NCBI GenBank assembly: GCA_964606285.1
Contig: CAZSFP010000003.1
Span: forward strand, 84,967 to 148,966
From: an uncultured Candidatus Saccharibacteria bacterium
Lineage (GTDB): Bacteria; Patescibacteriota; Minisyncoccia; Phycocordibacterales; UBA9973
Direction of reading: 5' to 3'
DNA length: 64,000 nt
Shown here: piece after piece, positions 1 through 64,000 of the stretch
Layout of the letters: each line of letters starts with the position of its first letter
Numbering within the stretch: the first letter of the stretch is position 1
Translations under genes and position numbers: made by a program
The notes under the pieces: generated by a model
What the model saw: the letters and a program-made list of their open reading frames with translations, nothing else
The model's database searches: none
What the model was told of the DNA's origin: nothing

Positions 1-107
1 AGAGTGTCGATTATCGCAGTAATGATGCCATCGACAACCTGATCTGCTTGAACTTTTGTGCCACCGATTTGTTGGTGAACGAGTTCAGCGAGTGCTTGTT
101 TGTTCAT
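1..107 (-). CDS. hup: DNA-binding protein HU (N-terminal part; runs off window)
   Basis: Reverse translation from ATG (rc at 105-107) gives MNKQALAELVHQQIGGTKVQADQVVDGIITAIIDTL, a typical HU/IHF N-terminus. Confidence 0.7.
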   Translation of the reverse strand, partial: MNKQALAELVHQQIGGTKVQADQVVDGIITAIIDT

Positions 108-320
108 GAATAGTACTATTTAAACTAGTAATGCGATCCGAGTGGATCGTTCGCTTTTCTCCTCGAGGAGAGGTGCTTACGCAGGGTATGCTTAAGCTAC
201 AGGCATTATATACCAATGACTTTTCAAGAGCAAAGTATTGACAGGGGATAAAAAGAGTTGGGTTTGTTGACAGATTTTGTGAATCATATAGTATGAACGC
301 AAATCGTTATTTAATATCTT

Positions 321-1121
321 ATGAATACATATCCATATTCTCTTGATGATTTCAATATCAGCGCACTGTCTCAAATAGTAGATTTGCCAAAAGATTTTGT
401 AAAAAAAGAACTTTTAAGCGCCTTGATGATTCATGAACTTCGATATAAAAGACAGTCTTTCATCCGTGGAAAATATGCATTTCATGCTGCATATACTCAT
501 TACAAAACAATTGATATATATGAAAATCCTTTGACTGCCGCACGGTTTCTCGTGTCGCTTGCACGGAAAACAAACAAGCCCTTTCAGGCCGAAGAATTAT
601 TTTATGAAATATGTTTGTTGCGACTGATATATGACATCGGCACAAAGAGTTATCATGATTTTGACCATGCGTTTGACAGATATCCGCGGGCAGGGGTTTC
701 TGGGCAGGCATTGTCTTTGGATGCAAAAAAACAACTCGAGAAACATCTTGACTCTGCGGAGTTGTGGATGATTCGGACATTAACAAATGAAGTTAAAGCA
801 ATTCATACTTGGAAAATAATGTACGGTATTTTTGTTAAAAAAGATTATGATAAGACAAGAGATTATGTTTTATTAATGGATCATTGTGATGCACCGTTAT
901 GGATGAAAACAAGGATAACAAAAGCATATACTGATGCCTTGGCGATACACAACAAGCCATCCATAGTAGATTTTTTTTATGACGAATTGAGCGAAAATAA
1001 AAAAACTCTTTCATTTACAGGAAAGATAGCGCTGCTTTCATGTGCTGAAAAACATGCATTCAGACAAAAGTCTGTGCCGAGTCCTGTCAAAGAATCGGTG
1101 ACACATGTGCCACATGATTGA
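321..1121 (+). CDS. hypothetical protein (266 aa)
   Basis: Long ORF in AT-rich DNA; terminator hairpin downstream; no recognisable motifs. Confidence 0.55.
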   Translation: MNTYPYSLDDFNISALSQIVDLPKDFVKKELLSALMIHELRYKRQSFIRGKYAFHAAYTHYKTIDIYENPLTAARFLVSLARKTNKPFQAEELFYEICLLRLIYDIGTKSYHDFDHAFDRYPRAGVSGQALSLDAKKQLEKHLDSAELWMIRTLTNEVKAIHTWKIMYGIFVKKDYDKTRDYVLLMDHCDAPLWMKTRITKAYTDALAIHNKPSIVDFFYDELSENKKTLSFTGKIALLSCAEKHAFRQKSVPSPVKESVTHVPHD

Positions 1122-1136
1122 TATGATTCCTGAAAA

Positions 1137-1170
1137 CAAAAATTCCCCTTATATTAGGGGAATTTTATTT
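1137..1170 (+). terminator. intrinsic terminator
   Basis: AAAATTCCCCTT-loop-GGGGAATTTTATTTT hairpin plus T-run after stop of 321..1121. Confidence 0.5.
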
Positions 1171-1183
1171 TGGAAAAATGAAT

Positions 1184-1212
1184 TTGACAACCGGTATTGC
1201 AAATAGTAATGT
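1184..1212 (+). promoter_or_regulatory. sigma70-like promoter
   Basis: TTGACA (1184-1189), 17-nt spacer, TAATGT (1207-1212); 35 nt upstream of ATG 1248. Confidence 0.4.
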
Positions 1213-1247
1213 GAAGAAAAATTATAGCATTCAAAAACCCAATTATA

Positions 1248-1676
1248 ATGGCAAAAAAGAAACTTTCTTTTTCTAAAATTTTTGACTACGAAAAAGCAAA
1301 AATAGATGCTTTAAAAAACTTTAAAAATTCAGTAATACAATTTCGCAAAGAACTTATCTTGATATTGACTTCTAAGCACAACATAATACTGCCCGCCGCA
1401 GTAAATGTATCAGCAAATGCGGTTGAAAAAACAAAAAATGAAGGTTTTGAATTTACTCTCACTTCAATTTCAACAAAACTTCATTGCGTTGTGTTTCCGA
1501 GTGGCAAAGTTTCATTTAGGCTTTTTAAAGAAATAGAAGGGAAGCCTGATGAAGAATGTCCAACTATTTCAAGGTTTAAACTGGTAACGGTATCAAGGGT
1601 GAAAAAGTATTCAGGGCAAATAAGGTTCAGTGAATTACTTGGTTCAATTGCAAGGGATATCAAGTCTAAAGAATAG
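1248..1676 (+). CDS. hypothetical protein (142 aa)
   Basis: ORF with upstream promoter-like motif and downstream terminator. Confidence 0.5.
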   Translation: MAKKKLSFSKIFDYEKAKIDALKNFKNSVIQFRKELILILTSKHNIILPAAVNVSANAVEKTKNEGFEFTLTSISTKLHCVVFPSGKVSFRLFKEIEGKPDEECPTISRFKLVTVSRVKKYSGQIRFSELLGSIARDIKSKE

Positions 1677-1688
1677 AGTTATAAACTA

Positions 1689-1720
1689 AAAATCGCAACT
1701 ATACAGCTGCGATTTTTTTA
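1689..1720. terminator. bidirectional intrinsic terminator
   Basis: AATCGCA-loop-TGCGATT hairpin with A-run 5' and T-run 3'; lies between convergent gene ends (1676 + and 1737 -). Confidence 0.55.
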
Positions 1721-1736
1721 TTGCCATCAAAATCTA

Positions 1737-3263
1737 CTACCGGGCGTATTCAATAATTCTATTCTCTCGAATAAGTGTTACTTTGATTTCTCCTGGGTAT
1801 CGAAGCTCGGATTCGATATGGTCTGCGATGGATCGGGCGAGATGGTGTGCTTCTATGTCAGTTACTTTGTCAGGGGAGACAAAGACACGGATTTCACGGC
1901 CGGCTTGGATGGCGTATGTCTTGTCGATGCCATCAAATGCGTTGACGAGGGATTCGAGTTCAGCGAGGCGTTTCAAATAGTTTTCAACTGTATCACTGCG
2001 AGCACCTGGGCGACCACCGGAGATATAGTCGGATGTCTGAACGATGACGGCTTCGATTGTTTCGTGCGGACAATCATCGTGGTGCGATTTCATCGCAGTG
2101 ATGATACGTGGGTCAGCACCGAATTTCTGAAGGATACGCATGCCAATATCGATGTGGGTACCTTGGACTTCATGATCGAGCGCTTTGCCGATATCGTGAA
2201 CGAGTGCACCTGCTTTGGCAATAGCAACATCACCACCGAGTTCTTCGGCAAGCATGCCAGCAATGTGGGCAACTTCGATTGAGTGTTGAAGAACGTTTTG
2301 TCCGTAACTGGTTCGGAAATGGAGGCGGCCGAGAACCGCAACGATACGTGGATCGAGGTTGTAGATACCGCATTCGTACACTGCCGCACTACCTTTTTCT
2401 TTGATGATGGCACTGATGTCTTCTTTTGCTTGTGCAAGCATCTCTTCGATCTTTGCTGGCTGGATGCGGCCATCTGCGATGAGACGCTCGAGGGCGATGC
2501 GTGCAGTGTGTCGGCGGATCGGATCAAATGAAGAGACAACGATTGCATTTGGTGTGTCATCGATGACGAGTTCGACACCGGCAATGCGTTCAAAAGTCTT
2601 GATGTTGCGGCCTTCTTTGCCGATGATTTTGCCTTTGATTTCGTCTGATGGAAGAATAACAGTTGTTGTCGTAAGTTCTGCGGCAGTGGATGTTGCGAGG
2701 CGGTTGACCGCACTGGCAAGAATCGTCTTTGCGCGACGGTTAATGAACTCCGTATTGCCAGTTTCTAATTTTTGCATACGAATAAGCAGGTCAGATGCAT
2801 ATCGTTCCTCGATCGTTTTGAGGAGCATGTCACGGGCATCTGCTTCGGTAAGACCGGCGATTTGTTCCAATTCTTTTTCTTTTGATGCTTCCAATGCTTC
2901 GGCGCGGGTACGGATTTCTTTGATTTCTTCTATTTGGCGTTTGATGGCATCGGCATCACGATCGATGTCGCGTTGACGGTCATCGAGTAAAGATTCTTTT
3001 TTAATAAGGCGTTCTTCGGTTTTCTTTTGTTCATGTTCGCGGATTTTTGCTTCTTCTTTTGCTTCAGTAATCAGAAATTCTGCTTTTTCTCGGGCTTCAT
3101 CGGTGATGTTCGTCGCTTCTTCGCGTGCGTGCATCATCATCTGCTTGATGTCGATCTCAATCGATCGGCGCTGCGCAAGGGCAATCACTCGTCGCAAAAA
3201 GTAGCCGACGAGCCCGCCGAGGAGCAGTCCTCCGGCGGTAAACAATATGATTATAAGGTTCAT
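1737..3263 (-). CDS. rny: ribonuclease Y
   Basis: N-terminal TM segment, coiled-coil region, KH domain (GKIIGKEGRNIKTFE) and HD domain (HHDDCPHETIEAVIV...); 508 aa. Confidence 0.9.
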   Translation of the reverse strand: MNLIIILFTAGGLLLGGLVGYFLRRVIALAQRRSIEIDIKQMMMHAREEATNITDEAREKAEFLITEAKEEAKIREHEQKKTEERLIKKESLLDDRQRDIDRDADAIKRQIEEIKEIRTRAEALEASKEKELEQIAGLTEADARDMLLKTIEERYASDLLIRMQKLETGNTEFINRRAKTILASAVNRLATSTAAELTTTTVILPSDEIKGKIIGKEGRNIKTFERIAGVELVIDDTPNAIVVSSFDPIRRHTARIALERLIADGRIQPAKIEEMLAQAKEDISAIIKEKGSAAVYECGIYNLDPRIVAVLGRLHFRTSYGQNVLQHSIEVAHIAGMLAEELGGDVAIAKAGALVHDIGKALDHEVQGTHIDIGMRILQKFGADPRIITAMKSHHDDCPHETIEAVIVQTSDYISGGRPGARSDTVENYLKRLAELESLVNAFDGIDKTYAIQAGREIRVFVSPDKVTDIEAHHLARSIADHIESELRYPGEIKVTLIRENRIIEYAR

Positions 3264-3386
3264 GGGGTTTCAGTTAAAATTCGTAAATGGTGATCGTGAC
3301 TATCGTATCTTTAAAATAGCATATAAAATTTTTATTGTAAAATTTACTTGTTTTATTGTCTTTTAAAAAAACGGTATAATGGACAT

Positions 3387-4064
3387 ATGAAAACAAAAAT
3401 TATAACAGCAGGGTTGGTAGGAATCGTTATTTTGGTGGGGGTCTTTCTGTACGTCACTCGTCCAGTCAGTGCGCCGACAGAAGATATTCAAAATGATGTT
3501 GCGGCAGTCCCACAAACAGACGATACGACAGAAAAAGAAATGAGCATTGTCCAAAGTGAGTCAAAAGCTGAATTTTCATTGAGTGAAGTATTGCGTGGAA
3601 CACCAACGAAAGTTGTCGGAACAACAAATCAGATTGCTGGAAATATGACAATCAAAAGTTCAGCACCAGCAAAGATCACAATAGGTGAAGTCAAAGTGAA
3701 TGCACGAACACTGAAGACTGATAATGAACAGCGAAACGGCGCGATCGCCCGCCTCATCCTCAAATCCGAAGATCCTGCGTATGAATATATTACGTTCACA
3801 TCGACGGCTGTCACCGGCGTTCCAAACGAGATCAAAACAAACGTTTCATTCCCATTTTCTGTGACAGGCGATCTCACAATCCACGGCATGACAAAATCAA
3901 TCACCTTTACCGCGCAGGGAACACTTCGAGCTGATGGATCATTCGCAGCAACCGCTGAACATATCGTCACCTATGCAGACTTCGGCATCTCTGTTCCAAA
4001 TCTCCCATTCCTCGCCAATGTCGATAAAACAGCAAAACTCTCTGTTTCTATAGTTGCGAGATAA
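3387..4064 (+). CDS. YceI-like periplasmic polyisoprenoid-binding protein
   Basis: N-terminal TM/signal (MKTKIITAGLVGIVILVGVFLYV) and YceI-type beta-barrel C-terminus (TFTSTAVTG...DLTIHGMTKSITF...). Confidence 0.65.
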   Translation: MKTKIITAGLVGIVILVGVFLYVTRPVSAPTEDIQNDVAAVPQTDDTTEKEMSIVQSESKAEFSLSEVLRGTPTKVVGTTNQIAGNMTIKSSAPAKITIGEVKVNARTLKTDNEQRNGAIARLILKSEDPAYEYITFTSTAVTGVPNEIKTNVSFPFSVTGDLTIHGMTKSITFTAQGTLRADGSFAATAEHIVTYADFGISVPNLPFLANVDKTAKLSVSIVAR

Positions 4065-4082
4065 AAATCTTGGGCTGTATTA

Positions 4083-4123
4083 GTAAAACCACATATACGC
4101 CATGGCGTATATGTGGTTTTACT
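4083..4123 (+). terminator. intrinsic terminator (perfect 20-bp stem)
   Basis: GTAAAACCACATATACGCCAT / ATGGCGTATATGTGGTTTTAC perfect inverted repeat directly after the stop codon. Confidence 0.6.
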
Positions 4124-4205
4124 ATGTGAATGTTGAATGTGTATTATTTGACAAAAATATTATAAATGATATTATACAAAAAATATCGTTTTTTAAACAT
4201 AAACA

Positions 4206-4568
4206 ATGAAAAGAAAAATAACAGACAAAACTGCTGGCTTAACAAGTCTTTTTCCTCCTCGTATTATATATACACTTTCTGACAGAGAAATGACCACTGA
4301 TCAGATAATTAGAGAAATGCTTAATCAAAAAGCTACAAGAACGTTTACTTTATCTTCACTTAAGGAAGTACTGAAACGTTTCAATGACAAGATTCAAAAT
4401 TTTGATGAATTTGCATTCTTAGCCAGACACATTGCTGGAGGTGGGCATGTCTTGGTAAAAGTCGTTTACAAGAAATTAAAGAGAGATGAAGAGTTTGTCA
4501 TTACTGAAATAAAGTATAACGATTCAAAATGGCCAAAAGGAACCTTTATTGCTTATGCATACGATTAG
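4206..4568 (+). CDS. hypothetical protein (120 aa)
   Basis: ORF followed by AAAAATCCC..GGGGGATTTTTT terminator. Confidence 0.45.
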   Translation: MKRKITDKTAGLTSLFPPRIIYTLSDREMTTDQIIREMLNQKATRTFTLSSLKEVLKRFNDKIQNFDEFAFLARHIAGGGHVLVKVVYKKLKRDEEFVITEIKYNDSKWPKGTFIAYAYD

Positions 4569-4573
4569 AAATA

Positions 4574-4604
4574 AAAAAATCCCTCAATAATCGGGGGATT
4601 TTTT
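4574..4604. terminator. intrinsic terminator (AAAATCCC-GGGATTTT family)
   Basis: AAAAAATCCCTCAATAATCGGGGGATTTTTT. Confidence 0.5.
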
Positions 4605-4639
4605 ACTAAGCACTAAAGACTATCGACTAAAGACTGAAT
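4605..4639. repeat. heptanucleotide-periodic tract (ACTANNN x5)
   Basis: ACTAAGC ACTAAAG ACTATCG ACTAAAG ACTGAAT between terminator and clpP stop. Confidence 0.45.
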
Positions 4640-4640
4640 T

Positions 4641-5231
4641 CTACTTGCTGCTTTTTGATTTCGTAATGATTTCATCAACGATACCGTATTTTTTCGCTTC
4701 TTCCGCACTCATCCAACTATCGCGTTCGACATCGGACTCGATCTTTGAAAGCTTTTGTCCGGTGTTTTTTGCGAATATGTCATTTAACTGTGCACGAAGT
4801 TTAACGATATGTTTTGCAGAGATTTCGATATCGGAAGCTTGCCCTTCGGCACCGCCAGATGGTTGATGAATCATTACTTCAGCATTTGGAAGGACAAAAC
4901 GTTTGCCTTTTTGACCACCCGCAAGAAGGAAAGCCCCCATAGATGCTGCCATCCCGATACAGATAGTTGAGACATCTGGTTTGATGAACTGCATGGTGTC
5001 ATAGATCGCAAGTCCGGCAGAGATGGATCCACCTGGAGAGTTGATGTAGAGCTTGATGTCCGCTTTCGGATCTTCATTTGCAAGGAAGATGAGCTGAGCG
5101 ATGACAATGTTTGCCATATGATCATCGATCGGACCGCCGAGGAAAATGATACGGTCACGAAGGAGGCGTGAGTAGATGTCATATGCGCGTTCGCCCATTG
5201 GGGATTTTTCGATAACGGTTGGGATTAACAT
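4641..5231 (-). CDS. clpP: ATP-dependent Clp protease proteolytic subunit
   Basis: Full-length ClpP: ...[45 protein letters not shown]...MIHQPSGG... Ser-His catalytic context. Confidence 0.95.
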
Positions 5232-5281
5232 AAGTGTAAATAATTTAAAGTAATAATTGGTTGAATGTTTATTTTACCATA

Positions 5282-6325
5282 TTAGCGGCTCTCCAAAAAT
5301 GCAAAGACCTTTTCGTTGGCGAGCATCATTGCTGCGTACGCTTGGAGACGCATTGGGTCAGCTGATGCATACATTTCACTTAATTTCTTTACTTCAGTAT
5401 CTATTTCTTCTTGAGTTGGTTCAAGTTTTTCATTTTCTGCAATTTTTTGAATCGCGAGTTGGAGCATGACGCGCTTGCGGGCATCAGTTTCCCATTCTTT
5501 TTTCAAATCATCTTTGGTTTTTTGGATATGTGTCAGATAATCGTCAAATTTCATGCCCATGCGTTCGATGTCTGTCGTCATAGTGTGAAGCATTTTGTCG
5601 AGCTCGGCATCGATGAGGAGAGCAGGGACATCAGCAGATGTTTCTGCAATTATTTTTTCAACGATTGCAATGCGGTGTTTTTCATGATGACTTTTTTCTT
5701 TGTCTTCATTCATATTTTTTCGCATTTTTTCTGTAAAGTCGGCAACGTCTTTGAAATCACCGAGTGTCTGTACAAATGCGTCATCGAGTTCCGGCATCGG
5801 TGCATCATGATCATGAGATGGCTCCTCTCCCTCTTTGTCATTTTCTTTGTGGTGTTTCATGTGGCGGACGCGTTCAATCGCTTTTTCCATTTCTTCGTCA
5901 GTAACAGCTTCGACAGTGCCTTTGTTTTTGTTTTCTTCTTTGGCGATTTTTTTGTAGTCGGGGAGTGTGACTTCGGGGATAACTGCGGTTGTGATTTTGA
6001 AACCGAGTGGATTGCTGGCTGCAAGTTTTGTAATCATGACTTGTGGTTGACCGATCGCGTCGATTTTATTTTCTTTCATGATTGCGGGATATATTTCAGC
6101 GATCGCATATTCTGCCATTTCTTGGAGAATAGCATCCGGAGTGACATTTTTTTCTACCATATCGATCGGCGCTTTTCCTTTGCGGAATCCCGGAATTTCT
6201 ATTTGGGCAGCGATATATTCGATCGCTTTCGGACGATATGCTTCAAATGATGCACTATCCAATTCGCCCGCTAATTCGACGAGTCCGTGTGGTTGTTTTG
6301 TGATTGTTACTGCTGGTGTTTTCAT
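5282..6325 (-). CDS. tig: trigger factor (short form, no obvious PPIase domain)
   Basis: N-terminal ribosome-binding signature IPGFRKGKAP; located directly upstream of clpP (tig-clpP synteny). 347 aa is shorter than the canonical ~430. Confidence 0.75.
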   Translation of the reverse strand: MKTPAVTITKQPHGLVELAGELDSASFEAYRPKAIEYIAAQIEIPGFRKGKAPIDMVEKNVTPDAILQEMAEYAIAEIYPAIMKENKIDAIGQPQVMITKLAASNPLGFKITTAVIPEVTLPDYKKIAKEENKNKGTVEAVTDEEMEKAIERVRHMKHHKENDKEGEEPSHDHDAPMPELDDAFVQTLGDFKDVADFTEKMRKNMNEDKEKSHHEKHRIAIVEKIIAETSADVPALLIDAELDKMLHTMTTDIERMGMKFDDYLTHIQKTKDDLKKEWETDARKRVMLQLAIQKIAENEKLEPTQEEIDTEVKKLSEMYASADPMRLQAYAAMMLANEKVFAFLESR

Positions 6326-6362
6326 GTGTGGTTTACTTATTTTTATCGTGCCAGTCTAGCAT

Positions 6363-6392
6363 AAACCCCCTGTTTTTGAAACAGGGGGTTTA
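6363..6392 (-). terminator. intrinsic terminator
   Basis: AAACCCCCTGTTTTTGAAACAGGGGGTTT hairpin just 3' of minus-strand gene ending at 6409. Confidence 0.5.
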
Positions 6393-6408
6393 TGGATTTT
6401 TGTTTTGA

Positions 6409-6831
6409 TTAAAAGAAGGTTTTGAAGAATCCTTTTATTTTTTCGAATGTCGATTTTTGAGCTGGGGCTGCCATTGTTGCCGTTGGTGCTTTCTTGTCTT
6501 TTTTGAGTTCGAGGCGCATGTTCTCGCGCTCGTTCTTTTGTTTGAGGCGGAATTCATCGCGTTTCTTTTTGATGATGTTGTCTTCCTCATTTACGATGAT
6601 CTCTGTATCAGTGCCGACTGTCTCATCTGTTTTACTATCTTCGTTGACACTGTCTTTTTTGTCGTCAGTTAGAGTTTTTGAAACATCTGTAGATTGTTCG
6701 TCGATTGAAATAACGACACTGTCAGCAAGCGCGTCGACTGGAGGAGTGGTATTTTCCGGGATAAGTGTTGCCCCGGCGAGGACTGGAACAGCTGCAAAGC
6801 CGGCAACAAGTAAAATAAGATATTTTTTCAT
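6409..6831 (-). CDS. secreted/lipo-like hypothetical protein
   Basis: Signal peptide MKKYLILLVAGFAAVPVLAGA followed by acidic, lysine-rich low-complexity region. Confidence 0.5.
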   Translation of the reverse strand: MKKYLILLVAGFAAVPVLAGATLIPENTTPPVDALADSVVISIDEQSTDVSKTLTDDKKDSVNEDSKTDETVGTDTEIIVNEEDNIIKKKRDEFRLKQKNERENMRLELKKDKKAPTATMAAPAQKSTFEKIKGFFKTFF

Positions 6832-6864
6832 ACGGGAGTATACTACCATAGAAACAGAAAAAAG

Positions 6865-6894
6865 AAAACCCTGATTTAAACAAATCAGGGTTTT
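6865..6894 (-). terminator. intrinsic terminator
   Basis: AAAACCCTGATTTAAACAAATCAGGGTTTT after ppa stop. Confidence 0.5.
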
Positions 6895-6911
6895 CTCCTT
6901 TAAAAATAAGG

Positions 6912-7499
6912 TTATTTTGCAAGTTTTGGAGCGTACTCTTTTTGGTATCTCTCAGCGCACTCTTTGATTATCTGAGCGGCTTCGTCTTTGCCAAAAAATC
7001 CCAATACTTTGCAGGTTCCTGGCTTTTTGAGGTCTTTATAGTGCTCAAAATAGTGTTCAGTCTCTTTTTGCCAGTGATCACCGAGATCTTTGTAGGTATC
7101 GATGTGATCCATTCGTTTGTCATCGGCGAGGACAGTGATGACTTTGTCATCACGCTCACCGCCGTCTTCGAATTTCATGATACCGATGACGCGCACTTCA
7201 GCGAGAGATCCTGGTACCAATGGTTCAGTGACATTTGCAATGATGAAATCAAGCATGTCATTGTCCTGATCCCATGTCTGCGGAATAAGTCCGTAGGCGA
7301 CAGGGTAGGTCAGTGATGAATATCCGACACGATCGAGTTTGAGTTGTCCGGATTCGGTGATGAATTCGTATTTGTTGATTGAGTTGGTGTTGATCTCAAC
7401 AAGTCCGTGAACGATACCTTTCGCTTCATCAGCGTATGGTGTGAGGACGTGCAACAAGTTGAGCATGTATTTTGATGGTTCGTGATTGATGTTTGCCAT
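6912..7499 (-). CDS. ppa: inorganic pyrophosphatase (family I)
   Basis: Family-I PPase motifs: ...DNDMLDFIIANVTEPLVPGS...KFEDGGERDDKVI... Confidence 0.9.
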   Translation of the reverse strand: MANINHEPSKYMLNLLHVLTPYADEAKGIVHGLVEINTNSINKYEFITESGQLKLDRVGYSSLTYPVAYGLIPQTWDQDNDMLDFIIANVTEPLVPGSLAEVRVIGIMKFEDGGERDDKVITVLADDKRMDHIDTYKDLGDHWQKETEHYFEHYKDLKKPGTCKVLGFFGKDEAAQIIKECAERYQKEYAPKLAK

Positions 7500-7534
7500 A
7501 GAACAGGTAAAAGGTTAGAGAGATAAGGTTATAG

Positions 7535-8833
7535 TTATTTTCCAGCTTCTTCTGTTTCTTCAACGGCTTCTGCAGGAGCTTCTGTTGCTATTGATTCTTC
7601 TACTACTTCAACTGGGTCAGCGTCTTTTTCTTCTGTTGATTCTTCGGTTACATCTTTTTTCAAATCTGCGAGAGAAACGAAACCGTCTTCTTCTTTGTTT
7701 TCATCAGATGAAATCATATCACTTGAACTGACGCCTTTGATATCGATTCTCCAGCCAGTCAATTTTGCGGCGAGGCGAACGTTTTGTCCTGCTTTACCAA
7801 TGGCGAGTGAGAGCTGGTCATCCGCGACATCGACGCGTGCGGTTTTTTGTTCCGCATCAATGACGATATCGAGAACCTTTGCAGGAGAGAGTGCCTTGGC
7901 GACAAACGTACTTGGGTCTTCTGACCACTCGATGATATCGATTTTTTCACCACCGAGTTCGCTCATGACAGTCGTAACACGGATACCTTTCTGACCGACA
8001 CAGGATCCGACTGGATCGATGTTTGGGTCTGTTGTTGCAACCGCGATTTTTGATCGAGCGCCTGCTTCGCGGGCGATGGATTTGATTTCGACGACACCAC
8101 TGGCAACTTCCGGTGCTTCCATTTCAAATAATTTCTTGATCATTTGTGGATGGGTACGAGAAAGTCGAAGAGTAACGCCACGTGGACCTTCTTCGACATC
8201 ATAGAGATATGCGCGAATACGTTCACCACGATGAAAGATCTCACCGCGAATTTGTTCTTGTGGGAGAATGATGCCGGTTGCACGGTTGAATTCAACAGTG
8301 ATGATGCCGCGCTCCATTTTTTGGACGATACCGCTGATAATTTCGCCTTCACGTGTACCGAATTCATCGAGCACTGCTGCTTTTTCTGCATCACGGATTT
8401 TTTGAATGATAACTTGTTTTGCGGTCTGCGCTGCGACACGACCGAAATCTTCTTTGAGTTCAAGAGGAAAGATGAGTTCGTCTTCTATCTGTGCATCACG
8501 TTTGATGATATGTGCATCTTCGAGGAGAATATGATGTTCTGGATTGAATCGAGTTCGTTCATCGCCTTCAGGACGGATTTCCTCTTCTTCGCTTTCTGTA
8601 TCTTTCGGCATATAGACGGTCGATTCATCCACGACGATTTTCACCTGGTAAAACTCTGTTTCCCCAGTGTCCATGTTGAAGTGGGCACGAACGATCTGGC
8701 CTTTCTTGCCGTAATCCTTTTTGTAGGCAGCGGCAAGGGCTTGTTCGATGGCTTCTATAATTTTTTCTTTTGGAATCTTGCGTTCTGTCTCGAGTTGTTC
8801 GAGCGCAAGCTTCATTGTTTTAAGGTCTAACAT
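7535..8833 (-). CDS. nusA: transcription termination/antitermination factor NusA
   Basis: NusA N-terminal domain, S1 and KH domains, acidic C-terminal tail; 432 aa. Confidence 0.9.
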   Translation of the reverse strand: MLDLKTMKLALEQLETERKIPKEKIIEAIEQALAAAYKKDYGKKGQIVRAHFNMDTGETEFYQVKIVVDESTVYMPKDTESEEEEIRPEGDERTRFNPEHHILLEDAHIIKRDAQIEDELIFPLELKEDFGRVAAQTAKQVIIQKIRDAEKAAVLDEFGTREGEIISGIVQKMERGIITVEFNRATGIILPQEQIRGEIFHRGERIRAYLYDVEEGPRGVTLRLSRTHPQMIKKLFEMEAPEVASGVVEIKSIAREAGARSKIAVATTDPNIDPVGSCVGQKGIRVTTVMSELGGEKIDIIEWSEDPSTFVAKALSPAKVLDIVIDAEQKTARVDVADDQLSLAIGKAGQNVRLAAKLTGWRIDIKGVSSSDMISSDENKEEDGFVSLADLKKDVTEESTEEKDADPVEVVEESIATEAPAEAVEETEEAGK

Positions 8834-8900
8834 ACTAGTAAGTAGTACGTAGTGAGTAGCAAGTAGTTATATACAATACTACACAATACATACGTTATAT
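8834..8900. repeat. heptanucleotide-periodic tract (AGTAGNN / ATACNNN)
   Basis: CTAGTA AGTAGTA CGTAGTG AGTAGCA AGTAGTT ATATACA ATACTAC ACAATAC immediately upstream of nusA start. Confidence 0.35.
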
Positions 8901-8910
8901 TAAATTGTTT

Positions 8911-9003
8911 GTAAAAATGGTCCGCCCAAAGGGCGGACCAACACACGGACAATATACCATATCTTTTCAAAAAACAAAATCCCCCATTGGGTGGGGGATT
9001 TTG
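8911..9003 (-). terminator. tandem intrinsic terminators (two hairpins)
   Basis: TGGTCCGCCC-AAA-GGGCGGACCA (8918-8940) and AAAATCCCCCATTGGGTGGGGGATTTT (8977-9003) 3' of minus gene ending 9030. Confidence 0.5.
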
Positions 9004-9029
9004 CCGATTGAGACAAAGATTGTTCTGTA

Positions 9030-9440
9030 TTAAAGCACAACTTCCATATTTTGTTCACTTGGTGATTTGTCACCACAAGCTGTTCGGGAAGCATGGAATG
9101 TATTCCATGCTGCACGACGAGCTGCTTGATGTTCTTGTTTGGCTGATTTGATTGACGTGCTGTATGTTCGCCATGCAGATTTGATAGAATCTCGGCGAGT
9201 TTTGCCGGACATATCCCATGATGCTTTCAATGCATCTTTTCGGATTGTGAGAGCTGTTCGAACCTTGCCACTAAAAGTATCGAGTCCGGTCATGATGGAA
9301 GTGTCACGAACTTCGATCGCAGATTTCATACATTCTGCATTGATCGTTGCTTCGGTTGGCGGTACCGGAGAGAGCGCAAATACCGGAGCGCTAGTAAAAA
9401 GAAAACTTAACAAAACAATACTTGAAGATATAAATTTCAT
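9030..9440 (-). CDS. secreted hypothetical protein (136 aa)
   Basis: Signal peptide MKFISSSIVLLSFLFTSAPVFA; chosen over the antisense ORF 9139..9444. Confidence 0.5.
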   Translation of the reverse strand: MKFISSSIVLLSFLFTSAPVFALSPVPPTEATINAECMKSAIEVRDTSIMTGLDTFSGKVRTALTIRKDALKASWDMSGKTRRDSIKSAWRTYSTSIKSAKQEHQAARRAAWNTFHASRTACGDKSPSEQNMEVVL

Positions 9441-9492
9441 ATGATTTGTTTTTATTTCGTATTATTGCGGACGACTCCGCAGAGCTATATTG

Positions 9493-10464
9493 TTATTTCG
9501 CCCATGAATTGTCTGAGCCGGGATTTTTTGCACCACGGACCTCAAAATGGAGATGGTTGCCGGTTGATCGTCCTGTTGAACCGACATACCCAATAATCTC
9601 TCCTTGTCTCACTGTTGATCCAGTAGTCGTTGCGACAGTGTTCATGTGTGCATAGAGTGTTTGGACGCCACCTGTGTGTGCAACAACGACATGTTTTCCA
9701 TAGCCGCCGCCATAGCCGCTCGCGACTACCTTGATAACTGTCCCATCAGCCGATGCCATAATCGGTGTTCCTTTTGGGGCAGCAATATCGATACCGTTGT
9801 ATCCATGAAGGTTTTGAGATTGCCGACCGCCGATGATTGGACGAATAAAGAATCCAGAAAGTGCCGGGCCCTTTGTTCCGAACAATCGTTCTTTCTTTGT
9901 TTTTACTGGTGCTTTTATTATTTTTGTTTCTTTTGGGGTGTTTATTTCAGCGCCGCGGATGATAATCGTTTCTCCTGCAATAAGCTCATTGTTTCCAGAA
10001 ATACCGTTAAAGAAGAGAATATCACCAACATTACTGTTCCATTGCTTCGCGATACCTTCAATAGTATCGCCCTTTTTGACGACATATGACACTCCACTCA
10101 TTGGAAGGATAACCAGTGTTGTTCCGGGTGTGAGCTTCGTGTCTTTTTTTAGGTCATTTGCCGAAAGAATAGTGTTAATCGAAATATTGAAAAGTGCAGC
10201 GACGCTCGCTGGTGTGTCTCCTGCTTTTACTACATAGAGACTGATGGTTTCGGTGCCGTCTTCAGATCCAAAATCAAAGCCACTATCGGCGGTGAGTGTA
10301 TTGTTTTCAATGATGACATCATCAAGTATGTCATCATCCGATTGGTTTCCTGATGCAGATAAAAGATCAATCGTTTGAGTGTTGACGATGTTTTCAGTAG
10401 TTTGGGCACTTGCTTGTTCGAACAATGAAAAACCGTGGACAGAAGATGGCATGAGCACCATCAA
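9493..10464 (-). CDS. M23 family metallopeptidase with two LysM domains
   Basis: Two LysM repeats (YVVKAGDTPASVAALFNISINTI; YVVKKGDTIEGIAKQWN) and M23 signature (HTGGVQTLYAHMN...GYVGSTGRSTGNHLHFEV). Start codon uncertain; see findings. Confidence 0.85.
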   Translation of the reverse strand: MMVLMPSSVHGFSLFEQASAQTTENIVNTQTIDLLSASGNQSDDDILDDVIIENNTLTADSGFDFGSEDGTETISLYVVKAGDTPASVAALFNISINTILSANDLKKDTKLTPGTTLVILPMSGVSYVVKKGDTIEGIAKQWNSNVGDILFFNGISGNNELIAGETIIIRGAEINTPKETKIIKAPVKTKKERLFGTKGPALSGFFIRPIIGGRQSQNLHGYNGIDIAAPKGTPIMASADGTVIKVVASGYGGGYGKHVVVAHTGGVQTLYAHMNTVATTTGSTVRQGEIIGYVGSTGRSTGNHLHFEVRGAKNPGSDNSWAK

Positions 10465-10499
10465 TCCAATGAAAAAGCGAACAACCGTACTCGTATGTA

Positions 10500-10745
10500 A
10501 CTGACGGAAAAACGGGGGGATTGTGCCGTCAGTATTGTGGGATAAGGGTAAAATACAATATATAGTGCGTTTTTGGCTGGAAAATCGTGTGTTCGTCCTG
10601 ATGCCGATGACCTCGGCGCCACAAAACGGCTGTTACGGTCAAACTGTCATGTCGGTCGTTCTGAAAGATGGGAAAGTCCCATACCTTTACAAGGGTATCG
10701 GGTCAGAGTCAGGTCGTCAACCATCATTTTTTACGGTAAAACACA
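10500..10745. other. GC-rich structured intergenic island (candidate ncRNA or leader)
   Basis: About 50% GC versus about 30% flanks; several hairpins (CTGACGG..CCGTCAG; GGGAAAGTCCC); sits upstream of the consensus promoter at 10767. Confidence 0.25.
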
Positions 10746-10766
10746 TTTTAGGATATGGCAAATACA

Positions 10767-10795
10767 TTGACTTTTATAAAAAAATACTATATAAT
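10767..10795 (+). promoter_or_regulatory. consensus sigma70 promoter
   Basis: TTGACT (10767-10772), 17-nt spacer, TATAAT (10790-10795); RBS AAAAGAGG at 10843 and ATG at 10856. Confidence 0.55.
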
Positions 10796-10855
10796 ATTTT
10801 ATTATCACCATTTACACCTTTTAATACAAGGCAAAAGAGGTACAATAATCTTTAT

Positions 10856-11818
10856 ATGGTTAAAACACTAACGAGTTTTGAGGAATTGGGCAACAGTATA
10901 GGAGGCATTGGCAACGGAAATGGTCTTGAAAACCCACAGATTGGTGGTGGAGGAAGTGGAAAAAAGTCCGCAAAAGAGAATATAGTTGCCAATCAGGAAA
11001 GTTTCCGGATAAAGAGAGCAAAGGAGATATGGGGCAAAATGAATCCAAAAGATAAACAAAAAATCTCTGCACAATTTGCCATGCTTTCTGGATCTGCAAA
11101 AAAAGAAGCAATCTATAATTGGATCGGAAATCAGATGGATGAAGCGGGGAGCTCTTTTTCTCATGAAAAAAGAGTACATCAGTCAGTAAATGATCTAATC
11201 GTTGAATTGGATGAAAAAACTCCAACACCGCGTTCGGCTGCTCTCAGAAAGTTGGGATACAGCCGTGCTGATCTCGAACCAAAAGAATATACAGCAGAGG
11301 TCATTGATCAGATTGTTGCCATGAAGATCAAAAAAGGCGATCCTATCCCGCTTCTTGAGGAAATAAAGAAAAAAAATGAGGAAAAAGAAAAGAGAAAACT
11401 TGAACCAAAACAAGAAAATAACCGAGTTAAAGAACTCAAAAATCTGGGATATACTCCTGAAAACAGTGAAGATATTTCAGAAGCTGATTTGAATTGGGCA
11501 CTCGCAACAGGTACGCCGTACGGAGTCTCTCTTCCATATCGGGTTTCCAATGCTCCTGCTGAGATTGCGGCAAAGATAGGAACCCGGGAACAGAATTTGA
11601 GAGAAAGTCGAGAGCTTTTTGAAAAAATGAAAACATTTGATGGTAGTCTCGAAGAAGCAAAAAAACTTATTGATGAACAATATGCTCTCTATCTTGAAAT
11701 CGAAGAACTTAACAAAGATATACATGATTGGAAAGTAGGCAAACAAAAGACACGGTATGAGAAGACCCACAAAGTCGCCGAACCACCAATAAATTTACCA
11801 GCAGAAGAACAAAAATAA
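10856..11818 (+). CDS. KE-rich repeat protein (320 aa), paralogous to N-terminus of the downstream giant protein
   Basis: Start set at RBS-preceded ATG 10856, not the ORF-track start 10523. Shares modules (LGYSRADLEPKEY...KIKKGDPIP; LKNLGYTPENSEDI) with the 11823..17066 protein. Confidence 0.6.
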   Translation: MVKTLTSFEELGNSIGGIGNGNGLENPQIGGGGSGKKSAKENIVANQESFRIKRAKEIWGKMNPKDKQKISAQFAMLSGSAKKEAIYNWIGNQMDEAGSSFSHEKRVHQSVNDLIVELDEKTPTPRSAALRKLGYSRADLEPKEYTAEVIDQIVAMKIKKGDPIPLLEEIKKKNEEKEKRKLEPKQENNRVKELKNLGYTPENSEDISEADLNWALATGTPYGVSLPYRVSNAPAEIAAKIGTREQNLRESRELFEKMKTFDGSLEEAKKLIDEQYALYLEIEELNKDIHDWKVGKQKTRYEKTHKVAEPPINLPAEEQK

Positions 11819-11822
11819 TTTT

Positions 11823-14800
11823 ATGCCAAAAGAACAACCACCAAAAGCACCAAAAGTTAGCGATATGGAAAAAGCAGAACTCGAACAGGAGCTGAAAACC
11901 ATTGAGAAAGCTATAAAATTTGCAAAGACCCGTGAAATTCTTGAGAAATGTTTGATTAAAGCAAAAGGGAAATCTTTTGAATCACAGGTCAAGAAGGCAG
12001 TTGCTGTGCAGTATGATGCACTGGTGGCAAGACTGAATATCAAAGACAATAAAAAAGACATCAAGAAATTCAAGGAATCGTATGGTGTTGATGAAAAATC
12101 TCTCGCGGCTCTTTCAGATGAACCAATAACACCATCTGCCTCTCCAGAACCAGTGGCAATTGTTGCTGCTACTGTGGAAAATAAATCTCCTGAACAAAAA
12201 ATTGCAGACGAATTAGCAGAGCGCGGTTTTTCAAAAAAATCTCTTGGTCCGATTGTCAAAAAGTATGGACCAGGTACTGAGAAGAAATTGCACGCATCGG
12301 GCAAGACGTACGAAGAATACAAAAACTTAAAACCCGCAGAAAAGAAAGAAATTTTTGAAACAGTTGCTGGATCTTCTGATCCCAAAGAAAAAAATGTCCC
12401 GATTGTTGACCCTGAGTTAAAAAATACCGACGTTGAAATACAAAAGCTCGTACTACGGTATCATTATTTAAATGACATGCTGTTCGGTAAAGACAGTACA
12501 AACCTTTCTCCTGTCGTAAAAGCGGCACTGCAAAAAGAATGGGATGAATTTAATTTTGCGCACACTGACATCGTAAAAGCTGAAAATGCACGGTATGGCG
12601 TATCTCCAGATGGATTCCGTATGAATAGTGAAAAGAACTGGCAGGAACTCAAAGAACTTGGGTATACCGCACAAGATGCGATCAAGTGGACAAAATACGA
12701 ATATGAGACAATTTTAAATAACAAAATCAAAAAAGGTGAACCTATTCCTGTACCAGTTGCTCCAAAAGTAAAAGCAGTAGAGCCGGCAGGAAAAATCTTG
12801 TCACCTGAACAAGCAAAGGCGCAGCTCGATCTCAAAGATCGTGGTTTTCCATATGAATATGTCAAAAGTCTCCCAGAGGACAGTCAAAAGAATCTCGCGG
12901 CGTCTAATTTTGTATATCAAACATTTCAAAAACTCAGTCCTAGTGAACAATCTGAGGTATTTCGTGGTGAAAAGAAATTTGAAACGATAAGTACTGCAGA
13001 GGCACTTGCGAATATCAATAAAAACTACGAAGTCACTGATGGTGATTTGGATAGAATATTGTCTAATCTTGATTATGACAATAAAACCTTGAAGGGTATG
13101 AATAGGGAAGAAAAAATGAGTGCCGCAGAAGCAATTCTTGAAGGTGGATTGACCATGCTTGGATATACCAAAGAAGAAATAGACGCTATGCAGCTTCGTC
13201 GTAAAGCGGTGATTGTGAGAATGGGAACAAAAAAAGAAGAAAAAAAGGTGGTTGTGGAACCAGCGGTTAAAACTCCTGTAGTAGTAGAAAATGTTTCAAC
13301 AGAAAAAGCGCTCAAAGATCTCAAAAAACGTGGTTTTGATCCCAAGAAACTTGCAAAGATGCCCGCTGATAGACTACAAAAACTTCATGCATGGGGCGGT
13401 TCTATAAAAGAATTTGGGCCTATGTCTTCTGATGAGGTCAATGAAAAGATTTTTAATTTGCCGCTTGAAGCTATTGTCTCAGTTGCGGCAGTTCAGCCAA
13501 AAATAGAAAAAACAGAACGGAAAAAATTTACCGAAGAAGGTGACGTTAATTTTGTTACACAAAAATTGTTTGGATACGATGAAGAAAGAATAAAAAGAAT
13601 GCCGCTTGAGCAAAAAAAGAACGATATCAAAATGGTGCTTGAATCAAGTCTTCTCGTTCTCGGGTATACACCAGAAGAAATAGAAAAAATGAGTCTTTTG
13701 GGAAAATTTGTTGTTGTTGAAAATGGTATCAAGAGACTAGAAGATCGTGATTTACAAAAAAAGATTATACGGGAAAAAATTGAAGCATTAGATATTCCTG
13801 TAAAAACTCCCTTGTCTGCCATTATTGATCCTGCAAGTGCGGCAACTATGTCCGAAGCACAAAAACTCGACAATCTTGTCGCTCGCGGATTCAGTCACAG
13901 AAAACTTGCTGAAGACAAGTTTTTCACTTCTGAAAAAATAAATCAATTGTATCTTTGGGGTGGTACATATGATGCATACAAGAAAATGAGTGAAAAAGAA
14001 CAGAATGAAAATATTTTTGGTATACAACAAACACCAGTGAGTCCTGTCAAGCAACCAGATAATCTTCCTGAAAAGAAAATTGATGAAGCACTTCTTGCTC
14101 GTGGATTTGGTAATTGGTATATCGAAAGCATGTCTCCTGAAGACAAAGAAAAAATTCATGCATGGGGTGGCACAAAGGATGTCTATGAAAAAATGTCGCA
14201 AGCTGAGCGCATGGAAAAAGTATTTGGCGAACAAGCATCTCTAGCGCCAACAGGTCCGTCTCTGTCCGCTGCTGACAAAAAGATCTATGATGATCTATTA
14301 GCACTCGGTATTTCTAAAAGAAATCTCGATATGTTATCGCCAGTGGGGTTGAAAGAATTTAAAGAAAGTCTTGATCCTCTGTTTGCCAAAGGGTTTAGTG
14401 CAAAAGATATACAAGATTTGAATAATGAAACATGGATACCAAATGATTTCATGGAAAAACTTGAAGTGTGGGGTGGTACACGCGCTGAATTTTTTGCAAT
14501 GAGCCTCGATGAAAGAAAAGAAAAAGTCTTCGGTATAAAACCACCAGTTACTCCTTCTCCGACACAAAACCCACCAACTCCTGTCCAAGGACCAACAGTG
14601 CCACCAGTTATTCCACCACAAGGTCCGCGACCAAAAACTCCAGCAGAAATATTTGAAATGACATCATATGGTGCATCGTATCTCGATAAGGCGACTGGCA
14701 CAATCTACTTTGTTGAACATGCATCACAACAAAAAGACGGTTCTGTTCTTCTTGAATGCCGACTTTCAAACGGCGGCAAAGGTATGCTTCGCCAAGATAA

Positions 14801-17066
14801 ACTCCTTCATGGACTTGAAATCGGTGCATATGAACGCGTTGATCAGCAAAGATTCCTCGAAGAACAGGTCAATACGACCCGTACTATATATGCGACTGAA
14901 TACAAGGACAATCTCAACAGTAGTTGGTGGAAAAAAGGAGTTGTCCGACCTCTTGCGGGTCTTGGAGAATCGCTCGGTCTTTGGCGTCGTGATAACAAAG
15001 CGTTCTTGAGCAAAGAAGGCGAGAGTGCAAAAGAACGATATGATGCAGCAAAGCAAGAGCTTGCAAAATTTGCCGACAAACGTGTAAAAGAAAAAATCGT
15101 TGATCCTGCGCGAATCAAAAGAATTGAAGATGGTTTGAAACGTCGTGCGGCCGCGAAAGGTGAGAAGATCACTGACGAAGAATTGGCACAAGAAGTGAAC
15201 GCAATCCTTGCTCGGTATCGCCGCACGATTCTCGGTCACGGTATTGCGATCGCAGAAACACGAAAGGTCCACGAGACACAAAAGGGACTCTTCCGTTCAA
15301 CAACAGCTGAAACTATTGGCAAAGCAGTCAAATGGTATGGCGGACTTTCAAAGGCATCAAAATTCGGTATTCGTGCCGGCGTGTACACCCTTGCTGGAAT
15401 TTCCGGTATGGGAGCGGCAGCAGCGCTCGGATATGGTATTTATCGTGGTGCAAAAAGCGTAGCCATGTCTGGTCTTATTGCACAAGGGACACATCTTTAT
15501 CGCGCGACGATCGACAAAGCACTTGTTGGTCTATCAGATTCTTCGATCGCAAAAAAGAAACAAACACTTCAGAATTCTATAGAAAAAGGACAGATCAATA
15601 TTCTCGATTATGAGAAACAGATGTCGAACCTTGGTCTCAAGAAAAACAAACATGATGCAATGCGCCGAACAGCTCAAGTCGGTGTGGCATTCGCACTCGG
15701 CTGGGAATCATATAAAGTCCTCGATCAGATAGAAAATACTGATTGGACAACACCACCAACGCCTATTCCAGATGACACAGAAACTGTTCCACCTGCTCCT
15801 CTTCCTGAGCCACACCCATTTCATCTCGATCGTCCAACTGTTGAATTCTCAAGCAAGGGAGCAATTCGAACATTCCTCGAACTCAAAGAGAATTTGAAAG
15901 ATCAACTCGAAGACCAACACATCGCCCTCAATGATCCAAACTTGCCACCAAGTGTCAAAGAGATTTTGAACGGTGATCCGACAGAACTTGCGATCAAATA
16001 CGATTATTACAATCCAGCTGATACGAATGAAAGCGCACTCCTTACACTTCACGGCAAACTTGGTTTTGACGAAAACATGAACCTCGTGCATATGGAACCA
16101 AACGGCGAGAATACAATCCTTGCTGATGGACACACTGGTGCGCTTAAAGAAGATTTTGGTGGCAAATATATCGACAGTGATTATGGTAAGAACATCGAAA
16201 CAAAAATTGGTAGCCCTGAAGAAGAACTCGAAAAGATGAAACTTGAAGCTGAATCAGAAGGCGTTCCTATCAATACGAGTCCTGAAGAAGAACTCAAGAC
16301 ACTGACTGCTGACAAGCTCACTCCGGATGAAATCCTTGCAAAATCAATGGGGGTTGATCATGTTGATACTGTTGAGTTTGACGGCACTCACGCCAACGGT
16401 TCATTTATATTCAAGTATGATGCGGACAACAATATCACTGGAGGTGGTTTTGAAGGTGACTTCAAGCCGATGGATCTCACCACTTCTCCATATCTTCGTT
16501 CTGGTTGGCAGGAAATAGTCAAAGGTAACACCGAGCTTCCGTTTGGTGAAGCTGAAGAGAAGCTCAAAGAATCACTCAGTATACATGCGACACTCGAAGA
16601 CGCGCGTGCAAATCTTCCAAAAACACCCGATTATGATGATGAGCGTCACTACCTCGACGAACAGATAAAGAAAATTGATGAATCTATTAAAAAGGATTTT
16701 GGACCGATCATCAAAACAGATCTCTCTCAAGCACAGTATGAACAAGTAGCACGAGCACACGGAAGAACATTTATAACCGCTGATGCAGAAAATATATTTG
16801 GCAACAAAATGAAACAATGGGATGAACTCGCTCGCATGCCTGCAAATGTAGCAATGGAAAAAATATACGATGGAGACACTGATCTATACGACAGTTTCTC
16901 TGGCAAGCAAGTCGCATTTATCGAACAAGTTGCCCGACCTTTGATTCTCGAAGGAAATACACCACCACTTGGCTCTGAAGATTTTGCGACATACCTCGCA
17001 CGTCTCGAAGGACGGTCTGCTGAAGTCGCAAAAGTGATGGCTGATCAATATAATCTAAGAGCATAA
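11823..17066 (+). CDS. giant repeat protein (1747 aa) with novel ~50-aa repeats, central hydrophobic hairpin and Pro-rich linkers
   Basis: Single uninterrupted ORF. About 7 copies of an RGF/LGY...HAWGGT..Y.KMS..E..EK[IV]FG module. Pro-rich linkers (PPVTPSPTQNPPTPVQGPTVPPVIPPQGPRP; TPPTPIPDDTETVPPAPLPEP). Hydrophobic hairpin GIRAGVYTLAGISGMGAAAALGYGIY. No signal peptide. Confidence 0.7.
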   Translation: MPKEQPPKAPKVSDMEKAELEQELKTIEKAIKFAKTREILEKCLIKAKGKSFESQVKKAVAVQYDALVARLNIKDNKKDIKKFKESYGVDEKSLAALSDEPITPSASPEPVAIVAATVENKSPEQKIADELAERGFSKKSLGPIVKKYGPGTEKKLHASGKTYEEYKNLKPAEKKEIFETVAGSSDPKEKNVPIVDPELKNTDVEIQKLVLRYHYLNDMLFGKDSTNLSPVVKAALQKEWDEFNFAHTDIVKAENARYGVSPDGFRMNSEKNWQELKELGYTAQDAIKWTKYEYETILNNKIKKGEPIPVPVAPKVKAVEPAGKILSPEQAKAQLDLKDRGFPYEYVKSLPEDSQKNLAASNFVYQTFQKLSPSEQSEVFRGEKKFETISTAEALANINKNYEVTDGDLDRILSNLDYDNKTLKGMNREEKMSAAEAILEGGLTMLGYTKEEIDAMQLRRKAVIVRMGTKKEEKKVVVEPAVKTPVVVENVSTEKALKDLKKRGFDPKKLAKMPADRLQKLHAWGGSIKEFGPMSSDEVNEKIFNLPLEAIVSVAAVQPKIEKTERKKFTEEGDVNFVTQKLFGYDEERIKRMPLEQKKNDIKMVLESSLLVLGYTPEEIEKMSLLGKFVVVENGIKRLEDRDLQKKIIREKIEALDIPVKTPLSAIIDPASAATMSEAQKLDNLVARGFSHRKLAEDKFFTSEKINQLYLWGGTYDAYKKMSEKEQNENIFGIQQTPVSPVKQPDNLPEKKIDEALLARGFGNWYIESMSPEDKEKIHAWGGTKDVYEKMSQAERMEKVFGEQASLAPTGPSLSAADKKIYDDLLALGISKRNLDMLSPVGLKEFKESLDPLFAKGFSAKDIQDLNNETWIPNDFMEKLEVWGGTRAEFFAMSLDERKEKVFGIKPPVTPSPTQNPPTPVQGPTVPPVIPPQGPRPKTPAEIFEMTSYGASYLDKATGTIYFVEHASQQKDGSVLLECRLSNGGKGMLRQDKLLHGLEIGAYERVDQQRFLEEQVNTTRTIYATEYKDNLNSSWWKKGVVRPLAGLGESLGLWRRDNKAFLSKEGESAKERYDAAKQELAKFADKRVKEKIVDPARIKRIEDGLKRRAAAKGEKITDEELAQEVNAILARYRRTILGHGIAIAETRKVHETQKGLFRSTTAETIGKAVKWYGGLSKASKFGIRAGVYTLAGISGMGAAAALGYGIYRGAKSVAMSGLIAQGTHLYRATIDKALVGLSDSSIAKKKQTLQNSIEKGQINILDYEKQMSNLGLKKNKHDAMRRTAQVGVAFALGWESYKVLDQIENTDWTTPPTPIPDDTETVPPAPLPEPHPFHLDRPTVEFSSKGAIRTFLELKENLKDQLEDQHIALNDPNLPPSVKEILNGDPTELAIKYDYYNPADTNESALLTLHGKLGFDENMNLVHMEPNGENTILADGHTGALKEDFGGKYIDSDYGKNIETKIGSPEEELEKMKLEAESEGVPINTSPEEELKTLTADKLTPDEILAKSMGVDHVDTVEFDGTHANGSFIFKYDADNNITGGGFEGDFKPMDLTTSPYLRSGWQEIVKGNTELPFGEAEEKLKESLSIHATLEDARANLPKTPDYDDERHYLDEQIKKIDESIKKDFGPIIKTDLSQAQYEQVARAHGRTFITADAENIFGNKMKQWDELARMPANVAMEKIYDGDTDLYDSFSGKQVAFIEQVARPLILEGNTPPLGSEDFATYLARLEGRSAEVAKVMADQYNLRA

Positions 17067-17069
17067 TTT

Positions 17070-17399
17070 ATGGACACAATACAAAAAGCAATTATAGAAG
17101 CATTGGGACTCGTCGATTTACCTGCTGATGAGCAAGAAGAATTCCTCGAATCGATCGGTGCGGTCATCTACGAAGGAGTGCTCATGCGGGCAACAGAACG
17201 ATTGACGGATACAGAACGTGTTGAACTCGACATACTCGTCGATGACAACGCAAATCCTGAAAAACTTTTTACTTTTCTTGAGTCAAAGATTCGTAATCTC
17301 CCAGAAATTATCAAAGAAGAAGTTGCCAATTATAAAAAAGAAGTTGATCTTGTCACCAGTGCAATGAAGGAGAATGATAAAGAAGAGATAGAAAATTAA
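17070..17399 (+). CDS. small acidic protein (109 aa), translationally coupled to giant protein
   Basis: ATG 4 nt after the giant-protein stop; very acidic (D/E-rich), predicted helical; terminator follows. Confidence 0.55.
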   Translation: MDTIQKAIIEALGLVDLPADEQEEFLESIGAVIYEGVLMRATERLTDTERVELDILVDDNANPEKLFTFLESKIRNLPEIIKEEVANYKKEVDLVTSAMKENDKEEIEN

Positions 17400-17422
17400 A
17401 GTGGTAATTTAATAAACATAAA

Positions 17423-17452
17423 ACAAAACCCCGAATTCGGGGTTTTGTTTTG
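17423..17452 (+). terminator. intrinsic terminator
   Basis: AAAACCCCGAATTCGGGGTTTTGTTTT. Confidence 0.55.
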
Positions 17453-17472
17453 TATAAAATACTTTTTCTTTT

Positions 17473-17596
17473 ATCTGTCCATTTGAACTGTCGCATAATT
17501 TTCTGCTGAAAATTTGCTCCCCGCCCGAACGTACCGTTCGGTACGGGCGGGCTTCTCGGCTCGCCAGCCTACGAAAGACAGTTCAAATGGACAGAT
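17473..17596. repeat. 124-bp element bounded by perfect 20-bp inverted repeats with GC-rich hairpin core (MITE-like or structured RNA)
   Basis: ATCTGTCCATTTGAACTGTC (17473-17492) and its exact reverse complement (17577-17596); core CCCGCCCG-AAC-GTACC-GTTC-GGTAC-GGGCGGG at 17520-17551. Confidence 0.5.
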
Positions 17597-17659
17597 CAGT
17601 GCTCTTTGGATGCAATGCTAAATTCTATTCGTGTCGATTAACTAAGTTTGCTATAATCA

Positions 17660-19603
17660 TTGTCAGTGACTTATCTCAACGGACTCAACGACAGACAAAA
17701 AGAAGCGGTTCTCCATACGGATGGGCCGCTTTTGATCGTTGCTGGTGCCGGTGCGGGGAAGACAAAGACGATTACCAGTCGTATTGCCCACCTCATCCAC
17801 GAAGGAGTACATCCGAGTCAGATTCTCGCGGTGACATTTACGAACAAAGCTGGCAAAGAAATGAAAGATCGCATCCGCACGATGCTTGCGGGTGTCTCAG
17901 GTATGCCATTCGTCTCAACATTTCACGGCCTCGGCGTCTCTATTCTCCGCGAGCATGGTGAGAAGATCGGTATCAAACGGCAGTTCGTTATTCTCGATGA
18001 AAGTGATGCGGTCAATTTGGTCAAGCAATCCATTATCTTTCTCGGACTTGATCCAAAACAACATGAACCCAAAAAATACAAATCTATTATTTCTAAAATG
18101 AAAGGTGACGGCAAGACAGTTGCCGAAATGAAGAAAGATATTTCTTCTTATACGGGCGAGATGGTTGCGCGCATTTGGCAACGATACGAGGAGCTTGCCG
18201 CCAAAGAACATGGACTCGACTTTGATGATCTTCTGACAAAAAGTGTGACACTTCTCCGATTGCCGGATGTGCGCCAGTCATATCACAACCGCTTCACGCA
18301 TGTGCATATAGATGAATATCAGGATACCAATGGTCTCCAATACGAAATGGTGCGATTGCTCGTCGGTCCTGCGAACAATGTCTGTGTCGTGGGGGACAGT
18401 GATCAGACGATCTACAGCTGGCGCGGTGCAAATATCAAAAATATTCTCTCTTTTGAAACCGATTATCCCGGAGCAAAAAAAGTCCTCCTCGAAGAAAATT
18501 ACCGGTCGACGAGTACTATTCTCGCTGCGGCAAATGCTGTCATCGACAAAAACGAACTCCGCCAGGAAAAGACATTGTTTACAAAAAATAGTTCTGGTCA
18601 CCTGATTACACTTGCTGAATGCTACGATGAATCTGCCGAAGCAGATTATGTCGCAGGAGAAGTGCACAAACTATTGCTTGCTGGTGCCGACCCAGAAAAG
18701 ATCGCGATATTGTACCGAGCAAATTTCCAATCTCGTACGTTTGAAGATGCACTGCTTATGGCACAGATTCCATACCAAGTGTTGGGTACAAAATTCTTTG
18801 AACGAAAAGAAGTCAAAGATGTCCTCTGTTATATTCGTGCAGCCCTCAATCCCGTGTCATTTTCAGATATCAAACGTATCATCAATGTTCCGACACGCGG
18901 TCTCGGCAAGACAACCGTCGACAAACTTTTTGCCGCACATGTCGCGGGAACAAAAGCAGAACTGCCTGCACCAACCGAACGAAAAGTTGAACAATTTTAT
19001 GCATTGCTTAGAGACATCAAAACATATGCCGAAACGCATCAACCTTCCGAGCTTGTTCGTTATGTGATTCTCCACAGCGGTCTCGAAAAAGCACTCAAAG
19101 ATGGTAGTGAAGAAGATCGTGAACGACTCGAGAACATTAAAGAATTGGCAACATTGGCAACTAAGTATGACGATGATAGTGGTCTCGGAGAAAAGTCACC
19201 ATTGCTTGGTGTCGAGAAATTACTCGAAGATGCCGCACTCGCGACTGATCAAGATACACTCCTCAAAGATACCAAAGGCATTCGTCTCATGACGGTCCAT
19301 GCATCGAAAGGTTTGGAATTCAAAACCGTATTTATCGTCGGACTTGAACATGATCTCTTTCCGCATGGACGAGGAAATTCTGCCGGCAGGGAAGAAAAAG
19401 AAGAAGAACGTCGACTCTTTTATGTCGCGATTACTCGCGCTGAAGAAAAATTGTATCTGACCCACGCGACCGTTCGCACGATTTTTGGTTCGCGGCAAAT
19501 CCAGGCACCATCAGAATATCTCTACGACATCCCCGAAGAACTTCTCGAACGCACAAGCTTTGGTTCGCGGTATGGAACAACGAGAGTGATACATCTTGAT
19601 TAA
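17660..19603 (+). CDS. pcrA: ATP-dependent DNA helicase PcrA/UvrD family
   Basis: Helicase motifs: GAGAGKTKT (Walker A), DEYQDTN, VGDSDQTIYSWRGA, ...VTRAEEKLYL. Start is a non-ATG codon (TTG 17660 or GTG 17666) just downstream of a TATAAT at 17653. Confidence 0.9.
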   Translation: MSVTYLNGLNDRQKEAVLHTDGPLLIVAGAGAGKTKTITSRIAHLIHEGVHPSQILAVTFTNKAGKEMKDRIRTMLAGVSGMPFVSTFHGLGVSILREHGEKIGIKRQFVILDESDAVNLVKQSIIFLGLDPKQHEPKKYKSIISKMKGDGKTVAEMKKDISSYTGEMVARIWQRYEELAAKEHGLDFDDLLTKSVTLLRLPDVRQSYHNRFTHVHIDEYQDTNGLQYEMVRLLVGPANNVCVVGDSDQTIYSWRGANIKNILSFETDYPGAKKVLLEENYRSTSTILAAANAVIDKNELRQEKTLFTKNSSGHLITLAECYDESAEADYVAGEVHKLLLAGADPEKIAILYRANFQSRTFEDALLMAQIPYQVLGTKFFERKEVKDVLCYIRAALNPVSFSDIKRIINVPTRGLGKTTVDKLFAAHVAGTKAELPAPTERKVEQFYALLRDIKTYAETHQPSELVRYVILHSGLEKALKDGSEEDRERLENIKELATLATKYDDDSGLGEKSPLLGVEKLLEDAALATDQDTLLKDTKGIRLMTVHASKGLEFKTVFIVGLEHDLFPHGRGNSAGREEKEEERRLFYVAITRAEEKLYLTHATVRTIFGSRQIQAPSEYLYDIPEELLERTSFGSRYGTTRVIHLD

Positions 19604-19633
19604 TTAAAAAGTAAAAAATGAATGTGAATTTTA

Positions 19634-19828
19634 CTCCCCTCCTTATTGAGGAGGGGGTAGGGGGTGGTGGTTTTTAATTCAAATCACCACCTCGTCCTTC
19701 GAATACGAAGTCCACTCCTCCTCGAAAAGGAGGAGAGAATATACTGCGTCGCATAAAGCTATGCAGGATGAAATTTACTTCGTAAATTCCAAACAAAAGT
19801 CCCTCTCCATTTGTGTGGGAGAGGGAAC
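19634..19828. terminator. hairpin-dense convergent intergenic region (at least 5 stem-loops)
   Basis: CTCCCCTCC..GGAGGGGG; GGTGGTG..CACCACC; CTCCTCCTC-GAAAA-GGAGGAGAG; AATTTAC..GTAAATT; TCCCTCTCC-ATTTGTGTG-GGAGAGGGA; between pcrA stop and the stop of the minus gene at 19860. Confidence 0.4.
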
Positions 19829-19859
19829 TGTTTGCAAACGTATGTAATCACTTTAATCT

Positions 19860-20597
19860 TTAGTCAGCGTATTCGCGAACAATAGTAATTGTTTCCTTCT
19901 TCATCTTCTGTACCGGAGGAGGAATCACTACTGAACCAGGTGCTCCTGCCATACAAGTGCTTTGCACCAGTGGTTGGCCAGGTGTTACCGCTACAGGTTG
20001 TTGTTGTGTCCCTGCTGCTCCTGTTTGCTGCGGATGATTGTAATGATGGTGTTGAGTATTGTAATTTACAACCTCTTCTCTTCTTGCTGGTCCTCTGCGT
20101 AAGTAACTTATCAGAGATATAAGAGCCCAAACAAGTAAACAGAAAAGAATGAAAGCAAGTAAGCCAAATAATAACTCCCATACCCATGCAGGTATTTCAA
20201 AATTACTACCTCCATTACCGCCTTCATAATTTCCACCACCACTGTAACTGTTGTTACCATTTGATGGGTTAACCGGAACTACTATAGCTGCATTCTGTGC
20301 GGCAAGAGCTGAATCCATGTTGAATTTTCTCCCCTGGTTTTTGAAACCAAAATCTTTTGTTGTAACGTCTTTTTCAATAGGATATTTAATTACTACTGAA
20401 TCAGAATCACAGCTACTGTTGTAGCGAACAATTTTTTTTGTTTTCCAAACCCAGTTGGCGGTTGAATCAGTGTATACTCCGCTGTCACCTTCCAGGTAAA
20501 GGTCTGGGAAGCTAAGAGATTTCTGCTGATTGTTGTTGCTGCAAGATGAGAAAAATAAAGCGATTATAATTGCAATGAACAGATTGAATATTTTCAT
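19860..20597 (-). CDS. membrane-anchored hypothetical protein (lipoprotein-like signal, one internal TM, Q/P-rich C-terminus)
   Basis: MKIFNLFIAIIIALFFSSCS signal/lipobox-like; TM LLFGLLAFILFCLLVWALISLISYL. Confidence 0.55.
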   Translation of the reverse strand: MKIFNLFIAIIIALFFSSCSNNNQQKSLSFPDLYLEGDSGVYTDSTANWVWKTKKIVRYNSSCDSDSVVIKYPIEKDVTTKDFGFKNQGRKFNMDSALAAQNAAIVVPVNPSNGNNSYSGGGNYEGGNGGSNFEIPAWVWELLFGLLAFILFCLLVWALISLISYLRRGPARREEVVNYNTQHHHYNHPQQTGAAGTQQQPVAVTPGQPLVQSTCMAGAPGSVVIPPPVQKMKKETITIVREYAD

Positions 20598-20766
20598 GAC
20601 TGTCTTTTTCCAGTTCGCGTTTGTTTTGGCGCGATATAGTGGCTCCTTAGGGCCTTTATACTGGGAAGTTAATTCTTGTATAGTATAGCATATACACAGG
20701 AATTGTCAAGGATTTTGAACCTTATTTTATAAGGGTATTTTTGCACATAGGCAGGCAAATACAGTG

Positions 20767-20775
20767 TGCTATACT
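20767..20775 (+). promoter_or_regulatory. extended -10 promoter element (TGCTATACT)
   Basis: TG-n-TATACT about 30 nt upstream of ATG 20806; no well-spaced -35. Confidence 0.3.
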
Positions 20776-20805
20776 GGCTCTATTATTATTTAAATTGTTG
20801 TATAT

Positions 20806-21297
20806 ATGGATAAAAAAACAGTAGGGACAATCATTGCATTCGTAATTTTCATCGGCCTCGTCGTCTATGGGCTCGTGTATCAGAAAAAAAGTGATACACA
20901 GATTCCTCCGGCTGATCTTTCATCCGATGTATCACAGCAAACAGAAAAGACACCACCTATGGATTCTCAAAATGAACAACAGTTGGGTATTGAAGTATTG
21001 AAAGCAGGTACAGGCGCAGAAGCAATTGATGGCAAACAAGTGACCGTGAACTACACGGGAACATTTACTGACGGTTCAGTCTTTGATTCATCAATCGGCA
21101 AGGCACCATTTGTCTTTACACTTGGTGCAGGACAAGTTATCAAAGGATGGGACATGGGCGTGAAGGGAATGAAAGTTGGCGAGAAGCGAAAACTTACAAT
21201 TCCATACACACTTGGCTATGGTGAAGGCGGTTACCCAGGTGTTATCCCGCCAAAAGCAACACTTATATTTGAGGTTGAATTGCTTGATGTAAAATAG
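20806..21297 (+). CDS. FKBP-type peptidyl-prolyl cis-trans isomerase (membrane-anchored)
   Basis: N-terminal TM; FKBP domain [18 protein letters not shown]...[30 protein letters not shown]...[10 protein letters not shown]. Confidence 0.85.
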
Positions 21298-21306
21298 AAA
21301 ACAAAT

Positions 21307-21353
21307 CTTTAGAAATACAAAATCCCGCAAAGCGGGATTTTGTATTTCTAAAG
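21307..21353 (+). terminator. intrinsic terminator (22-bp stem)
   Basis: CTTTAGAAATACAAAATCCCGC-AAA-GCGGGATTTTGTATTTCTAAAG. Confidence 0.6.
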
Positions 21354-21381
21354 ATTATAGACTAGGCACTAACGACTAATC
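21354..21381. repeat. heptanucleotide-periodic tract (ACTANNN)
   Basis: ATTATAG ACTAGGC ACTAACG ACTAATC directly after the terminator. Confidence 0.4.
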
Positions 21382-21441
21382 TTCTTGTAATATTTTGTTA
21401 TACTGTACGTCAGGGAGTATATAACAAGTAATATTTTATTT

Positions 21442-22224
21442 ATGGATTATTTCAATCAAAAACCGTATGTTGTGCTCGCGAGTATGGTCGCAGTACCACT
21501 CGCATTGTTCCTCATCGTTTCAACTGTTGTGTCTGGAAGTGAGGCGTCTCGCGCTAGTGCATCTCAGACTATTTCAGTCACGGGTCATGGAGAGGTATTT
21601 GCTGTTCCTGATATTGCACGGATTTCATTTTCAGTAATGAGTGAAAAGAAAACAATTACCGAAGCACAAAAAGATGTGTCAGCAAAAGTAACGAAAGCAA
21701 TTGATGCGCTTAAAGCAAAAGGCATCGCTGAAAAAGATATCAAGACCGAAGGATATAATTCATATCCAAAGTATGAATATCAAAATGTATCCTGTGCAGT
21801 AAATTATTGCCCACCAGGAAAACAGATATTGGTCGGTTATGAAGTAACCCAATCAATTTCAGTCAAAGTTCGTGATGTCGACACCACAGGAGAAATCGTC
21901 GACCTCATCGGTGCGTCAGGTATCACTCAGATTTCTGGCCCAGAATTTGCTATTGATGATGAAGACACATTGATTGCAGAAGCTCGAGAACAAGCAATTG
22001 CTGATGCAAAACAAAAAGCAAGAATTCTTTCACGCCAGCTCCACGTCTCACTTCGCCATATCGTTTCATTTTCTGAAAACGGTGGTGGTATGCCGCCGAT
22101 CATGTATGATCGCGCAGTTATGAACATGAGTGGTGCAGAATCCGCACCAGCTCCAAAGTCTACTCTCCCAACAGGCGAGAACAAGATTACGAGCGATGTG
22201 ACGATTACGTACGAGATTAGATAA
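21442..22224 (+). CDS. SIMPL/DUF541 domain protein (YggE-like)
   Basis: N-terminal TM then SIMPL-type sequence (ISVTGHGEVFAVPDIARISFSVMSE...AKQKARILS...). Confidence 0.65.
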   Translation: MDYFNQKPYVVLASMVAVPLALFLIVSTVVSGSEASRASASQTISVTGHGEVFAVPDIARISFSVMSEKKTITEAQKDVSAKVTKAIDALKAKGIAEKDIKTEGYNSYPKYEYQNVSCAVNYCPPGKQILVGYEVTQSISVKVRDVDTTGEIVDLIGASGITQISGPEFAIDDEDTLIAEAREQAIADAKQKARILSRQLHVSLRHIVSFSENGGGMPPIMYDRAVMNMSGAESAPAPKSTLPTGENKITSDVTITYEIR

Positions 22225-22226
22225 TA

Positions 22227-22329
22227 CAGTCTTTAGTCTATAGTGCTTAGTCTTTAGTAAAACAACCCACTTCAGCGGGTTGTTTTTGTTTTTCACTAAA
22301 GACTATAGACTAGGCACTAAGCACTTGCA
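22227..22329. repeat. inverted pair of heptamer tracts flanking a terminator hairpin
   Basis: CTTTAGT CTATAGT GCTTAGT CTTTAGT then AAAACAACCCACTTCAGCGGGTTGTTTTTG then ACTAAAG ACTATAG ACTAGGC ACTAAGC; arms are mutually reverse-complementary in composition. Confidence 0.5.
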
Positions 22330-22397
22330 TTTTCGTACTATGTCTTATATAGTGTATCTAAGGCGCCCCGGGAGGGCGTTTTAAACTACCAAATTTT

Positions 22398-22574
22398 ATG
22401 TCTATTATTTCATATCTTAAATCAACTCGTGCAGAACTCGTTCATATCAAATGGCCGAGCCGCAAACAGGTCATCTGGTTCACGATACTCGTTATTATTG
22501 TATCTATCGCGTTCGCATACTTCCTCGGCGGATTTGACGCTATTTTTGCAAAACTTTTACAAGCAGTTATCTAA
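22398..22574 (+). CDS. secE: preprotein translocase subunit SecE (58 aa; below ORF-track cutoff)
   Basis: MSIISYLKSTRAELVHIKWPSRKQVIWFTILVIIVSIAFAYFLGGFDAIFAKLLQAVI; single TM; immediately upstream of nusG (secE-nusG synteny). Confidence 0.75.
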   Translation: MSIISYLKSTRAELVHIKWPSRKQVIWFTILVIIVSIAFAYFLGGFDAIFAKLLQAVI

Positions 22575-22589
22575 TCAATTCTATTTTTT

Positions 22590-23138
22590 ATGGCAAAACA
22601 AGAAGTCACAGGGGAACGGCACTGGTACGCGATTCACACATATTCAGGATATGAAAATGCAGTGCTTCGCAATCTTCGTCAGCGTATCGACAGTCTCGGT
22701 ATGCAGGACAAGATCTTTAATGTGATCGTGCCTGTTGAAAAGAAAATCAAAATCAAAGGCAGTAAGCGTGTTGAAGTTGAAGAAAAAATCTATCCTGGTT
22801 ATATTCTCGTGGATATGATCGTGACGGATGACTCATGGTATGTCGTTCGAAACACACCACGCGTGACTGGATTCGTTGGTGCGGGTATCAACCCAGTCCC
22901 ACTACTCCAGAGTGAAATCGATTTCCTTTTTTCTCGTATGGATGGCGAGAAAACTGCGAAACATACAATCGATCTCGAAATTGGTGAAACTATCCTCATT
23001 GCTGATGGTCCGTTCAAGGATTCTGAAGGTCGTGTGTCTGAAGTCGATAGTGAACGCGGTAAGGTCAAAGTACTCGTCTCGCTTTTCGGTCGCGAAACAC
23101 CAGTGGAACTCGATTTCTTGCAGGTTAAAAAGATGTAA
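22590..23138 (+). CDS. nusG: transcription antitermination factor NusG
   Basis: NGN domain (WYAIHTYSGYENAV...) and KOW motif (GETILIADGPFKDSEGRVSEV). Confidence 0.9.
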   Translation: MAKQEVTGERHWYAIHTYSGYENAVLRNLRQRIDSLGMQDKIFNVIVPVEKKIKIKGSKRVEVEEKIYPGYILVDMIVTDDSWYVVRNTPRVTGFVGAGINPVPLLQSEIDFLFSRMDGEKTAKHTIDLEIGETILIADGPFKDSEGRVSEVDSERGKVKVLVSLFGRETPVELDFLQVKKM

Positions 23139-23144
23139 GGGACA

Positions 23145-23186
23145 GGTTAAAGGTGATAGGTACAAGGTTACGGTAAATACAGATAC
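23145..23186. repeat. heptanucleotide-periodic tract (AGGTNNN x4-6)
   Basis: AGGTTAA AGGTGAT AGGTACA AGGTTAC GGTAAAT ACAGATA directly after nusG stop. Confidence 0.45.
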
Positions 23187-23265
23187 AACTTTACTTCTCT
23201 TATAATTTCTGGTAATCTACGTCCGTTACGCTTTTGCTTCACTAGTTTCTCTATTCACTAAATTT

Positions 23266-23691
23266 ATGGCTAAAAAAATAATCAAAAAAGTAAAGTTTCG
23301 TGCAGCGGCCGGCAAAGCAACGCCTGCGCCACCACTCGGTCCTACGCTCGGTCAGGCCGGTGTGAACATCGCTGATTTCGTTCAGAAATTCAACGCAGCA
23401 ACACAAGGTGCTATCGGAGATATCGTCGGTGTCAAACTCACTGTGTACGAAGATCGTAGTTATGACTTCGTCGTCAGTACACCACCAGTCGCCAACCTTC
23501 TCTTCAAAGCCGCTGGCGTTGAAGGAGGCTCAGGCAAGCCAAATGTTTCAAAAGCAGGAAAAATTACAAAGGCGCAATTGAAAGAGATTGCTGAGAAAAA
23601 AATGCCTGATTTGAATGCAAATGACATCGAAGCTGCTATGAAAATCGTTGCCGGATCAGCTCGCGCTGCAGGTATCGAAATCGTTGGATAA
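23266..23691 (+). CDS. rplK: 50S ribosomal protein L11
   Basis: [11 protein letters not shown]...[16 protein letters not shown]...; rplA does not follow (a terminator does). Confidence 0.95.
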
Positions 23692-23708
23692 CCTCCAAAA
23701 TAAAGCTC

Positions 23709-23741
23709 AAAATACGCCCTCCGGGGCGTATTTGCTTTTTA
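23709..23741 (+). terminator. intrinsic terminator
   Basis: AATACGCCCTCCGGGGCGTATTTGCTTTTT. Confidence 0.5.
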
Positions 23742-23779
23742 TGGAGAGAAGAGTATAGTTTGGGAGAAATCTTAAAAAC

Positions 23780-24409
23780 ATGAATATGGAACCAAGAAGA
23801 AATATCAAAACGTTGAATATTATGGACCGTGGTGTTCATGAAGAAGACAGAGTAATTCGTGATCTTGAAGCTCTTTTGTGGGTAGTTGAATACTTCAAAA
23901 GAGAAGGAAAAAGAATTGTGTATACCGGGGGTGTTTATGACCTCTTTCATATTGGACAGGCTCTCTATTTAGAAAAAGCAAAAGAGATGGGAGACATTCT
24001 GATAGTAGGGGTTGATTCAGACGCATTGGCCGGTCAGCGCAAAGATCCAACTCGGCCGATTGTAAAACTAGAAGAGAGAATTCAGATTTTGGTAAGAAAT
24101 CGTTCAGTTGACATTGTTACTGTTCGAAATGAAAAAGATGATCCCTTTATGCTTGTTAAAAAAATAAAACCTCACGTTCTTGTGATGTCAAAAAGCACAA
24201 AGGATATTACCGAAGAAGAGATAAGAGAAGGATACAAGGATGACATAGAAAAACTTGTTGTTCTTGAACCGCAGGCACTAACTTCAACTTCAGCAAGAAT
24301 TGGACAATTGATGCATAGTGGTGCGAGTGAATTAAATGAAAAAATTCAAGCAGTTCTCACTGAACATTTCAAATCAGTTCAAAAAGGAGGTGGTAATGAC
24401 AAAAAATAA
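23780..24409 (+). CDS. cytidylyltransferase-family nucleotidyltransferase (RfaE domain II / TagD-like)
   Basis: YTGGVYDLFHIGQALYLEKAKEMGDILIVGVDSDA matches the (H/T)xGH nucleotidyltransferase fold of ADP-heptose synthase and glycerol-3-P cytidylyltransferase. Confidence 0.6.
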   Translation: MNMEPRRNIKTLNIMDRGVHEEDRVIRDLEALLWVVEYFKREGKRIVYTGGVYDLFHIGQALYLEKAKEMGDILIVGVDSDALAGQRKDPTRPIVKLEERIQILVRNRSVDIVTVRNEKDDPFMLVKKIKPHVLVMSKSTKDITEEEIREGYKDDIEKLVVLEPQALTSTSARIGQLMHSGASELNEKIQAVLTEHFKSVQKGGGNDKK

Positions 24410-25325
24410 CAGTATCCTCTTTTTTTATGCTTCTGTTCCTCACAATGGCTATCGTAAATTTTTGGAACGTAATGCATCTGCAGAAAAAATCTTTCTTCTT
24501 GATGAAACTGTCATTCGTACTTTGATGTACGGAAAAGAAAGACAGTATTTGGGTCGCAGTTTTGTTCATGCTATTGAACCAAAATTCGTGGCACAATCGC
24601 TTCGTTTTATGGGAGTTGAATCCCAGTCTGCGTATCATTCGAAACTTTGTGTGATATCACATGACACATTGCAGAACCCTGAATTTGTCACAGAGCTCAA
24701 AACCTACGATACGATAATCCTTCCTTATGAAGACATCAGTTTATTCTTCAAAGAAGATTATCTGAAACCACTCGACTTAGAATCAAGGGTTTCTATGACT
24801 GATAATACATTTCTTCGTTGGAATCAACTTATTCCTAAACAAGGAGAAACACAGCCAGATTTTATGCTCCCTGTTGTACCCACTTTTTTGAGGACCGTTG
24901 CGCAGGCTGCGTATACAGAAGCAAAAAAAAGTTCTGATTCGTGGCGGAACGTAGGAGCGATATTGTTCAATTCAGATAATGACGAAATCATTTTTACTGC
25001 ATTCAACAAGCATCTTCCTGAACATGAGCCATACATTCATGGTGATCCTCGTGCATATCTGAATGCTGGTGAAGAACCTGATTGGGTGACAGCTATTCAT
25101 GCTGAACAAAGCATATTTGCCCAAGCACTTAATAAAGGTGTTTCAATGATAGGAAAATCTCTGTACACCACGACATATCCATGTCCGGTGTGTGCGAAAA
25201 TGATTGCACTATCCGGTATCAAACAGGTGTATTACACTGAAGGGTATTCTGTTATGGAGCAAGCAGGTTCTGTCATGAAAGATTATGGTGTTGAAATTAT
25301 TGAAATACCATCTTCTGTTCTTTAA
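24396..25325 (+). CDS. CMP/dCMP deaminase zinc-binding domain protein with ~190-aa N-terminal extension
   Basis: RBS AAAGGAGGTGG before ATG 24396; C-terminal HAEQ ... PCPVCAKMI zinc-binding deaminase motifs. Confidence 0.7.
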   Translation: MTKNNSILFFYASVPHNGYRKFLERNASAEKIFLLDETVIRTLMYGKERQYLGRSFVHAIEPKFVAQSLRFMGVESQSAYHSKLCVISHDTLQNPEFVTELKTYDTIILPYEDISLFFKEDYLKPLDLESRVSMTDNTFLRWNQLIPKQGETQPDFMLPVVPTFLRTVAQAAYTEAKKSSDSWRNVGAILFNSDNDEIIFTAFNKHLPEHEPYIHGDPRAYLNAGEEPDWVTAIHAEQSIFAQALNKGVSMIGKSLYTTTYPCPVCAKMIALSGIKQVYYTEGYSVMEQAGSVMKDYGVEIIEIPSSVL

Positions 25326-25328
25326 ATA

Positions 25329-25359
25329 AAAAAAATCCCGCATATCGTGCGGGATTTTT
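25329..25359. terminator. bidirectional intrinsic terminator
   Basis: AAAAATCCCGCATATCGTGCGGGATTTTT between convergent gene ends. Confidence 0.55.
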
Positions 25360-25365
25360 GTTTTA

Positions 25366-26346
25366 CTAAAGAACTGTGTCAACTTTCATTTCAGGGTGGG
25401 CATCATAATCACTTAAATGAAAATGTTCGGGTCTGATCGAAAAGAAGTCTTTTACCGGATTTCCTGTTGGTTCGAAATCAAGAGTTACAGTCGGAAGTCT
25501 TTTTGCTTTTCTTCCAATCATGATTCGCACATTTTCTTCTTGGAGATTGTATATGTGCGAATCTACCATCATATGGTGATACGTATCAAATGTGTATCCA
25601 AGTACACACGCAAGCATCATTCCAATCGCTGGATAATGAATCATGTTATACGGAACACCTGTTGGAATATCAGCTGATCGTTGTAAATGCATAAGATAGA
25701 GCAGTTTGTTTTTAACATCAAGCTCAACCTGTACATCTCCGTGACAGGGTGCAACAACGACCTGGCGTTTTCCATCAGGAACAATAATTCCTGGGGGATA
25801 CCAATTTACGACACGATGAGTGAAGGCACTTGGAGATTTGACCATTTGTTTAATGATGTTTTCCCACTGGTTAATTGTTTTACCGTCTTCAGTGGGAAAT
25901 TTGCCCCAGATGCCTCCATACGAGTAACGACCGAGATGTTCACCTTTATTATTTTCAGGAAGATCAAAGTAACAATTACCATTTTTATCATACGTGTGTT
26001 CAACTTTTGTCCAACGTTTCCACCAGTATTTTGGTAATCCAAATGCTTTTAATTCATTGAGTGTAGTTGCTCCATGAATGAAACCAATAATTTCAGCTAT
26101 CGCATATCTCATCATTGTTTCAGCACTGATACCTTTTTCTTCATTTCCAAGTCTTCGTTCTGTTATTACAGGAAAACCATTTTTCATTTTAAATACCATT
26201 CCATTCATGAAAAACTTTCTTACAGTTCCTTCATGAAATTGTGGATCACGTACCATTTTACTGGCCAGTGCTTTGCAGAGAGCAGTTTGATACTGATTGT
26301 TGGTCTCACGTTCTCCATAAGGTACATAGTCGATAATTTTACTCAT
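25366..26346 (-). CDS. thyA: thymidylate synthase family protein (ThyA-like, divergent N-terminus)
   Basis: Catalytic APCHG, QRSADIPTGVPYNM (Asn of the dUMP-specificity position retained), VDSHIY; RTGTGT phosphate-binding loop replaced by HEGTVRK. Confidence 0.75.
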   Translation of the reverse strand: MSKIIDYVPYGERETNNQYQTALCKALASKMVRDPQFHEGTVRKFFMNGMVFKMKNGFPVITERRLGNEEKGISAETMMRYAIAEIIGFIHGATTLNELKAFGLPKYWWKRWTKVEHTYDKNGNCYFDLPENNKGEHLGRYSYGGIWGKFPTEDGKTINQWENIIKQMVKSPSAFTHRVVNWYPPGIIVPDGKRQVVVAPCHGDVQVELDVKNKLLYLMHLQRSADIPTGVPYNMIHYPAIGMMLACVLGYTFDTYHHMMVDSHIYNLQEENVRIMIGRKAKRLPTVTLDFEPTGNPVKDFFSIRPEHFHLSDYDAHPEMKVDTVL

Positions 26347-26833
26347 TGTTTCCTCCTTTTTTGTTTGTTGATTCTACATTGCTTCCGACCCAGAATGGTA
26401 TCGGATTTTTTTCGTGTGGTTCAATCAAATGAAAATGCAATCGTTTGACACTGGCACCTGATAGTCTACTGTCGCCAAAGCGGCATCCGAACATTCCACC
26501 AGTGATGTTATGATCGTGTTTTATTTGTTTTACTGTTCTTCGTACTGCAAGATATACCTCATCGGATAAATCTTCCGGTGATTGTGCAAATTCTTTCATA
26601 ATGAGCACAAAATGATGTTTGCGGTCCGTATAGAATTTATTGCGGATAACCCAGCAATGTTTCAAATCGTAGAGAAGTTCGTTACCTAAAGCTAGAATTT
26701 CTTCGAGAGAACCAAATGGGTCAATGTTACGCTCTAAAATATCAAGATATACTTTCATCTGATCTTGTGAACGAACATTCGCGAGATCGACAAAGTCGTT
26801 CTGTTCTGTGTGTTGTTTTACTTCTTCCAGCAT
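26339..26833 (-). CDS. HIT-like protein with degenerate triad (H-F-H-L-I)
   Basis: KHHFVLIMKE and GASVKRLHFHLIEP align with HIT-fold motifs; overlaps thyA start by 8 nt (operon). Confidence 0.45.
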   Translation of the reverse strand: MLEEVKQHTEQNDFVDLANVRSQDQMKVYLDILERNIDPFGSLEEILALGNELLYDLKHCWVIRNKFYTDRKHHFVLIMKEFAQSPEDLSDEVYLAVRRTVKQIKHDHNITGGMFGCRFGDSRLSGASVKRLHFHLIEPHEKNPIPFWVGSNVESTNKKGGNNE

Positions 26834-26959
26834 AATTCAGTTGTTAAATGTTTTACCTAAAAGTACAGGAAAAAAGCACTTCTGTCAATGAGACAAGAAA
26901 AATAAAAAATTCCTTAAAATAACGATTTTTAACTATATTTTTTATGATATTTATCGAGT

Positions 26960-26987
26960 TTGACTAAAGTCACAGAAAGAATATACT
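26960..26987 (+). promoter_or_regulatory. sigma70-like promoter
   Basis: TTGACT, 16-nt spacer, TATACT; 27 nt upstream of ATG 27014. Confidence 0.4.
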
Positions 26988-27013
26988 GACTCAAAACTAA
27001 AAAATTGGAAATT

Positions 27014-27814
27014 ATGACCCTTAAAAATAAAATATACGCCTTTCTTGTTGCTCATTTTCCGCATCATAATTATGCTGACCATTCTCCTGTTTTTGATCAG
27101 AAAATTCATACACGATTTTTTCCTGTGATTTTTGAACATCCACACGTGCTCCATGATTCTCAGGAAACAATATTGTTTGTATTTGATGTTCAGACAGAAA
27201 AGTTTCTCAAAGTGTATCAATCTACAGGAACTGGCTCCCAAAAATGTTTTATTAACCAGGAACATTCAAAGCTCATTTTTGATACTGGTACCACAGGGTT
27301 ATGTATTATTGATTTCAGTTCTCAAAAAGAAAAAGATATTAAAATCTATTCCCGGCGCACTGCGATGACCGGCAGAATGCAATCAGTCGTATGGTCTGTT
27401 GACGGGAAGTCATGTATTGTTTTGGGAACTGATGAAACGTGTCTTTTTGGAATAGCTGAATTTGAAACAACAGATAACGGATATACTTTTCCAAAACATT
27501 CGCTGCCTTTTAAAATTGACTCTACTTTAAAATTTGTTCTGTATGCAAAACAAAATGACGAACGGACGCAAGGTAAATTTCTTTGTTGTTTACAGGGAGT
27601 TTCTCGTGAAGACGTACAGACAAACGTCTATATGCAGGTTTTTACAACAACCAAAAGAAATGGCGGTATGGAATTTAAAAACTGTTTTTCCAGTCTAAAA
27701 CCGTTTTATATTGATATCCGATCTTTTGAAAAAATAGATATACGTGCTTCTGTGGGAAAGAAAAGATTAGGTACAATAATTCTTGAACCATTTACTATTA
27801 CCGACATGAGTTAA
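27014..27814 (+). CDS. hypothetical protein (266 aa)
   Basis: ORF with promoter and terminator; no motif recognised. Confidence 0.5.
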   Translation: MTLKNKIYAFLVAHFPHHNYADHSPVFDQKIHTRFFPVIFEHPHVLHDSQETILFVFDVQTEKFLKVYQSTGTGSQKCFINQEHSKLIFDTGTTGLCIIDFSSQKEKDIKIYSRRTAMTGRMQSVVWSVDGKSCIVLGTDETCLFGIAEFETTDNGYTFPKHSLPFKIDSTLKFVLYAKQNDERTQGKFLCCLQGVSREDVQTNVYMQVFTTTKRNGGMEFKNCFSSLKPFYIDIRSFEKIDIRASVGKKRLGTIILEPFTITDMS

Positions 27815-27825
27815 TGGTTAAAAAT

Positions 27826-27856
27826 AAAAAATCCCCGTTTTGCGGGGATTTTTGTG
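27826..27856. terminator. bidirectional intrinsic terminator
   Basis: AAAAAATCCCCGTTTTGCGGGGATTTTTG. Confidence 0.55.
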
Positions 27857-27869
27857 TGAAAAATTTCAC

Positions 27870-28385
27870 TTAATTTTTTCTTTCGTAAAGTTCAAATGAA
27901 AATGCACACTCATGTTTTTCATCGGGTGGAAAGTTTATCGTTTCAGTTTCTTTTTTAGTGAATTGTCGCCATTCAATATCTGGAAAGAGGATATTGCCAT
28001 TCGCAACCTTGTGTACTCGGGTCACGTATATTGTATCGGCTATTTTTGCACCTTCTTCGTACAGACGGGTGCCACCACTAATGCAGATATTCTTTGTGGG
28101 ATCAGCAATTTTAATTGCTTCTTTCAGTGACGAAACAACGATTACATCATATTTTTCTGCCAAGCTTGTGTCGCTTGAAACCACGATGGTATCTCTGTTG
28201 GGAAGTTTTTTCTTTATCTTTTTTATTATTGATAAGAAAGTGATTTTCCCCATAATCACGGTATTTCCTGTGGTTTTTTCTTTATAAAACATAAAGTCTT
28301 TTGGTAAATACCAAGGGATTTCATCTTCATTGCCGATAACATTGTTGGCTGCTATTGCAACGAGCATGCATATATTGTTTTTCAT
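27870..28385 (-). CDS. folA: dihydrofolate reductase
   Basis: MLVAIAANNVIGNEDEIPWYLPKDFMFYKEKTTGNTVIMGKITF...; DHFR fold motifs. Confidence 0.9.
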   Translation of the reverse strand: MKNNICMLVAIAANNVIGNEDEIPWYLPKDFMFYKEKTTGNTVIMGKITFLSIIKKIKKKLPNRDTIVVSSDTSLAEKYDVIVVSSLKEAIKIADPTKNICISGGTRLYEEGAKIADTIYVTRVHKVANGNILFPDIEWRQFTKKETETINFPPDEKHECAFSFELYERKN

Positions 28386-28479
28386 GTTCAGTTTTTTAAG
28401 TTTTCTGCACTATACCAGAGAAAGATCACCCTTGCAATTGGGATGATTTGGGAGTACAGTGCAGAAAAATCATTGCTCT

Positions 28480-29493
28480 ATGACAGATACAAAACTATTG
28501 TTTGATCGTACAAAATACAGCGATACCAGAGAAGAATTGTTGGTAGATGCTGAGAAAATAATTGTTGCTATTGCTGACACTGTTCATATCACGACAGACA
28601 AGGCACTGGAACTTATTTTGAGAAAATCACTTACAACAAATACATATTATCTTTTGCAAACGCTCGTACTTTTTCTTGGTCATAAATACAAAGATGAAGC
28701 ATTCACGTTTCTCGCCAAAATTTCACTGAGAAAAGAAGACTTGTTCCGGGATATGAGAAACAAAAGTTTAAAGTGTGCACAATTGCCGGATTTTACATTT
28801 CAAAATTCCATTTCCAGTGCGGAAGCAGAAATGGGGTTCTCAATAAGAGATATCCTTACTGCAAGTGACAAAAAGAGTGTGTCCAATGACGGAGATGCTT
28901 TTGACCTTAAAAAGTTTATTCGGGGTAAAAAAAGAAAACAAGAAATAAAAAAAGTTCCCACCCTTTCTGTTGTCGATGTTCGTAAAATTGAAGTAAAATG
29001 TCTTTTGTATTTACAGGAGATGACACTAAGGGAATGCATGGATATTTTCTTTGCCGCAGTCATGATAGTTTTTTCATTTGAAAAAGAATCATTGTTTCTG
29101 ACAGGAAAATATAAATCAAACGGTATTCGTGTCAGACAGGGGGATGATGTCATTGTTCCCCGAAGAATGATGTGTTCGCTGGCAAGGAAGGCGAAAACCA
29201 AAAGAGAAGCTTCTTTGACGAACATCGCGGCATTTTTTACACCACCTGATGATGAGCCTGGTCATTCGAATACACTTCATAATATACGTGCTCATGAGGA
29301 TATTTTTGCAAACAATGCAAAATATCGAATGCAATATTTTGATTTTCTGACAGCTGTTCTTTTGCTAGTTTCAAAAATAGAGCCACTTGTCAAAGAACTT
29401 AATTTGGAAAGTATGAGCAAGCGGACATACATCGAAAGACGCAAAGAATTATTTGCTGCTGTTATCAGTGAATCAGTAAAAAAAATGTGCTGA
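28480..29493 (+). CDS. hypothetical protein (about 337 aa)
   Basis: ORF; an in-frame GTG at 28459 is also possible. Confidence 0.5.
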   Translation: MTDTKLLFDRTKYSDTREELLVDAEKIIVAIADTVHITTDKALELILRKSLTTNTYYLLQTLVLFLGHKYKDEAFTFLAKISLRKEDLFRDMRNKSLKCAQLPDFTFQNSISSAEAEMGFSIRDILTASDKKSVSNDGDAFDLKKFIRGKKRKQEIKKVPTLSVVDVRKIEVKCLLYLQEMTLRECMDIFFAAVMIVFSFEKESLFLTGKYKSNGIRVRQGDDVIVPRRMMCSLARKAKTKREASLTNIAAFFTPPDDEPGHSNTLHNIRAHEDIFANNAKYRMQYFDFLTAVLLLVSKIEPLVKELNLESMSKRTYIERRKELFAAVISESVKKMC

Positions 29494-29498
29494 ATTTA

Positions 29499-29527
29499 AA
29501 AATCCCCTCACGTAGGGGATTTTTTTT
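29499..29527 (+). terminator. intrinsic terminator
   Basis: AAAAATCCCCTCACGTAGGGGATTTTTTTT. Confidence 0.55.
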
Positions 29528-29539
29528 GCTAAATATCTA

Positions 29540-29767
29540 TTGTATGGTATGGTGTTTCAAAATACCTTAATAGAAACGACAATGGAAAAGGAATTTATGG
29601 ATAGTAAAAGTCATTTTGAAATATTGAAAAAAACCAGGGGAATAACACCGGCTCATATTGATTTTTTTCGTTATCTTGTTGCTGGGGCGGAAATTTGTTT
29701 TGAAGTAACAATTGAAGAATTATTGAAAGAAGGGAAATACGGAGAAACCTTGGTTTATGATGTGTGA
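29540..29767 (+). CDS. small hypothetical protein (75 aa)
   Basis: ORF only. Confidence 0.3.
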   Translation: MYGMVFQNTLIETTMEKEFMDSKSHFEILKKTRGITPAHIDFFRYLVAGAEICFEVTIEELLKEGKYGETLVYDV

Positions 29768-29770
29768 AAA

Positions 29771-30076
29771 ATGATGATTGTGATATTTGATGAGCGGTTT
29801 CATTTGAAAGACGCATTGACTGGTTTGTTTTTCAATAAAGATCGTTCAACGATTATTCATTCTATAAAACAACATCAGATATTTATGGATTCTACCAATG
29901 AGGTGGAATACAAAGAAAAATTTGAAAGATTCAAAATATTTGTAAATCATGATTTTTCTTCAGTCCTTGAAAAAGAAATGTTTTCAAAAGAAGAAGTTCT
30001 TGAAATTCTTCGTTTCAATGGGGTAAAACACCCATTGTTTCCAGTTAAGCTTGAAAAATCCCCCGCGAAAATGTAG
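29771..30076 (+). CDS. small hypothetical protein (101 aa)
   Basis: ORF adjacent to the previous one; C-terminus reads through the 5' arm of the terminator hairpin. Confidence 0.35.
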   Translation: MMIVIFDERFHLKDALTGLFFNKDRSTIIHSIKQHQIFMDSTNEVEYKEKFERFKIFVNHDFSSVLEKEMFSKEEVLEILRFNGVKHPLFPVKLEKSPAKM

Positions 30077-30088
30077 GGGATTTTTTTG
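30054..30088 (+). terminator. intrinsic terminator
   Basis: AAAATCCCCCGCGAAAATGTAGGGGATTTTTTT. Confidence 0.5.
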
Positions 30089-30129
30089 TTACGATTTTTC
30101 TGTTGAATGTGCTACACTTTTCGGTATCT

Positions 30130-31833
30130 ATGGATATCCAAGCGATTCTCAAACAAGCTATTGCGCAGGCATGCGCAGATCTTGATTTATCTGTATCAGA
30201 CATCATTCTCGAACATCCGGCGGATCTTTCGCACGGTGATTATTCAACGAATATTGCCCTTGCGAGTGCAAAGCAACTCGGTCGCAATCCGCGCGTTGTC
30301 GCAGAAATGATTGTAGAAAAACTCGAAGAACAACTTCCTGTAGCGGTTGAAAAAGTCGAGATTGCTGGTCCGGGATTTATCAATTTTTACTTGAACCGAG
30401 AATTTTTTACGCAAAGTATTTTTGATATCGGTAAGGCGGGGGCAGGATGGGGAAAGAACGATCATTTTGTCGGCAAGAAAGTGATGATTGAATACACACA
30501 ACCAAATCCGTTCAAACCATTCCATATCGGACATTTGATGTCGAATGCGATCGGGGAGTCTTTGTCGCGTATTATTGAAGCATCCGGTGCGACGCTTGTC
30601 CGGGCAAACTATCAGGGAGATGTTGGACTTCATGTCGCGAAGGCTCTCTATGGACTTTTACAAAAAGGTAAACCGGCAACTGATATGTCTGTCGGTGCAC
30701 AGGCACAATATGTCGGTGAACTGTATTCATGGGCGGCGGGTCTCTATGAGTCTGATGAATCTGTAAAAAAAGAAATTGATATTATAAACAAGAAAGTGTA
30801 TGACCGGTCTGATGAAAAAATAAACGAACTCTATGATTGGGGGAGAGAGGTGACCCTTGCTGCATTTGAAATATTATACAAAACACTCGGCACAAAATTT
30901 GATTATTATTTCTTTGAATCAGAAATGGCAAAGATCGGTGAAAAAATTGTTCGAGAAAATATTGGTCCAGTATTTGAAGAATCCGATGGCGCTATTGTTT
31001 TTCATGCAGAAAAATACGATCCGAAACTCCATACGCGTGTGTTCATTACGTCACAGGGTCTTCCTGCATATGAGACAAAGGAGGTTGGCTTGACGATTAC
31101 AAAATTTGAAAAAGAAAATCCTGATCTCTCTATCATCACGACCGCCATCGAACAAGGTGAATACATGAAGGTGGTCCAAAAAGCAGTATCCTTGATGCAT
31201 CCAGACTACGAATCTCGAATGAAACATGTCACACACGGTATGATGCGCCTCGCGTCTGGCAAGATGTCATCTCGCAAGGGAAATGTCGTGACTGGTGAAT
31301 CACTCATCAGTGATTCGATGGATATGGTGCTTGAGAAAGTAAAAGATCGTGAATTTACCGAAGAACAAAAAGCTATTGTTGCACAAATAGTAGGGGTGGC
31401 TGCACTCAAATACTCTATTCTCCGATCATCACTCGGGTCAGATATCGTGTATGATTTTGAAAAATCTATTTCCTTTGAAGGGGATTCTGGTCCATATCTC
31501 CAGTACACCGCAGTTCGAGCCAATTCAATTCTCGCAAAAGCCGAGAAAGTAACCGCCCATGATACCGTTCCTGAATATGTGACAGAGATAGAGCGAATAC
31601 TGTATCGATTCCCAGAAGTTGTATCGTATGCTTGTGCCGAACTTGAACCACATCATATCGCTGTTTATCTCACCGAACTTGCAAGTGCATTCAATTCATT
31701 TTATGCAAACACACGTATTCTCGATGAAGAAAATGAACATCGAGAATACCAGATCGCTATCGTCACGGCATTTTATACGACGATGAAGAATGGTCTCCAT
31801 CTCCTCGGTATTGAAACTCCAGAAAAAATGTAA
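30130..31833 (+). CDS. argS: arginyl-tRNA synthetase
   Basis: HIGH-type motif PFHIGHLMSNAIGESL, anticodon-binding C-terminus; start set to ATG 30130 (MDIQAIL...) past the upstream terminator. Confidence 0.9.
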   Translation: MDIQAILKQAIAQACADLDLSVSDIILEHPADLSHGDYSTNIALASAKQLGRNPRVVAEMIVEKLEEQLPVAVEKVEIAGPGFINFYLNREFFTQSIFDIGKAGAGWGKNDHFVGKKVMIEYTQPNPFKPFHIGHLMSNAIGESLSRIIEASGATLVRANYQGDVGLHVAKALYGLLQKGKPATDMSVGAQAQYVGELYSWAAGLYESDESVKKEIDIINKKVYDRSDEKINELYDWGREVTLAAFEILYKTLGTKFDYYFFESEMAKIGEKIVRENIGPVFEESDGAIVFHAEKYDPKLHTRVFITSQGLPAYETKEVGLTITKFEKENPDLSIITTAIEQGEYMKVVQKAVSLMHPDYESRMKHVTHGMMRLASGKMSSRKGNVVTGESLISDSMDMVLEKVKDREFTEEQKAIVAQIVGVAALKYSILRSSLGSDIVYDFEKSISFEGDSGPYLQYTAVRANSILAKAEKVTAHDTVPEYVTEIERILYRFPEVVSYACAELEPHHIAVYLTELASAFNSFYANTRILDEENEHREYQIAIVTAFYTTMKNGLHLLGIETPEKM

Positions 31834-31836
31834 AAC

Positions 31837-31866
31837 AAAAACCGCCCAGACTTGGGCGGTTTTTGT
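31837..31866. terminator. bidirectional intrinsic terminator
   Basis: AAAACCGCCCAGACTTGGGCGGTTTTTG. Confidence 0.55.
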
Positions 31867-31873
31867 TTTACAT

Positions 31874-32233
31874 TTATTTTTTCTTTGAAACCTTTTTTGC
31901 AGCAGATTGCGGACTTTTTAAATCACGTTTGATACTGTTCCATTTTTTCTTGAGATCACTAACAACATGAGCAACTTCTTCTGAGTCTACGCTACTCAAT
32001 TTGTGATATTTTTGCGAAATTGTATCAATGATATTTTCATACGCTTCTTTTGTGAGATCGTTTGATTTTTCAAGTTTTTCAATCGCTTCAGCTTTCATTT
32101 TTATCACCCATGACTTGAGTGCTTTTTGATTCTTTTTTCCTGAGAGGAAGTATGCGGCTGCCGCAACAGCGACAATACCTGCACCTACAAGTGCTATTTT
32201 CTTTCCAGTATTTTCTTTGTTCTTATTTTTCAT
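31874..32233 (-). CDS. YtxH-like small membrane-associated protein
   Basis: Gly-zipper TM (KIALVGAGIVAVAAAAYFLSG) followed by charged helical tail. Confidence 0.45.
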   Translation of the reverse strand: MKNKNKENTGKKIALVGAGIVAVAAAAYFLSGKKNQKALKSWVIKMKAEAIEKLEKSNDLTKEAYENIIDTISQKYHKLSSVDSEEVAHVVSDLKKKWNSIKRDLKSPQSAAKKVSKKK

Positions 32234-32456
32234 TGTGTTTATGTGTCTTTTTTTCTTTTGGTGAAAAGAAAGTTAAAATATTTTTGATAAAAGAGCTCAC
32301 ATGGTTTACGGCACCATCGAGTTTCTCGCTTGCACGAGAAATATTTCGGGCGGAGCGGATCGCATAGACAAGAAAGATACCCGCAAATACGCCGAGGACG
32401 ATGAATCCTACGGATGCGATAACAAAAAAGATATCAGATTTTGCGAGTGTTTCCAT
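32223..32456 (-). CDS. small membrane protein (DUF948-like, 77 aa)
   Basis: One TM (IFFVIASVGFIVLGVFAGIFLVYAI); overlaps downstream YtxH-like gene start (operon). Confidence 0.4.
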   Translation of the reverse strand: METLAKSDIFFVIASVGFIVLGVFAGIFLVYAIRSARNISRASEKLDGAVNHVSSFIKNILTFFSPKEKKTHKHNEK

Positions 32457-32512
32457 GTAGTACGATGTATCGTGAGGATACTCTTTTAGTATATCATGAT
32501 AGCTGATTTAGT

Positions 32513-32540
32513 TTGCATATTTTTTGATGTGGCGTATACT
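32513..32540 (+). promoter_or_regulatory. putative promoter of ileS leader
   Basis: TTGCAT, 16-nt spacer, TATACT. Confidence 0.3.
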
Positions 32541-32546
32541 CTGTGT

Positions 32547-32740
32547 ATAAGCGATGAAGAGGCCCCGTCCAGAATAATCCGGGCAGGAATCACCTCGGAG
32601 CTTTGGGAAGAAACCTTCGGGGAGTAGAACCCAATTAATGAGAGCCCCGCCAAAGGCGGGTAAAAACTAAGGTGGTACCACGAGCAGAAACTCGTCCTTG
32701 GATTATGATTATTCATAATTCGTGGACGAGTTTTTAATTT
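32547..32740 (+). promoter_or_regulatory. T-box riboswitch leader (isoleucine-type)
   Basis: Conserved T-box sequence AAGGTGGTACCACGAG (32669-32684); terminator AAACTCGTCC...GGACGAGTTTTTAATTTT (32688-32740); candidate specifier AUC in GGAAUCACC; directly upstream of ileS. Confidence 0.8.
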
Positions 32741-32743
32741 TAT

Positions 32744-35700
32744 ATGACAGAAAACAATCAAAAATCAGAAAAATCTCAGGCAGCGCTTCGCGAAGAAGCG
32801 GTATTACAGTTCTGGAAAGACAACAATATTTTCGATAAAACCCTAGAGAAGGAATCTCCGCGCGGTGACTTTGTTTTCTATGAAGGACCCCCAGGAGCAA
32901 ATGGTGTACCGATGCTTCACCATTTTGAAGCACGGGCGTTCAAAGACATCATTCCGCGCTACAAAACTATGCAGGGATATCGCGTTGATCGCCGTGCCGG
33001 TTGGGATTGTCATGGACTTCCTGTCGAACTCCAGGCGGAGAAAGAATTGGGTATTGCATCAAAAAAGGATATCGAAAATTACGGCATCGAAAAATACAAT
33101 GCGTATTGTCGTGAACTCGTGACTCGTTATATTCATGAATGGGATATTTTTACTGAACGGATGGGGTACTGGATCGACAACAATCGTGCCTACTATACGA
33201 TGGACAGTAGCTTCATTGAGTCATCATGGAATATCATCGCAAAAGCGCATGAACGCGGATTTCTTTATCAGGATTACAAAATATTGCCGTGGTGCGCACG
33301 CTGCGGAACGGGATTGTCATCGCATGAACTCGGTCAGCCGGGTGTGTATGTCGATGTGAAGGATTTGTCGGTGTATGCAAAATTTAAAATTGTCGGTGAA
33401 GAAAATACTTTTATGCTTGCCTGGACAACAACACCTTGGACATTGCCGGGAAATGTCGGGCTTGCAGTGGGTATTGATATTGATTATGTAAAATTTGAAT
33501 ACGACGGTTCTGTATATATATCATCTTTAGAGTTTTATAAAAAAGGAGGAAATATAGATTCTACTAAAGAGCTCCCTAAACTTTTAAAAACACTAAAAGG
33601 AAAAGAGTTAATTGAATTGGAATACGAGCCACTCTATCCATATCTCGCAGAACTCGATCGTGGTGATGAGAAATTGCAGAATGCCTACAAAGTCTATGCG
33701 GCGGATTTTGTGACGACAACAGATGGAACAGGTATTGTACATACAGCGGTTATGTATGGCGCGGATGACTTTGAACTTGGAACAAAAGTTGGTTTGCCAA
33801 AGTTCCATCTCGTTGATCCAACAGGTCATTTCATACAAGGGACAGGTAACTTTGCGGGACGATTCGTCAAAGACGAAGATGTCGCGATCGATGTCATCAA
33901 AGATCTCGCACACAGAGGTTTGCTTTTCAAAAAAGAAAAATACGAACACGCATATCCGCATTGTTGGCGCTGCAAGACGCCACTCATCTACTATGCACGA
34001 TCATCGTGGTACTTTGCGATGTCGAAACTTCGTGAGGAAATGGTTGCACGAAATCAAACGATCAATTGGGAACCGGTGCATATCAAAGATGGTCGATTTG
34101 GCGAATGGCTTCGTGATGCGAAAGATTGGGCAATTTCCCGTGAACGATATTGGGGAACACCGCTTCCTGTATGGATTGCTGAAGATGGCGAGAAGCTGGT
34201 TGTTGATTCGTTTGAAACGCTCAAGGAACACAGCACTGATCAAGTCACCAAGATCTTGTTTGTTCGCCACGGACAATCAGATGCAAATGTTCTCGGTATG
34301 TCATCGAGCAATCATGACACTCATCCTTTGACGGATAAGGGCAGAGAACAGGCACGTCATACAGCAAAGCTTTTGAAAGATCAAAACATAGATGTTGTTT
34401 TTTCATCGCCAATTTTGCGTGCACGACAAACTGCAGACGAATATTGTTTATTGGTTGGAAAAACAGCAATCATCGATGAACGCATCGCTGAAATAAAAAG
34501 TGGTAACTGGGAAGAAAAACCTGCGACTGATCTCGATCTTCTCGCGTCTCGAAAAGCGTACAAGGATTTATCTATAGAAGAACGATATATCACAAAACGA
34601 GGAGAAACTGGTGAAAGTTGGGCTGAAGTTGATGTTCGTGTCCAGAATTTTCTCAATGATGTTCTCGAGAAATACAAAGGCAAAACGATTCTTTGTTTTG
34701 CGCATCAGGGAACAGATGCAGTTGCACTGAAGCTCCTCAAAGGTCTATCCAACGAAGAATCAATTAAGACGATATTCCACAATATGGATCTTGTCGACAA
34801 TGGATCAATCGCGACCGTGTATGTCGATGCAAAAACAAAAAAAGAACTCGACCCACATCGACCGTTCATTGATGAAATAGTTCTTGAAAAGAATGGAAAG
34901 AAATTTACCCGTGTCAAAGAAGTCATGGACGTGTGGTTTGATTCTGGAGCAATGCCACTCGCACAGGATCACTATCCATTCCAAAACAAAGAAAAGATCG
35001 ACAATGGTGGGTATCCGGCAGATTTTATATCAGAAGCAATCGACCAAACTCGCGGTTGGTTCTATACACTTGTTGCCGTGTCTGCACTTATCGATCGGCC
35101 GGCACCATTTCAAAATGCCATTTGTCTCGGACACTTGCTCGATGCCGAGGGACAGAAAATGTCCAAATCAAAAGGCAATGTCATCAATCCATGGGAACAA
35201 ATGGATAAGTTCGGCGCGGACGCTGTTCGCATGTGGATGTACTCAGTGACACAACCGGGGGATTCAAAGAACTATGATGAGAAAGTTGTTCGTGAATTCA
35301 ACAACAAAATATTTGGCCTTCTCGGTAATGTCGTTTCATTCTATAAGTTGTATCGTGATACCTCACTAGAGCCTCTGGCATCCAATCTAAAACCTGCTCA
35401 CGTTTTGGATCAATGGATTCTTTCACGACTACATCAATTCACAAAGCTTGTTACAGAATCTCTCGATGCATACAAAATATTTGAACCGGCTCGTGGTTTT
35501 CGTGACTTTGTCGATGATCTGTCGACATGGTATCTTCGCCGATCCCGTGATCGACTCAAAGATGGTGATGTAGAAGCAAAACAGACACTCTATGTTGTTT
35601 TGAAAACACTTGCGAAGTTGCTTGCGCCATTTGCGCCGTTTACTGCAGAAGAAATGTGGCAGGAATTGAAACTTGATAATGAACAGGAAAGCGTCCATCT

Positions 35701-36193
35701 TGCCCCATGGCCAGTTTCAGGAGAAATCTCAGAAGAGCTACGGGAAAACATGCAGCTCGTTCGTGATCTCTGTGCTGTCGGACACGCGCTTCGCAGCAAG
35801 GCCGGTATCCCAGTCCGCCAAGTCCTCGCGACGTTCTTTGTCACCGAGGACCTCACAGATGCATACAAGGAAATCATGAAAGATGAAATGAATGTCAAAG
35901 CGATCGAAAAAGGTCCGGTTATTATTTTCGATGAACGTATCACTCCTGAACTCAAGCAGGAAGGGCAGTCACGAGAACTTATCCGTGCAATCCAAGATCT
36001 CCGCAAGAAATCCGGTCTCAACCCTGATGATGTCATAACATTGTCTGTATCTACAGATGAATCCGGTACAGCAATTATTGAATCGTTTGCATCCGACATT
36101 CAAAAAGTTGTGAACGCAAAAGAAATCGTCTTTGGAGAAAATGAAGGGGAAGAGATAAAAATTGATGAAATAGTATTTAAGGTTAAAATATAA
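32744..36193 (+). CDS. ileS: isoleucyl-tRNA synthetase with in-frame histidine-phosphatase domain insertion
   Basis: IleRS motifs (HHFEARAFKD = HIGH region; WISRERYWGTPLP; KMSKSKGNV). About 200 extra residues (nt ~34250-34870) between WGTPLP and DVWFDSG carry RHGQSDAN, SSPILRARQTA, GETGESW and CFAHQG, the histidine-phosphatase / dPGM signature. Confidence 0.9.
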   Translation: MTENNQKSEKSQAALREEAVLQFWKDNNIFDKTLEKESPRGDFVFYEGPPGANGVPMLHHFEARAFKDIIPRYKTMQGYRVDRRAGWDCHGLPVELQAEKELGIASKKDIENYGIEKYNAYCRELVTRYIHEWDIFTERMGYWIDNNRAYYTMDSSFIESSWNIIAKAHERGFLYQDYKILPWCARCGTGLSSHELGQPGVYVDVKDLSVYAKFKIVGEENTFMLAWTTTPWTLPGNVGLAVGIDIDYVKFEYDGSVYISSLEFYKKGGNIDSTKELPKLLKTLKGKELIELEYEPLYPYLAELDRGDEKLQNAYKVYAADFVTTTDGTGIVHTAVMYGADDFELGTKVGLPKFHLVDPTGHFIQGTGNFAGRFVKDEDVAIDVIKDLAHRGLLFKKEKYEHAYPHCWRCKTPLIYYARSSWYFAMSKLREEMVARNQTINWEPVHIKDGRFGEWLRDAKDWAISRERYWGTPLPVWIAEDGEKLVVDSFETLKEHSTDQVTKILFVRHGQSDANVLGMSSSNHDTHPLTDKGREQARHTAKLLKDQNIDVVFSSPILRARQTADEYCLLVGKTAIIDERIAEIKSGNWEEKPATDLDLLASRKAYKDLSIEERYITKRGETGESWAEVDVRVQNFLNDVLEKYKGKTILCFAHQGTDAVALKLLKGLSNEESIKTIFHNMDLVDNGSIATVYVDAKTKKELDPHRPFIDEIVLEKNGKKFTRVKEVMDVWFDSGAMPLAQDHYPFQNKEKIDNGGYPADFISEAIDQTRGWFYTLVAVSALIDRPAPFQNAICLGHLLDAEGQKMSKSKGNVINPWEQMDKFGADAVRMWMYSVTQPGDSKNYDEKVVREFNNKIFGLLGNVVSFYKLYRDTSLEPLASNLKPAHVLDQWILSRLHQFTKLVTESLDAYKIFEPARGFRDFVDDLSTWYLRRSRDRLKDGDVEAKQTLYVVLKTLAKLLAPFAPFTAEEMWQELKLDNEQESVHLAPWPVSGEISEELRENMQLVRDLCAVGHALRSKAGIPVRQVLATFFVTEDLTDAYKEIMKDEMNVKAIEKGPVIIFDERITPELKQEGQSRELIRAIQDLRKKSGLNPDDVITLSVSTDESGTAIIESFASDIQKVVNAKEIVFGENEGEEIKIDEIVFKVKI

Positions 36194-36195
36194 AT

Positions 36196-36501
36196 ATGGA
36201 AAAAGAATCATTTAAACAAGAAAATGATCCACGATTGGAAAAGCTTTTGGAATACATAAAACCAATAATTCAAAAAGAATATCCACTTGTTGATATTACA
36301 TTGGGTAATGTTCAAGATGAGTTTTTCTTGTCAGTTGTTCGACAGGGAGCGGGGAATTTTATCGGCTATGCGTCTTTTGATACTTTTGAAGAATTGGAAA
36401 CATTTTTATTTGAAGAAAAATATAAACCTTGGTTTGATATTGGAGAAAACACAAATAAAAAAAATTTTGGATTGACGGAGGGTGGTATCAGTAAAAATTA
36501 A
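36196..36501 (+). CDS. hypothetical protein (101 aa), coupled to ileS
   Basis: ATG 3 nt after ileS stop. Confidence 0.45.
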   Translation: MEKESFKQENDPRLEKLLEYIKPIIQKEYPLVDITLGNVQDEFFLSVVRQGAGNFIGYASFDTFEELETFLFEEKYKPWFDIGENTNKKNFGLTEGGISKN

Positions 36502-36505
36502 AATA

Positions 36506-36551
36506 AAAAAGTCTACACTTTGACGCGGTCACGTTAATGTGTAGACTTTTT
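36506..36551. terminator. bidirectional intrinsic terminator
   Basis: AAAAAGTCTACAC...GTGTAGACTTTTT with inner GACGCGGTCACG. Confidence 0.55.
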
Positions 36552-36557
36552 GCTTTT

Positions 36558-37088
36558 TTATATAGACATAGCAAGTCGATATTCCTTGCTTCCTTTTAGT
36601 AACATTGCTTTTTCAAGAAATAATTTTTTTCCTGCGACATTGTAGGTTTCTACTGATGTAGATAAAAGATAGTAATGTGCCAAGATCCTCATTTCTTGTA
36701 CGATGAGAAACTTTCTCTTCATCATGATTTTTTCGGTAAAAATTTCTTTTGGAATGATAAATTCATCTGCAAGATTTTCATGTACATTTTTGTGTCCTTC
36801 CACAACGCCAGAACATTCGGCATACTTTTCATATATGGGGTAGAGATCATTTTTATCTGTTGCTGGTCCATAGCCCTTGAACATCAAAAGTTCACACAAG
36901 AGTAAGTATTTTTCATCATTGAGTATGCGTAACTTTTTATCTCTTTTCATCATAATGACCTGTTTTAGAGTGGTGTCCGTTGTAAATTCTGGGTCATTGT
37001 TGTTGTTTATTGTTGAAAAGAAAAGCATTATTTCAAGGGGTGTTAGGTATTCTTGAAAAAGAATTTCTAGGGTCGTAAATTTATTCAT
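36558..37088 (-). CDS. hypothetical protein (176 aa), paralog of 37211..37699
   Basis: AT-rich (~30% GC) ORF; shares the (Y/H)YxxxxS(S/T)V and ExYxxxxG blocks with the neighbour. Confidence 0.5.
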   Translation of the reverse strand: MNKFTTLEILFQEYLTPLEIMLFFSTINNNNDPEFTTDTTLKQVIMMKRDKKLRILNDEKYLLLCELLMFKGYGPATDKNDLYPIYEKYAECSGVVEGHKNVHENLADEFIIPKEIFTEKIMMKRKFLIVQEMRILAHYYLLSTSVETYNVAGKKLFLEKAMLLKGSKEYRLAMSI

Positions 37089-37165
37089 GTTTTTAAATTT
37101 ATTTGTTTTTTAAGAGACTACGGGTTTTGTGTCATATTGTCAAATAAAATGCGCACTGAGTGAAA

Positions 37166-37196
37166 TAAAAAATCCCCGATATTCGGGGATTTTTTG
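37166..37196 (-). terminator. intrinsic terminator
   Basis: AAAAAATCCCCGATATTCGGGGATTTTTTG. Confidence 0.55.
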
Positions 37197-37210
37197 AAAC
37201 TAGGAAGTTT

Positions 37211-37699
37211 CTATTTCTCGTAATATTCTTTTATGTACATTTTTGCGGTTATCACAAAGAAATTTTTGTTGACAGTGCTTGAGCCTATATCTGCGTAATA
37301 CAATTGCCTGATCGTGTGTAGTGATTTCAAAAGGCTGAAAAGTGGTTTTTCAGGAATATGTTCCTGAATATTTTTTGGCAGAGCTACTTTACGGGCAAAT
37401 TCACCACTATAGTTTTCATGGTCATTCATCATTGCAAGTGTGGTTGGAATATATCTTGAAAAGAAAGGATACTGCTCTGGAGTAGAAATGAATTCCATAA
37501 AAATTTCACAGATGTTCATATATGTCTCATCGTTCATCTTTTTTTGCATCTCGTCACCTGTTTGGGATATTATTTCTCTCAGAGAAATTCCGCTGTCAAA
37601 AAGTTTTTCCAGCTTCCTTCTTGCATTGGAAGATATTTTTATTTCTTCAAGTAATTCTTGTAAAGTGCTTGATTCAGTGAGTCCGCTCGTGATTGTCAT
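37211..37699 (-). CDS. hypothetical protein (162 aa), paralog of 36558..37088
   Basis: See previous feature. Confidence 0.5.
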   Translation of the reverse strand: MTITSGLTESSTLQELLEEIKISSNARRKLEKLFDSGISLREIISQTGDEMQKKMNDETYMNICEIFMEFISTPEQYPFFSRYIPTTLAMMNDHENYSGEFARKVALPKNIQEHIPEKPLFSLLKSLHTIRQLYYADIGSSTVNKNFFVITAKMYIKEYYEK

Positions 37700-37847
37700 A
37701 GTACAGAGTATTTAGTATTTAAATTTTCTTCACTCTACTCTTTATTTTAAATTTGTCAACAATTATTACTTTCATTTATTCTTTGTAATTCGTATACTAG
37801 TATTGTATTTGTATTGACTACAAACTACTTTCTACTCACTAGTTTTT

Positions 37848-38420
37848 ATGCATCACATCTATCACACCCATGCAGTCATCCTCCATGCACGGCCAGTCGG
37901 CGAACGAGACATGTTTCTCAGTCTTTTTACGCACGAATTTGGTGCACTGTCGGTCAAGGTGACTGGCGTACGGACGATCAAATCAAAACTTCGACCATCA
38001 CTCGTGGCGGGATCATGGATTCGAGCTGATCTCGTGCGAGGGAGAGAGATTTGGCGGTTGACGAGCGCGGCAGCCGATACGTCCTTTTTTGCACTTCCAA
38101 GTACTGCTCGTCCTGCGTATGCACGTGGACTTCGTTTGATCGGACGTCTCTGTCGTGGGGAACAGGCACATGATGCGATCTATGACGACATGCGAATATT
38201 TTTCAGTTTGCTTGCAGCCGGAGAGCAAAAAGACTATCCGAGCATCGAAGGACTCTTTGCACTCCGTGTCCTGTATCATCTCGGGTATTGGGGCGATCAG
38301 GAATTGTATCGTCCATATCTGACGACATCGTTTACGCGCGAGTTGATCGAAACATTTTCACAGGCGTTGCCAGTGGCAATTCCAAAAATCAACCAGTCTC
38401 TCCACGAAACGCAGTTGTAA
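37848..38420 (+). CDS. recO: DNA repair protein RecO
   Basis: N-terminal OB-fold region typical of RecO (AVILHARPVGERDMFLSLFTHEFGALSVKVTGVR); GC about 55%. Confidence 0.7.
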   Translation: MHHIYHTHAVILHARPVGERDMFLSLFTHEFGALSVKVTGVRTIKSKLRPSLVAGSWIRADLVRGREIWRLTSAAADTSFFALPSTARPAYARGLRLIGRLCRGEQAHDAIYDDMRIFFSLLAAGEQKDYPSIEGLFALRVLYHLGYWGDQELYRPYLTTSFTRELIETFSQALPVAIPKINQSLHETQL

Positions 38421-38462
38421 TACACTGTCGTCACTTTCGTCTCATGATATACTTATCACCAT

Positions 38463-40385
38463 ATGGCAGAAGAACGAAACAGATTAGAAGAAATAAAAAA
38501 ACGGCTCTTTAGTCGTGACCCCAACGCTGTTCACGAGACGCGTCGCGGTAAGCTCGATGACATGGTCTACCCCGCAGAGCGTACGTGGCACAGTGAGAAT
38601 TCTTCATCGTCTCAATCCGTTCCTGTATCCGAATCTATGACAAAAAAAAGATCACCATTCAAAACATTTTTTATCGGCTCGCTCGTCTTCTTCGGTATTG
38701 CGGCAATCTTTGCACTCTTCAATATTTTTTCTGACAGCCGGACAGTTTCATCAAATAACATCGACATTGTTGTTCTCGGAAATGGTTTCACTGACGGAGG
38801 AGAGACGCTCGGGTTGGATGTCGACATTCAAAACAAAAATACTGCCGCACTTGAGTATGTCGATCTGATCATTACGTATCCACGAGGAGACGACGCAGAT
38901 CCTGCACAGCAAGAACGCAAGCGTATCTCTGTTGGCACAGTCGCTGCTGGTAAAACAAAGACACAGCATGTCGATCTCATTCTCTATGGTGCGCAGGGAA
39001 CGACCAAAAATATTTCATTCACGCTTGAATACCATATCGCTGGTTCAAATGCGATTTTCTCAAAAAATATCATATATCCAGTCATCATCAATGCCGCACC
39101 GGTGACACTCACTGTGGCAGGACCGACTGCGATCACACCCGGACAATCATTTACGCTCGATATTAGTGTGCTCCAGAATGCGACCGTGCCGGCAAAAAAT
39201 ATGCTCGTTCGTGTCGAATATCCGCCAAGTTTTTCATTTCAAAGTGCGGTTCCTGCAGCGATGGCTGGCAACAACATCTTTGAAATTGGTGATCTCGGTC
39301 CCGGCATGACAAAGAAAGTTTCGATCAAGGGCAAGCTCGAAGGTATTCCGGGAGAAGAACGATCGTTCCGTATTTATACCGGCGCTGGTGCATCGCAAGG
39401 TCAAACAGATATTGCGGTTGCATACAGTTCATTGCTCCACACAATGACACTCGAGAATCCGTTTATCAACGCACAGATCATGGTCGGTGGTGTTCGTGCG
39501 GAACAATACGCGATCACTGGTGGACAGTCAGTGCCGGTGTCCATCGCGTGGACAAACAATCTACCAACAAGCATTGATGATGTTGTCATCAATGCAAAAC
39601 TCTCGGGCAACGCACTCAATCAGTCATCGGTGCAGGCACAGAGCGGATTTTATGATTCGAATACAAATACAATTTCATGGAACAAAAATACTTTTTCACA
39701 ATTCGCATCGCTTGATCCCGGAGCTTCCGGTATGGTTGGTTTCAGTGTGGCATCATTGCTGCTTGTTGGTGGTGGACAATCACTGCTCGTCAACCCGACA
39801 ATTCTCGTCTCTGTTTCGGTCACCGGCAGACAGCCGAACGATGGTGGGACATCATCTCAAATCACAACAAGCGATGAACGTGAACTCCGTGTGTCGACAG
39901 GATTTTTCCTTGCCGGTCGAGGACTTCGTACGATCGGTGCATTTACAAACACTGGTCCAGTACCGCCAAAAGTTGGCAATCGTTCGACCTATACTATCGA
40001 ATGGACTGTTTCCAATTCTGCAAATCCTGTGACGGGTGCGGTTGCTGTTGCGACATTGCCGCCGTATGTCGAATGGGCAGGACGTACTGCACCAGAGAGT
40101 GAATCTTTGTCCTACAATGAGATAACACGGGAAGTGACGTGGAATATTGGCACGGTCAATGCCGGTGTCGGAATACAGGGTGGTGGACGAACTGCATCAT
40201 TCCAAGTTGCCATCACTCCGTCACTTTCACAGGTCGGTAGCACTCTCTCGCTTGTCGGCGAAACCAAACTCACGGGTACGGATTCTTTCTCACACGCCGC
40301 TCTCCAAAGTATCCGACCACTCATCAATACTCGTATATTGAACGATCCTGCATATCAAAACAACTGGGAAAAGGTAGTGAACTAA
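38463..40385 (+). CDS. membrane-anchored protein with large extracytoplasmic beta-rich repetitive domain (640 aa)
   Basis: Cytoplasmic N-terminus, one TM (FFIGSLVFFGIAAIFALFNIF), then repetitive T/S/G/V-rich domain. Confidence 0.55.
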   Translation: MAEERNRLEEIKKRLFSRDPNAVHETRRGKLDDMVYPAERTWHSENSSSSQSVPVSESMTKKRSPFKTFFIGSLVFFGIAAIFALFNIFSDSRTVSSNNIDIVVLGNGFTDGGETLGLDVDIQNKNTAALEYVDLIITYPRGDDADPAQQERKRISVGTVAAGKTKTQHVDLILYGAQGTTKNISFTLEYHIAGSNAIFSKNIIYPVIINAAPVTLTVAGPTAITPGQSFTLDISVLQNATVPAKNMLVRVEYPPSFSFQSAVPAAMAGNNIFEIGDLGPGMTKKVSIKGKLEGIPGEERSFRIYTGAGASQGQTDIAVAYSSLLHTMTLENPFINAQIMVGGVRAEQYAITGGQSVPVSIAWTNNLPTSIDDVVINAKLSGNALNQSSVQAQSGFYDSNTNTISWNKNTFSQFASLDPGASGMVGFSVASLLLVGGGQSLLVNPTILVSVSVTGRQPNDGGTSSQITTSDERELRVSTGFFLAGRGLRTIGAFTNTGPVPPKVGNRSTYTIEWTVSNSANPVTGAVAVATLPPYVEWAGRTAPESESLSYNEITREVTWNIGTVNAGVGIQGGGRTASFQVAITPSLSQVGSTLSLVGETKLTGTDSFSHAALQSIRPLINTRILNDPAYQNNWEKVVN

Positions 40386-40436
40386 TCGAACGCTGAATTT
40401 TGAAAAGCTTTTAAAATAGGGTAGTATGGGACGTAT

Positions 40437-41750
40437 ATGACAGACGCAACTTTGATGGAAAAACTTATCTCACTCTGCAAACGCCGGGGATTCATTTTTC
40501 AAGGATCCGAGATTTATGGTGGCTTGGCGGGAACCTGGGATCTCGGTCACTTGGGCGGAGAACTCGTCAACAATATAAAACATTCATGGTGGAAAAAATT
40601 TGTTTCTGATCGCGAAGATATGTATGGCATTCGTGCTGCAATTTTGATGCGCAGTGAAGTCTGGGAAGCCAGCGGTCACGTCGCTGGATTTGCTGATCCG
40701 ATGGTTGAATGTCCAAAATGCCAACAACGATTTCGTGCTGATCAGATAGAAACTGTAGATGGTAGTCAATATTGTCCTGATGACAAAGCAGTGCTCGGTA
40801 CTCCGCGTCAATTCAATATGATGTTCAAGACACAAGTTGGCGCTGCCGAAGATTCTTCTGCGACAGCATATCTTCGTCCTGAAACAGCACAGGGTATTTT
40901 TGTAAATTTCAAAAGTACACTGGATGCATATCACCCGAAACTACCATTTGGTATGGCGCAAATCGGCAAAGCATTTCGTAACGAGATTACACCTCGAGAC
41001 TTTGTGTTTCGTTCTCGAGAATTCGAGCAGATGGAAATCGAATATTTTATAAAAGAATCTGATTGGGAAAAATACTTTGAACATTTCCGTGTTGAAATGA
41101 CTGACTGGATGAACAGTGTGGGTATCGATATGAATAAAGTATCTGAGCTTGAAGTATCAACAGAGGATTTGGCACACTATTCAAAGCGGACGATAGATTT
41201 CGAATTTGAATATCCTTTCGGCAAGAAAGAACTCTTTGGTCTTGCATACCGCGGAAATTTTGATTTGACCAATCACAAACTCGATTACTTTGATGAAGAA
41301 TCAGGAGAGCGATTCGTACCACATGTTATCGAACCATCATTTGGTGTTGAACGAGCGCTGCTCGCATTACTTTTGTCTGCGTATACAGAAGATGAACAAA
41401 ATGGGGAAGTGCGAACATATTTGAAATTGAAACCATCTATTGCGCCTACTATCTGTGCGGTTTCACCACTTCTTAAAAACAAACCTGAGCTCGTTGAAAA
41501 AGCTCGTGGTGTATTTACACTCCTCAAAAAAGAATTTGGCCGTGTCGCATGGGATGACAATGGTAACATCGGCAAGCGCTACCGCCGCCAAGATGAAATC
41601 GGTACGCCATGGTGTATCGTCATCGACTTTGACACACTTGGTGAAAATCCAGACCTCCTCGATACTGTCACGATTCGTGATCGAGACACAGGTACCCAAG
41701 AGCGAATTGCTATTAGTGATTTGGTGTCTAAAATAAAATCTCAACTATAA
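40437..41750 (+). CDS. glyQS: glycyl-tRNA synthetase (dimeric alpha2 type)
   Basis: Class-II motifs and Zn-knuckle region (ECPKCQQRFRADQ); anticodon-binding C-terminus; 437 aa. Confidence 0.9.
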   Translation: MTDATLMEKLISLCKRRGFIFQGSEIYGGLAGTWDLGHLGGELVNNIKHSWWKKFVSDREDMYGIRAAILMRSEVWEASGHVAGFADPMVECPKCQQRFRADQIETVDGSQYCPDDKAVLGTPRQFNMMFKTQVGAAEDSSATAYLRPETAQGIFVNFKSTLDAYHPKLPFGMAQIGKAFRNEITPRDFVFRSREFEQMEIEYFIKESDWEKYFEHFRVEMTDWMNSVGIDMNKVSELEVSTEDLAHYSKRTIDFEFEYPFGKKELFGLAYRGNFDLTNHKLDYFDEESGERFVPHVIEPSFGVERALLALLLSAYTEDEQNGEVRTYLKLKPSIAPTICAVSPLLKNKPELVEKARGVFTLLKKEFGRVAWDDNGNIGKRYRRQDEIGTPWCIVIDFDTLGENPDLLDTVTIRDRDTGTQERIAISDLVSKIKSQL

Positions 41751-41751
41751 A

Positions 41752-43011
41752 ATGAAGTTAAAAAAAACAATTCTCAAAAATGGACTTCGGATCGTTACTG
41801 TGACGATGGATGCGCCGACAACGACTGCACTTGTTATGGTTGAAGCGGGAAGTAGATATGAGACTCGGGAAACCAACGGTCTCTCACATTTTCTCGAACA
41901 TATGTGTTTCAAGGGCACGACTCGCCGATCCGCAAAAGAAATTGCTCATGAACTCGAAGGGATGGGAGCAGAAACAAATGCATTTACGAGTTATGACTAT
42001 ACCGGCTATTATGCAAAAGGTCGTGCGGCGCTGTTGCCACGACTGCTCGATGTCGTCGCTGATGTCTATCTCAATTCAGTTTTTCCCGTCGAAGAAATAG
42101 AAAAAGAACGCGGGGTGATTTGCGGAGAAATCGACATGTACAACGATTTGCCACAACAGCAAGTCATGAGAAATATCACTGAATCCATCTACGGTGAACA
42201 ACCAGCAGGGTACTCGGTATTGGGACCAAAGGAAAACATCAAACGATTTACTCGCGATGATTTTATACAATATAGAACAAAGCATTATCATGCAGCAACG
42301 ACGACAGTTATTGTGACCGGTCCTGCGTCTCACGGAGACGTAGTTGCGGCTGTAAAAAAATTATTCAAAGATATTCCCGTCGCTAAAATACACACAAAGA
42401 AAAAGATTGCGAAAACAATCGGCAAGAAAATTTTTATAGAAGAAAAAAAGACTGATCAATCGCATGTCATTATCGGTGGTCGTGCAATGTCGATGAGTCA
42501 CAAGGATTCGACTGCGTTTGATGTGGCGATGGGGGTTTTGGGGAAGGGTATGAGTTCCCGACTTTTTATGCGACTTCGTGAAGAAATGGGTGCAGGATAT
42601 TATGTCAGTGCCGGAGCACCGATGTCTGATGATACGGGTATATTTATGATCCGGACAGGCACAGAACCAAAACGCGTTCCAGAAGTTATCGAGGCTATCG
42701 TTGAAGAAATCAAAAAACTCCAAACAACACTCGTTTCTGATGAAGAACTGAGAAAAACAAAAGAATATTTGATCGGAGGACTGTATATGGACCTCGAATC
42801 TACAGACAGTGTTGCCGTGCATGTCGGCTATGAAGAAATTCTTCATCAGAAAATCAAAATGCAAAAAGAGATAGAAAAAGAAATTCGTGCGATTACCAGT
42901 GCTGATATCCGACGGGTCATGAAAACATATTGCAAACCCGAATATTTACACCTCGCGGTCATTGGTCCGGGTCATGACGCTATTTCTCTCGGGGTACTGT
43001 TGGCAAAATAA
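41752..43011 (+). CDS. M16 family zinc peptidase (insulinase-like)
   Basis: Inverted zinc motif HFLEH ... E; 419 aa. Confidence 0.85.
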   Translation: MKLKKTILKNGLRIVTVTMDAPTTTALVMVEAGSRYETRETNGLSHFLEHMCFKGTTRRSAKEIAHELEGMGAETNAFTSYDYTGYYAKGRAALLPRLLDVVADVYLNSVFPVEEIEKERGVICGEIDMYNDLPQQQVMRNITESIYGEQPAGYSVLGPKENIKRFTRDDFIQYRTKHYHAATTTVIVTGPASHGDVVAAVKKLFKDIPVAKIHTKKKIAKTIGKKIFIEEKKTDQSHVIIGGRAMSMSHKDSTAFDVAMGVLGKGMSSRLFMRLREEMGAGYYVSAGAPMSDDTGIFMIRTGTEPKRVPEVIEAIVEEIKKLQTTLVSDEELRKTKEYLIGGLYMDLESTDSVAVHVGYEEILHQKIKMQKEIEKEIRAITSADIRRVMKTYCKPEYLHLAVIGPGHDAISLGVLLAK

Positions 43012-43032
43012 GCTCTGTGATATAGTAGTCAT

Positions 43033-44100
43033 ATGTCAACGCCCCGCCTCAATATCAATATCACTTCAGGGACGTTTGTTCGTTTGGCGGTATTTATCAT
43101 TCTCGGTCTTATGCTCGTTCGTATCCGAGACTTGATCCTCGTCATTTTGACCTCTATTACGATCGCATCGTTCGTCGAAGCAGGAGTTCATAAGCTTGGA
43201 AAATGGAAGATCGGCAGAACACTGGCGGTGTTTCTGATCTATATCATCACCATTCTTTTCCTGTTTATATTGTTTTACTTGTTTATTCCGATCATTATCG
43301 ATGAAGTTGCAGGATTGTTGACACTCGTCAAAGATCAATTCATTGACTCAAATCTCTTCGTTACTCTTCCGGGAGATTCTATTTCTGAAGCGCAGAATTT
43401 TGTGTCCGGTTTGACCAACGCGACATCGTTGTCCGAAGGTATTTCTGGAAGTGCACAATCACTTATCAGTGGGCTTTCCGGTGGGTTTATCGGAACACTG
43501 TCATTGTTCTTTGGTGGTATTCTCAATTTTGTTCTCATTACCGTTATTTCATTTTATTTGTCAGTCCAAGACCATGGAGTGGAAAATTTTCTTCGTATTG
43601 TTATTCCCCTCAAACATGAAGACTATGCGATCGATCTCTGGCGTCGAACAGAACGAAAGATCGGTTTGTGGTTCCAGGGTCAGCTCGTTCTCGCATTCTT
43701 TATCTTTATTTTGACCTATATTGGTCTTCTGGTTATCGGCGTTCCATACGCGCTCTTGATCTCACTCGTTACCGGACTGTTTGAACTTGTTCCGTACGGT
43801 ATCCTTCTCGCAATTATTCCAGCGGTTGCATTCGCGTACCTCGATGGGGGAATAACACTTGCTTTGATCGTCGTCGCGTTTTATACGATTCTCCAGCAGA
43901 TTGAGAACTATATCATCCAGCCACTCGTTATGCGACGGATGATCGGTATCTCGCCGCTCGTTGTTATCCTCGCGATACTTATCGGTGCAAAACTTGCTGG
44001 ATTCTGGGGATTCATTCTCGCGATCCCAATGGCTGTCCTAGTTCTTGAATTTATGGGAGACCTCGAACGAAACAAAATTGCAGCTAAAAGCACTACCTAA
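43033..44100 (+). CDS. AI-2E family transporter (UPF0118/PerM-like)
   Basis: About 8 TM helices; C-terminal IQPLVMRRMIGISPLVVILAILIGAKLAGFWGFILAIPMA signature. Confidence 0.8.
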   Translation: MSTPRLNINITSGTFVRLAVFIILGLMLVRIRDLILVILTSITIASFVEAGVHKLGKWKIGRTLAVFLIYIITILFLFILFYLFIPIIIDEVAGLLTLVKDQFIDSNLFVTLPGDSISEAQNFVSGLTNATSLSEGISGSAQSLISGLSGGFIGTLSLFFGGILNFVLITVISFYLSVQDHGVENFLRIVIPLKHEDYAIDLWRRTERKIGLWFQGQLVLAFFIFILTYIGLLVIGVPYALLISLVTGLFELVPYGILLAIIPAVAFAYLDGGITLALIVVAFYTILQQIENYIIQPLVMRRMIGISPLVVILAILIGAKLAGFWGFILAIPMAVLVLEFMGDLERNKIAAKSTT

Positions 44101-44116
44101 CTAACTCATTTCTTGT

Positions 44117-45559
44117 ATGAAAAAATCATTTTATATAACAACAACATTGCCATATGTGAATGCTGAACCGCATGTCGGTTTCGCTATGGAAATTATCCGT
44201 GCCGATATCATTGCTCGAGCAAAAAAAATGCAGGGATACGATGTATTCTTCAATACTGGAACCGATGAGCACGGGCAGAAACTTTGGAATGATGCGCAAA
44301 AAAATGGAAAAGATGTGAAAGACTATGTTGATGAATACGCACTTCGTTTCAAAGGATTGGCAGGATTGCTCAACATCTCGTCTGATGTGCATTTTATTCG
44401 AACGACCGATACAGCTCATGAAGCCGCTGCACAAGAATTTTGGAAGCTCTGTGACAAGAATGGCTTTATTTACAAAAAATCCTACCAGATAAAATACTGC
44501 GTCGGATGCGAGTTGGAAAAAACAGAATCCGAACTCGATGACAGTGGTCAGTGTCCGATTCATCCGACCTACAAGATAGAATTGATCGATGAAGAAAATT
44601 ATTTCTTCAAGTTTTCTGCATTTCAAAAACCATTACTTGATTTTTATGCAGCACGACCTGATTTCGTCATTCCTGATTTTCGTTTCAATGAGATCAAAGC
44701 ATTCGTTGAACGGGGACTCGAAGACTTTTCTATCTCGCGTCTCAAATCTAAAATGCCGTGGGGTGTACCGGTATCAGGAGATGATACACAAGTCATGTAC
44801 GTTTGGTTTGATGCCTTGGTAAATTATATTTCAACGCTGGGTTGGCCAAACAACGGAGGGCAATTTGAAAGTTTCTGGAAAAACGGCATGCCGACACAAT
44901 ATTGCGGCAAAGACAATCTCCGTCAGCAGTCAGCGATGTGGCAAGCGATGCTCATGGCAGCAGAATTGCCAAATTCTCATCAGATAGTCATCAATGGTTT
45001 TTTTACCGGCGAAGGCGGTCTCAAGATGTCTAAATCTATCGGTAATGTCATCAATCCCTATGATGTCGTTGCAGAATTTGGCACTGACGCGCTTCGGTAT
45101 TATGTCGTTGGAGAAGTATCAATGTTCGAAGACAGTCCATGCTCCATGGATCTCATCAAAGGGAGTTACAATGCGAAACTTGCCAATGGTCTCGGCAATC
45201 TCACGTCCCGCATCATGAAAATGGCAGTAACACATCTGGAAGATCCTGTTCCGACTGATGAAATATCTGTGCCTGATGAATATATTGCTTTTCTCAATGC
45301 TTATGAGATTGGTAAAGCGGTACAGGTGATTTGGCATGAGATCAGTGCTCTTGATCTCCTCATCCAAGAGACTCAGCCGTTCAAGCTCGTCAAAACCGAT
45401 CCTGAAAAAGGGAAAGAAATCATTCGCGAACTTGTGACTCGATTGTGTGCGGTTGCCTACATGCTTGGTCCTGTTTTGCCAGAAACAGCTGAAAAAATAA
45501 AAATATTGATCAAAAATCACACAACTCCTGAGCAACCATTGTTTTTGAGAAAAGACTAA
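44117..45559 (+). CDS. metG: methionyl-tRNA synthetase
   Basis: TTTLPYVNAEPHVGF (HIGH-like), Zn knuckle CVGCELE...CPIH, KMSKSIGN. Confidence 0.9.
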   Translation: MKKSFYITTTLPYVNAEPHVGFAMEIIRADIIARAKKMQGYDVFFNTGTDEHGQKLWNDAQKNGKDVKDYVDEYALRFKGLAGLLNISSDVHFIRTTDTAHEAAAQEFWKLCDKNGFIYKKSYQIKYCVGCELEKTESELDDSGQCPIHPTYKIELIDEENYFFKFSAFQKPLLDFYAARPDFVIPDFRFNEIKAFVERGLEDFSISRLKSKMPWGVPVSGDDTQVMYVWFDALVNYISTLGWPNNGGQFESFWKNGMPTQYCGKDNLRQQSAMWQAMLMAAELPNSHQIVINGFFTGEGGLKMSKSIGNVINPYDVVAEFGTDALRYYVVGEVSMFEDSPCSMDLIKGSYNAKLANGLGNLTSRIMKMAVTHLEDPVPTDEISVPDEYIAFLNAYEIGKAVQVIWHEISALDLLIQETQPFKLVKTDPEKGKEIIRELVTRLCAVAYMLGPVLPETAEKIKILIKNHTTPEQPLFLRKD

Positions 45560-45570
45560 ATAATGAGATC

Positions 45571-46062
45571 ATGATTACGCACCCATCAAAAGAGTATATG
45601 GATCTAGCTATAATTGAAGCAAAAAACTCTGCTTTGACTGGTCAGTACGCCTTGGGAGCTCTTGTTGTAAATGATAGGGGTGAAATTATTTCTATTGCAC
45701 ATACGACATTACATGAATCACAGGATGCGACAACTCATGCAGAGATGAATGCTATACGAGCTGCTTGTAAACAACTAAACAATAGATATTTATCCGGATG
45801 TTGGCTCTATACAACCCTTGAACCATGTCCTATGTGTACATCGGCTGCTATTTGGGCGAAAATGGAAGGTATTGTTTTTGGTGCAACTAAAGACGATGCT
45901 GTTGAATTTTCACAAAAAATCAAAGATAGTAAATTTACATGGCGACAAATAGATATTTCTTCAAAAACTATTATTGAAAAAGGTAATCCAATTTTGAAAC
46001 TTCATGAAGAATTTGAAAGAGAAGAATGTATTAAACTTTTTGATATTTCAAATAATATATAA
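45571..46062 (+). CDS. nucleoside/tRNA adenosine deaminase (TadA-like, CDA fold)
   Basis: HAEMNAI ... EPCPMC zinc-binding motifs; 163 aa. Confidence 0.75.
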   Translation: MITHPSKEYMDLAIIEAKNSALTGQYALGALVVNDRGEIISIAHTTLHESQDATTHAEMNAIRAACKQLNNRYLSGCWLYTTLEPCPMCTSAAIWAKMEGIVFGATKDDAVEFSQKIKDSKFTWRQIDISSKTIIEKGNPILKLHEEFEREECIKLFDISNNI

Positions 46063-46071
46063 TTCATATAT

Positions 46072-46824
46072 ATGTCTCACGAAAAAATTATTCAAGTTCA
46101 AACTCTCGAGCATCCTGTAAAGAAAGTTGTTGCACCTGAAGTAGAACAAGATAGTGTCACTAAAAAATACAAAGAATCTCCTGAAAAATCCCAGCTCCGC
46201 GAAGACTTTCTCGCCTTTGAATCCATATTGGTGGACGGGGAAGTAAAAAAAGCATGGGAAATCATAGAAGGAAATGGATTTTATGGAACTTTTTCTCAAT
46301 ACGGAAAAGCTGATCCGTTCATGGAATTTGAAGAATATATTCGCAAAGCAACTGGTGTCGGTATTTATAAAACGGCAGGATTTTCTGATATGTCTCATGG
46401 TGAATTGGGAGGTCTCATCGGAACGTACAAAAATATGTTGGATACCGTTACGAACAATAGTTATGGAGAACGACAGAGACTTGAGATCATTGACCAGAAA
46501 CTCGTTCATTTCTTTGAAGATCGCATCAATCATTTTCTGAAAACTATCAAGCAGCGTATTCATGATGTGGCACTCCATCGTGCTGGTATCGAGAACCGTC
46601 AAGCGCGCAGACAACTCGAAAAACAATTACTCGAAAAATTGTCACTTGGAGAGAAAAAAGAAGAAATGATGACACTGCTTGCTGATGTTGATACTCGCAA
46701 AAAAGCAGTGTATCAATTCAAAGGACACGACATGGTTCGCTTGTGCCGAGAAATGTCGACTGATGTGAATGAGGTGCTCAAAGATCCATTCTATTCTGAT
46801 CCACTTATCCCGGATGCTTACTAA
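46072..46824 (+). CDS. hypothetical protein (250 aa)
   Basis: Preferred over the antisense 192-aa ORF (46048..46626), which is F/L-rich as expected for the antisense of K/E-rich coding sequence. Confidence 0.5.
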   Translation: MSHEKIIQVQTLEHPVKKVVAPEVEQDSVTKKYKESPEKSQLREDFLAFESILVDGEVKKAWEIIEGNGFYGTFSQYGKADPFMEFEEYIRKATGVGIYKTAGFSDMSHGELGGLIGTYKNMLDTVTNNSYGERQRLEIIDQKLVHFFEDRINHFLKTIKQRIHDVALHRAGIENRQARRQLEKQLLEKLSLGEKKEEMMTLLADVDTRKKAVYQFKGHDMVRLCREMSTDVNEVLKDPFYSDPLIPDAY

Positions 46825-46902
46825 ATAGGAATAAATAGCATTCTTTACAAAAATACCACAATGTGGTATTTTTGTTTTAAATCTCAAACTAAAACGATAG
46901 CT

Positions 46903-47889
46903 ATGAAAAAAATCCTGTTCCTTGTCATTCTTATTGCACAAAGTGCGTATATGACATTTGCTCAAAATAATCAAAATGAAACATTAACTTTCAAAGAAAT
47001 TGGTACTCATGTCGAAAGTTCTTACCGTAGTGGTTCAACAGTATATTTTATATATCCCGTAACGGAGTATAAAATAAATTGTGGTTCAAAAACACCGACA
47101 GAAATCCAGATTTGTGATGGTATATCAACTGCAGCAAAACATGTTGTTATGGTACATGATACAACATCTTCATCTGTTGAAAATGTTTTCAGTGCGTATC
47201 AAACGGGTCAATTTGTAGAAACAAATACGACAACTTTATGGACGGGGATACCTTTGGCATCAAATCTCGGAATATATTCAGTTCCTGTCTCTAAAATAAC
47301 AGGAATTGTGTATCTGAAAGAAAAAAATACAATAATAAAAAAAGTAAAATACGAAGATGCCAAGTCTTCACAACCGTTCTTCGGAGTTATGTGTAGTATT
47401 GCTTTTTGCATTATGTTTGCGATCTCATTACTTGTAAGAGGTAAGGAAAAAGATTGCGTAGATATGTATCGTTCAGGGGAGGCAACTATAAAATGGATAA
47501 CATTGGCAGCTGGTATTGTAATGCTCTGTATTGCATATGTTGATGCAACAGGAAAATTTTCGTTGTATGAAAATGCTGTTCCTAAACTTGTTGCTGTATC
47601 AGGTATTATACTGTTGATTATCTTTGTTCTTTATTTGAGACTTGAAAAGTCAGAAATTAATTATGAAGAAAAACGTATCAATGTTAAATTTCTGATAAGT
47701 ATTTCTCTGTTTTTTACAATGATTGCATATGGTGGACTTGTAGGGGACGGTATGGTTATGAGGTGGTTTGTATTCTGGATATTTATGCTCATGGGATGTA
47801 TACTTTTATTTCGTAATATTCCAACAGTATATAAATGGTATTGTGAAAAATATCCCAATGCTCGTTTTACCAGATTCATGAAAGTATAA
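46903..47889 (+). CDS. integral membrane protein (signal peptide plus about 6 TM)
   Basis: MKKILFLVILIAQSAYMTFAQ signal; multiple hydrophobic helices in the C-terminal half. Confidence 0.55.
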   Translation: MKKILFLVILIAQSAYMTFAQNNQNETLTFKEIGTHVESSYRSGSTVYFIYPVTEYKINCGSKTPTEIQICDGISTAAKHVVMVHDTTSSSVENVFSAYQTGQFVETNTTTLWTGIPLASNLGIYSVPVSKITGIVYLKEKNTIIKKVKYEDAKSSQPFFGVMCSIAFCIMFAISLLVRGKEKDCVDMYRSGEATIKWITLAAGIVMLCIAYVDATGKFSLYENAVPKLVAVSGIILLIIFVLYLRLEKSEINYEEKRINVKFLISISLFFTMIAYGGLVGDGMVMRWFVFWIFMLMGCILLFRNIPTVYKWYCEKYPNARFTRFMKV

Positions 47890-47906
47890 TTTGTGCAAAA
47901 AGAGTG

Positions 47907-47937
47907 AAAAATCCCGATTCGTTCGGGATTTTTTTGT
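47907..47937 (+). terminator. intrinsic terminator
   Basis: AAAAATCCCGATTCGTTCGGGATTTTTTTG. Confidence 0.55.
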
Positions 47938-47970
47938 TTATAATGATATTAGTTGTATTTTAACATACTA

Positions 47971-47998
47971 TTGACAAAAATATAAATATCTGTAAAAT
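47971..47998 (+). promoter_or_regulatory. sigma70-like promoter
   Basis: TTGACA (47971-47976), 16-nt spacer, TG-T-AAAAT (47991-47998); 27 nt upstream of ATG 48025. Confidence 0.45.
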
Positions 47999-48024
47999 AA
48001 TGAAAAATATTAAAATCACGTTCT

Positions 48025-48750
48025 ATGAAAATTACAAAAATTATTGCATCTATCTCACAGGAAGATATATTAAATGCTGTTAAAGAAATATTGAAAAAAT
48101 CGGGTTATATACCTAAAGAAACTTTTACCATTAAAGACTTGGGACCAATTTTGAAAGGAGATATTTCTCTTGAGGTTATTCAAGAAGATCAAAAAAATCA
48201 ACTTCTTTCTTTAGAAAATGTTATTTTTCCTGAAGAGTTTTTTGTGAGACTTTGTGGTAAATGTCAAAATTTGTCAGTGTTTATAGTAAATATTTCTGAA
48301 GAAAAAATACAGGAATCTGCAAACCGTGTTTTGAAAAACATGAAGAAGGATTCTCAGGAATTATTGATTAAAGCGTTCATTTCAAATAAAAACCTCGACA
48401 AAAAATATCTTTCACTGAAGAAGATTTTTGGAGAATTAGAATATCAAAAAATTTCTGAAACATTATTAAATCTTTATAGTGATTTTGGTCATAAAATGTA
48501 TCTTGATTTAAGAAGTCAGATAAACACACTTCCATTAAAATTTCAAAGAGAAAGAAAAGAAGTTCTTGATATACCTCTTGTTGATCTCGGAATGTCGGTT
48601 AGAAGTTTGAATTGTTTGAAAGCTGCTGATCATGTAAAATTTAAAGATGTAATTTCTGTTCCTTTTGAAATATTAGGAAAATACAGAAATTTTGGTCAAA
48701 AAAGTTTTCAGGAAATTTTGGATTTGAAAGATATGTATAAAATACAATAA
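48025..48750 (+). CDS. protein with C-terminal RNA polymerase alpha-subunit CTD-like (HhH) domain
   Basis: C-terminus LDIPLVDLGMSVRSLNCLKAADHVKFKDVISVPFEILGKYRNFGQKSFQEILDLK matches the alpha-CTD pattern (..SVRSxNCLK....I..DL......L.....FGxKS..EI); N-terminal 170 aa unrelated to RpoA. Confidence 0.55.
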   Translation: MKITKIIASISQEDILNAVKEILKKSGYIPKETFTIKDLGPILKGDISLEVIQEDQKNQLLSLENVIFPEEFFVRLCGKCQNLSVFIVNISEEKIQESANRVLKNMKKDSQELLIKAFISNKNLDKKYLSLKKIFGELEYQKISETLLNLYSDFGHKMYLDLRSQINTLPLKFQRERKEVLDIPLVDLGMSVRSLNCLKAADHVKFKDVISVPFEILGKYRNFGQKSFQEILDLKDMYKIQ

Positions 48751-48761
48751 GACTATTGTTG

Positions 48762-48793
48762 TAAAAATCCCCGCTCTGCGAGGGATTTTTTTG
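48762..48793 (+). terminator. intrinsic terminator
   Basis: AAAAATCCCCGCTCTGCGAGGGATTTTTTTG. Confidence 0.55.
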
Positions 48794-48811
48794 TGGTAAA
48801 ATTGGATCACA

Positions 48812-49660
48812 ATGCAATTCAGTCATTTCGATATTCATTCGCATCTCAACTTGAAGCCGCTCTATGAAGGGCGCGCGGATATTCTCGCGCGCATGAGGGA
48901 AGAGAAGATTGGCACTATTACGGTCGGGGTGGATTATGAGACGTCGAAGCAAGCGATTGATCTTGCACAGGAGAATCCGGATATATTGTGGGCGACAGTT
49001 GGATTACATCCGAACGATAATGTCGATGAGATTTTTGAATATGAAAAATATTTGGAATTGGCGAAACATGAAAAAGTGGTAGCAATAGGAGAAACGGGTC
49101 TTGATTATTTTCGATTAGATAGACAATCCTCCTTCGCTAAAGCTACTGAGGACAAGCAAAAAGAACTTTTCAGGAAACATATTGAACTTGCTCTTGAAGT
49201 TAAAAAACCTCTGATGATTCACGCACGACCAAGTAAGGGAAGTATGGATGCGTATGAAGATGTGATTGAGATATTGGAACAACATGCTTCGATCTCACCC
49301 CAGCCCTCTCCTAATCTAGGAGAGGGGGAAATACAAAGAATTCATGCAAATTTTCATTTCTTTGTCGGTGATACAATCACTGCACAGCGAATTGTAAAAA
49401 ATGGCTGGACCATGTCATTTGATGGTCCTATCACATTTTCCCGTGATTATGATGATGTTATCCGGGCTATTCCGTTTGAAAATATCATGGCCGAGACTGA
49501 CGCACCGTTTGCCGCACCTGAGCCATATAGAGGTAAAACTTGTGAACCGTGGATGGTGTCAGAAATCGTCAAAAAGATCGCAGAAATCAAGGAATTGCCC
49601 CTTGAAACGGTTCAAAAAGCCCTCCTCGGGAATAGCGTTCGGATTTTTGACATACGGTAG
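48812..49660 (+). CDS. tatD: TatD family metal-dependent hydrolase/DNase
   Basis: HSHLN, GETGLDYF, MIHARP, AETDAPF motifs; extra ~17-aa segment encoded by a palindromic insertion at 49304-49326. Confidence 0.85.
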   Translation: MQFSHFDIHSHLNLKPLYEGRADILARMREEKIGTITVGVDYETSKQAIDLAQENPDILWATVGLHPNDNVDEIFEYEKYLELAKHEKVVAIGETGLDYFRLDRQSSFAKATEDKQKELFRKHIELALEVKKPLMIHARPSKGSMDAYEDVIEILEQHASISPQPSPNLGEGEIQRIHANFHFFVGDTITAQRIVKNGWTMSFDGPITFSRDYDDVIRAIPFENIMAETDAPFAAPEPYRGKTCEPWMVSEIVKKIAEIKELPLETVQKALLGNSVRIFDIR

Positions 49661-49745
49661 AATTTCTGATAATCTACACCAGTCTTGTTCGGTGCATTGG
49701 TCATGTACCGCTTAGTCCACAACAAGACATATTTAATTAATATAT

Positions 49746-50234
49746 ATGGAAGAAAACACAATTCGTCGTGTCTATGAATGGGCATACCTCCTTCAGCCGA
49801 CACTCGACGACGAAGCACTCGCACGAACGCTTGCAGAATTTCGGTCAGCAATGACTGAAAAGGGAATGGAAATCATCAATGATGAAGCTCCAAAAGTTAT
49901 CGATCTCGCATACACAATAGAACAGGTGATCGATCACAAGCGTGCAAAATTTACTCAAGCATATTTCGGATGGATCAAATTTGAGGCAGAACCAGCGCAT
50001 GCGATTATGATCGATGCAATGGCAAAAGCACATGGATCTGTTATTCGTTACTTGCTCATCAAGACAGTCCGCGAAAATACGATCGCAAAACGCCAGCCGC
50101 GCCGTGTCCGCAAAGATGCTGATGGCAATGATATTCCAGCAGATCCTGCATTGGCAGCTGAAACACCAGTAGCTCCACAAGCAGAAAAATCACAAGAACA
50201 GGCAGTTAGTGATGCCTTGGTTGATATTGTCTAA
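49746..50234 (+). CDS. rpsF: 30S ribosomal protein S6 (with extended acidic/Ala-Pro C-terminus)
   Basis: S6-like core (YEWAYLLQP...LAYTIEQ...YFGWIKFEAEP...VIRYLLIKT) and rpsF-ssb-rpsR synteny. Confidence 0.75.
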   Translation: MEENTIRRVYEWAYLLQPTLDDEALARTLAEFRSAMTEKGMEIINDEAPKVIDLAYTIEQVIDHKRAKFTQAYFGWIKFEAEPAHAIMIDAMAKAHGSVIRYLLIKTVRENTIAKRQPRRVRKDADGNDIPADPALAAETPVAPQAEKSQEQAVSDALVDIV

Positions 50235-50277
50235 ATTGGTATACTGGAGACAGTATTCCTAATCATCAATAAAACCT

Positions 50278-50742
50278 ATGTATATCAACAAAGCATTCGT
50301 CTACGGTAATCTTACCCGCGACCCTGAACTCAAATCTCTTCCGTCCGGGATGAAAGTTGCAACATTTTCTGTCGCAACAAACCGTGTATGGAAAGACCAG
50401 TCAGGTGCCAAAAAAGAAACTCCTGAATTCCACAATATCGTGGTGTTCGGTCGCCAAGCAGAAACTTGTGCGCAATACTTGAAAAAAGGTTCACCGGTAT
50501 TCGTCGAAGGACGTATGCAGACCCGCAGTTGGGATGCGCCGGACGGATCAAAGAAATACCGTACAGAAGTCGTTGCTGACAGAGTACAGTTCGGTCCAAA
50601 ATCAGGTGGTGGTCAGTCATATGGCGGTCAAAATGAATCACCTGCAGCATCAGCAGCTCCGTCAAAGGGTTCTCCTGAAGAACAGTTGGAAACTATCGAA
50701 TATCCAGAAGAAGATACCTCAATAGATGATATTCCATTTTAG
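50278..50742 (+). CDS. ssb: single-stranded DNA-binding protein
   Basis: OB-fold N-terminus, Gly-rich linker, acidic tail ending DDIPF. Confidence 0.9.
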   Translation: MYINKAFVYGNLTRDPELKSLPSGMKVATFSVATNRVWKDQSGAKKETPEFHNIVVFGRQAETCAQYLKKGSPVFVEGRMQTRSWDAPDGSKKYRTEVVADRVQFGPKSGGGQSYGGQNESPAASAAPSKGSPEEQLETIEYPEEDTSIDDIPF

Positions 50743-50761
50743 AAACATTATTTAACTTACA

Positions 50762-50962
50762 ATGAAACAAGATTATTTCTCATCAAACAACATCAAGCAT
50801 ATCGACTACAAAGATACTGATATCTTGAAAAAGTTTTTGAATCCGAATGCTCGTATCGTTTCTCGAAAACGAACTGGCATGACGTCAAAGAACCAGCGCA
50901 AGTTGGCACTCGCCGTCAAGCGTTCACGATTTATGGGTCTTCTCCCGTTTATCGCGAAATAA
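50762..50962 (+). CDS. rpsR: 30S ribosomal protein S18
   Basis: ...RKRTGMTSKNQRKLALAVKRSRFMGLLPF... ; 66 aa. Confidence 0.9.
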   Translation: MKQDYFSSNNIKHIDYKDTDILKKFLNPNARIVSRKRTGMTSKNQRKLALAVKRSRFMGLLPFIAK

Positions 50963-50967
50963 GTGAA

Positions 50968-51000
50968 TAAAAAATCCCCTCATCGTGAGGGGGTTTTTTG
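50968..51000. terminator. bidirectional intrinsic terminator
   Basis: AAAAAATCCCCTCATCGTGAGGGGGTTTTTTG. Confidence 0.55.
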
Positions 51001-51480
51001 TTTGATACCAATATTTAAAAGAAATCTATGATACGCAATATTTTGCTGTATTTTTTCTTGGAGAGTAAGCCATATATTGTCTGTGTGTTTTTCTGGAATA
51101 GGGTTGATGGTTAAAAAGAAAAACGTATCATATACATATATGTTTCGAGATATGATAGTTGCCACTGTTTCTGCGAATGTCATCAATATCCCTTCATTGT
51201 TGTAATGGGTATAAGGAGGTTCAAATACACATTCTTTTCTGTGAAATATTCGTATTTTTATACCCGACATACGAAAGTGATCTGTCATCCAAAAAATAAA
51301 TTTTTCAACAGTTTCATCGTGTGATGATATAAATAAAATACGATATTCTCTTTGATACAGTATATCTTTTTCTTTTAAGTCCTTTGTAATGTGCTTCTTT
51401 ATTTGATTACCAATACCAGGAAAAGATTCAATTCCTTTTATTTGTAATTCCTCTATCTGTAAGAATTTTGGTTCTTCCAT
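50980..51480 (-). CDS. hypothetical protein (about 167 aa)
   Basis: AT-rich ORF; start placed at the MEEPKFLQIEEL methionine; C-terminus overlaps the terminator stem. Confidence 0.4.
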   Translation of the reverse strand: MEEPKFLQIEELQIKGIESFPGIGNQIKKHITKDLKEKDILYQREYRILFISSHDETVEKFIFWMTDHFRMSGIKIRIFHRKECVFEPPYTHYNNEGILMTFAETVATIISRNIYVYDTFFFLTINPIPEKHTDNIWLTLQEKIQQNIAYHRFLLNIGIKQKTPSR

Positions 51481-51559
51481 AAATATAAAAGATTTTTTTG
51501 TTACTGTACTCCAAAAAAGAACACCCCGCAAGTGCAGGGTGTTTTTGTTGGTGTTTTTC

Positions 51560-51860
51560 TGATTAGTTTATGCTTTGGCATATTCGCATTGCCATGCTCG
51601 GTATTTTCGCGTGTCTATTCTATAGATTAGACTATACACGTTCCTATATATTCGGCGTGGTCGCCTCAGTATGGAAAGGGTCTACTTTCTTCCGCGCCTC
51701 AGTTTGCTAACTTCGGCATCTCACGTGTCTACACGCTAATTAGTCTATGTCTCGTCCTACTGGACTCGACATCTTCGCGCCTCTACAGATTATTCTATAC
51801 TTCGGTCTGCTGACCTCAGTATCTTCGCTCGTCTACACTCGCTCGACATACTCACCACTA
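51560..51860. repeat. cluster of short degenerate direct repeats
   Basis: Recurring CTTCG(G/C)N, CCTCAGT(A/T)T (x3), GTCTACA (x4), CTCGACAT (x2) and CGGTATT (x2) in a 300-nt stretch between efp 3' end and the upstream minus gene. Confidence 0.35.
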
Positions 51861-52417
51861 TCGGTATTCACGAGAATGGTTTCCCCGGCCTCGAGGAAGA
51901 GCGGGACGTTGACGGTTGCGCCGTTAGCAAGGAGTGCTGGCTTGTTGCCACCAGATGCAGTGTTACCACGGATTGCTGGTGATGTTTCTTTGATCAAAAA
52001 TGGCATTTTGATCGGAAGTTTGATACCAATCGTTTTTTCTTCATCGTCATATTCAAAGATAAGGGCAGTTACGATAGTGTCATCACTGAGAAATTTCTTT
52101 GCAGTGCCGATGATTTTTTCATCAATCGTAAAACGATTTTTGAGATCTTCTGGATCTGCGAACCAGTATTCGTTTTTTGCTTTATTGGCATACAAAAATT
52201 TAATTTCGCGTTTTGAAATTTCTGCTTCTTCGGCGGTGTCGGATGCGTGGTAGGTGACATTCCATGTGCGGCCGGAGAGAAGACTGCGGAGTTTGACCTG
52301 GTTTTGCGGTTTGCGTTGCTGGGTTCGCGCGACATGAGCTTCCATAACTTCGCAGGGCTCATCTTCATGAACAATGATGCACCGTTCTCGTATTTCACTG
52401 TAGGCAAGTAATGACAT
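51833..52417 (-). CDS. efp: elongation factor P (atypical beta3-beta4 loop)
   Basis: MSLLAYSEIRERCIIVHEDEPCEVMEAHVARTQQRKPQNQVKLRSLLSGR... aligns with EF-P; C-terminal GGNKPALLANGATVNVPLF conserved; canonical KPGKG loop replaced by ARTQQRKPQNQ. Confidence 0.85.
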   Translation of the reverse strand: MSLLAYSEIRERCIIVHEDEPCEVMEAHVARTQQRKPQNQVKLRSLLSGRTWNVTYHASDTAEEAEISKREIKFLYANKAKNEYWFADPEDLKNRFTIDEKIIGTAKKFLSDDTIVTALIFEYDDEEKTIGIKLPIKMPFLIKETSPAIRGNTASGGNKPALLANGATVNVPLFLEAGETILVNTDSGEYVERV

Positions 52418-52502
52418 AAGGTATTCTCGTGATGGGTATCTGGGTAGACCCCGCAATTATTTTTACTAGGGGAGTATACCAAAAGACTCAGTTTCCGGCA
52501 AT

Positions 52503-52531
52503 TTGACATACGGACACCAAAAGACTATAGT
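52503..52531 (+). promoter_or_regulatory. sigma70-like promoter
   Basis: TTGACA, 17-nt spacer, TATAGT; 18 nt before ATG 52550. Confidence 0.5.
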
Positions 52532-52549
52532 GCAGAAAAATTAAAAATC

Positions 52550-52855
52550 ATGGTAGCAGGAAAAAAATACTCAAATCTAACGTTGGATGATTATAAAAAT
52601 CTAATCAAGAGAATCTTTGATGAACCTCAAAATATCAGTGATCGGTTCGGTATTCAAATGGATCTAAATTCGACAAAACATATTTCAATAGACACCCTCA
52701 AGAAGATAATTGAAAAGACAGACGAGGCGCTTGCGTTTAGTCTACAGAAACAAAAAAAGGGGAAGAAACCAAAGAATTTTCTAAAAGAAAAGGAAAGACC
52801 TCAGTTCATGAATTTTGTACATTTTCTGAAACAATATACAGCCGAAGAAAAATAA
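52550..52855 (+). CDS. hypothetical protein (101 aa)
   Basis: ORF with consensus promoter and terminator. Confidence 0.5.
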   Translation: MVAGKKYSNLTLDDYKNLIKRIFDEPQNISDRFGIQMDLNSTKHISIDTLKKIIEKTDEALAFSLQKQKKGKKPKNFLKEKERPQFMNFVHFLKQYTAEEK

Positions 52856-52861
52856 AATAAA

Positions 52862-52894
52862 AATTACCCGAAAATCTCGGGTAATTTTTTTGTA
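52862..52894. terminator. bidirectional intrinsic terminator
   Basis: AAAATTACCCGAAAATCTCGGGTAATTTTTTTG. Confidence 0.55.
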
Positions 52895-52896
52895 TA

Positions 52897-53955
52897 TTAT
52901 TCAGTTCCTGATTCCATAACGACCTCTTTCATTCTCTTTCTGACATCTTTCATGATTTGATCGCGCAGTTTTGGATTTTCTTTCATAAATGTTCGAGTTG
53001 CGTCATAGCCACGACCAAGCTTTACTTCTTCTCCTTTTTTTCCATCTTTATCTATTGGGGTATAGCTATAGCTTGTGCCACTTTTAGCCATAATACCGAG
53101 TTTTTCACCGAGAGCAATGAGTTCACCTTCGAGAGAAATACCTTCACCATAGATGATGTCAAATTCTGTCTGCTTGAAAGGGGCGGCAACTTTGTTCTTC
53201 ACAACTTTCACTCGCGTTCGAGAACCAACCACCTCTTCACCTTTTTTGATCTGTGCAATGCGCCGGATATCGAGACGGACTGATGTATAGAATTTGAGCG
53301 CTTTTCCACCTGGAGTTGTTTCAGGGTTGCCGAACATAACACCGATCTGCATACGGATCTGGTTGATGAAGATGACAACTGTATTTGATTTTGAGACGAT
53401 GGCAGTGAGTTTGCGGAGTGCTTGGGACATGAGACGAGCTTGTTTACCCATGTGCTGTGCTCCCATATCTCCTTCGATTTCATCTTTTGGAGTGAGTGCT
53501 GCCACTGAGTCGACAACGACGACACCGATCTTGCCAGAACGAACAAGCGTCTCGCAGATCTCAAGTCCTTGTTCTCCGGTATCTGGTTGGGAGATGAGAA
53601 GATTGTCGATGTCAACACCAAGCTTTCGGGCGTATTCGGGATCCATGGCATGTTCTGCATCAATATAGGCACAGACATCACCAAGTTTTTGGGCTTCAGC
53701 AACGATATGAGATGCCAATGTTGTTTTACCAGATGATTCTGGTCCAAAGATTTCGATGATACGGCCCCGGGGAACGCCGCCGATGCCGAGTGCGATATCA
53801 AGACCGATTGAACCTGTCGGGATTGCTCTGATATCAACGCGGGGTGCGTCACCAAATTTCATGATGGCACCATCACCAAATTTTGTTTGGATCGAACGAA
53901 TCGTGTCTGCAATACCTGCACCTGTTTCTTTTTTTTCTTTCTCTTTTTTTGCCAT
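52897..53955 (-). CDS. recA: recombinase RecA
   Basis: GPESSGKTT Walker A, L1/L2 loops, full-length 352 aa. Confidence 0.95.
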
Positions 53956-53958
53956 ATA

Positions 53959-54345
53959 TTAATTGTTAGTAGTAATGGTTGTTCGTCGTGCCAAACTTTC
54001 TGTTGATTCGTGATAGACACGGTAGACTTTTTCTTTTTGGTTACCAAACTTATCGATAGCTGCGATCGTGATTATGTTGTAGCCATCCGGTAATAATATC
54101 TTTTCAGAAAATGCTCCGGCTTTATTTATAAAAATTTCTCGTCCATTAATCGAAAGGGTTGTGGCACGTGGTGCCGTACCTGTAATATCTAATATTTCTT
54201 CTGTGTAGGTCATACCATCACGGACACCGGAGAGGGAAAGGGAGACACCGGTAAAAAGTTCTCGTGCTTGAAACACGCCATAGACAACTGCTGCCGCAAT
54301 GATCGTCCCGCCTGTTATTTTTTTGATGTAGTCGAGATGTCTCAT
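53959..54345 (-). CDS. hypothetical membrane-anchored protein (128 aa)
   Basis: N-terminal TM (GGTIIAAAVVYGVF); in ftsK-x-recA operon; 4-nt overlap with ftsK. Confidence 0.45.
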   Translation of the reverse strand: MRHLDYIKKITGGTIIAAAVVYGVFQARELFTGVSLSLSGVRDGMTYTEEILDITGTAPRATTLSINGREIFINKAGAFSEKILLPDGYNIITIAAIDKFGNQKEKVYRVYHESTESLARRTTITTNN

Positions 54346-56525
54346 TGGTTTGTTTCGATGCGTTCGCTATCCATACTCTTCTCAAGTATATCACGTGGCT
54401 TTGACCCATTGCCAGCGCCGACAATACCTCGTTCTTCGAGAATGTCGATCAAACGTGCTGCACGAGCATAGCCGATACCGAGTTTTCGTTGGAGGAATGA
54501 TGTAGATGCTTTTTGGTGTTCAATAACGATTGATCGAGCTTCTTCATAGAGGTCATCGTCTTCATCATCACTAACTTGTGATTCAAAGAGTGAGCTGTCT
54601 GCGCTGATCGATCCGCCAAAGTCTATATGATCGGGTAATTGGTCACGGTACGCATCAACGAGATATTTGACCACGGCTTTGACTTCATTTTCACCGATGA
54701 ATGCCCCTTGAAGACGTTTTGGTTGACCGTCACCGTCGGCATAGAGCATGTCACCGGAACCAAGGAGTTTCTCAGCACCGGCGGTATCGAGAATGGTTCG
54801 AGAATCGACTTGCGTTGGGACACGAAAGGCGAGACGGGTCGGGACATTGGCTTTGATGAGACCAGTGATGACGTTGACCTCAGGGCGCTGAGTGGAGAGG
54901 ATGAGGTGAATACCGACAGCACGGGACATCTGTGCGAGTCGAACGATGGCCGCTTCGAGTTCGCGCGGATATGCCTGCATGATGTCAGCCAATTCATCGA
55001 TCATGATGACTATATATGGTAGTGGATCTGGACGAGTTGTCTCATCTTTTCCTTTCCATGTATCAACAATAGTCTTGTGATAGGACTCGATATCACGAAC
55101 GGATTCGGATTGAAGGATGTCATATCGGCGATCCATTTCTTTTGCCGCCCATTTGAGAGCTTGGATACATTTCTTTGCGTCAGTGATGACTGGGGTGAGG
55201 AGGTGCGGAATCTTGTTATAGAGAGTGAGTTCGACACGTTTCGGATCGACGAAAATAAACTTGAGATTCTCAGGGCCGTTTCGATAGAGGAGTGAGGTGA
55301 TGATACCGTGAATACTGACAGATTTACCCGAACCAGTTGTACCGGCAATGAGAGCGTGTGGCATGCGTGCAAGATTTTTCACGTGTGCAACACCAGCAAT
55401 GTCACGGCCAACAGCGACAGCCAGGGCCTTGTCTGCTTTTTGGAATGCTGGGTCAGCGAGAAGTGTGCCCAATCCAACAATGGATTTTGTCTTGTTTGGA
55501 ATTTCGATACCGACGAGTGATTTGCCAGGAATAGGTGCTTCGATACGGATCGGATGGGCAGCAAGTGCCATTGCCATATCATTTTGAAGACCAACAATAC
55601 GGGAGAGCTTTACTCCGACCGCAGGCTTGAGTGCGTAGCGGGTGATGGTCGGACCAACTGTGACTTCATCCATCTCGACTTCAATGCCGAAATTAAGGAG
55701 TGTTCGTTTGATGATATTTGCGTTTGCTTTAATATCACCGACGTTGGCCTTGCCGCGATCGTGTTCGAGAAGTGAGAGTGGTGGTGGAACGTAGGGGATA
55801 GAAGAAAACATGGGACGAGGTTTTGATATTGTTTCAGGAATATCAATTTCTTCTTCGTTTACTGGTGTCGATTCTTCAGTAATTTCTTCTTCTTGAGTCG
55901 GAGGAATTTCTGTTGTTGAAATTTGTTCATCAGATGTTCCGTCTTCATGATCAGAACCTGTGATGAGAACATCCATCTCATCAATTTTTTTCTTTTGAAA
56001 TATGTTCTTTATTTTTTCAAGCAAAGGGATGAGTTTTGGATGTTCATCAAAAACGACAATAAGTGAAACGATCAGGAGAGCACCCAATATCAAGATACTC
56101 GCATAGATATCAAAGAAGGTAAGGAACGGCCACGCAACGCCTTGACCGACAAATCCAGCGGCGTGAGGAATACTGATATGGACGAGACCGAGTGTTGCCA
56201 AGAAAAATAGTACAGCACTGACGATTTGGATCGTAGAAAAAGAAAGACGCGCATGTCGTGCCATGGAGTAACCGAACACCAGTAATCCGACAGGTATCAA
56301 AAAATAACCGATACCAACGAGTGATTGAAAGAGATGAAAAATGGCTGTTCCTGCGATACCGGCTTTGCCCATAGATGACAATAAAAAGAAAAATCCCAAC
56401 ACAAAAAGGACGATGCCAATAACGGACATCTTTGTCTCTTGTTTGAGAGAAAGAAGAGGGGATTCATCTTCTTCTTTCATCTTTCTTTTCTTTTCTTTGG
56501 TATCGTCTTTTTTATCTTTCGCCAT
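54342..56525 (-). CDS. ftsK: DNA translocase FtsK
   Basis: N-terminal 4-5 TM helices, linker, motor domain (GTTGSGKSVSIHGIITSL...), C-terminal gamma/wHTH domain; 727 aa. Confidence 0.9.
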   Translation of the reverse strand: MAKDKKDDTKEKKRKMKEEDESPLLSLKQETKMSVIGIVLFVLGFFFLLSSMGKAGIAGTAIFHLFQSLVGIGYFLIPVGLLVFGYSMARHARLSFSTIQIVSAVLFFLATLGLVHISIPHAAGFVGQGVAWPFLTFFDIYASILILGALLIVSLIVVFDEHPKLIPLLEKIKNIFQKKKIDEMDVLITGSDHEDGTSDEQISTTEIPPTQEEEITEESTPVNEEEIDIPETISKPRPMFSSIPYVPPPLSLLEHDRGKANVGDIKANANIIKRTLLNFGIEVEMDEVTVGPTITRYALKPAVGVKLSRIVGLQNDMAMALAAHPIRIEAPIPGKSLVGIEIPNKTKSIVGLGTLLADPAFQKADKALAVAVGRDIAGVAHVKNLARMPHALIAGTTGSGKSVSIHGIITSLLYRNGPENLKFIFVDPKRVELTLYNKIPHLLTPVITDAKKCIQALKWAAKEMDRRYDILQSESVRDIESYHKTIVDTWKGKDETTRPDPLPYIVIMIDELADIMQAYPRELEAAIVRLAQMSRAVGIHLILSTQRPEVNVITGLIKANVPTRLAFRVPTQVDSRTILDTAGAEKLLGSGDMLYADGDGQPKRLQGAFIGENEVKAVVKYLVDAYRDQLPDHIDFGGSISADSSLFESQVSDDEDDDLYEEARSIVIEHQKASTSFLQRKLGIGYARAARLIDILEERGIVGAGNGSKPRDILEKSMDSERIETNQ

Positions 56526-56705
56526 GATTCTGTATATCTTTTTAACCGTTAAATTATATCATGTCTGTGGATAACTTTTCTTTAGTATTCGTATCAAAAT
56601 CAAGGAAAAATTTGATCTGTCAAAGACCTCTAATAGATTTATTTAATGCACTGTTTTATTTTCTTTTTTCGTGTATAATCGACATGTTAAAGGACAAATA
56701 TATAG

Positions 56706-56729
56706 ATATGTCGTTTATAAACGACATAT
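56706..56729. promoter_or_regulatory. perfect 24-bp palindrome (candidate operator)
   Basis: ATATGTCGTTTA|TAAACGACATAT; a third GACATAT half-site overlaps the ATG at 56739; a TATAAT sits at about 56683. Confidence 0.45.
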
Positions 56730-56738
56730 AAAAGACAT

Positions 56739-57521
56739 ATGCAAAATCAAAAAGACAACATGAGACACGATGTTTTCTATAAAGAAAATAACCTTATACA
56801 TCAAAGAAATTATGATGTCGTTTTGAAACATGGCATGAAAGCAGACAAGATATCTGCCGCTGTATATCTCATAACAGAACTTTTTTCTGATCAAGAACCA
56901 CTCAAATATACTCTTCGACAGATGTCTTTGAATCTTGCATCAGCGTGCCATACTCCCCTGCCTGGTACTTCTACTACCCAATCTTTTTCATTGTTACAGA
57001 TCATTGATATTTTGATCGGTCACATTGAGATATCCACAGTCGCTGGATTGGTGTCTGAAATGAATGGAACTATTTTAAAAAACGAACTCACGTCCCTTCG
57101 TAAAGATTATGCTCATGCTTATCTTGGGGATGACAAAGGTGCATTTGTTGGTTCGGTTGCAATCAATATTGCGCCAGATCTCCATACACAATTTTTTACA
57201 CAAGATACAACCAAGCCGTCATTTCCTCACGTGCTGCCAACAGAAAATCAAAACGACATCAAAACGACACTAGATATAAATCAAAACGACATTCAGAAAA
57301 ATAATGAAGAAGAGACAAAAAAAAGACGTGATAAAATTCTATATATAATAAGCGAAAAAAGAGATGTTACGATAAAAGACATTACTGATAATATAAAAGA
57401 CTGTAGTGATAAAACAATTCAACGAGACTTGAATAACCTCATTATAATGGGCTTGATCGTTAAGGTTGGAAACAAACGGTGGAGTCGATATGTACTCGCT
57501 TCTGGAAAAAGGTTGTCATAA
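56739..57521 (+). CDS. putative transcriptional regulator with C-terminal winged-HTH
   Basis: C-terminal ILYIISEKRDVTIKDITDNIKDCSDKTIQRDLNNLIIMGLIVKVGNKRWSRYVL resembles a DeoR/Fic-associated wHTH; 260 aa. Confidence 0.5.
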   Translation: MQNQKDNMRHDVFYKENNLIHQRNYDVVLKHGMKADKISAAVYLITELFSDQEPLKYTLRQMSLNLASACHTPLPGTSTTQSFSLLQIIDILIGHIEISTVAGLVSEMNGTILKNELTSLRKDYAHAYLGDDKGAFVGSVAINIAPDLHTQFFTQDTTKPSFPHVLPTENQNDIKTTLDINQNDIQKNNEEETKKRRDKILYIISEKRDVTIKDITDNIKDCSDKTIQRDLNNLIIMGLIVKVGNKRWSRYVLASGKRLS

Positions 57522-57977
57522 AACGAATTTTGTCTCGTCTCTATATACGTCCCCCTTGCACTCTGCGGGGTGGGGTACTATACTAGAACCTACACAGATA
57601 TATGGCATTTTCTATAGATATATGCTAGTATCTGTGCATGTGTTTTGGTTCAGGTGCCATCATCTGAAACAAGGCGCATTGGGCAGATCATTGATAATAA
57701 AATATTGAGTACGGTTCGGTTTCCGGACCGCTCACGTTTTGTTTTCTTTGTATCTGTCGTATCGGCCCTGTCGACATGGCAGATACTATTTTCTGAAAAG
57801 AAAATAGCATCAAAATGGTATATGTCGCGCCATCGATATATATCGCGCGGTACTCGCGTTTCGAGTACACATTTTAACGACAGACATGCCATCATGTTTG
57901 TCAGTTTCTTTAACGCATACTCGTGGTTTGTCGAAATCATCTGTAACATGCGTTTTCGATTCCTTAATTATAAAGAT

Positions 57978-60900
57978 ATGAAAAATACTGTGAAAAAAAT
58001 CGTTGGATTTACAGTTGCTCTTCTTGCTCTCGTAGGCGTTGCCTCTTCAGCATCAGCAGCAGCATGTACTTCATACACGTTCGGTTCTGGCGTTTACACC
58101 GTCGGATCACCAGCGAGTTCATACATCAAAGAAGTCCAACAGTTTCTTAATGCAAACGGTGCAGTCGTCTCAACCAGCGGTGCTGGCTCTGCAGGCTACG
58201 AAACCATGAATTATGGTCCAAAGACTAAAGCCGCTGTTCGCGTATTCCAGGTTGCACACGGAGTAGCGAATACTGGTAACTTCGGTCCAATTACCCGTGC
58301 TGCTGCACTTGCTGTTCAAACAGCAAACTGTGGTAACACACAAACACCTCCACCACAAAGTGGTCCGGTGTCTGCTAGTTTGGCTTCAAACACACCAGCA
58401 TCAGGAACATTAGTTTCTGGTTCTAGTACAGCTCAAGCAACAGCTGATCTCGCACACTTTATGTTCTCAGGAAATGGCGTTGTCACAAACGTTACCCTCC
58501 AACGTATCGGTGTTTCAGCTGATTCAACACTTTCAAACGTTTACTTGTTTGACGGTGCAAATCGTTTGACTGATGCTTCTTCAGTATCAAATAACGGCAT
58601 GATTTCATTTAACATCCCAGCAGGTATCTTTACTGTTGCTGGTATGAAAAATATCTCTGTCAAATCTGATATTGCAGCAGGTACTTCAGGACAAACAGTT
58701 GGTGTAAAACTTGTGTCATTCGTGGCATCAGGTTCACCAGCTTCAACTGTAAATATTTCTGGAAACCTTCATTCAATCGCAAATGCTACACTTGCAACGG
58801 TTGGAGCGGGAACAGTTACTCCAACAGCAGCAACAGTAGATCCTGCTGCGGGTGTAACAGTATGGCAATCAACTCTTACTATCGCAAACAGAGATGTTTG
58901 GATGAAGAGACTGGCATTGCGTAATCTCGGATCTGCACCAGCATCATCGTTCGCAAACTTCAAATTGTTTGTCAATGGTATTCAAGTTGGTACAGCTGCA
59001 GGAGTTGATGCAAATGGCTATGTTACATTTGATCTTAACGCAGCACCGACACTGCTTGTTTCAGGAGCGAGAGTTGTTCGTGTTGATGCTGATATTGTTT
59101 CAGGTTCTTCACGTACATTCCAATTTTCACTCCGAAACGCAGCTGACGTTGACTTTGTCGATTCAAGCTTCGGTGTGAACATCTCACCTACATCTACTCC
59201 TTGGACATCAGCAACTGCTAATACCATCAGTGGATCTTCAGGTGGTACATTAACTATTGCTAAAGATATCTCATCACCGTCAATTAACCTCGTTAATGCG
59301 GCAAGTGATGCAGTTATCGGCGTATTCAAAGTTACAGCGTATGGCGAACCTATTAAATTAGAAAATATTCGAGCTACATATACATCTTCTGATGCGAACA
59401 TCGGATCACTCCGAAATGGACGTATCTTGATCAATGGAGTTCAATATGGTTCAACAGCTACTTTGAACGAAGACTCTCAAGGTACACCGTATACTCAATA
59501 CACATTGAACTATACTGTTGTTCCTGGAAGTCCCGTATTACTTGAAGTACGCGCTGATATCTACGACAATGATGGTACAGACAGTATCACTGCAGGTACA
59601 GACACTATCAATGCAACAATAGCGGCTGGTTCTACAAATGCACAAAGAGTTGATTCTCTTGGTTCATTTAGTTCTCCATCTTCTGCTGTTTCTTCAAACA
59701 CATTGACTATTGCTTCTACCTCTCTCACATTGTCAAAGAATGGAACATATGCAAACCAAAGCACAACTCTTCCTGCAAGTGGTTTCAAGATAGGTTCTTG
59801 GAATCTTGCTGGTTCTTCTGTAGAAAGTGTTCTCTTGTCTACTCTTTCATTTGATGTAGATGAATCTACAGGTACAGAGTTCGACGAAGGTGATATGACA
59901 AATATCTATGTCGTTGTTAAAAATGGTAATACAGTCGTTGCTTCTCCAACACCACTTTCAACAGGTAGTACAGGTGCTGATTTGAACTTCTCAATCAACT
60001 ACACACTTCCTGCAAACCAAAGTCTTTCAATTGAATTGTTTGCAGATCTTGCAGACGATACTCTTGATAAAGTCGCTGGTGTATCTAGTGGTACTGATGC
60101 TATTGATGCAACTGACTCATTCGTCACAGATCTTACTGTGACTGGTACATCCAATAGTGGTACAGCTATTACAGCAACTTCTGCTGATACGGCTGGTCAA
60201 ATTATTGCATATGCTGCAGCTACATTAGTTGCAGTAATAGATCCTTCTTCACCGGTGAAAGGTATTACCTATGATAATCAAACTGTAACTTCTGCTGCAT
60301 TTAAGTTCACTTCAACAACAAGTGCCTTTAATGTCAGTGATGTTACTTTGACTATCCCTGCGTCCGGCGCAACAGTTGTTCAGTCTGTTATGTTATATGA
60401 TGGTGCAACATTGCTTGGTACACAACCAGGTGGAACGACTTCAGTTTCATTCTCTGGTCTTACCTTCGGTGTTCCGGCTAACCAATCTAAAGTTCTTACT
60501 GTAAAACTACAGCTTGGACCAGTTGGTGTCGGCGCGGGCACATCTCAATCTTCACTCCTCACAACACTTACAGCATTTACTTCTGTAACTGGAGGTGTGT
60601 CAGATGTTTCTGCGAATGACTCTGGTCAATCACAAGAAAATAACCCAGCGTCTGCTGTAACAAGTGTATACGCTGCTATTCCAGTTATCTCGAAAGTAAA
60701 TCTTTCTGGTGATACACTTGGACAAGGTAGTGGATATCTCACAAACGGTACAGGTGTTCCACTCATGCGTTTCAAAGTTGATGCGACAGGTGGTCCAGTT
60801 GCTTGGAACCAAGTATTCTTTGATGTAATCAAAGACAGTGCTACAGTATTTGCTAGTGCAACCCTATGGGATGTAACTGGTGGTGGAAACACACAAATTA

Positions 60901-61253
60901 CTATGGGTACAACAACTCATACCACAACAGGAGCAGGTTCAACTTCTGGAACTGTCCTATTGATCACAAGTGCTGAAGAGGTAGTTTCAACCACAAAGAC
61001 ATATGAGCTTCGTGGAACTATAACTCTTGCTGATGCAGTTGGTGACTATATTGGCGTAACTATTGCAAATGATAATACATCATCTGCAACCGCTCTTGCG
61101 GCAGCTGCAACCATTTATGGTGCAGACACTGATGCTCCAATCGTATGGTCTGACATGTCAGCAGCTTCTCATGCACTTACAACTCTTGACTGGACAGATG
61201 ATTTCGGTGTTCGAAATCTCCCTGTTTCTCAAACTGTTAGTTTCCCTAACTAG
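57978..61253 (+). CDS. large secreted surface protein: signal peptide + peptidoglycan-binding domain + ~950-aa S/T/G/A/V-rich beta repeats
   Basis: Start moved to ATG 57978 (MKNTVKKIVGFTVALLALVGVASSASA). PG_binding_1-like segment (YIKEVQQFLNANG...NYGPKTKAAVRVFQVAHGVANTGNFGPITRAAAL). Remainder low-complexity, adhesin/S-layer-like. Confidence 0.6.
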   Translation: MKNTVKKIVGFTVALLALVGVASSASAAACTSYTFGSGVYTVGSPASSYIKEVQQFLNANGAVVSTSGAGSAGYETMNYGPKTKAAVRVFQVAHGVANTGNFGPITRAAALAVQTANCGNTQTPPPQSGPVSASLASNTPASGTLVSGSSTAQATADLAHFMFSGNGVVTNVTLQRIGVSADSTLSNVYLFDGANRLTDASSVSNNGMISFNIPAGIFTVAGMKNISVKSDIAAGTSGQTVGVKLVSFVASGSPASTVNISGNLHSIANATLATVGAGTVTPTAATVDPAAGVTVWQSTLTIANRDVWMKRLALRNLGSAPASSFANFKLFVNGIQVGTAAGVDANGYVTFDLNAAPTLLVSGARVVRVDADIVSGSSRTFQFSLRNAADVDFVDSSFGVNISPTSTPWTSATANTISGSSGGTLTIAKDISSPSINLVNAASDAVIGVFKVTAYGEPIKLENIRATYTSSDANIGSLRNGRILINGVQYGSTATLNEDSQGTPYTQYTLNYTVVPGSPVLLEVRADIYDNDGTDSITAGTDTINATIAAGSTNAQRVDSLGSFSSPSSAVSSNTLTIASTSLTLSKNGTYANQSTTLPASGFKIGSWNLAGSSVESVLLSTLSFDVDESTGTEFDEGDMTNIYVVVKNGNTVVASPTPLSTGSTGADLNFSINYTLPANQSLSIELFADLADDTLDKVAGVSSGTDAIDATDSFVTDLTVTGTSNSGTAITATSADTAGQIIAYAAATLVAVIDPSSPVKGITYDNQTVTSAAFKFTSTTSAFNVSDVTLTIPASGATVVQSVMLYDGATLLGTQPGGTTSVSFSGLTFGVPANQSKVLTVKLQLGPVGVGAGTSQSSLLTTLTAFTSVTGGVSDVSANDSGQSQENNPASAVTSVYAAIPVISKVNLSGDTLGQGSGYLTNGTGVPLMRFKVDATGGPVAWNQVFFDVIKDSATVFASATLWDVTGGGNTQITMGTTTHTTTGAGSTSGTVLLITSAEEVVSTTKTYELRGTITLADAVGDYIGVTIANDNTSSATALAAAATIYGADTDAPIVWSDMSAASHALTTLDWTDDFGVRNLPVSQTVSFPN

Positions 61254-61290
61254 TCTTTGACTGGTGAGTGAAATACTAACTTTAGTTAAC

Positions 61291-61319
61291 AAAAAACCAC
61301 CCTTCGGGGTGGTTTTTTG
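61291..61319 (+). terminator. intrinsic terminator
   Basis: AAAAAACCACCCTTCGGGGTGGTTTTTTG. Confidence 0.55.
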
Positions 61320-61344
61320 TTTTGTGCTCACGTATAATAGTTGT

Positions 61345-62022
61345 ATGAATAAGGAACAAATAAAAAATATTATCATCGGTTTGGTCGTTGTACTATTGCT
61401 ACTTGGGGGTCTTTTTTATTTTACAAAAGATAAAGAAGATACAGAATCGCAAAATACTAATACTGCAACCAGTAGTGAGCAAGAAAATCTTGAAAATTTA
61501 GATATTTCTGATGCTAATGATCAAATATCTTTATCATTTTCAACAAACGAATCAAAATTCACTACAGCAATGAACAATGCCCGTACAGCATTTGGTAAAG
61601 GAGAGTATGCTGCATCTATAGGATTCTATACAGAAGCACTGACATACAAAAGATTAGATGTTGTATATTCAGGAATGTATGTTACCTATGCAGCTCAAAA
61701 TGATTGGGTTAATGCTAAAATAGCACTTGATACTGCTATCTCAATCAATCCTCTCTATACCGAATACTGGAACTGGAAAATCGATCTGCTCGATGAAAAA
61801 ACAAATACATCGTATCAAGATCTCAAGAATATATATAATGAGGCTTTGCTCAAAGTAGATCCAAAGACAAAGATAAATCTCGTAACACACTTTGCCAGAA
61901 TTGCTGAAAATAACAATCAGAAAAATGAAGCGATCAATGTGTGGAAATATGCTGCTGAAATATATCCAGAAAATGCTCATGTCTATCAGTCTGAAATAGA
62001 TAGATTACAGCAATCTTTATAA
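61345..62022 (+). CDS. membrane-anchored TPR-like repeat protein
   Basis: TATAAT at 61333; N-terminal TM (IIIGLVVVLLLLGGLFYF); helical repeats (AASIGFYTEALTY..., AEIYPENAHVYQS). Confidence 0.5.
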   Translation: MNKEQIKNIIIGLVVVLLLLGGLFYFTKDKEDTESQNTNTATSSEQENLENLDISDANDQISLSFSTNESKFTTAMNNARTAFGKGEYAASIGFYTEALTYKRLDVVYSGMYVTYAAQNDWVNAKIALDTAISINPLYTEYWNWKIDLLDEKTNTSYQDLKNIYNEALLKVDPKTKINLVTHFARIAENNNQKNEAINVWKYAAEIYPENAHVYQSEIDRLQQSL

Positions 62023-62139
62023 GTAGAAATATAAAAACACTATGTACACATAGTGTTTTTTTGTTGTTTCCACAGATATGTCTATTTCTTTGATAGCAAT
62101 CATATTAGGATAGAAGGGAAATCTCTAAACCACTGTTCT

Positions 62140-63831
62140 ATGAAAATTCTATACGCTTTTTTTCTCATTACTTTCTTTTTTCTTTCATCCCTTGTATCTG
62201 CGCAAGCTCCGTTACGATTAAATTATCAAGGTATTGCCCGCGACAATGCGGGGTTCGAGCTTGCAAATCAAGCGATCAGTCTTCGATTTAGTATTCATCA
62301 AAGCACTCCGACTGGCACTGTCGTATATAGTGAACGACATGACGGAATTGTGACAAATCAGTTTGGATTGTTTGCAGTAGAAATAGGAAACGGATTTATC
62401 CTTGCAGGAAGTATGAATATTGATTGGGGTGCTGGTCCGTATTTTATAGAAATAGAAATGGATCCAAACGGTGGAAACAATTTTGTCAGCATGGGAACAT
62501 CACAGCTTCTCTCGGTTCCATACGCATTGTACGCTGAATCATCAGGAACAGGTGGTCCGACTGGGCCGATTGGTGAGACAGGTCCACAAGGTCCGACCGG
62601 ACCCACTGGTTGGACAGGAGAAATGGGACCACAAGGCCTGCCCGGATCACAAGGTGAGACGGGTCAGATCGGACCCACTGGTCTTCAGGGAATCACTGGA
62701 CCAACGGGTCCAACTGGCTCTCAAGGATTGGAGGGTTTAAACGGTACAACAGGTCCTACCGGACCGCAAGGTATTCAAGGCCTGCCCGGATTGCAAGGCG
62801 AGACGGGAAACACTGGATCACAGGGATTGGTTGGGCCGACAGGGAGTACTGGTCCTACGGGAACTATGAATCTCACAGGAACAATCAATCAAACCATTCG
62901 TCATAACGGAGTGGATTGGGAAGCAACAAGTGTGGTACAAGTTACTACAAATGAACAGGTAAGTATTTCAGACAACGGTACATTACCTGATAATTCTGCG
63001 GGACTTGATGTAAATTATTCTGATAAAGGATTGCTCATTCCGCGACTGACGACTGTACAACGTGATGCTATTGCAAATCCTGCGCAAGCGTTGCTCATCT
63101 TTAATCTGACAACACTTTGTTTTGAATTTTATGGGACAGGTGGTTGGCATAGTATGGGATGCATTCCACCGCCATTTAGTTGTGGGGATGTGTTTGTCGA
63201 TGAACGAGACGGACAGACATATAACACAGTCCTTATCGGCAGTCAGTGTTGGATGGCGGAAAATCTCAACATAGGAACTCAAATCACCAGCAATCCTGTT
63301 CCTCCAAATCCATCCGCACATCAACAATTGGATAATGGGATTATAGAAAAATATTGTTATGGCAATAATTCGAGTAACTGTGCTGTATATGGCGGACTGT
63401 ATGAATGGGGAGAGATGATGAATTATAGCTCGACTGATAATGGAAATCCTGGGACAACACAAGGTATTTGTCCGATAGGTTGGCATATACCAACAGATGC
63501 TGAATGGTGTGAACTTGAAAATACAGTAGAAACAAATACTGATCAAAATTGTAATCTAGTTGGTTTTCGCGGAATAACAACAGGAGAAAAACTCAAAGAT
63601 AATAGTACATGGGATGGAACTAATACTACAGGTTTTGCAGCTCTTGCTGCGGGATATCGAAATATTAACGGTTCTTTCTTATCTTCTAATGTTGATGCAC
63701 GTTTTTGGACCGCAACAGAATCAGCTCAAAATCAGGCATATGTACGTTTCTTGCGTTCTAGTAATAATGGATCACTTCGAAGTGATGACGACAAAAATTA
63801 CGGCTATAGCATTCGCTGTATTAAAAATTAA
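62140..63831 (+). CDS. secreted collagen-like triple-helix repeat protein with C-terminal FISUMP (Fibrobacter succinogenes major paralogous) domain
   Basis: Signal peptide [23 protein letters not shown]; about 35 Gly-X-Y triplets ([19 protein letters not shown]...); C-terminal CWMAENLN...GGLYEWGE...[13 protein letters not shown]...[10 protein letters not shown]. Confidence 0.7.
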
Positions 63832-63843
63832 ATTTCTCTCTTT

Positions 63844-63877
63844 AAACCCTCGCGGATGCGAGGGTTTACTTTTTTTA
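63844..63877 (+). terminator. intrinsic terminator
   Basis: AAACCCTCGCGGATGCGAGGGTTTACTTTTTTT. Confidence 0.55.
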
Positions 63878-64000
63878 TATATCTGGTAGGATGTTTCCAG
63901 TACGCCATAGACAGGGGGTCCTGAGCTTAGTCGAAGGATAAATCCTCCCGAGGTAACACTCTCTTTGCGTATGGTCGTTCTTATCAGATTAACCATATAT

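Follow-up and report, generated by a model that had tools for sequence, protein, structure and literature searches.

Heptanucleotide tracts of mirrored composition at start and stop codons in a Paceibacteria clade without Shine-Dalgarno signals

The genome analyzed here belongs to the Paceibacteria (Parcubacteria, CPR). Throughout a clade of these tiny uncultured bacteria, short tandem tracts of degenerate 7-nt units are used to build untranslated regions that precede start codons or follow stop codons. The tracts in the 64,000-nt stretch of DNA under analysis (the window) are real and occur far beyond chance. Judged from the sequence, we give a probability of about 0.4 to the reading that they act at the RNA level, as building blocks of the untranslated parts of mRNAs in a clade devoid of Shine-Dalgarno (SD) sites. 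Leaders would load ribosomes, and trailers, as complementary anti-leaders, would extend terminators or couple cistrons. Because the usual ribosome-binding signal is missing in this clade, the tracts are a candidate for how these cells start and couple translation.

Heptad tracts in the window

All five loci of the original prediction were present as described when the sequence was re-read. The pattern ACTANNNACTANNNACTA (three ACTA-N3 units), searched on both strands with at most one mismatch, gave 17 matches. The original prediction had named shuffled sequence as the test for chance, and 100 dinucleotide shuffles of the window gave an expectation of 0.06 (highest shuffle value 1). A lag-7 scan without a predefined core recovered the same tracts and two further ones, each abutting a start codon. 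The first (37699-37722, minus strand) is the short leader …ACUAAAU ACUCUGU ACU-AUG of a 162-aa ORF (37211-37699), the second (37817-37844, plus strand) is the recO leader ACUACAA ACUACUU UCUACUC ACUAGUU UUU, followed by AUG. Over 32 units, positions 1-4 of the ACTA unit are 81-91% conserved and positions 5-7 41-44% (chi-square p = 2e-5), and due to this difference the description of the unit as four constant and three variable nucleotides holds. The view of the tracts as one non-coding, non-random family with a period of 7 was borne out, as was their association with gene boundaries and terminators, in some cases as inverted pairs. The statement that all of them follow stop codons or terminators did not hold, as 5' leaders (class A) that abut start codons make up roughly half of the tracts.

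The clpP trailer (class B; 4605-4643, minus strand), identified by statistics and reading, has the mRNA sequence UAG(stop) AAUU CAG UCUU UAG UCGA UAG UCUU UAG UGCU UAG U. The stop codon TAG (4641-4643) is in register with the heptads and is part of the tract, which runs straight into a bidirectional intrinsic terminator (4578-4604, no strand assigned) consisting of a GC hairpin, an A-run and a T-run between an ORF on the plus strand (4206-4568) and clpP on the minus strand. The tract at 8834, previously taken for a gene-end element, turned out to be the nusA leader (class A; 8834-8867, minus strand). It reads ACUACUU GCUACUC ACUACGU ACUACUU ACUAGU, contains no SD sequence and runs into the nusA ATG at 8833. 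The adjacent "ATACNNN units" are not repeat units, but the G/U-rich 5' arm of the leader hairpin (GUAUGUA UUGUGUA GUAUUGUA; 8868-8900, minus strand), which is complementary to leader units 1-3. In the minimum-energy fold (MFE -39.5 kcal/mol, z -5.0) the last two units and the AUG are unpaired. The nusA-ppa intercistronic spacer (7500-7534, minus strand) consists of exactly five heptads (CTATAAC CTTATCT CTCTAAC CTTTTAC CTGTTCT) followed by ATG; it was recognized by eye, is under the CTA detection threshold and is probably a degenerate leader.

The terminator of the FKBP gene (21307-21353, no strand assigned) has a 20-pair stem, in whose outer pairs a UAG unit (CTTTAG) faces a CUA unit (CTAAAG). 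It is followed by the CUA arm TCTAAAG ATTATAG ACTAGGC ACTAACG ACTAATC (21347-21381, plus strand), which stops 60 nt short of the SIMPL ATG; an extended -10-like site, TGnTATACT, read by eye as a promoter, lies downstream of the arm. The trailer of the SIMPL gene (class B, (NNNUAGU) x4; 22227-22258, plus strand) begins 2 nt past the stop codon and ends at an intrinsic terminator hairpin with T-run (22259-22293, plus strand; sequence reading and fold). Behind the terminator follows a CUA arm complementary to the trailer (22295-22329, plus strand), with the secE ATG (22398) about 70 nt further downstream. The extended hairpin of trailer, terminator and CUA arm (22222-22335) has an MFE of -36.5 and a z-score of -5.6, and the test of the trailer with its downstream sequence gave z -6.2. 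Just downstream of this arm, a weak promoter-like site (TTGCAT-17-TATAGT, 22325-22353) was read by eye only and was not reported by a scan. The CUA arms at 21354-21381 and 22295-22329 have a block of about 20 nt, ATAGACTAGGCACTAA, in common. After the nusG stop codon lies a G-rich trailer, AGGTTAA AGGTGAT AGGTACA AGGTTAC, in the register NAG-GU (23144-23171, plus strand). Its inclusion in the family agrees with its period, position and G-rich, C-poor composition, but it is a single locus that is periodic in these first four units only, and its statistics are weaker (2 overlapping matches vs 0.12 expected, with 3 of 100 shuffles reaching 2). It is probably a degenerate member of class B.

Recurrence, orientation and composition in related genomes

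Comparison with related genomes, also suggested originally, covered 160 loci including a nusA set and an rplJ set. In these loci CTA/TAG recurs with a period of 7 and with no other. Runs of four CTA copies with this period were counted 23 times in the nusA set and 34 times in the rplJ set, at periods 4-6 in neither, at period 8 four times and once, respectively, and at periods 9-12 at most once. A core-agnostic survey found 102 intergenic tracts at period 7 vs 21, 21, 11 and 6 at periods 5, 6, 8 and 9. In total, 70 of 80 tracts are intergenic, although intergenic sequence makes up only 12.1% (p = 2e-53). The idea of a genome-specific dispersed repeat has to be given up, since about one third of 128 relatives' loci, the closest with 72% (NusA) or 62% (RplJ) protein identity, have the same architecture with other unit sequences. 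Cores vary among genomes and include ACTA, GCTA, CCTA, TCTA and CTAG, but also GAAT, GTAT and TAAT.

The tracts form two mirror classes. Leaders are G-poor (xCUA-NNN)n arrays ending 3-9 nt before the AUG, and start-adjacent tracts are CTA-sense in 23 cases and antisense in 2. Trailers are G-rich (NNN-UAGx)n arrays starting at or just past the stop codon, which is often itself the first unit; here 17 stop-adjacent tracts are TAG-sense vs 5. The same orientation is seen without tract calling. Upstream of starts, a spacing of 7 is found in 117 CTA-CTA pairs, compared with about 20 for other spacings; downstream of stops it is found in 71 TAG-TAG pairs. Leaders contain 9% G and 19% C (C > G in 33 tracts, G > C in 5), trailers 19% G and 9% C, whatever the core. 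Both classes have 4-6 units; leaders fill the 25-40 nt directly upstream of the start, and the distance from the last CTA to the ATG is mostly 8 nt (range 5-12). Genes following leaders are rplJ (at least 11 loci), rplL, rpsJ, rpsC, rpsG, nusA, clpP and ppa, and trailers follow tuf, rplB, rplJ, tig and nusA. A leader tract is present on only about 2-4% of genes and is therefore not the general initiation signal of the clade.

An SD signal was not detected in the clade, with GGA/AGG in about 1% of genes per position between -15 and -5. Motifs resembling SD were seen in 7% of genes, start contexts are generally A-rich and G-poor, and G drops to 9-10% at -10 to -1. This agrees with the report that Parcubacteria lacking uL1 tend to be without the anti-SD motif (PMC9297842). 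Neither rplK nor rplJ had a uL1 gene beside it in the loci examined.

Tracts fill operon-internal spacers such as rpsL-rpsG, rplJ-rplL and tuf-rpsJ and are located at the 3' end of an rplJ leader of about 190 nt. Two genomes with an overall identity of 91% are 99% identical in this leader. Both observations suggest that the tracts lie within transcripts. Their position alone leads us to infer that they are transcribed and may function in translation, coupling and stability. For about 60% of the trailers, a CUA arm complementary to them lies past the terminator or spacer, so that long hairpins can form. Of 21 trailers, 12 fold significantly better with the downstream 130 nt than shuffled trailers do, and the fold of the rplJ-rplL spacer has z -3.3. 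Hairpins joining an upstream stop region to a downstream initiation region are predicted for rplJ-rplL, tuf-rpsJ and tig-clpP. For about 40% of trailers and many leaders a partner arm was not detected, so pairing is not obligatory. As a CUA arm past a terminator is not transcribed when termination works, the extended hairpin would exist only in read-through RNA.

Possible function and alternative explanations

According to the building-block reading, leaders would serve as unstructured, start-codon-free segments for SD-independent ribosome loading on highly expressed genes, and trailers as complementary anti-leaders which extend terminators or couple cistrons. The long imperfect hairpin of trailer and CUA arm may embed and extend the terminator and thereby stabilize the 3' end. 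Inside operons it would mask the leader of the next cistron until a ribosome reaching the adjacent stop codon melts it, resulting in translational coupling by unmasking. The period probably arose by heptamer slippage followed by selection on the 4-nt core; the RNA model itself gives no reason for period 7 or for the dominance of UA-containing cores (CUA/UAG). Alternatively, the tracts would be periodic landing sites for a protein that binds single-stranded nucleic acid and covers about 7 nt with each subunit or domain, so that protein and not bare RNA controls translation or termination, which we regard as rather unlikely. The reader might be a cold-shock protein, the bS1 of CPR with its 3-4 domains, or a ring of the HutP/TRAP type that reads (XAG-N4)n beside terminators. 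The strict period with a conserved 3-4-nt core and free spacers fits such a protein, and so do the trailers, as (UAG-N4)4-6 directly 5' of terminator hairpins, given that HutP binds XAG triplets 4 nt apart in two sets flanking a GC-rich terminator stem (PMC2425495). The window trailer unit GUCUUUA is the exact heptamer co-crystallized with B. subtilis CspB, whose consensus is GTCTTTG/T (PMC7825780, PMC1904285), and the 3-4 S1 domains of CPR bS1 (PMC9297842) are comparable to 4-6 units per tract. However, a single ssRNA reader could not recognize both leaders and their reverse complements, the trailers, CUAG cores excepted, and the differences in constant base and core between genomes would require a co-evolving specificity. 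In addition, trailers of other genomes are purine-rich, unlike cold-shock protein sites, and homologues of HutP, TRAP and CspB were not found in the 2.9 Mb examined, a weak negative as the genomes are partial.

Less probable still is an origin as neutral or nearly neutral heptanucleotide microsatellites, which arise by replication slippage, persist nowhere but in non-coding DNA and decay afterwards. Heptanucleotide repeats are reported to be the commonest long SSR class in many prokaryotes (Mrazek 2007, summarized in PMC4679880), perfect arrays exist in relatives ((TAGCAAG)6 in locus L026, CTAAAAA x4 in L142), unit numbers differ between L107 and L111, and more than 120 viral contigs carry at least six CTA heptads, mostly in near-perfect arrays; stop codons as first trailer units suggest seeding by duplication. 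Simple decay, however, is at odds with divergence limited to 3 of 7 positions, the strict orientation and G/C asymmetry, the consistent distance to the ATG, the conservation of the tract-bearing rplJ leader and the reappearance of tracts at rplJ, nusA, clpP and tuf-rpsJ in distant genomes whose units differ. Another reading takes the tracts for heptad iterons in double-stranded DNA, to which a small protein would bind cooperatively, as the omega repressor of pSM19035 does with 7-bp repeats in direct and inverted orientation, and which would mark or regulate intergenic regions. One such reader would account for both orientations. It would also explain why every intergenic region, on any strand and regardless of gene orientation, has the G-rich/TAG arm first and the C-rich/CTA arm second. 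Directly downstream of some CTA arms there is a -35 box (L107, L111 and 22295-22329 of the window). This explanation is nevertheless improbable, as many tracts are located where promoters are not expected (ribosomal-protein operon spacers, 150-190 nt into the rplJ leader, stop-to-terminator gaps), start and stop codons, which the tracts abut tightly, are landmarks of translation and not of transcription, and cores differ between genomes; an omega-like ORF was not found in the sequence examined, again a weak negative. Inverted arms around hairpins after stop codons and the block of about 20 nt shared by two arms are reminiscent of mobile palindromes of the REP/BIME or MITE kind, which bring terminators with them when they insert behind genes. 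We consider this highly improbable, because conserved full-length copies, terminal inverted repeats and target duplications were not seen, unit order is locus-specific, single partnerless arms are common, and in many genomes essential genes have an arm, with genome-dependent units, directly at the start codon.

Comparison with known systems

The element class had been thought undescribed, but start-proximal heptamer repeats are known; the heptamer-repeat literature yielded nothing for CPR or for a mirrored leader/trailer arrangement. The closest precedents are these and the cyanobacterial heptamer repeats. Direct TAACTGA repeats occur in marine Beggiatoaceae, some cyanobacteria and Bacteroidetes (MacGregor 2015, PMC4679880), and S1, Csp and CsrA were proposed as their readers. 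Like the leaders described here, they are tandem 7-nt units (2-6 copies, mostly forward) a few nt upstream of starts, standing in for SD sites also before ribosomal-protein genes, with ACU(G) in the unit where Paceibacterial tracts have ACU(A). Their copies are identical, whereas Paceibacterial tracts fix 4 of 7 positions with a genome-dependent core; neither mirrored stop-codon trailers nor terminator-flanking inverted pairs are described for them, and they belong to other phyla, whereas the present tracts occur in CPR, in a clade entirely without SD sites.

Long heptanucleotide simple-sequence repeats are known in cyanobacteria as STRR. In Nostoc such repeats lie near start codons and promoters (bioRxiv 10.1101/2022.06.06.494920). 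They share period 7, intergenic location, clade-specific units and a suspected regulatory role with the tracts, and the CTA arrays of viral contigs resemble this class. Whereas these repeats are long and near-perfect, the tracts of Paceibacteria are short, with 4-6 units that are degenerate at fixed positions, and they follow rules of orientation and composition relative to start and stop codons. S1-dependent enhancers such as the TMV omega leader are one kind of SD-independent, unstructured leader. Bacteroidetes leaders (PMC7797042) are SD-independent, G-poor and A/U-rich. They share with the present ones the absence of an SD sequence, the depletion of G and, presumably, the dependence on lack of structure, but they are not periodic and have no complementary trailer.

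HutP sites share the period of 7 (XAG + 4 nt) beside a terminator stem, but they come as 3 + 3 triplets, whereas the trailers have 4-6 contiguous units and the arm 3' of the Paceibacterial terminator is the complement (CUA) and not a second XAG set; TRAP sites differ by spacers of 2-3 nt. Unmasking of mRNA hairpins couples translation in the E. coli infC-rpmI-rplT operon and the MS2 coat-replicase pair. There, as predicted here, a hairpin links an upstream stop region to a downstream initiation region, but those hairpins are idiosyncratic and not built from heptads, and coupling by Paceibacterial tracts is putative.

Heptad tracts in the window

Heptad tracts had been proposed at five loci of the window, namely clpP, nusA, the FKBP gene, the SIMPL gene and nusG, and the sequences at all five were found as described. 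Allowing one mismatch at most, we counted 17 copies of the pattern ACTA-N3-ACTA-N3-ACTA across the window, whereas dinucleotide shuffles predict 0.06. A motif-blind lag-7 self-match scan revealed the same tracts and two new ones, at 37699-37722 (-) and 37817-37844 (+), which adjoin the start codons of a 162-aa ORF and of recO (37848-38420, +; genes assigned here and below by Pfam), respectively. Over 32 units, conservation is 81-91% at positions 1-4 (A-C-T-A) and 41-44% at positions 5-7 (chi-square p = 2e-5). As the first four positions are conserved far above the last three, the predicted unit of four constant and three variable bases is fairly worded. The AGGT tract beside nusG (22590-23138, +), located at 23144-23171, is a single locus with weaker statistics than the ACTA tracts. 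Its first four units are periodic, but the remaining units claimed for it have no period, and folding of the tract gave no structure signal (z +0.8).

We call xCUA-NNN tracts 5' of a start codon leaders and NNN-UAGx tracts 3' of a stop codon trailers. The original prediction placed all tracts after stop codons or beside terminators. This applies to the trailers of clpP (4641-5231, -) and the SIMPL gene (21442-22224, +) and to the arms at the FKBP gene (20806-21297, +) and the SIMPL gene, but not to nusA (7535-8833, -). Read on the - strand, the nusA tract is no gene-end element; it is a 5' leader abutting the AUG (ACUACUU GCUACUC ACUACGU ACUACUU ACUAGU-AUG). The spacer between nusA and ppa (6912-7499, -) consists of exactly five CT-initiated heptads (7500-7534). 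In the mRNA, the clpP and SIMPL trailers (4605-4643, -; 22227-22258, +) read (NNNUAGU)n and extend between stop codon and terminator hairpin. Each contains at least three XAG triplets at 4-nt separation, and the clpP stop codon shares the register of the trailer heptads. The central hairpins (4578-4604, 21307-21353 and 22259-22293) are intrinsic terminators with a GC-rich hairpin and a U-run; the heptad tracts are their flanks, not the terminator itself. CUA-type arms lie just past a terminator at 21347-21381 and 22295-22329. Further genes of these regions are tig (5282-6325, -) and secE (22398-22574, +).

A single extended hairpin is predicted for the SIMPL trailer together with its terminator and the arm beyond it (MFE -36.5 kcal/mol, z -5.6). 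The nusA leader is predicted to pair with a G/U-rich arm at 8868-8900 (z -5.0), with the last two units and the AUG left free. In the rplJ-rplL spacer of the same genome, a CTAG-type hairpin holds the rplJ stop codon in its 5' arm and ends with its 3' arm 14 nt before the rplL AUG. Together with the downstream 130 nt, 12 of 21 trailers fold significantly better than shuffled trailers, while 9 of 21 do not. Many leaders have no pairing partner, and in divergent promoter regions two complementary leaders are located on separate transcripts. Pairing is therefore frequent, but in view of the partnerless leaders and the nine trailers it is not obligatory.

The Rfam search of the window revealed no known RNA family, and ARAGORN detected neither tRNA nor tmRNA. 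At 25317-25374 a convergent gene pair surrounds a shared bidirectional terminator. GTTCTTTA(A/G) is the 3' terminus of both genes, and the extended inverted repeat gttctttaa…actaaagaac therefore has their last codons and stops as its outer stem. A G-rich GAGGAGGGGGTAGGGGGTGGTGG (19643-19680) lies directly 3' of a UvrD-like helicase gene, which is unusual at a genome G+C of 41%. The window also encodes an ORF of 1,747 aa without assigned function (11823-17066) and a secreted collagen-repeat protein with G-x-y tracts and the domains PTL_trimer and Fib_succ_major (62140-63831).

Distribution and orientation in related genomes

The tracts had been regarded as a possible genome-specific dispersed repeat. 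Period-7 tracts, however, recur in related loci, with other unit sequences in each genome. In the nusA set (80 related loci, 1.26 Mb), runs of four CTA copies were counted 23 times at period 7, never at periods 4, 5 and 6, and four times at period 8. The rplJ set, an independent one of 80 metagenome loci, gave 34 at period 7 and 0, 0, 0 and 1 at periods 4, 5, 6 and 8. When 128 loci of at least 4 kb were pooled, 70 of 80 tracts proved to be intergenic, against an intergenic share of just 12.1% of the sequence (p = 2e-53), and at least one tract was present in 40 of the 128. A core-agnostic survey of intergenic tracts counted 102 at period 7 and 21, 21, 11 and 6 at periods 5, 6, 8 and 9.

Depending on the genome, the unit core is ACTA, GCTA, CCTA, TCTA or CTAG, and also GAAT/ATTC, GTAT/ATAC, TAAT or GGAGTAC; of five units in a typical tract, 4-5 differ from one another. 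Trailers or hairpin arms with other cores were seen in relatives as (GGAGTAC)n and (AAAGTGT)n, and paired arms as (AARGTAT)n with (ATACYTW)n and (GAATATN)n with (TTCAACA)n (loci L132 4137-4182; L109 8935-8969 and 10020-10064; L158 696-793; L108 2222-2300). The period of 7 and the order of a G-rich followed by a C-rich arm are more general than the CTA/TAG core.

For the orientation counts, palindromic CTAG tracts were left out and duplicate loci removed. In the 20 nt before an ATG, 23 tracts are CTA-sense and 2 TAG-sense (p = 2e-5); within 15 nt of a stop codon, 17 are TAG-sense and 5 CTA-sense. The CTA-sense exceptions at stops belong to doubtful small ORFs or to short intercistronic spacers doubling as the leader of the next gene. 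When pairs were counted with no tracts called, the 45 nt before 1,282 starts contained 117 CTA-CTA pairs spaced by 7, other spacings giving about 20, and 71 TAG-TAG pairs at spacing 7 were found downstream of 1,602 stops. Irrespective of the core, leaders are G-poor and trailers G-rich, so that each intergenic region reads on either strand as a G-rich/TAG arm followed by a C-rich/CTA arm. This order holds for divergent and for convergent neighbours too. The last CTA precedes the ATG by 5-12 nt (mode 8), a spread that rules out strict phasing of ATG and heptads. A leader tract is present at only about 2-4% of genes.

Genes with tracts and the context of their start codons

Leader tracts were located 5' of rplJ (at least 11 loci), rplL, rpsJ, rpsC, rpsG, nusA, clpP, ppa, an H+-PPase gene, HU (partial) and recO. 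Genes with a trailer behind them are tuf, rplB, rplJ, tig, nusA, clpP, the SIMPL gene and a gene for an MscL-like channel. Some operon-internal spacers are filled by tracts (rpsL-rpsG, rplJ-rplL and tuf-rpsJ). At rplJ a conserved leader some 190 nt long has the tract as its final 35 nt; this leader shows 99% identity between two genomes that are themselves 91% identical overall. This leader contains a …CTGGCGGAGGTA… block, TTTGTTTATC and a hairpin (L132 1350-1545, L135 3900-4100; others in L124, L127, L134, L136, L139 and L142). Neither the gathering nor the E-value threshold gave an Rfam match for the conserved rplJ leaders. They may represent an undescribed L10-leader analogue of this clade. 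In the 70 nt before nusA, many loci of the nusA set (L001-L080) show a hairpin and, 3' of it, the conserved motif AAAATTTAATAA(A/C)A at a distance of only about 5-15 nt from the ATG. This arrangement suggests that nusA mRNAs are near-leaderless there. In tract-bearing genomes the heptad leader is located between this motif and the nusA ATG.

The top NusA matches, with at most 72% identity, are Paceibacteria- or Nomurabacteria-type CPR MAGs. No closer relatives were present in the searched collections (next-best homologues: SIMPL about 60%, NusA 72%, RplJ 62% identity); Logan contigs of identical sequence represent the same strain. In start contexts of the clade, GGA/AGG occurs in about 1% of genes per position from -15 to -5, and Shine-Dalgarno (SD)-like motifs occur in 7% of genes. 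From -10 to -1, G drops to 9-10% and A rises to 46%. The leaders themselves are G-poor and are not SD sequences, that is, purine-rich GGAGG-like motifs 5-10 nt before the start. Because every locus is SD-poor, a comparison of SD use with tract presence across loci is uninformative. The sole gene seen in the window with a strong SD sequence is thyA (AAAGGAGGAAACA-ATG; 25366-26346, -), clustered with genes for dCMP deaminase and DHFR (27870-28385, -) at 24336-28385. It may be a recent acquisition.

In the window, a terminator and a cytidylyltransferase-like gene come after rplK (23266-23691, +), in place of rplA (23266-24409; also L087 2492-3450). rplJ-rplL are located about 40 kb from rplK, just beyond the window end; the sequence analysed reached 1.7 kb past the window. 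No uL1 homologue was found beside rplJ or rplK in about 160 related loci. Parcubacteria lacking uL1 were described to be mostly without the anti-SD motif (Tsurumaki et al.; PMC9297842), and the missing SD signal and adjacent uL1 are consistent with such Parcubacteria. The 16S rRNA gene is absent from all related loci examined. A 23S rRNA gene begins about 2.7-3.3 kb 3' of rplJ with no 16S gene upstream (L134 10233-11192; L097 10306-10845), and the rRNA genes appear to be unlinked in these two loci.

Interpretation and comparison with known systems

Taken as a whole, the leader may be an SD-independent loading segment and the trailer a complementary anti-leader arm, a reading whose functional steps we infer and to which we give a probability of about 0.4. 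Leaders would serve as ribosome-loading segments, free of structure and of start codons because they are G-poor. Trailers could act as anti-leader arms in one of two ways: by lengthening the hairpin of a terminator or, within an operon, by keeping the following leader masked for as long as no terminating ribosome has opened the stem. Heptamer slippage with later selection on the core is the probable origin of the period; perfect arrays and differing unit numbers, both of which exist, support slippage.

We consider a wider reading rather unlikely, in which xCUA heptad arrays would be a new initiation signal with a periodic reader and UAG arrays the anti-leaders. It would place the signal at highly expressed genes of uL1-lacking Parcubacteria that tend to lack the anti-SD. 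A shortened bS1 with its OB-fold domains in tandem, or else a new factor, would be the reader, at 7 nt per module, and UAG arrays after stops would gate re-initiation and termination. If this were true, Beggiatoaceae and cyanobacteria would use the same reader, convergently or by homology, with their TAACTGA and ACUG-type heptamers.

The tracts bear on how start codons are chosen in bacteria without the interaction of SD and anti-SD, among them the Parcubacteria reportedly without a 16S anti-SD motif (PMC9297842). Here a sequence-defined feature lies exactly at the place of ribosome loading, before the most highly expressed genes of the clade, and has a mirrored partner at stops. As short synthetic elements, the tracts can be tested in translation, coupling, termination and pull-down assays. 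For annotation, leaders mark true starts and trailers gene ends in genomes whose gene callers lack a model of the ribosome-binding site.

That the tracts serve solely to place a stop codon in each of the three frames is rejected: TAG is used almost exclusively although TAA is the common stop, periods 4, 5, 8 and 10 cover the frames equally yet are not enriched, and many leaders (ACUAC type) contain no sense stop codon. A periodic reader of single strands, such as bS1, a cold-shock protein or a HutP-like protein, has two striking leads. In HutP sites a terminator stem is flanked by XAG triplets that are 4 nt apart (PMC2425495); the two window trailers and those of 17 related loci share at least three XAG triplets at 4-nt separation. 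A second XAG set 3' of the GC-rich stem is not present; a CUA-type complement with irregular XAG takes its place. Moreover, the trailer sequence GUCUUUA is an exact CspB ligand (PMC7825780). Cold-shock sites are pyrimidine-rich heptamers (GUCUUUA / GTCTTTG/T); GUCUUUA occurs four times in the two window trailers, and trailers of other genomes are purine-rich. Against such a reader, leaders and trailers are mutually complementary and the core differs from genome to genome. With a B. subtilis HutP query, tblastn gave no match in 2.9 Mb of partial genomes; TRAP and omega queries and the search for a CspB homologue or csp gene found none in the partial-genome sequence searched. TRAP sites consist of 9-11 (G/U)AG triplets with spacers of 2-3 nt. 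The trailer spacer is 4 nt instead, and TAG is not enriched at periods 5 or 6.

Explanations at the DNA level have to be weighed as well. As neutral microsatellites the tracts would resemble the LSSR/STRR class, with which they share head-to-tail 7-nt units beyond chance length, but their units are not near-identical (positions 5-7 at 41-44%). Near-perfect arrays are mostly what is seen among the matches listed from more than 120 IMG/VR contigs with at least six CTA heptads (L168-L287), which have 1-3 unit types per 6-21 units (for example CTAACCA/CTAATCA, CTACTTT, CTAAATC or telomere-like CCCTAAA); a few stop just short of an ATG. Heptamer arrays as such are thus widespread. Omega of pSM19035, an RHH repressor, binds 7-bp DNA iterons in direct and inverted orientation. 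The tracts are likewise contiguous direct and inverted 7-bp repeats, which would suit double-stranded heptad iterons. Omega iterons lie at promoters and operators, whereas most tracts are operon-internal, between stop and terminator, or at the 3' end of the 190-nt leader. The spacer and leader locations argue for a role of the RNA at the ribosome-loading site and against operator-type DNA sites. REP/BIME- or MITE-like elements would be present in many copies of conserved sequence with defined ends; in the 64 kb and the related loci no full-length copy is repeated, and the unit order is locus-specific.

The element class had appeared undescribed, but the closest precedent is the TAACTGA heptamer, which in Beggiatoaceae, cyanobacteria and Bacteroidetes is repeated before start codons (PMC4679880). 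Nostoc provides another with its heptamer repeats (bioRxiv 10.1101/2022.06.06.494920). Leaders share with the TAACTGA repeats the forward orientation and the location a few nt before the start, in place of an SD sequence, but differ in their units (ACTANNN, GCTANNN, CCTANNN etc.). The tracts connect the CPR with the heptamer repeats known from cyanobacteria and giant sulfur bacteria. A literature search revealed no paper on the features that we regard as new: the degeneracy of the 4+3 unit, the mirror rule of leaders and trailers, the pairs on either side of terminators and the occurrence in an SD-less CPR clade.

Follow-up and report, generated by a model that had tools for sequence, protein, structure and literature searches.

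An open reading frame for isoleucyl-tRNA synthetase (IleRS) from an uncultured Candidatus Saccharibacteria bacterium contains a histidine phosphatase domain in the middle of its chain, which raises the question of what this domain is and what it might do there. The gene was found in a window of 64,000 nt, the whole stretch of DNA that was analysed (contig CAZSFP010000003.1, assembly GCA_964606285.1). Few known enzymes are as conserved as the aminoacyl-tRNA synthetases, and accessory domains have repeatedly brought new biology to them; examples are editing, signalling and the assembly of complexes. In the present case, the catalytic domain of an essential synthetase of a bacterium encloses a complete enzyme of another class, with an apparently intact catalytic set. 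The first-pass annotation of the window knew of no synthetase with such a phosphatase. No description of the phosphatase-in-IleRS architecture was found in the open-access literature or in bioRxiv, and no curated family was found for it; the architecture is undescribed as far as searched, though it is shared by many related species.

The host synthetase and the insertion site

The ileS reading frame is continuous over 1149 aa, as had been noted before, and the coordinates of its features are listed in Table 1. The protein scored above the equivalog cutoff of TIGR00392 (ileS, class Ia) in NCBIfam, with 855 bits versus 621.4. The Pfam analysis gave tRNA-synt_1 in two pieces around His_Phos_1, followed by Anticodon_1 (the anticodon-binding PF08264, E = 3.8e-35) and DUF5915 (PF19302, E = 9.6e-17). 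The best NCBIfam models other than ileS were MupB (744 bits) and MupA (718 bits), which point to a type-2 enzyme. The top PDB sequence match was the IleRS2 8c8w (E = 1.6e-225); whereas the IleRS1 8c9f was matched only at 1e-99. By sequence as well as by fold, the best PDB matches were the P. megaterium IleRS2 (8c8w/8c9d) and the T. thermophilus enzyme 1ile. The C-terminal domain is DUF5915, the type-2 C-terminus without the zinc-binding treble clef.

Table 1. Features of the ileS gene and of the nested phosphatase, in window coordinates.
Feature	Position	Strand	Basis or remark
ileS, type-2 isoleucyl-tRNA synthetase, host of the insert	32744..36193	+	1149 aa, continuous ORF
Class I signature, non-canonical M57-L58-H59-H60	32912..32923	+	Motif tally in the 70-sequence family
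CP1 editing domain, aa ~200-406, WTTTPWT and GTGxVH intact	33341..33961	+	Editing-domain structures align
CP2-CP3 linker, W462-AISRERYW-G471	34127..34156	+	(Nearly) invariant across the family
CP3 N-terminal half, aa 472-501, two strands and one helix	34157..34246	+	AF2; 8c8w alignment to 501
Nested histidine phosphatase (His_Phos_1), aa 502-701, insert type 'W'	34247..34846	+	Pfam PF00300, AF2, Foldseek
R508-H509 codons (cgc cac), RHG motif; H509 the putative phospho-acceptor nucleophile	34265..34270	+	Invariant, 70/70
N515 codon (aat), phosphate pocket	34286..34288	+	96% conserved
R559 codon (cgt), second phosphate-binding Arg	34418..34420	+	Invariant
E583 codon (gaa), putative general acid / proton donor, D-x-R-x-x-E-x-x-x-G motif	34490..34492	+	Invariant
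H654 codon (cat), second catalytic His	34703..34705	+	Invariant
CP3 C-terminal half, aa 702-728, with LDPHRPFID motif	34847..34927	+	8c8w alignment resumes at 702
DVWFDSG strand, aa 729-735; second Rossmann-fold half resumes	34928..34948	+	Invariant, 70/70
KMSKS loop, aa 805-809	35156..35170	+	KMSKS in 69/70 orthologues
Anticodon-binding domain, aa 889-1026, and type-2 C-terminal domain (DUF5915), aa 1052-1149	35408..36190	+	Pfam

The canonical form of the class I signature is HxGH. Among the 70 family sequences, the motif at this position was GIHH in 31, ALHH in 27 and MLHH in 2. The G/AxHH form is a known functional variant of IleRS2, and it has been tied to mupirocin hyper-resistance (PMC10485003); the first residue in the window protein is Met. 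The window protein contains the AWTTTPWTLPG motif (present in 68/70 family sequences) and TDGTGIVHTAVMYGADDFE of the CP1 editing domain, and the structures of isolated IleRS editing domains (1wk8 and 1wny) aligned to its aa 202-406. Comparison with the characterized IleRS2 enzymes (P. megaterium 8C8U/8C8W, T. thermophilus 1ILE, and MupA/MupB) showed the same full domain set from the Rossmann fold to the C-terminus, including the CP core, the CP1 editing domain, CP2 and CP3, with intact KMSKS and editing motifs; its class I signature is of the non-canonical xxHH kind known from IleRS2. The differences are the 200-aa enzyme domain in the CP3 loop, and the Met instead of Gly/Ala at the start of the MLHH signature. 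Judged from its sequence, the window ileS is a housekeeping type-2 IleRS of an ultra-small bacterium of the Patescibacteria (Parcubacteria/Paceibacteria-type), in which the synthetic, editing and anticodon-binding elements all appear intact. The genes neighbouring ileS were uninformative, and the Rfam and tRNA scans of the window gave no matches.

The first-pass annotation had placed an in-frame branch-1 phosphatase insertion between the WxISRxRYWG and DVWFDSG blocks, and both the split Pfam match and the alignment with P. megaterium IleRS2 (8c8w) agree with this. In the alignment, residue 501 of the query corresponds to residue 482 of the chain and residue 702 to residue 486; about 200 residues (aa 502-701) stand where 8c8w has a 3-residue loop. 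The distance from WISRERYWGTPLP to DVWFDSG is 253 aa in the window protein versus 56 aa in 8c8w, the latter within the 40-60 aa that had been given as usual. The boundaries first proposed (34250-34870) lie within about 25 nt of the refined ones.

The CP3 boundaries were taken from studies of the Candida and yeast enzymes (PMC7191050, PMC7955072), in which CP3 is a structurally variable subdomain nested in the Rossmann fold. It is peripheral, and its topology varies among IleRSs (PMC7191050). The CP2-CP3 linker adjoins CP3 upstream, and the yeast counterpart (453ARDWNVSRNRYWG465) is part of the pocket for reveromycin and the tRNA 3' end (PMC7955072). The AF2 secondary structure of the N-terminal half of CP3 consists of strands at 476-479 and 484-486 and a helix at 490-496; in the C-terminal half, H705, P707 and D710 are invariant in the orthologues. 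The phosphatase is nested at the tip of this solvent-exposed and evolutionarily plastic subdomain. The site had been described as the catalytic core, which needs correction, for it belongs to the peripheral and variable CP3 and not to the core proper.

The window junctions are EHSTDQV/TKILF (V501/T502) and KTKKE/LDPHRP (E701/L702), and the majority insert type has strongly conserved junction motifs (KKSGNxY and PLPHNxxYELD). The AF2 model gave pLDDT values of at least 90 at the junctions; in this model aa 1-155 were poorly modelled, with fragment sequences used as input. The GC content of the insert (0.40-0.41) is slightly below that of the flanks (0.44-0.47). No terminal direct or inverted repeats were found at the junctions, and the nearby repeats are weak, at chance level and not at both junctions.

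An intein had been rejected before, and the present data agree. No Hint domain or intein family was found in Pfam, nor any homing-endonuclease domain. The window junctions have no C/S/T at the +1 position and no terminal HN-C/S/T; the majority type ends in PLPHN followed by E, Q, A, K or V, none of them C/S/T, so that no splice junction is formed. The insert resembles inteins in being large and in frame, in interrupting the conserved catalytic domain of a protein that is essential, and in its patchy distribution and exchange between lineages. It differs from them in the lack of a Hint fold, of splice-junction residues and of a homing endonuclease, and in the retention of an enzyme domain with its predicted catalytic set.

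Family assignment and catalytic residues

The expected His_Phos_1 domain (PF00300) was recovered by Pfam at aa 504-681 with E = 4e-35 and 121.6 bits, versus a gathering cutoff of 21.7, and the match spans positions 1-174 of the 194 in the profile. The AF2 model of the insert alone is confident (pLDDT 94.1, pTM 0.90). The Foldseek search of this model gave TM scores of 0.80-0.83 and rmsd values of 2.1-2.9 Å to CobC (6e4b), PspA (4ij5/4ij6) and PhoE (1h2e); the same three enzymes are also the best PDB sequence matches. The score, the catalytic core residues and the alpha/beta fold all correspond to a branch-1 histidine phosphatase. The fold neighbours are small-molecule phosphatases of about 200 aa: the alpha-ribazole-5'-P phosphatase CobC (6E4B/6NRU), the phosphoserine phosphatase PspA (4IJ5), PhoE (1H2E), GpgP (Rv2419c, 4PZ9) and the riboflavin-pathway HFP (9MMH). 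The insert shares with them the fold, the catalytic residues and their spacing, and the small cap; the differences are the low sequence identity (21-26%) and the location inside another enzyme instead of a free-standing chain. By sequence and predicted fold, the insert would be a CobC/PspA/PhoE-like small-molecule phosphatase.

The insert scored below the curated cutoff of every equivalog family in NCBIfam. For CobC (TIGR03162) the score was 78-83 versus 162.9, and for PspA (NF045917) it was 65-68 versus 350; the resemblance to these enzymes is in fold and mechanism only. The hallmarks of the dPGM mutases are an E-R-H-Y-G motif after the catalytic Glu and a length of about 250 aa with a C-terminal tail. 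The excised insert was below cutoff for both mutase models (TIGR01258, 38.9 versus 81.7; NF038349, 92-97 versus 225), the residues after E583 are I-K-S-G and not R-H-Y-G, and the domain has only about 200 aa. The mutases also aligned to the insert with lower target coverage than the small phosphatases (TMt 0.64-0.72 versus 0.80-0.83). The earlier label 'RHG / dPGM-like' is suitable at the superfamily level only; by sequence and fold, the insert is not a dPGM mutase.

The four motifs quoted in the first-pass annotation were all present (RHGQSDAN at aa 508, SSPILRARQTA at 554, GETGESW at 620 and CFAHQGTD at 651), and its claim of an intact catalytic set was upheld. Among 70 full-length orthologues R508, H509, R559, E583 and H654 never vary, and the conservation of N515 is 96%; whereas the mean identity to the window across these orthologues is about 31% for the insert, and 62% and 54% for the flanks. 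The sequence comparison thus confirmed an intact predicted catalytic apparatus under purifying selection. The proton donor had been assigned to the Glu of GETGESW, and should be reassigned to E583. The E583 motif (DERIAEIKSG) aligns with the segment EDRIIEIDHG of PspA (4ij5), in the region of its catalytic Glu; the position of E583 is PhoE-like, and the spacing of the catalytic residues matches PhoE and PspA. In GETGESW, E624 is part of the conserved 'GES' motif of the family, and E621 is not conserved. The substrate cap (aa 588-622) is also poorly conserved.

Distribution and exchange of the phosphatase domain

The first-pass annotation had proposed to look for the insert in the ileS genes of related genomes. 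The same architecture was found in at least 80 GTDB species representatives of Patescibacteria, and in 39 of the 40 nearest relatives of the window when these were ranked by flank identity. It is also present on a closed chromosome of 876 kb (OY969557.1). The architecture spans a large branch of the Candidate Phyla Radiation (CPR). Related proteins have two to four histidine phosphatase domains, located at the same site or in two other loops; the full catalytic set 'RHNREH' is present in 73 of the 92 synthetase-embedded domains, including all the second, third and fourth copies. The embedded domains have median pI values of 5.5-6.4, in the acidic to neutral range, and do not exceed their free-standing relatives in basicity. 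Neither the 64-kb window nor the 80 loci (each with about ±4 kb on the sides of a related ileS) had a second histidine-phosphatase gene.

The valyl-tRNA synthetase (ValRS) also contains a histidine phosphatase domain at the equivalent CP3 position, and it acquired this domain independently of IleRS, as a convergent capture. GNAT and IS200-like Y1 transposase domains are likewise nested in these synthetases. For example, one and the same protein of the relative P0177 contains the phosphatase and, in frame, an IS200-like Y1 transposase domain; P0177 and a further relative, P0245, bear GNAT and have the phosphatase at site A too. The only curated precedent found for an unrelated enzyme domain in IleRS is NF040702 (ileS_w_GNAT, 'isoleucine--tRNA ligase, N-acetyltransferase domain-containing'). 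The NF040702 proteins differ from the window protein, since their embedded domain is GNAT and the loops that hold it are others (CP1 or near aa 750); with 322.7 bits versus a cutoff of 1999 and no GNAT match, the window protein is not one of them. The RNase HI/CobC-like enzymes (NF005567), which we take to be the actinobacterial bifunctional RNase HI / CobC-like acid phosphatase of the Rv2228c / SCO2299 type, likewise have a CobC/PhoE-like phosphatase covalently joined to an enzyme of nucleic-acid metabolism. They are end-to-end fusions with another partner; whereas the window insert is nested and reached 75 bits versus a cutoff of 326.

A host tree from 166 flank residues (13 parsimony changes) was unresolved; the comparison of hosts and inserts was based on the nearest-neighbour ranking and on a host tree of 903 columns. 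The grouping of the window with the loci L001-3 had 0% bootstrap support in the host tree and 100% in the insert tree. The hosts of L012 and L001/L003 are 73-86% identical; whereas their inserts are just 25-26% identical, and the sequence switch is restricted to aa 502-701. Three insert lineages were found at one and the same site. The sharp disagreement between the host and insert trees and the three lineages at one site indicate that the domain behaves as an exchangeable cassette, and that on at least two occasions ileS genes have had their phosphatase module replaced or exchanged. Within the lineage, the arrangement itself is old, with mostly vertical inheritance; the module has in addition undergone duplication or been inserted into other loops, and ValRS captured it separately. 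Replacement, duplication and the capture by ValRS therefore suggest that selection keeps a phosphatase on the synthetase, and no particular domain. A module that is exchangeable (three lineages at one site), multiplying (up to four copies per chain) and convergent in ValRS stands out as a natural and well-sampled system for domain insertion and swapping in essential proteins, and CP3 and the two other loops might be engineerable insertion sites in class Ia synthetases.

Possible roles of a phosphatase on the synthetase

The reading that we prefer, at about an even balance, is that the insert works as a phosphomonoesterase in its own right, exposed on a housekeeping IleRS that is fully functional. 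The nested domain would fold on its own, and would need its N- and C-termini to be adjacent. R508, R559, H654 and N515 would hold the phosphate; H509 would attack it to form a phospho-histidine intermediate, E583 would protonate the leaving group, and water would then free the phosphate. The substrate would most likely be a small phosphorylated metabolite or a nucleotide, and not the aminoacyl-adenylate. The fold of the histidine phosphatase superfamily acts on phosphomonoesters; since its phosphate pocket accepts such esters, the hydrolysis of aminoacyl-adenylates suggested before is chemically unlikely. The IleRS would mainly serve as a stable, constitutively expressed scaffold, with aminoacylation unaffected. 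Which phosphate ester needs removal beside IleRS and ValRS is then a question for CPR physiology.

Strand β1 begins at the junction and ends in RHG, and this topology places the active site probably distal to the junction, at about 20 Å from the attachment point. The varied nested domains (GNAT and IS200-like Y1 transposase) together with NF040702 suggest permissive loops rather than a specific chemical coupling, and the acidic-to-neutral pI and the poorly conserved cap are signs of autonomy. Some features hint against mere hitch-hiking: the recurrent capture, at the equivalent position in CP3, by IleRS and ValRS, which are sister synthetases with editing, the up to four copies per chain, the rapid cassette turnover, the conserved junction motifs of the majority type and the confident AF2 junctions. 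They may reflect a functional tie to the synthetase, or the dynamic of an arms race.

Such a tie is the basis of a somewhat unlikely alternative, in which the phosphatase is coupled to translation and acts in cis on something that passes through the synthetase. The target might be a tRNA whose 3' end is phosphorylated or pyrophosphorylated, in which case the domain would have a repair or anti-toxin activity; further candidates are AMP, PPi or other nucleotides that leave the active site, and an inhibitory phosphate carried by the synthetase itself. The tether at CP3 beside the A76 pocket would raise the local concentration, and the rapid cassette turnover would mirror an arms race. We know of no RNA-end phosphatase in the histidine phosphatase superfamily, which speaks against this alternative, and the closest sequences and folds are those of small-molecule phosphatases. 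The CP2-CP3 linker just upstream lines the tRNA A76 pocket in IleRS (PMC7955072), and the domain recurs specifically in IleRS with the independent capture by ValRS; however, the domains are no more basic than their free-standing relatives and show no sign of an RNA-binding surface. The tree conflict with three lineages at one site is like the diversification in conflict systems, and the junctions are conserved and confidently modelled, but the cap that shapes specificity is variable. In actinobacteria, RNase HI is joined in one chain to a related small histidine phosphatase (NF005567 was among the matches), whereas the GNAT and transposase-like domains in the same proteins speak for general loop permissiveness, and the topology would put the active site away from the junction.

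A stronger form of this idea seems unlikely: a phosphatase functionally integrated with tRNA charging, as a cis-acting 'cleaning' or counter-defence module. It would strip phosphate off a tRNA with a blocked 3' end, off the synthetase itself, or off a phosphorylated inhibitor or a nucleotide where the active site opens. If it were true, the replacement by unrelated cassettes, the two to four copies and the convergence in ValRS would be the record of an arms race against toxins, phages or host factors that target class Ia synthetases in episymbiotic CPR bacteria.

It is improbable that the insert is mainly a sensor of phospho-metabolites or a docking module, which would bind a phosphorylated ligand or a partner protein and allosterically tune or recruit the IleRS, with catalysis secondary. 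CP3 serves as a protein-docking surface in human IARS1 (PMC13439101), and the conserved junction motifs and the attachment close to the active-site linker would suit such a role. However, the nucleophile His, the general-acid Glu and the phosphate-binding residues are invariant, and binding alone needs neither E583 nor H509; moreover, a specific protein-protein interface would be hard to retain when the module is replaced by versions just 25% identical.

Even more improbable is a selfish in-frame insertion, that is, a mobile phosphatase-ORF element in permissive loops of essential genes, which would persist without benefit to the host because its excision is lethal. Several sites, several copies and two hosts, the cassette behaviour, the transposase domain in P0177 and the slightly lower GC content of the insert are consistent with such an element. 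However, the insert has no Hint/intein or homing-endonuclease domain, its junctions have no terminal repeats, and its inheritance is mostly vertical. Strict purifying selection on the catalytic residues across at least 70 species would not be shown by a functionless passenger.

An assembly chimera, a frameshifted pseudogene or a miscalled fusion of adjacent genes can practically be dismissed: the exact-sequence look-up of the window protein gave no record that could serve as an independent replicate of this assembly, but the ORF is continuous, the two IleRS halves, both essential, lie in frame on either side of the insert, both parts fold with confidence in AF2, and the residue-level position of the insert is the same in at least 80 species genomes from independent assemblies, OY969557.1 among them. 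The architecture is not an artefact because at least 80 species-level genomes of Patescibacteria have it in common, and a chance match is excluded by the E-values and by its recurrence in these independent assemblies. The architecture is also common in the public MAGs of Patescibacteria, where it is automatically annotated as 'class I tRNA ligase family protein', and fragments of such proteins are mislabelled as 'probable phosphoglycerate mutase'; both labels are affected by the present assignment.

Identity, host and site of the nested domain

Pfam analysis of the uninterrupted IleRS reading frame showed that the tRNA-synt_1 domain is cut in two by a His_Phos_1 domain, and that Anticodon_1 and DUF5915 follow. 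The His_Phos_1 match (E = 4e-35, 121.6 bits vs a gathering score of 21.7) was the one expected in the first-pass annotation, whose insert coordinates, length estimate and quoted motifs were all borne out by the motif positions and by alignment to P. megaterium IleRS2 (8c8w).

Coordinates of the nested phosphatase domain, its host gene and other features of the window
Feature	Nucleotides	Strand	Residues
ileS (IleRS)	32744-36193	+	1149 aa
Class I signature, MLHH	32912-32923	+	57-60
Insert	34247-34846	+	502-701
His_Phos_1 match			504-681
Upstream and downstream junctions			494-504, 692-701
Extra residues in substrate cap	34532-34555	+	597-604
KMSKS			805-809
argS	30103-31833
Class II synthetase	40437-41750
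Low-GC stretch	36150-37800
Small ORF 1	36196-36501	+
Small ORF 2	36558-37088	-
Small ORF 3	37211-37699	-
RecO-like gene	37848-38420
Long ORF	11823-17066	+	1747 aa
Surface-type ORF 1	57645-61253		1202 aa
Surface-type ORF 2	62053-63831

The AF2 model of the insert alone (pLDDT 94.1, pTM 0.90) resembled the ~200-aa small-molecule histidine phosphatases CobC, PspA, riboflavin-pathway HFP, GpgP and PhoE (TM 0.80-0.83, 2.1-2.9 Å), which were also its top PDB sequence matches (E = 3e-12 to 2e-9). The predicted catalytic residues are R508, H509, N515, R559, E583 and H654. The putative proton donor E583 lies within DERIAEIKSG, a D-x-R-x-x-E-x-x-x-G motif that aligns with EDRIIEIDHG of PspA; the Glu of GETGESW, to which this role had been given earlier, belongs to the separate GES motif of the family. 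The initial description as a histidine-phosphatase or dPGM-like domain holds for the His_Phos_1 fold, not for the mutase. Every curated NCBIfam equivalog (dPGM, CobC, PspA, GpmB and SixA) scored under its cutoff, and E583 is followed by I-K-S-G, vs R-H-Y-G in the mutases. These indicate that the insert is a phosphatase-type superfamily member, and not a phosphoglycerate mutase.

The host matched the NCBIfam ileS equivalog (855 bits vs a cutoff of 621), and the runner-up models were the type-2 enzymes MupB and MupA. Intact and conserved across the family are the KMSKS motif, the CP1 editing motifs (AWTTTPWTLPG and GTGIVH), the anticodon-binding domain and the type-2 C-terminal domain. Judged by these features, the host is predicted to be a working synthetase. 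Its class I 'HIGH' signature is non-canonical; GIHH or ALHH occurs in 58 of 70 relatives, and Met at the first position in only 2. The G/AxHH swap was reported as a fully functional IleRS2 variant conferring mupirocin hyper-resistance (Brkic et al. 2023, PMC10485003); however, the window signature starts with Met, which is outside the variants tested there.

The insert had been assigned to the catalytic core, but alignment to 8c8w and the published structures (PMC7191050) locate it in the peripheral CP3 subdomain. At residue level, query 501 corresponds to chain residue 482 and the alignment resumes at query 702 (chain 486), so that 200 residues stand in place of a 3-residue loop. In the Candida and yeast structures, CP3 extends from the WxISRxRYWG linker to the DxWFDSG strand (residues 473-534 in C. 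albicans IleRS and 459-526 in S. cerevisiae IleRS; PMC7191050, PMC7955072). It lies at the periphery, where it links CP2 with the Rossmann fold's second half, and its topology is different in every solved IleRS (PMC7191050); the insert is thus nested in a plastic, exposed subdomain outside the catalytic core proper. The linker directly before CP3 forms part of the lining of the tRNA A76 / reveromycin pocket (PMC7955072), and in human IARS1 this subdomain is where LARS1 docks (PMC13439101). In the full-length AF2 model (pLDDT 85.9, pTM 0.71), the synthetase body from residue ~155 on, the insert and the junctions were all of high confidence; residues 1-155 were poorly modelled because the alignment input consisted of fragments only. 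The GC content dips slightly within the insert (0.40-0.41 vs 0.44-0.47 outside), and a repeat check found no junction repeats marking either end.

Distribution and probable exchange of the insert

A query comprising the insert and both junctions retrieved dozens of tRNA-synt_1 + His_Phos_1 proteins with 35-52% identity, whose source names were Paceibacterota, Uhrbacteria, Niyogibacteria and Patescibacteria. The GTDB scan (one genome per species) confirmed 386 related stretches. The best 80 of these each covered all or nearly all of the query (residues 1-4 to 239-243 of 243), from the phosphatase through DVWFDSG, and all came from Patescibacteria-type MAGs, including one closed 876-kb chromosome. 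The comparison of homologous ileS genes proposed at the outset gave both states of the site; an insert-free junction was found in IleRS2 of other CPR groups, such as P0026 and P0114 (Uhrbacteria) and P0074 (Saccharimonadales). Among the 40 relatives nearest to the window by flank identity, 39 have the insert. An exact-sequence look-up returned no independent record of the window protein; mis-assembly is excluded by the same architecture across the GTDB species genomes and these 39 relatives. Two insert-bearing fragments on 1.2-1.6-kb contigs carry non-CPR labels (P0021, 'Nanoarchaeota archaeon'; P0015, 'Sedimentisphaerales bacterium'). Because their flanks are ~60% identical to the window IleRS, mis-binning of Patescibacteria contigs is the most likely explanation.

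Across 70 full-length orthologues drawn from the best 80 GTDB loci, no substitution occurs at R508, H509, R559, E583 or H654, and N515 is retained in 96%. Mean identity to the window is only 31% in the insert, 62% in the N-terminal and 54% in the C-terminal part of the synthetase. This pattern is that of purifying selection on the predicted catalysis within a fast-evolving domain.

The histories of host and insert, as reconstructed from the alignments, disagree. The window and three related loci (L001, L002 and L003) grouped together in 0% of 60 bootstraps on 903 host columns, and in 100% on 190 insert columns. The nearest hosts of the window (L014, L007 and L017) are 66-67% identical to it in the host part and only ~31-33% in the insert. 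Likewise, L012, the nearest host of L001-L003, shares 81-86% identity with them in the N part and 73% in the C part; the inserts share only 25-26%. A segment scan showed that the switch is limited to the insert, with the host pattern returning on both sides.

By junction motifs, at least three insert lineages share one residue position. The majority type M reads ...KKSGNxY(F/V)xMRHG ... PLPHNxxYELD. Type W, found in the window, L001-L003, the database proteins P0001, P0130 and P0144, and others, reads ...ITKI(I/L)FVRHG ... VYVDxxTxKE(L/F)D; type R, the first copy of tandem forms (L004 is similar), reads ...RFTKxTxxRH(G/A). The window insert type (W) lacks the strongly conserved KKSGNxY and PLPHNxxYELD of the majority type at its junctions, and also has 8 extra residues in its substrate cap, absent from 65 of the 70 orthologues. 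Given the tree conflict and the three lineages at one site, the nested phosphatase behaves as a replaceable module, probably swapped by recombination via its well-conserved flanking sequences. What selection maintains appears to be a phosphatase at this site, and not one particular lineage.

Additional copies and other nested domains

The insert alone was searched exhaustively against 1.84 billion representatives, and the architectures were classified locally. Two tandem phosphatase domains occur at the CP3 site of five IleRS proteins (P0127, P0122, P0133, P0135 and P0139). A second copy was also found in a loop near query residue ~870 (P0121, P0126, P0188 and P0220) or near residue ~750 (P0147 and P0188). 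The tandem first copies group with first copies and the second with second copies in all-against-all comparison, which indicates an old tandem arrangement passed on by vertical descent. Outside the synthetases, ~65 of the ~139 domains closest to the insert came from ~400-aa proteins of two tandem histidine-phosphatase domains (for example P0137, P0140 and P0145, ~400-430 aa); tandem duplication is thus common there too.

A bona fide ValRS (P0227/P0272; NF004349, 786 bits vs a cutoff of 704) has a phosphatase immediately ahead of the DTWFSS strand, the equivalent CP3 position, and the ValRS fragment P0123 has four tandem copies. The closest matches of the ValRS domain are free-standing phosphatases of ~180-190 aa (41-45% identity) rather than the IleRS inserts, and it was thus captured independently. 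P0272 contains a further ~125-aa insertion (residues ~450-575), with no assigned domain, just upstream of its phosphatase. The full R-H-N-R-E-H set is present in 73 of 92 synthetase-embedded domains, and in all extra copies except the third of P0123 (Ala for Asn).

Other domains are nested in these enzymes as well. P0177 (a JGI 'isoleucyl-tRNA synthetase' of 1066 aa) combines the phosphatase with two further domains, an IS200-like Y1 transposase set in frame into the CP1 region (residues 340-461) and a GNAT (935-1063); P0245, an IleRS of 895 aa, has a GNAT within CP1 (265-374). Judging from these architectures, nested domains seem to concentrate in the CPR class Ia synthetases. NCBIfam has an exception model 'ileS_w_GNAT', and none for the phosphatase form. 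Automatic annotation in public databases labels the insert-bearing proteins 'class I tRNA ligase family protein' or 'isoleucyl-tRNA synthetase', and fragments 'probable phosphoglycerate mutase'. Open-access papers and bioRxiv, including recent work on IleRS evolution, yielded no account of any aminoacyl-tRNA synthetase that contains a histidine phosphatase. Each component is of a familiar kind, and synthetases are known to carry accessory domains; the architecture is widespread, unreported as far as we found, and unusual in its evolutionary behaviour.

Proposed function and surrounding genes

The alignments and models show a complete, conserved set of predicted catalytic residues in a confidently folded histidine-phosphatase domain, placed on an exposed loop of a synthetase with intact functional motifs. 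In the usual two-step mechanism, H509 would take the phosphate, which may be stabilised by R508, R559, H654 and N515; E583 would serve as general acid and base.

The favoured reading, held at roughly even odds, is an autonomous small-molecule or nucleotide phosphomonoesterase for which IleRS is the scaffold. In both sequence and fold, the insert is closest to small-molecule phosphatases. With a median pI of 5.5-6.4, the embedded domains range from acidic to neutral and do not exceed their free-standing relatives in basicity; the specificity cap varies among orthologues. Moreover, the modelled active site would lie ~20 Å from the attachment point, with strand β1 spanning from the junction to the RHG, and the same proteins also house unrelated domains. 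All five points argue for autonomy. A translation-coupled or counter-defence role is less likely; the independent capture by ValRS at the equivalent CP3 position, the up to four copies per chain and the rapid turnover of the module hint at it. Aminoacyl-adenylate hydrolysis, also suggested initially, is unlikely because the fold acts on phosphomonoesters.

Three aminoacyl-tRNA synthetase genes (argS, ileS and a class II synthetase) lie within 12 kb, and scans of the 64-kb window found no tRNA genes and no Rfam families at the gathering threshold. Directly downstream of ileS is a low-GC stretch (0.28-0.35 vs ~0.43 in the flanks), which holds three small ORFs with no significant Pfam match and stops ahead of the RecO-like gene. 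The long ORF had no Pfam match at E <= 1e-5. Of the two other large surface-type ORFs, the first matched only PG_binding_1, and the second contains collagen repeats and Fib_succ_major.
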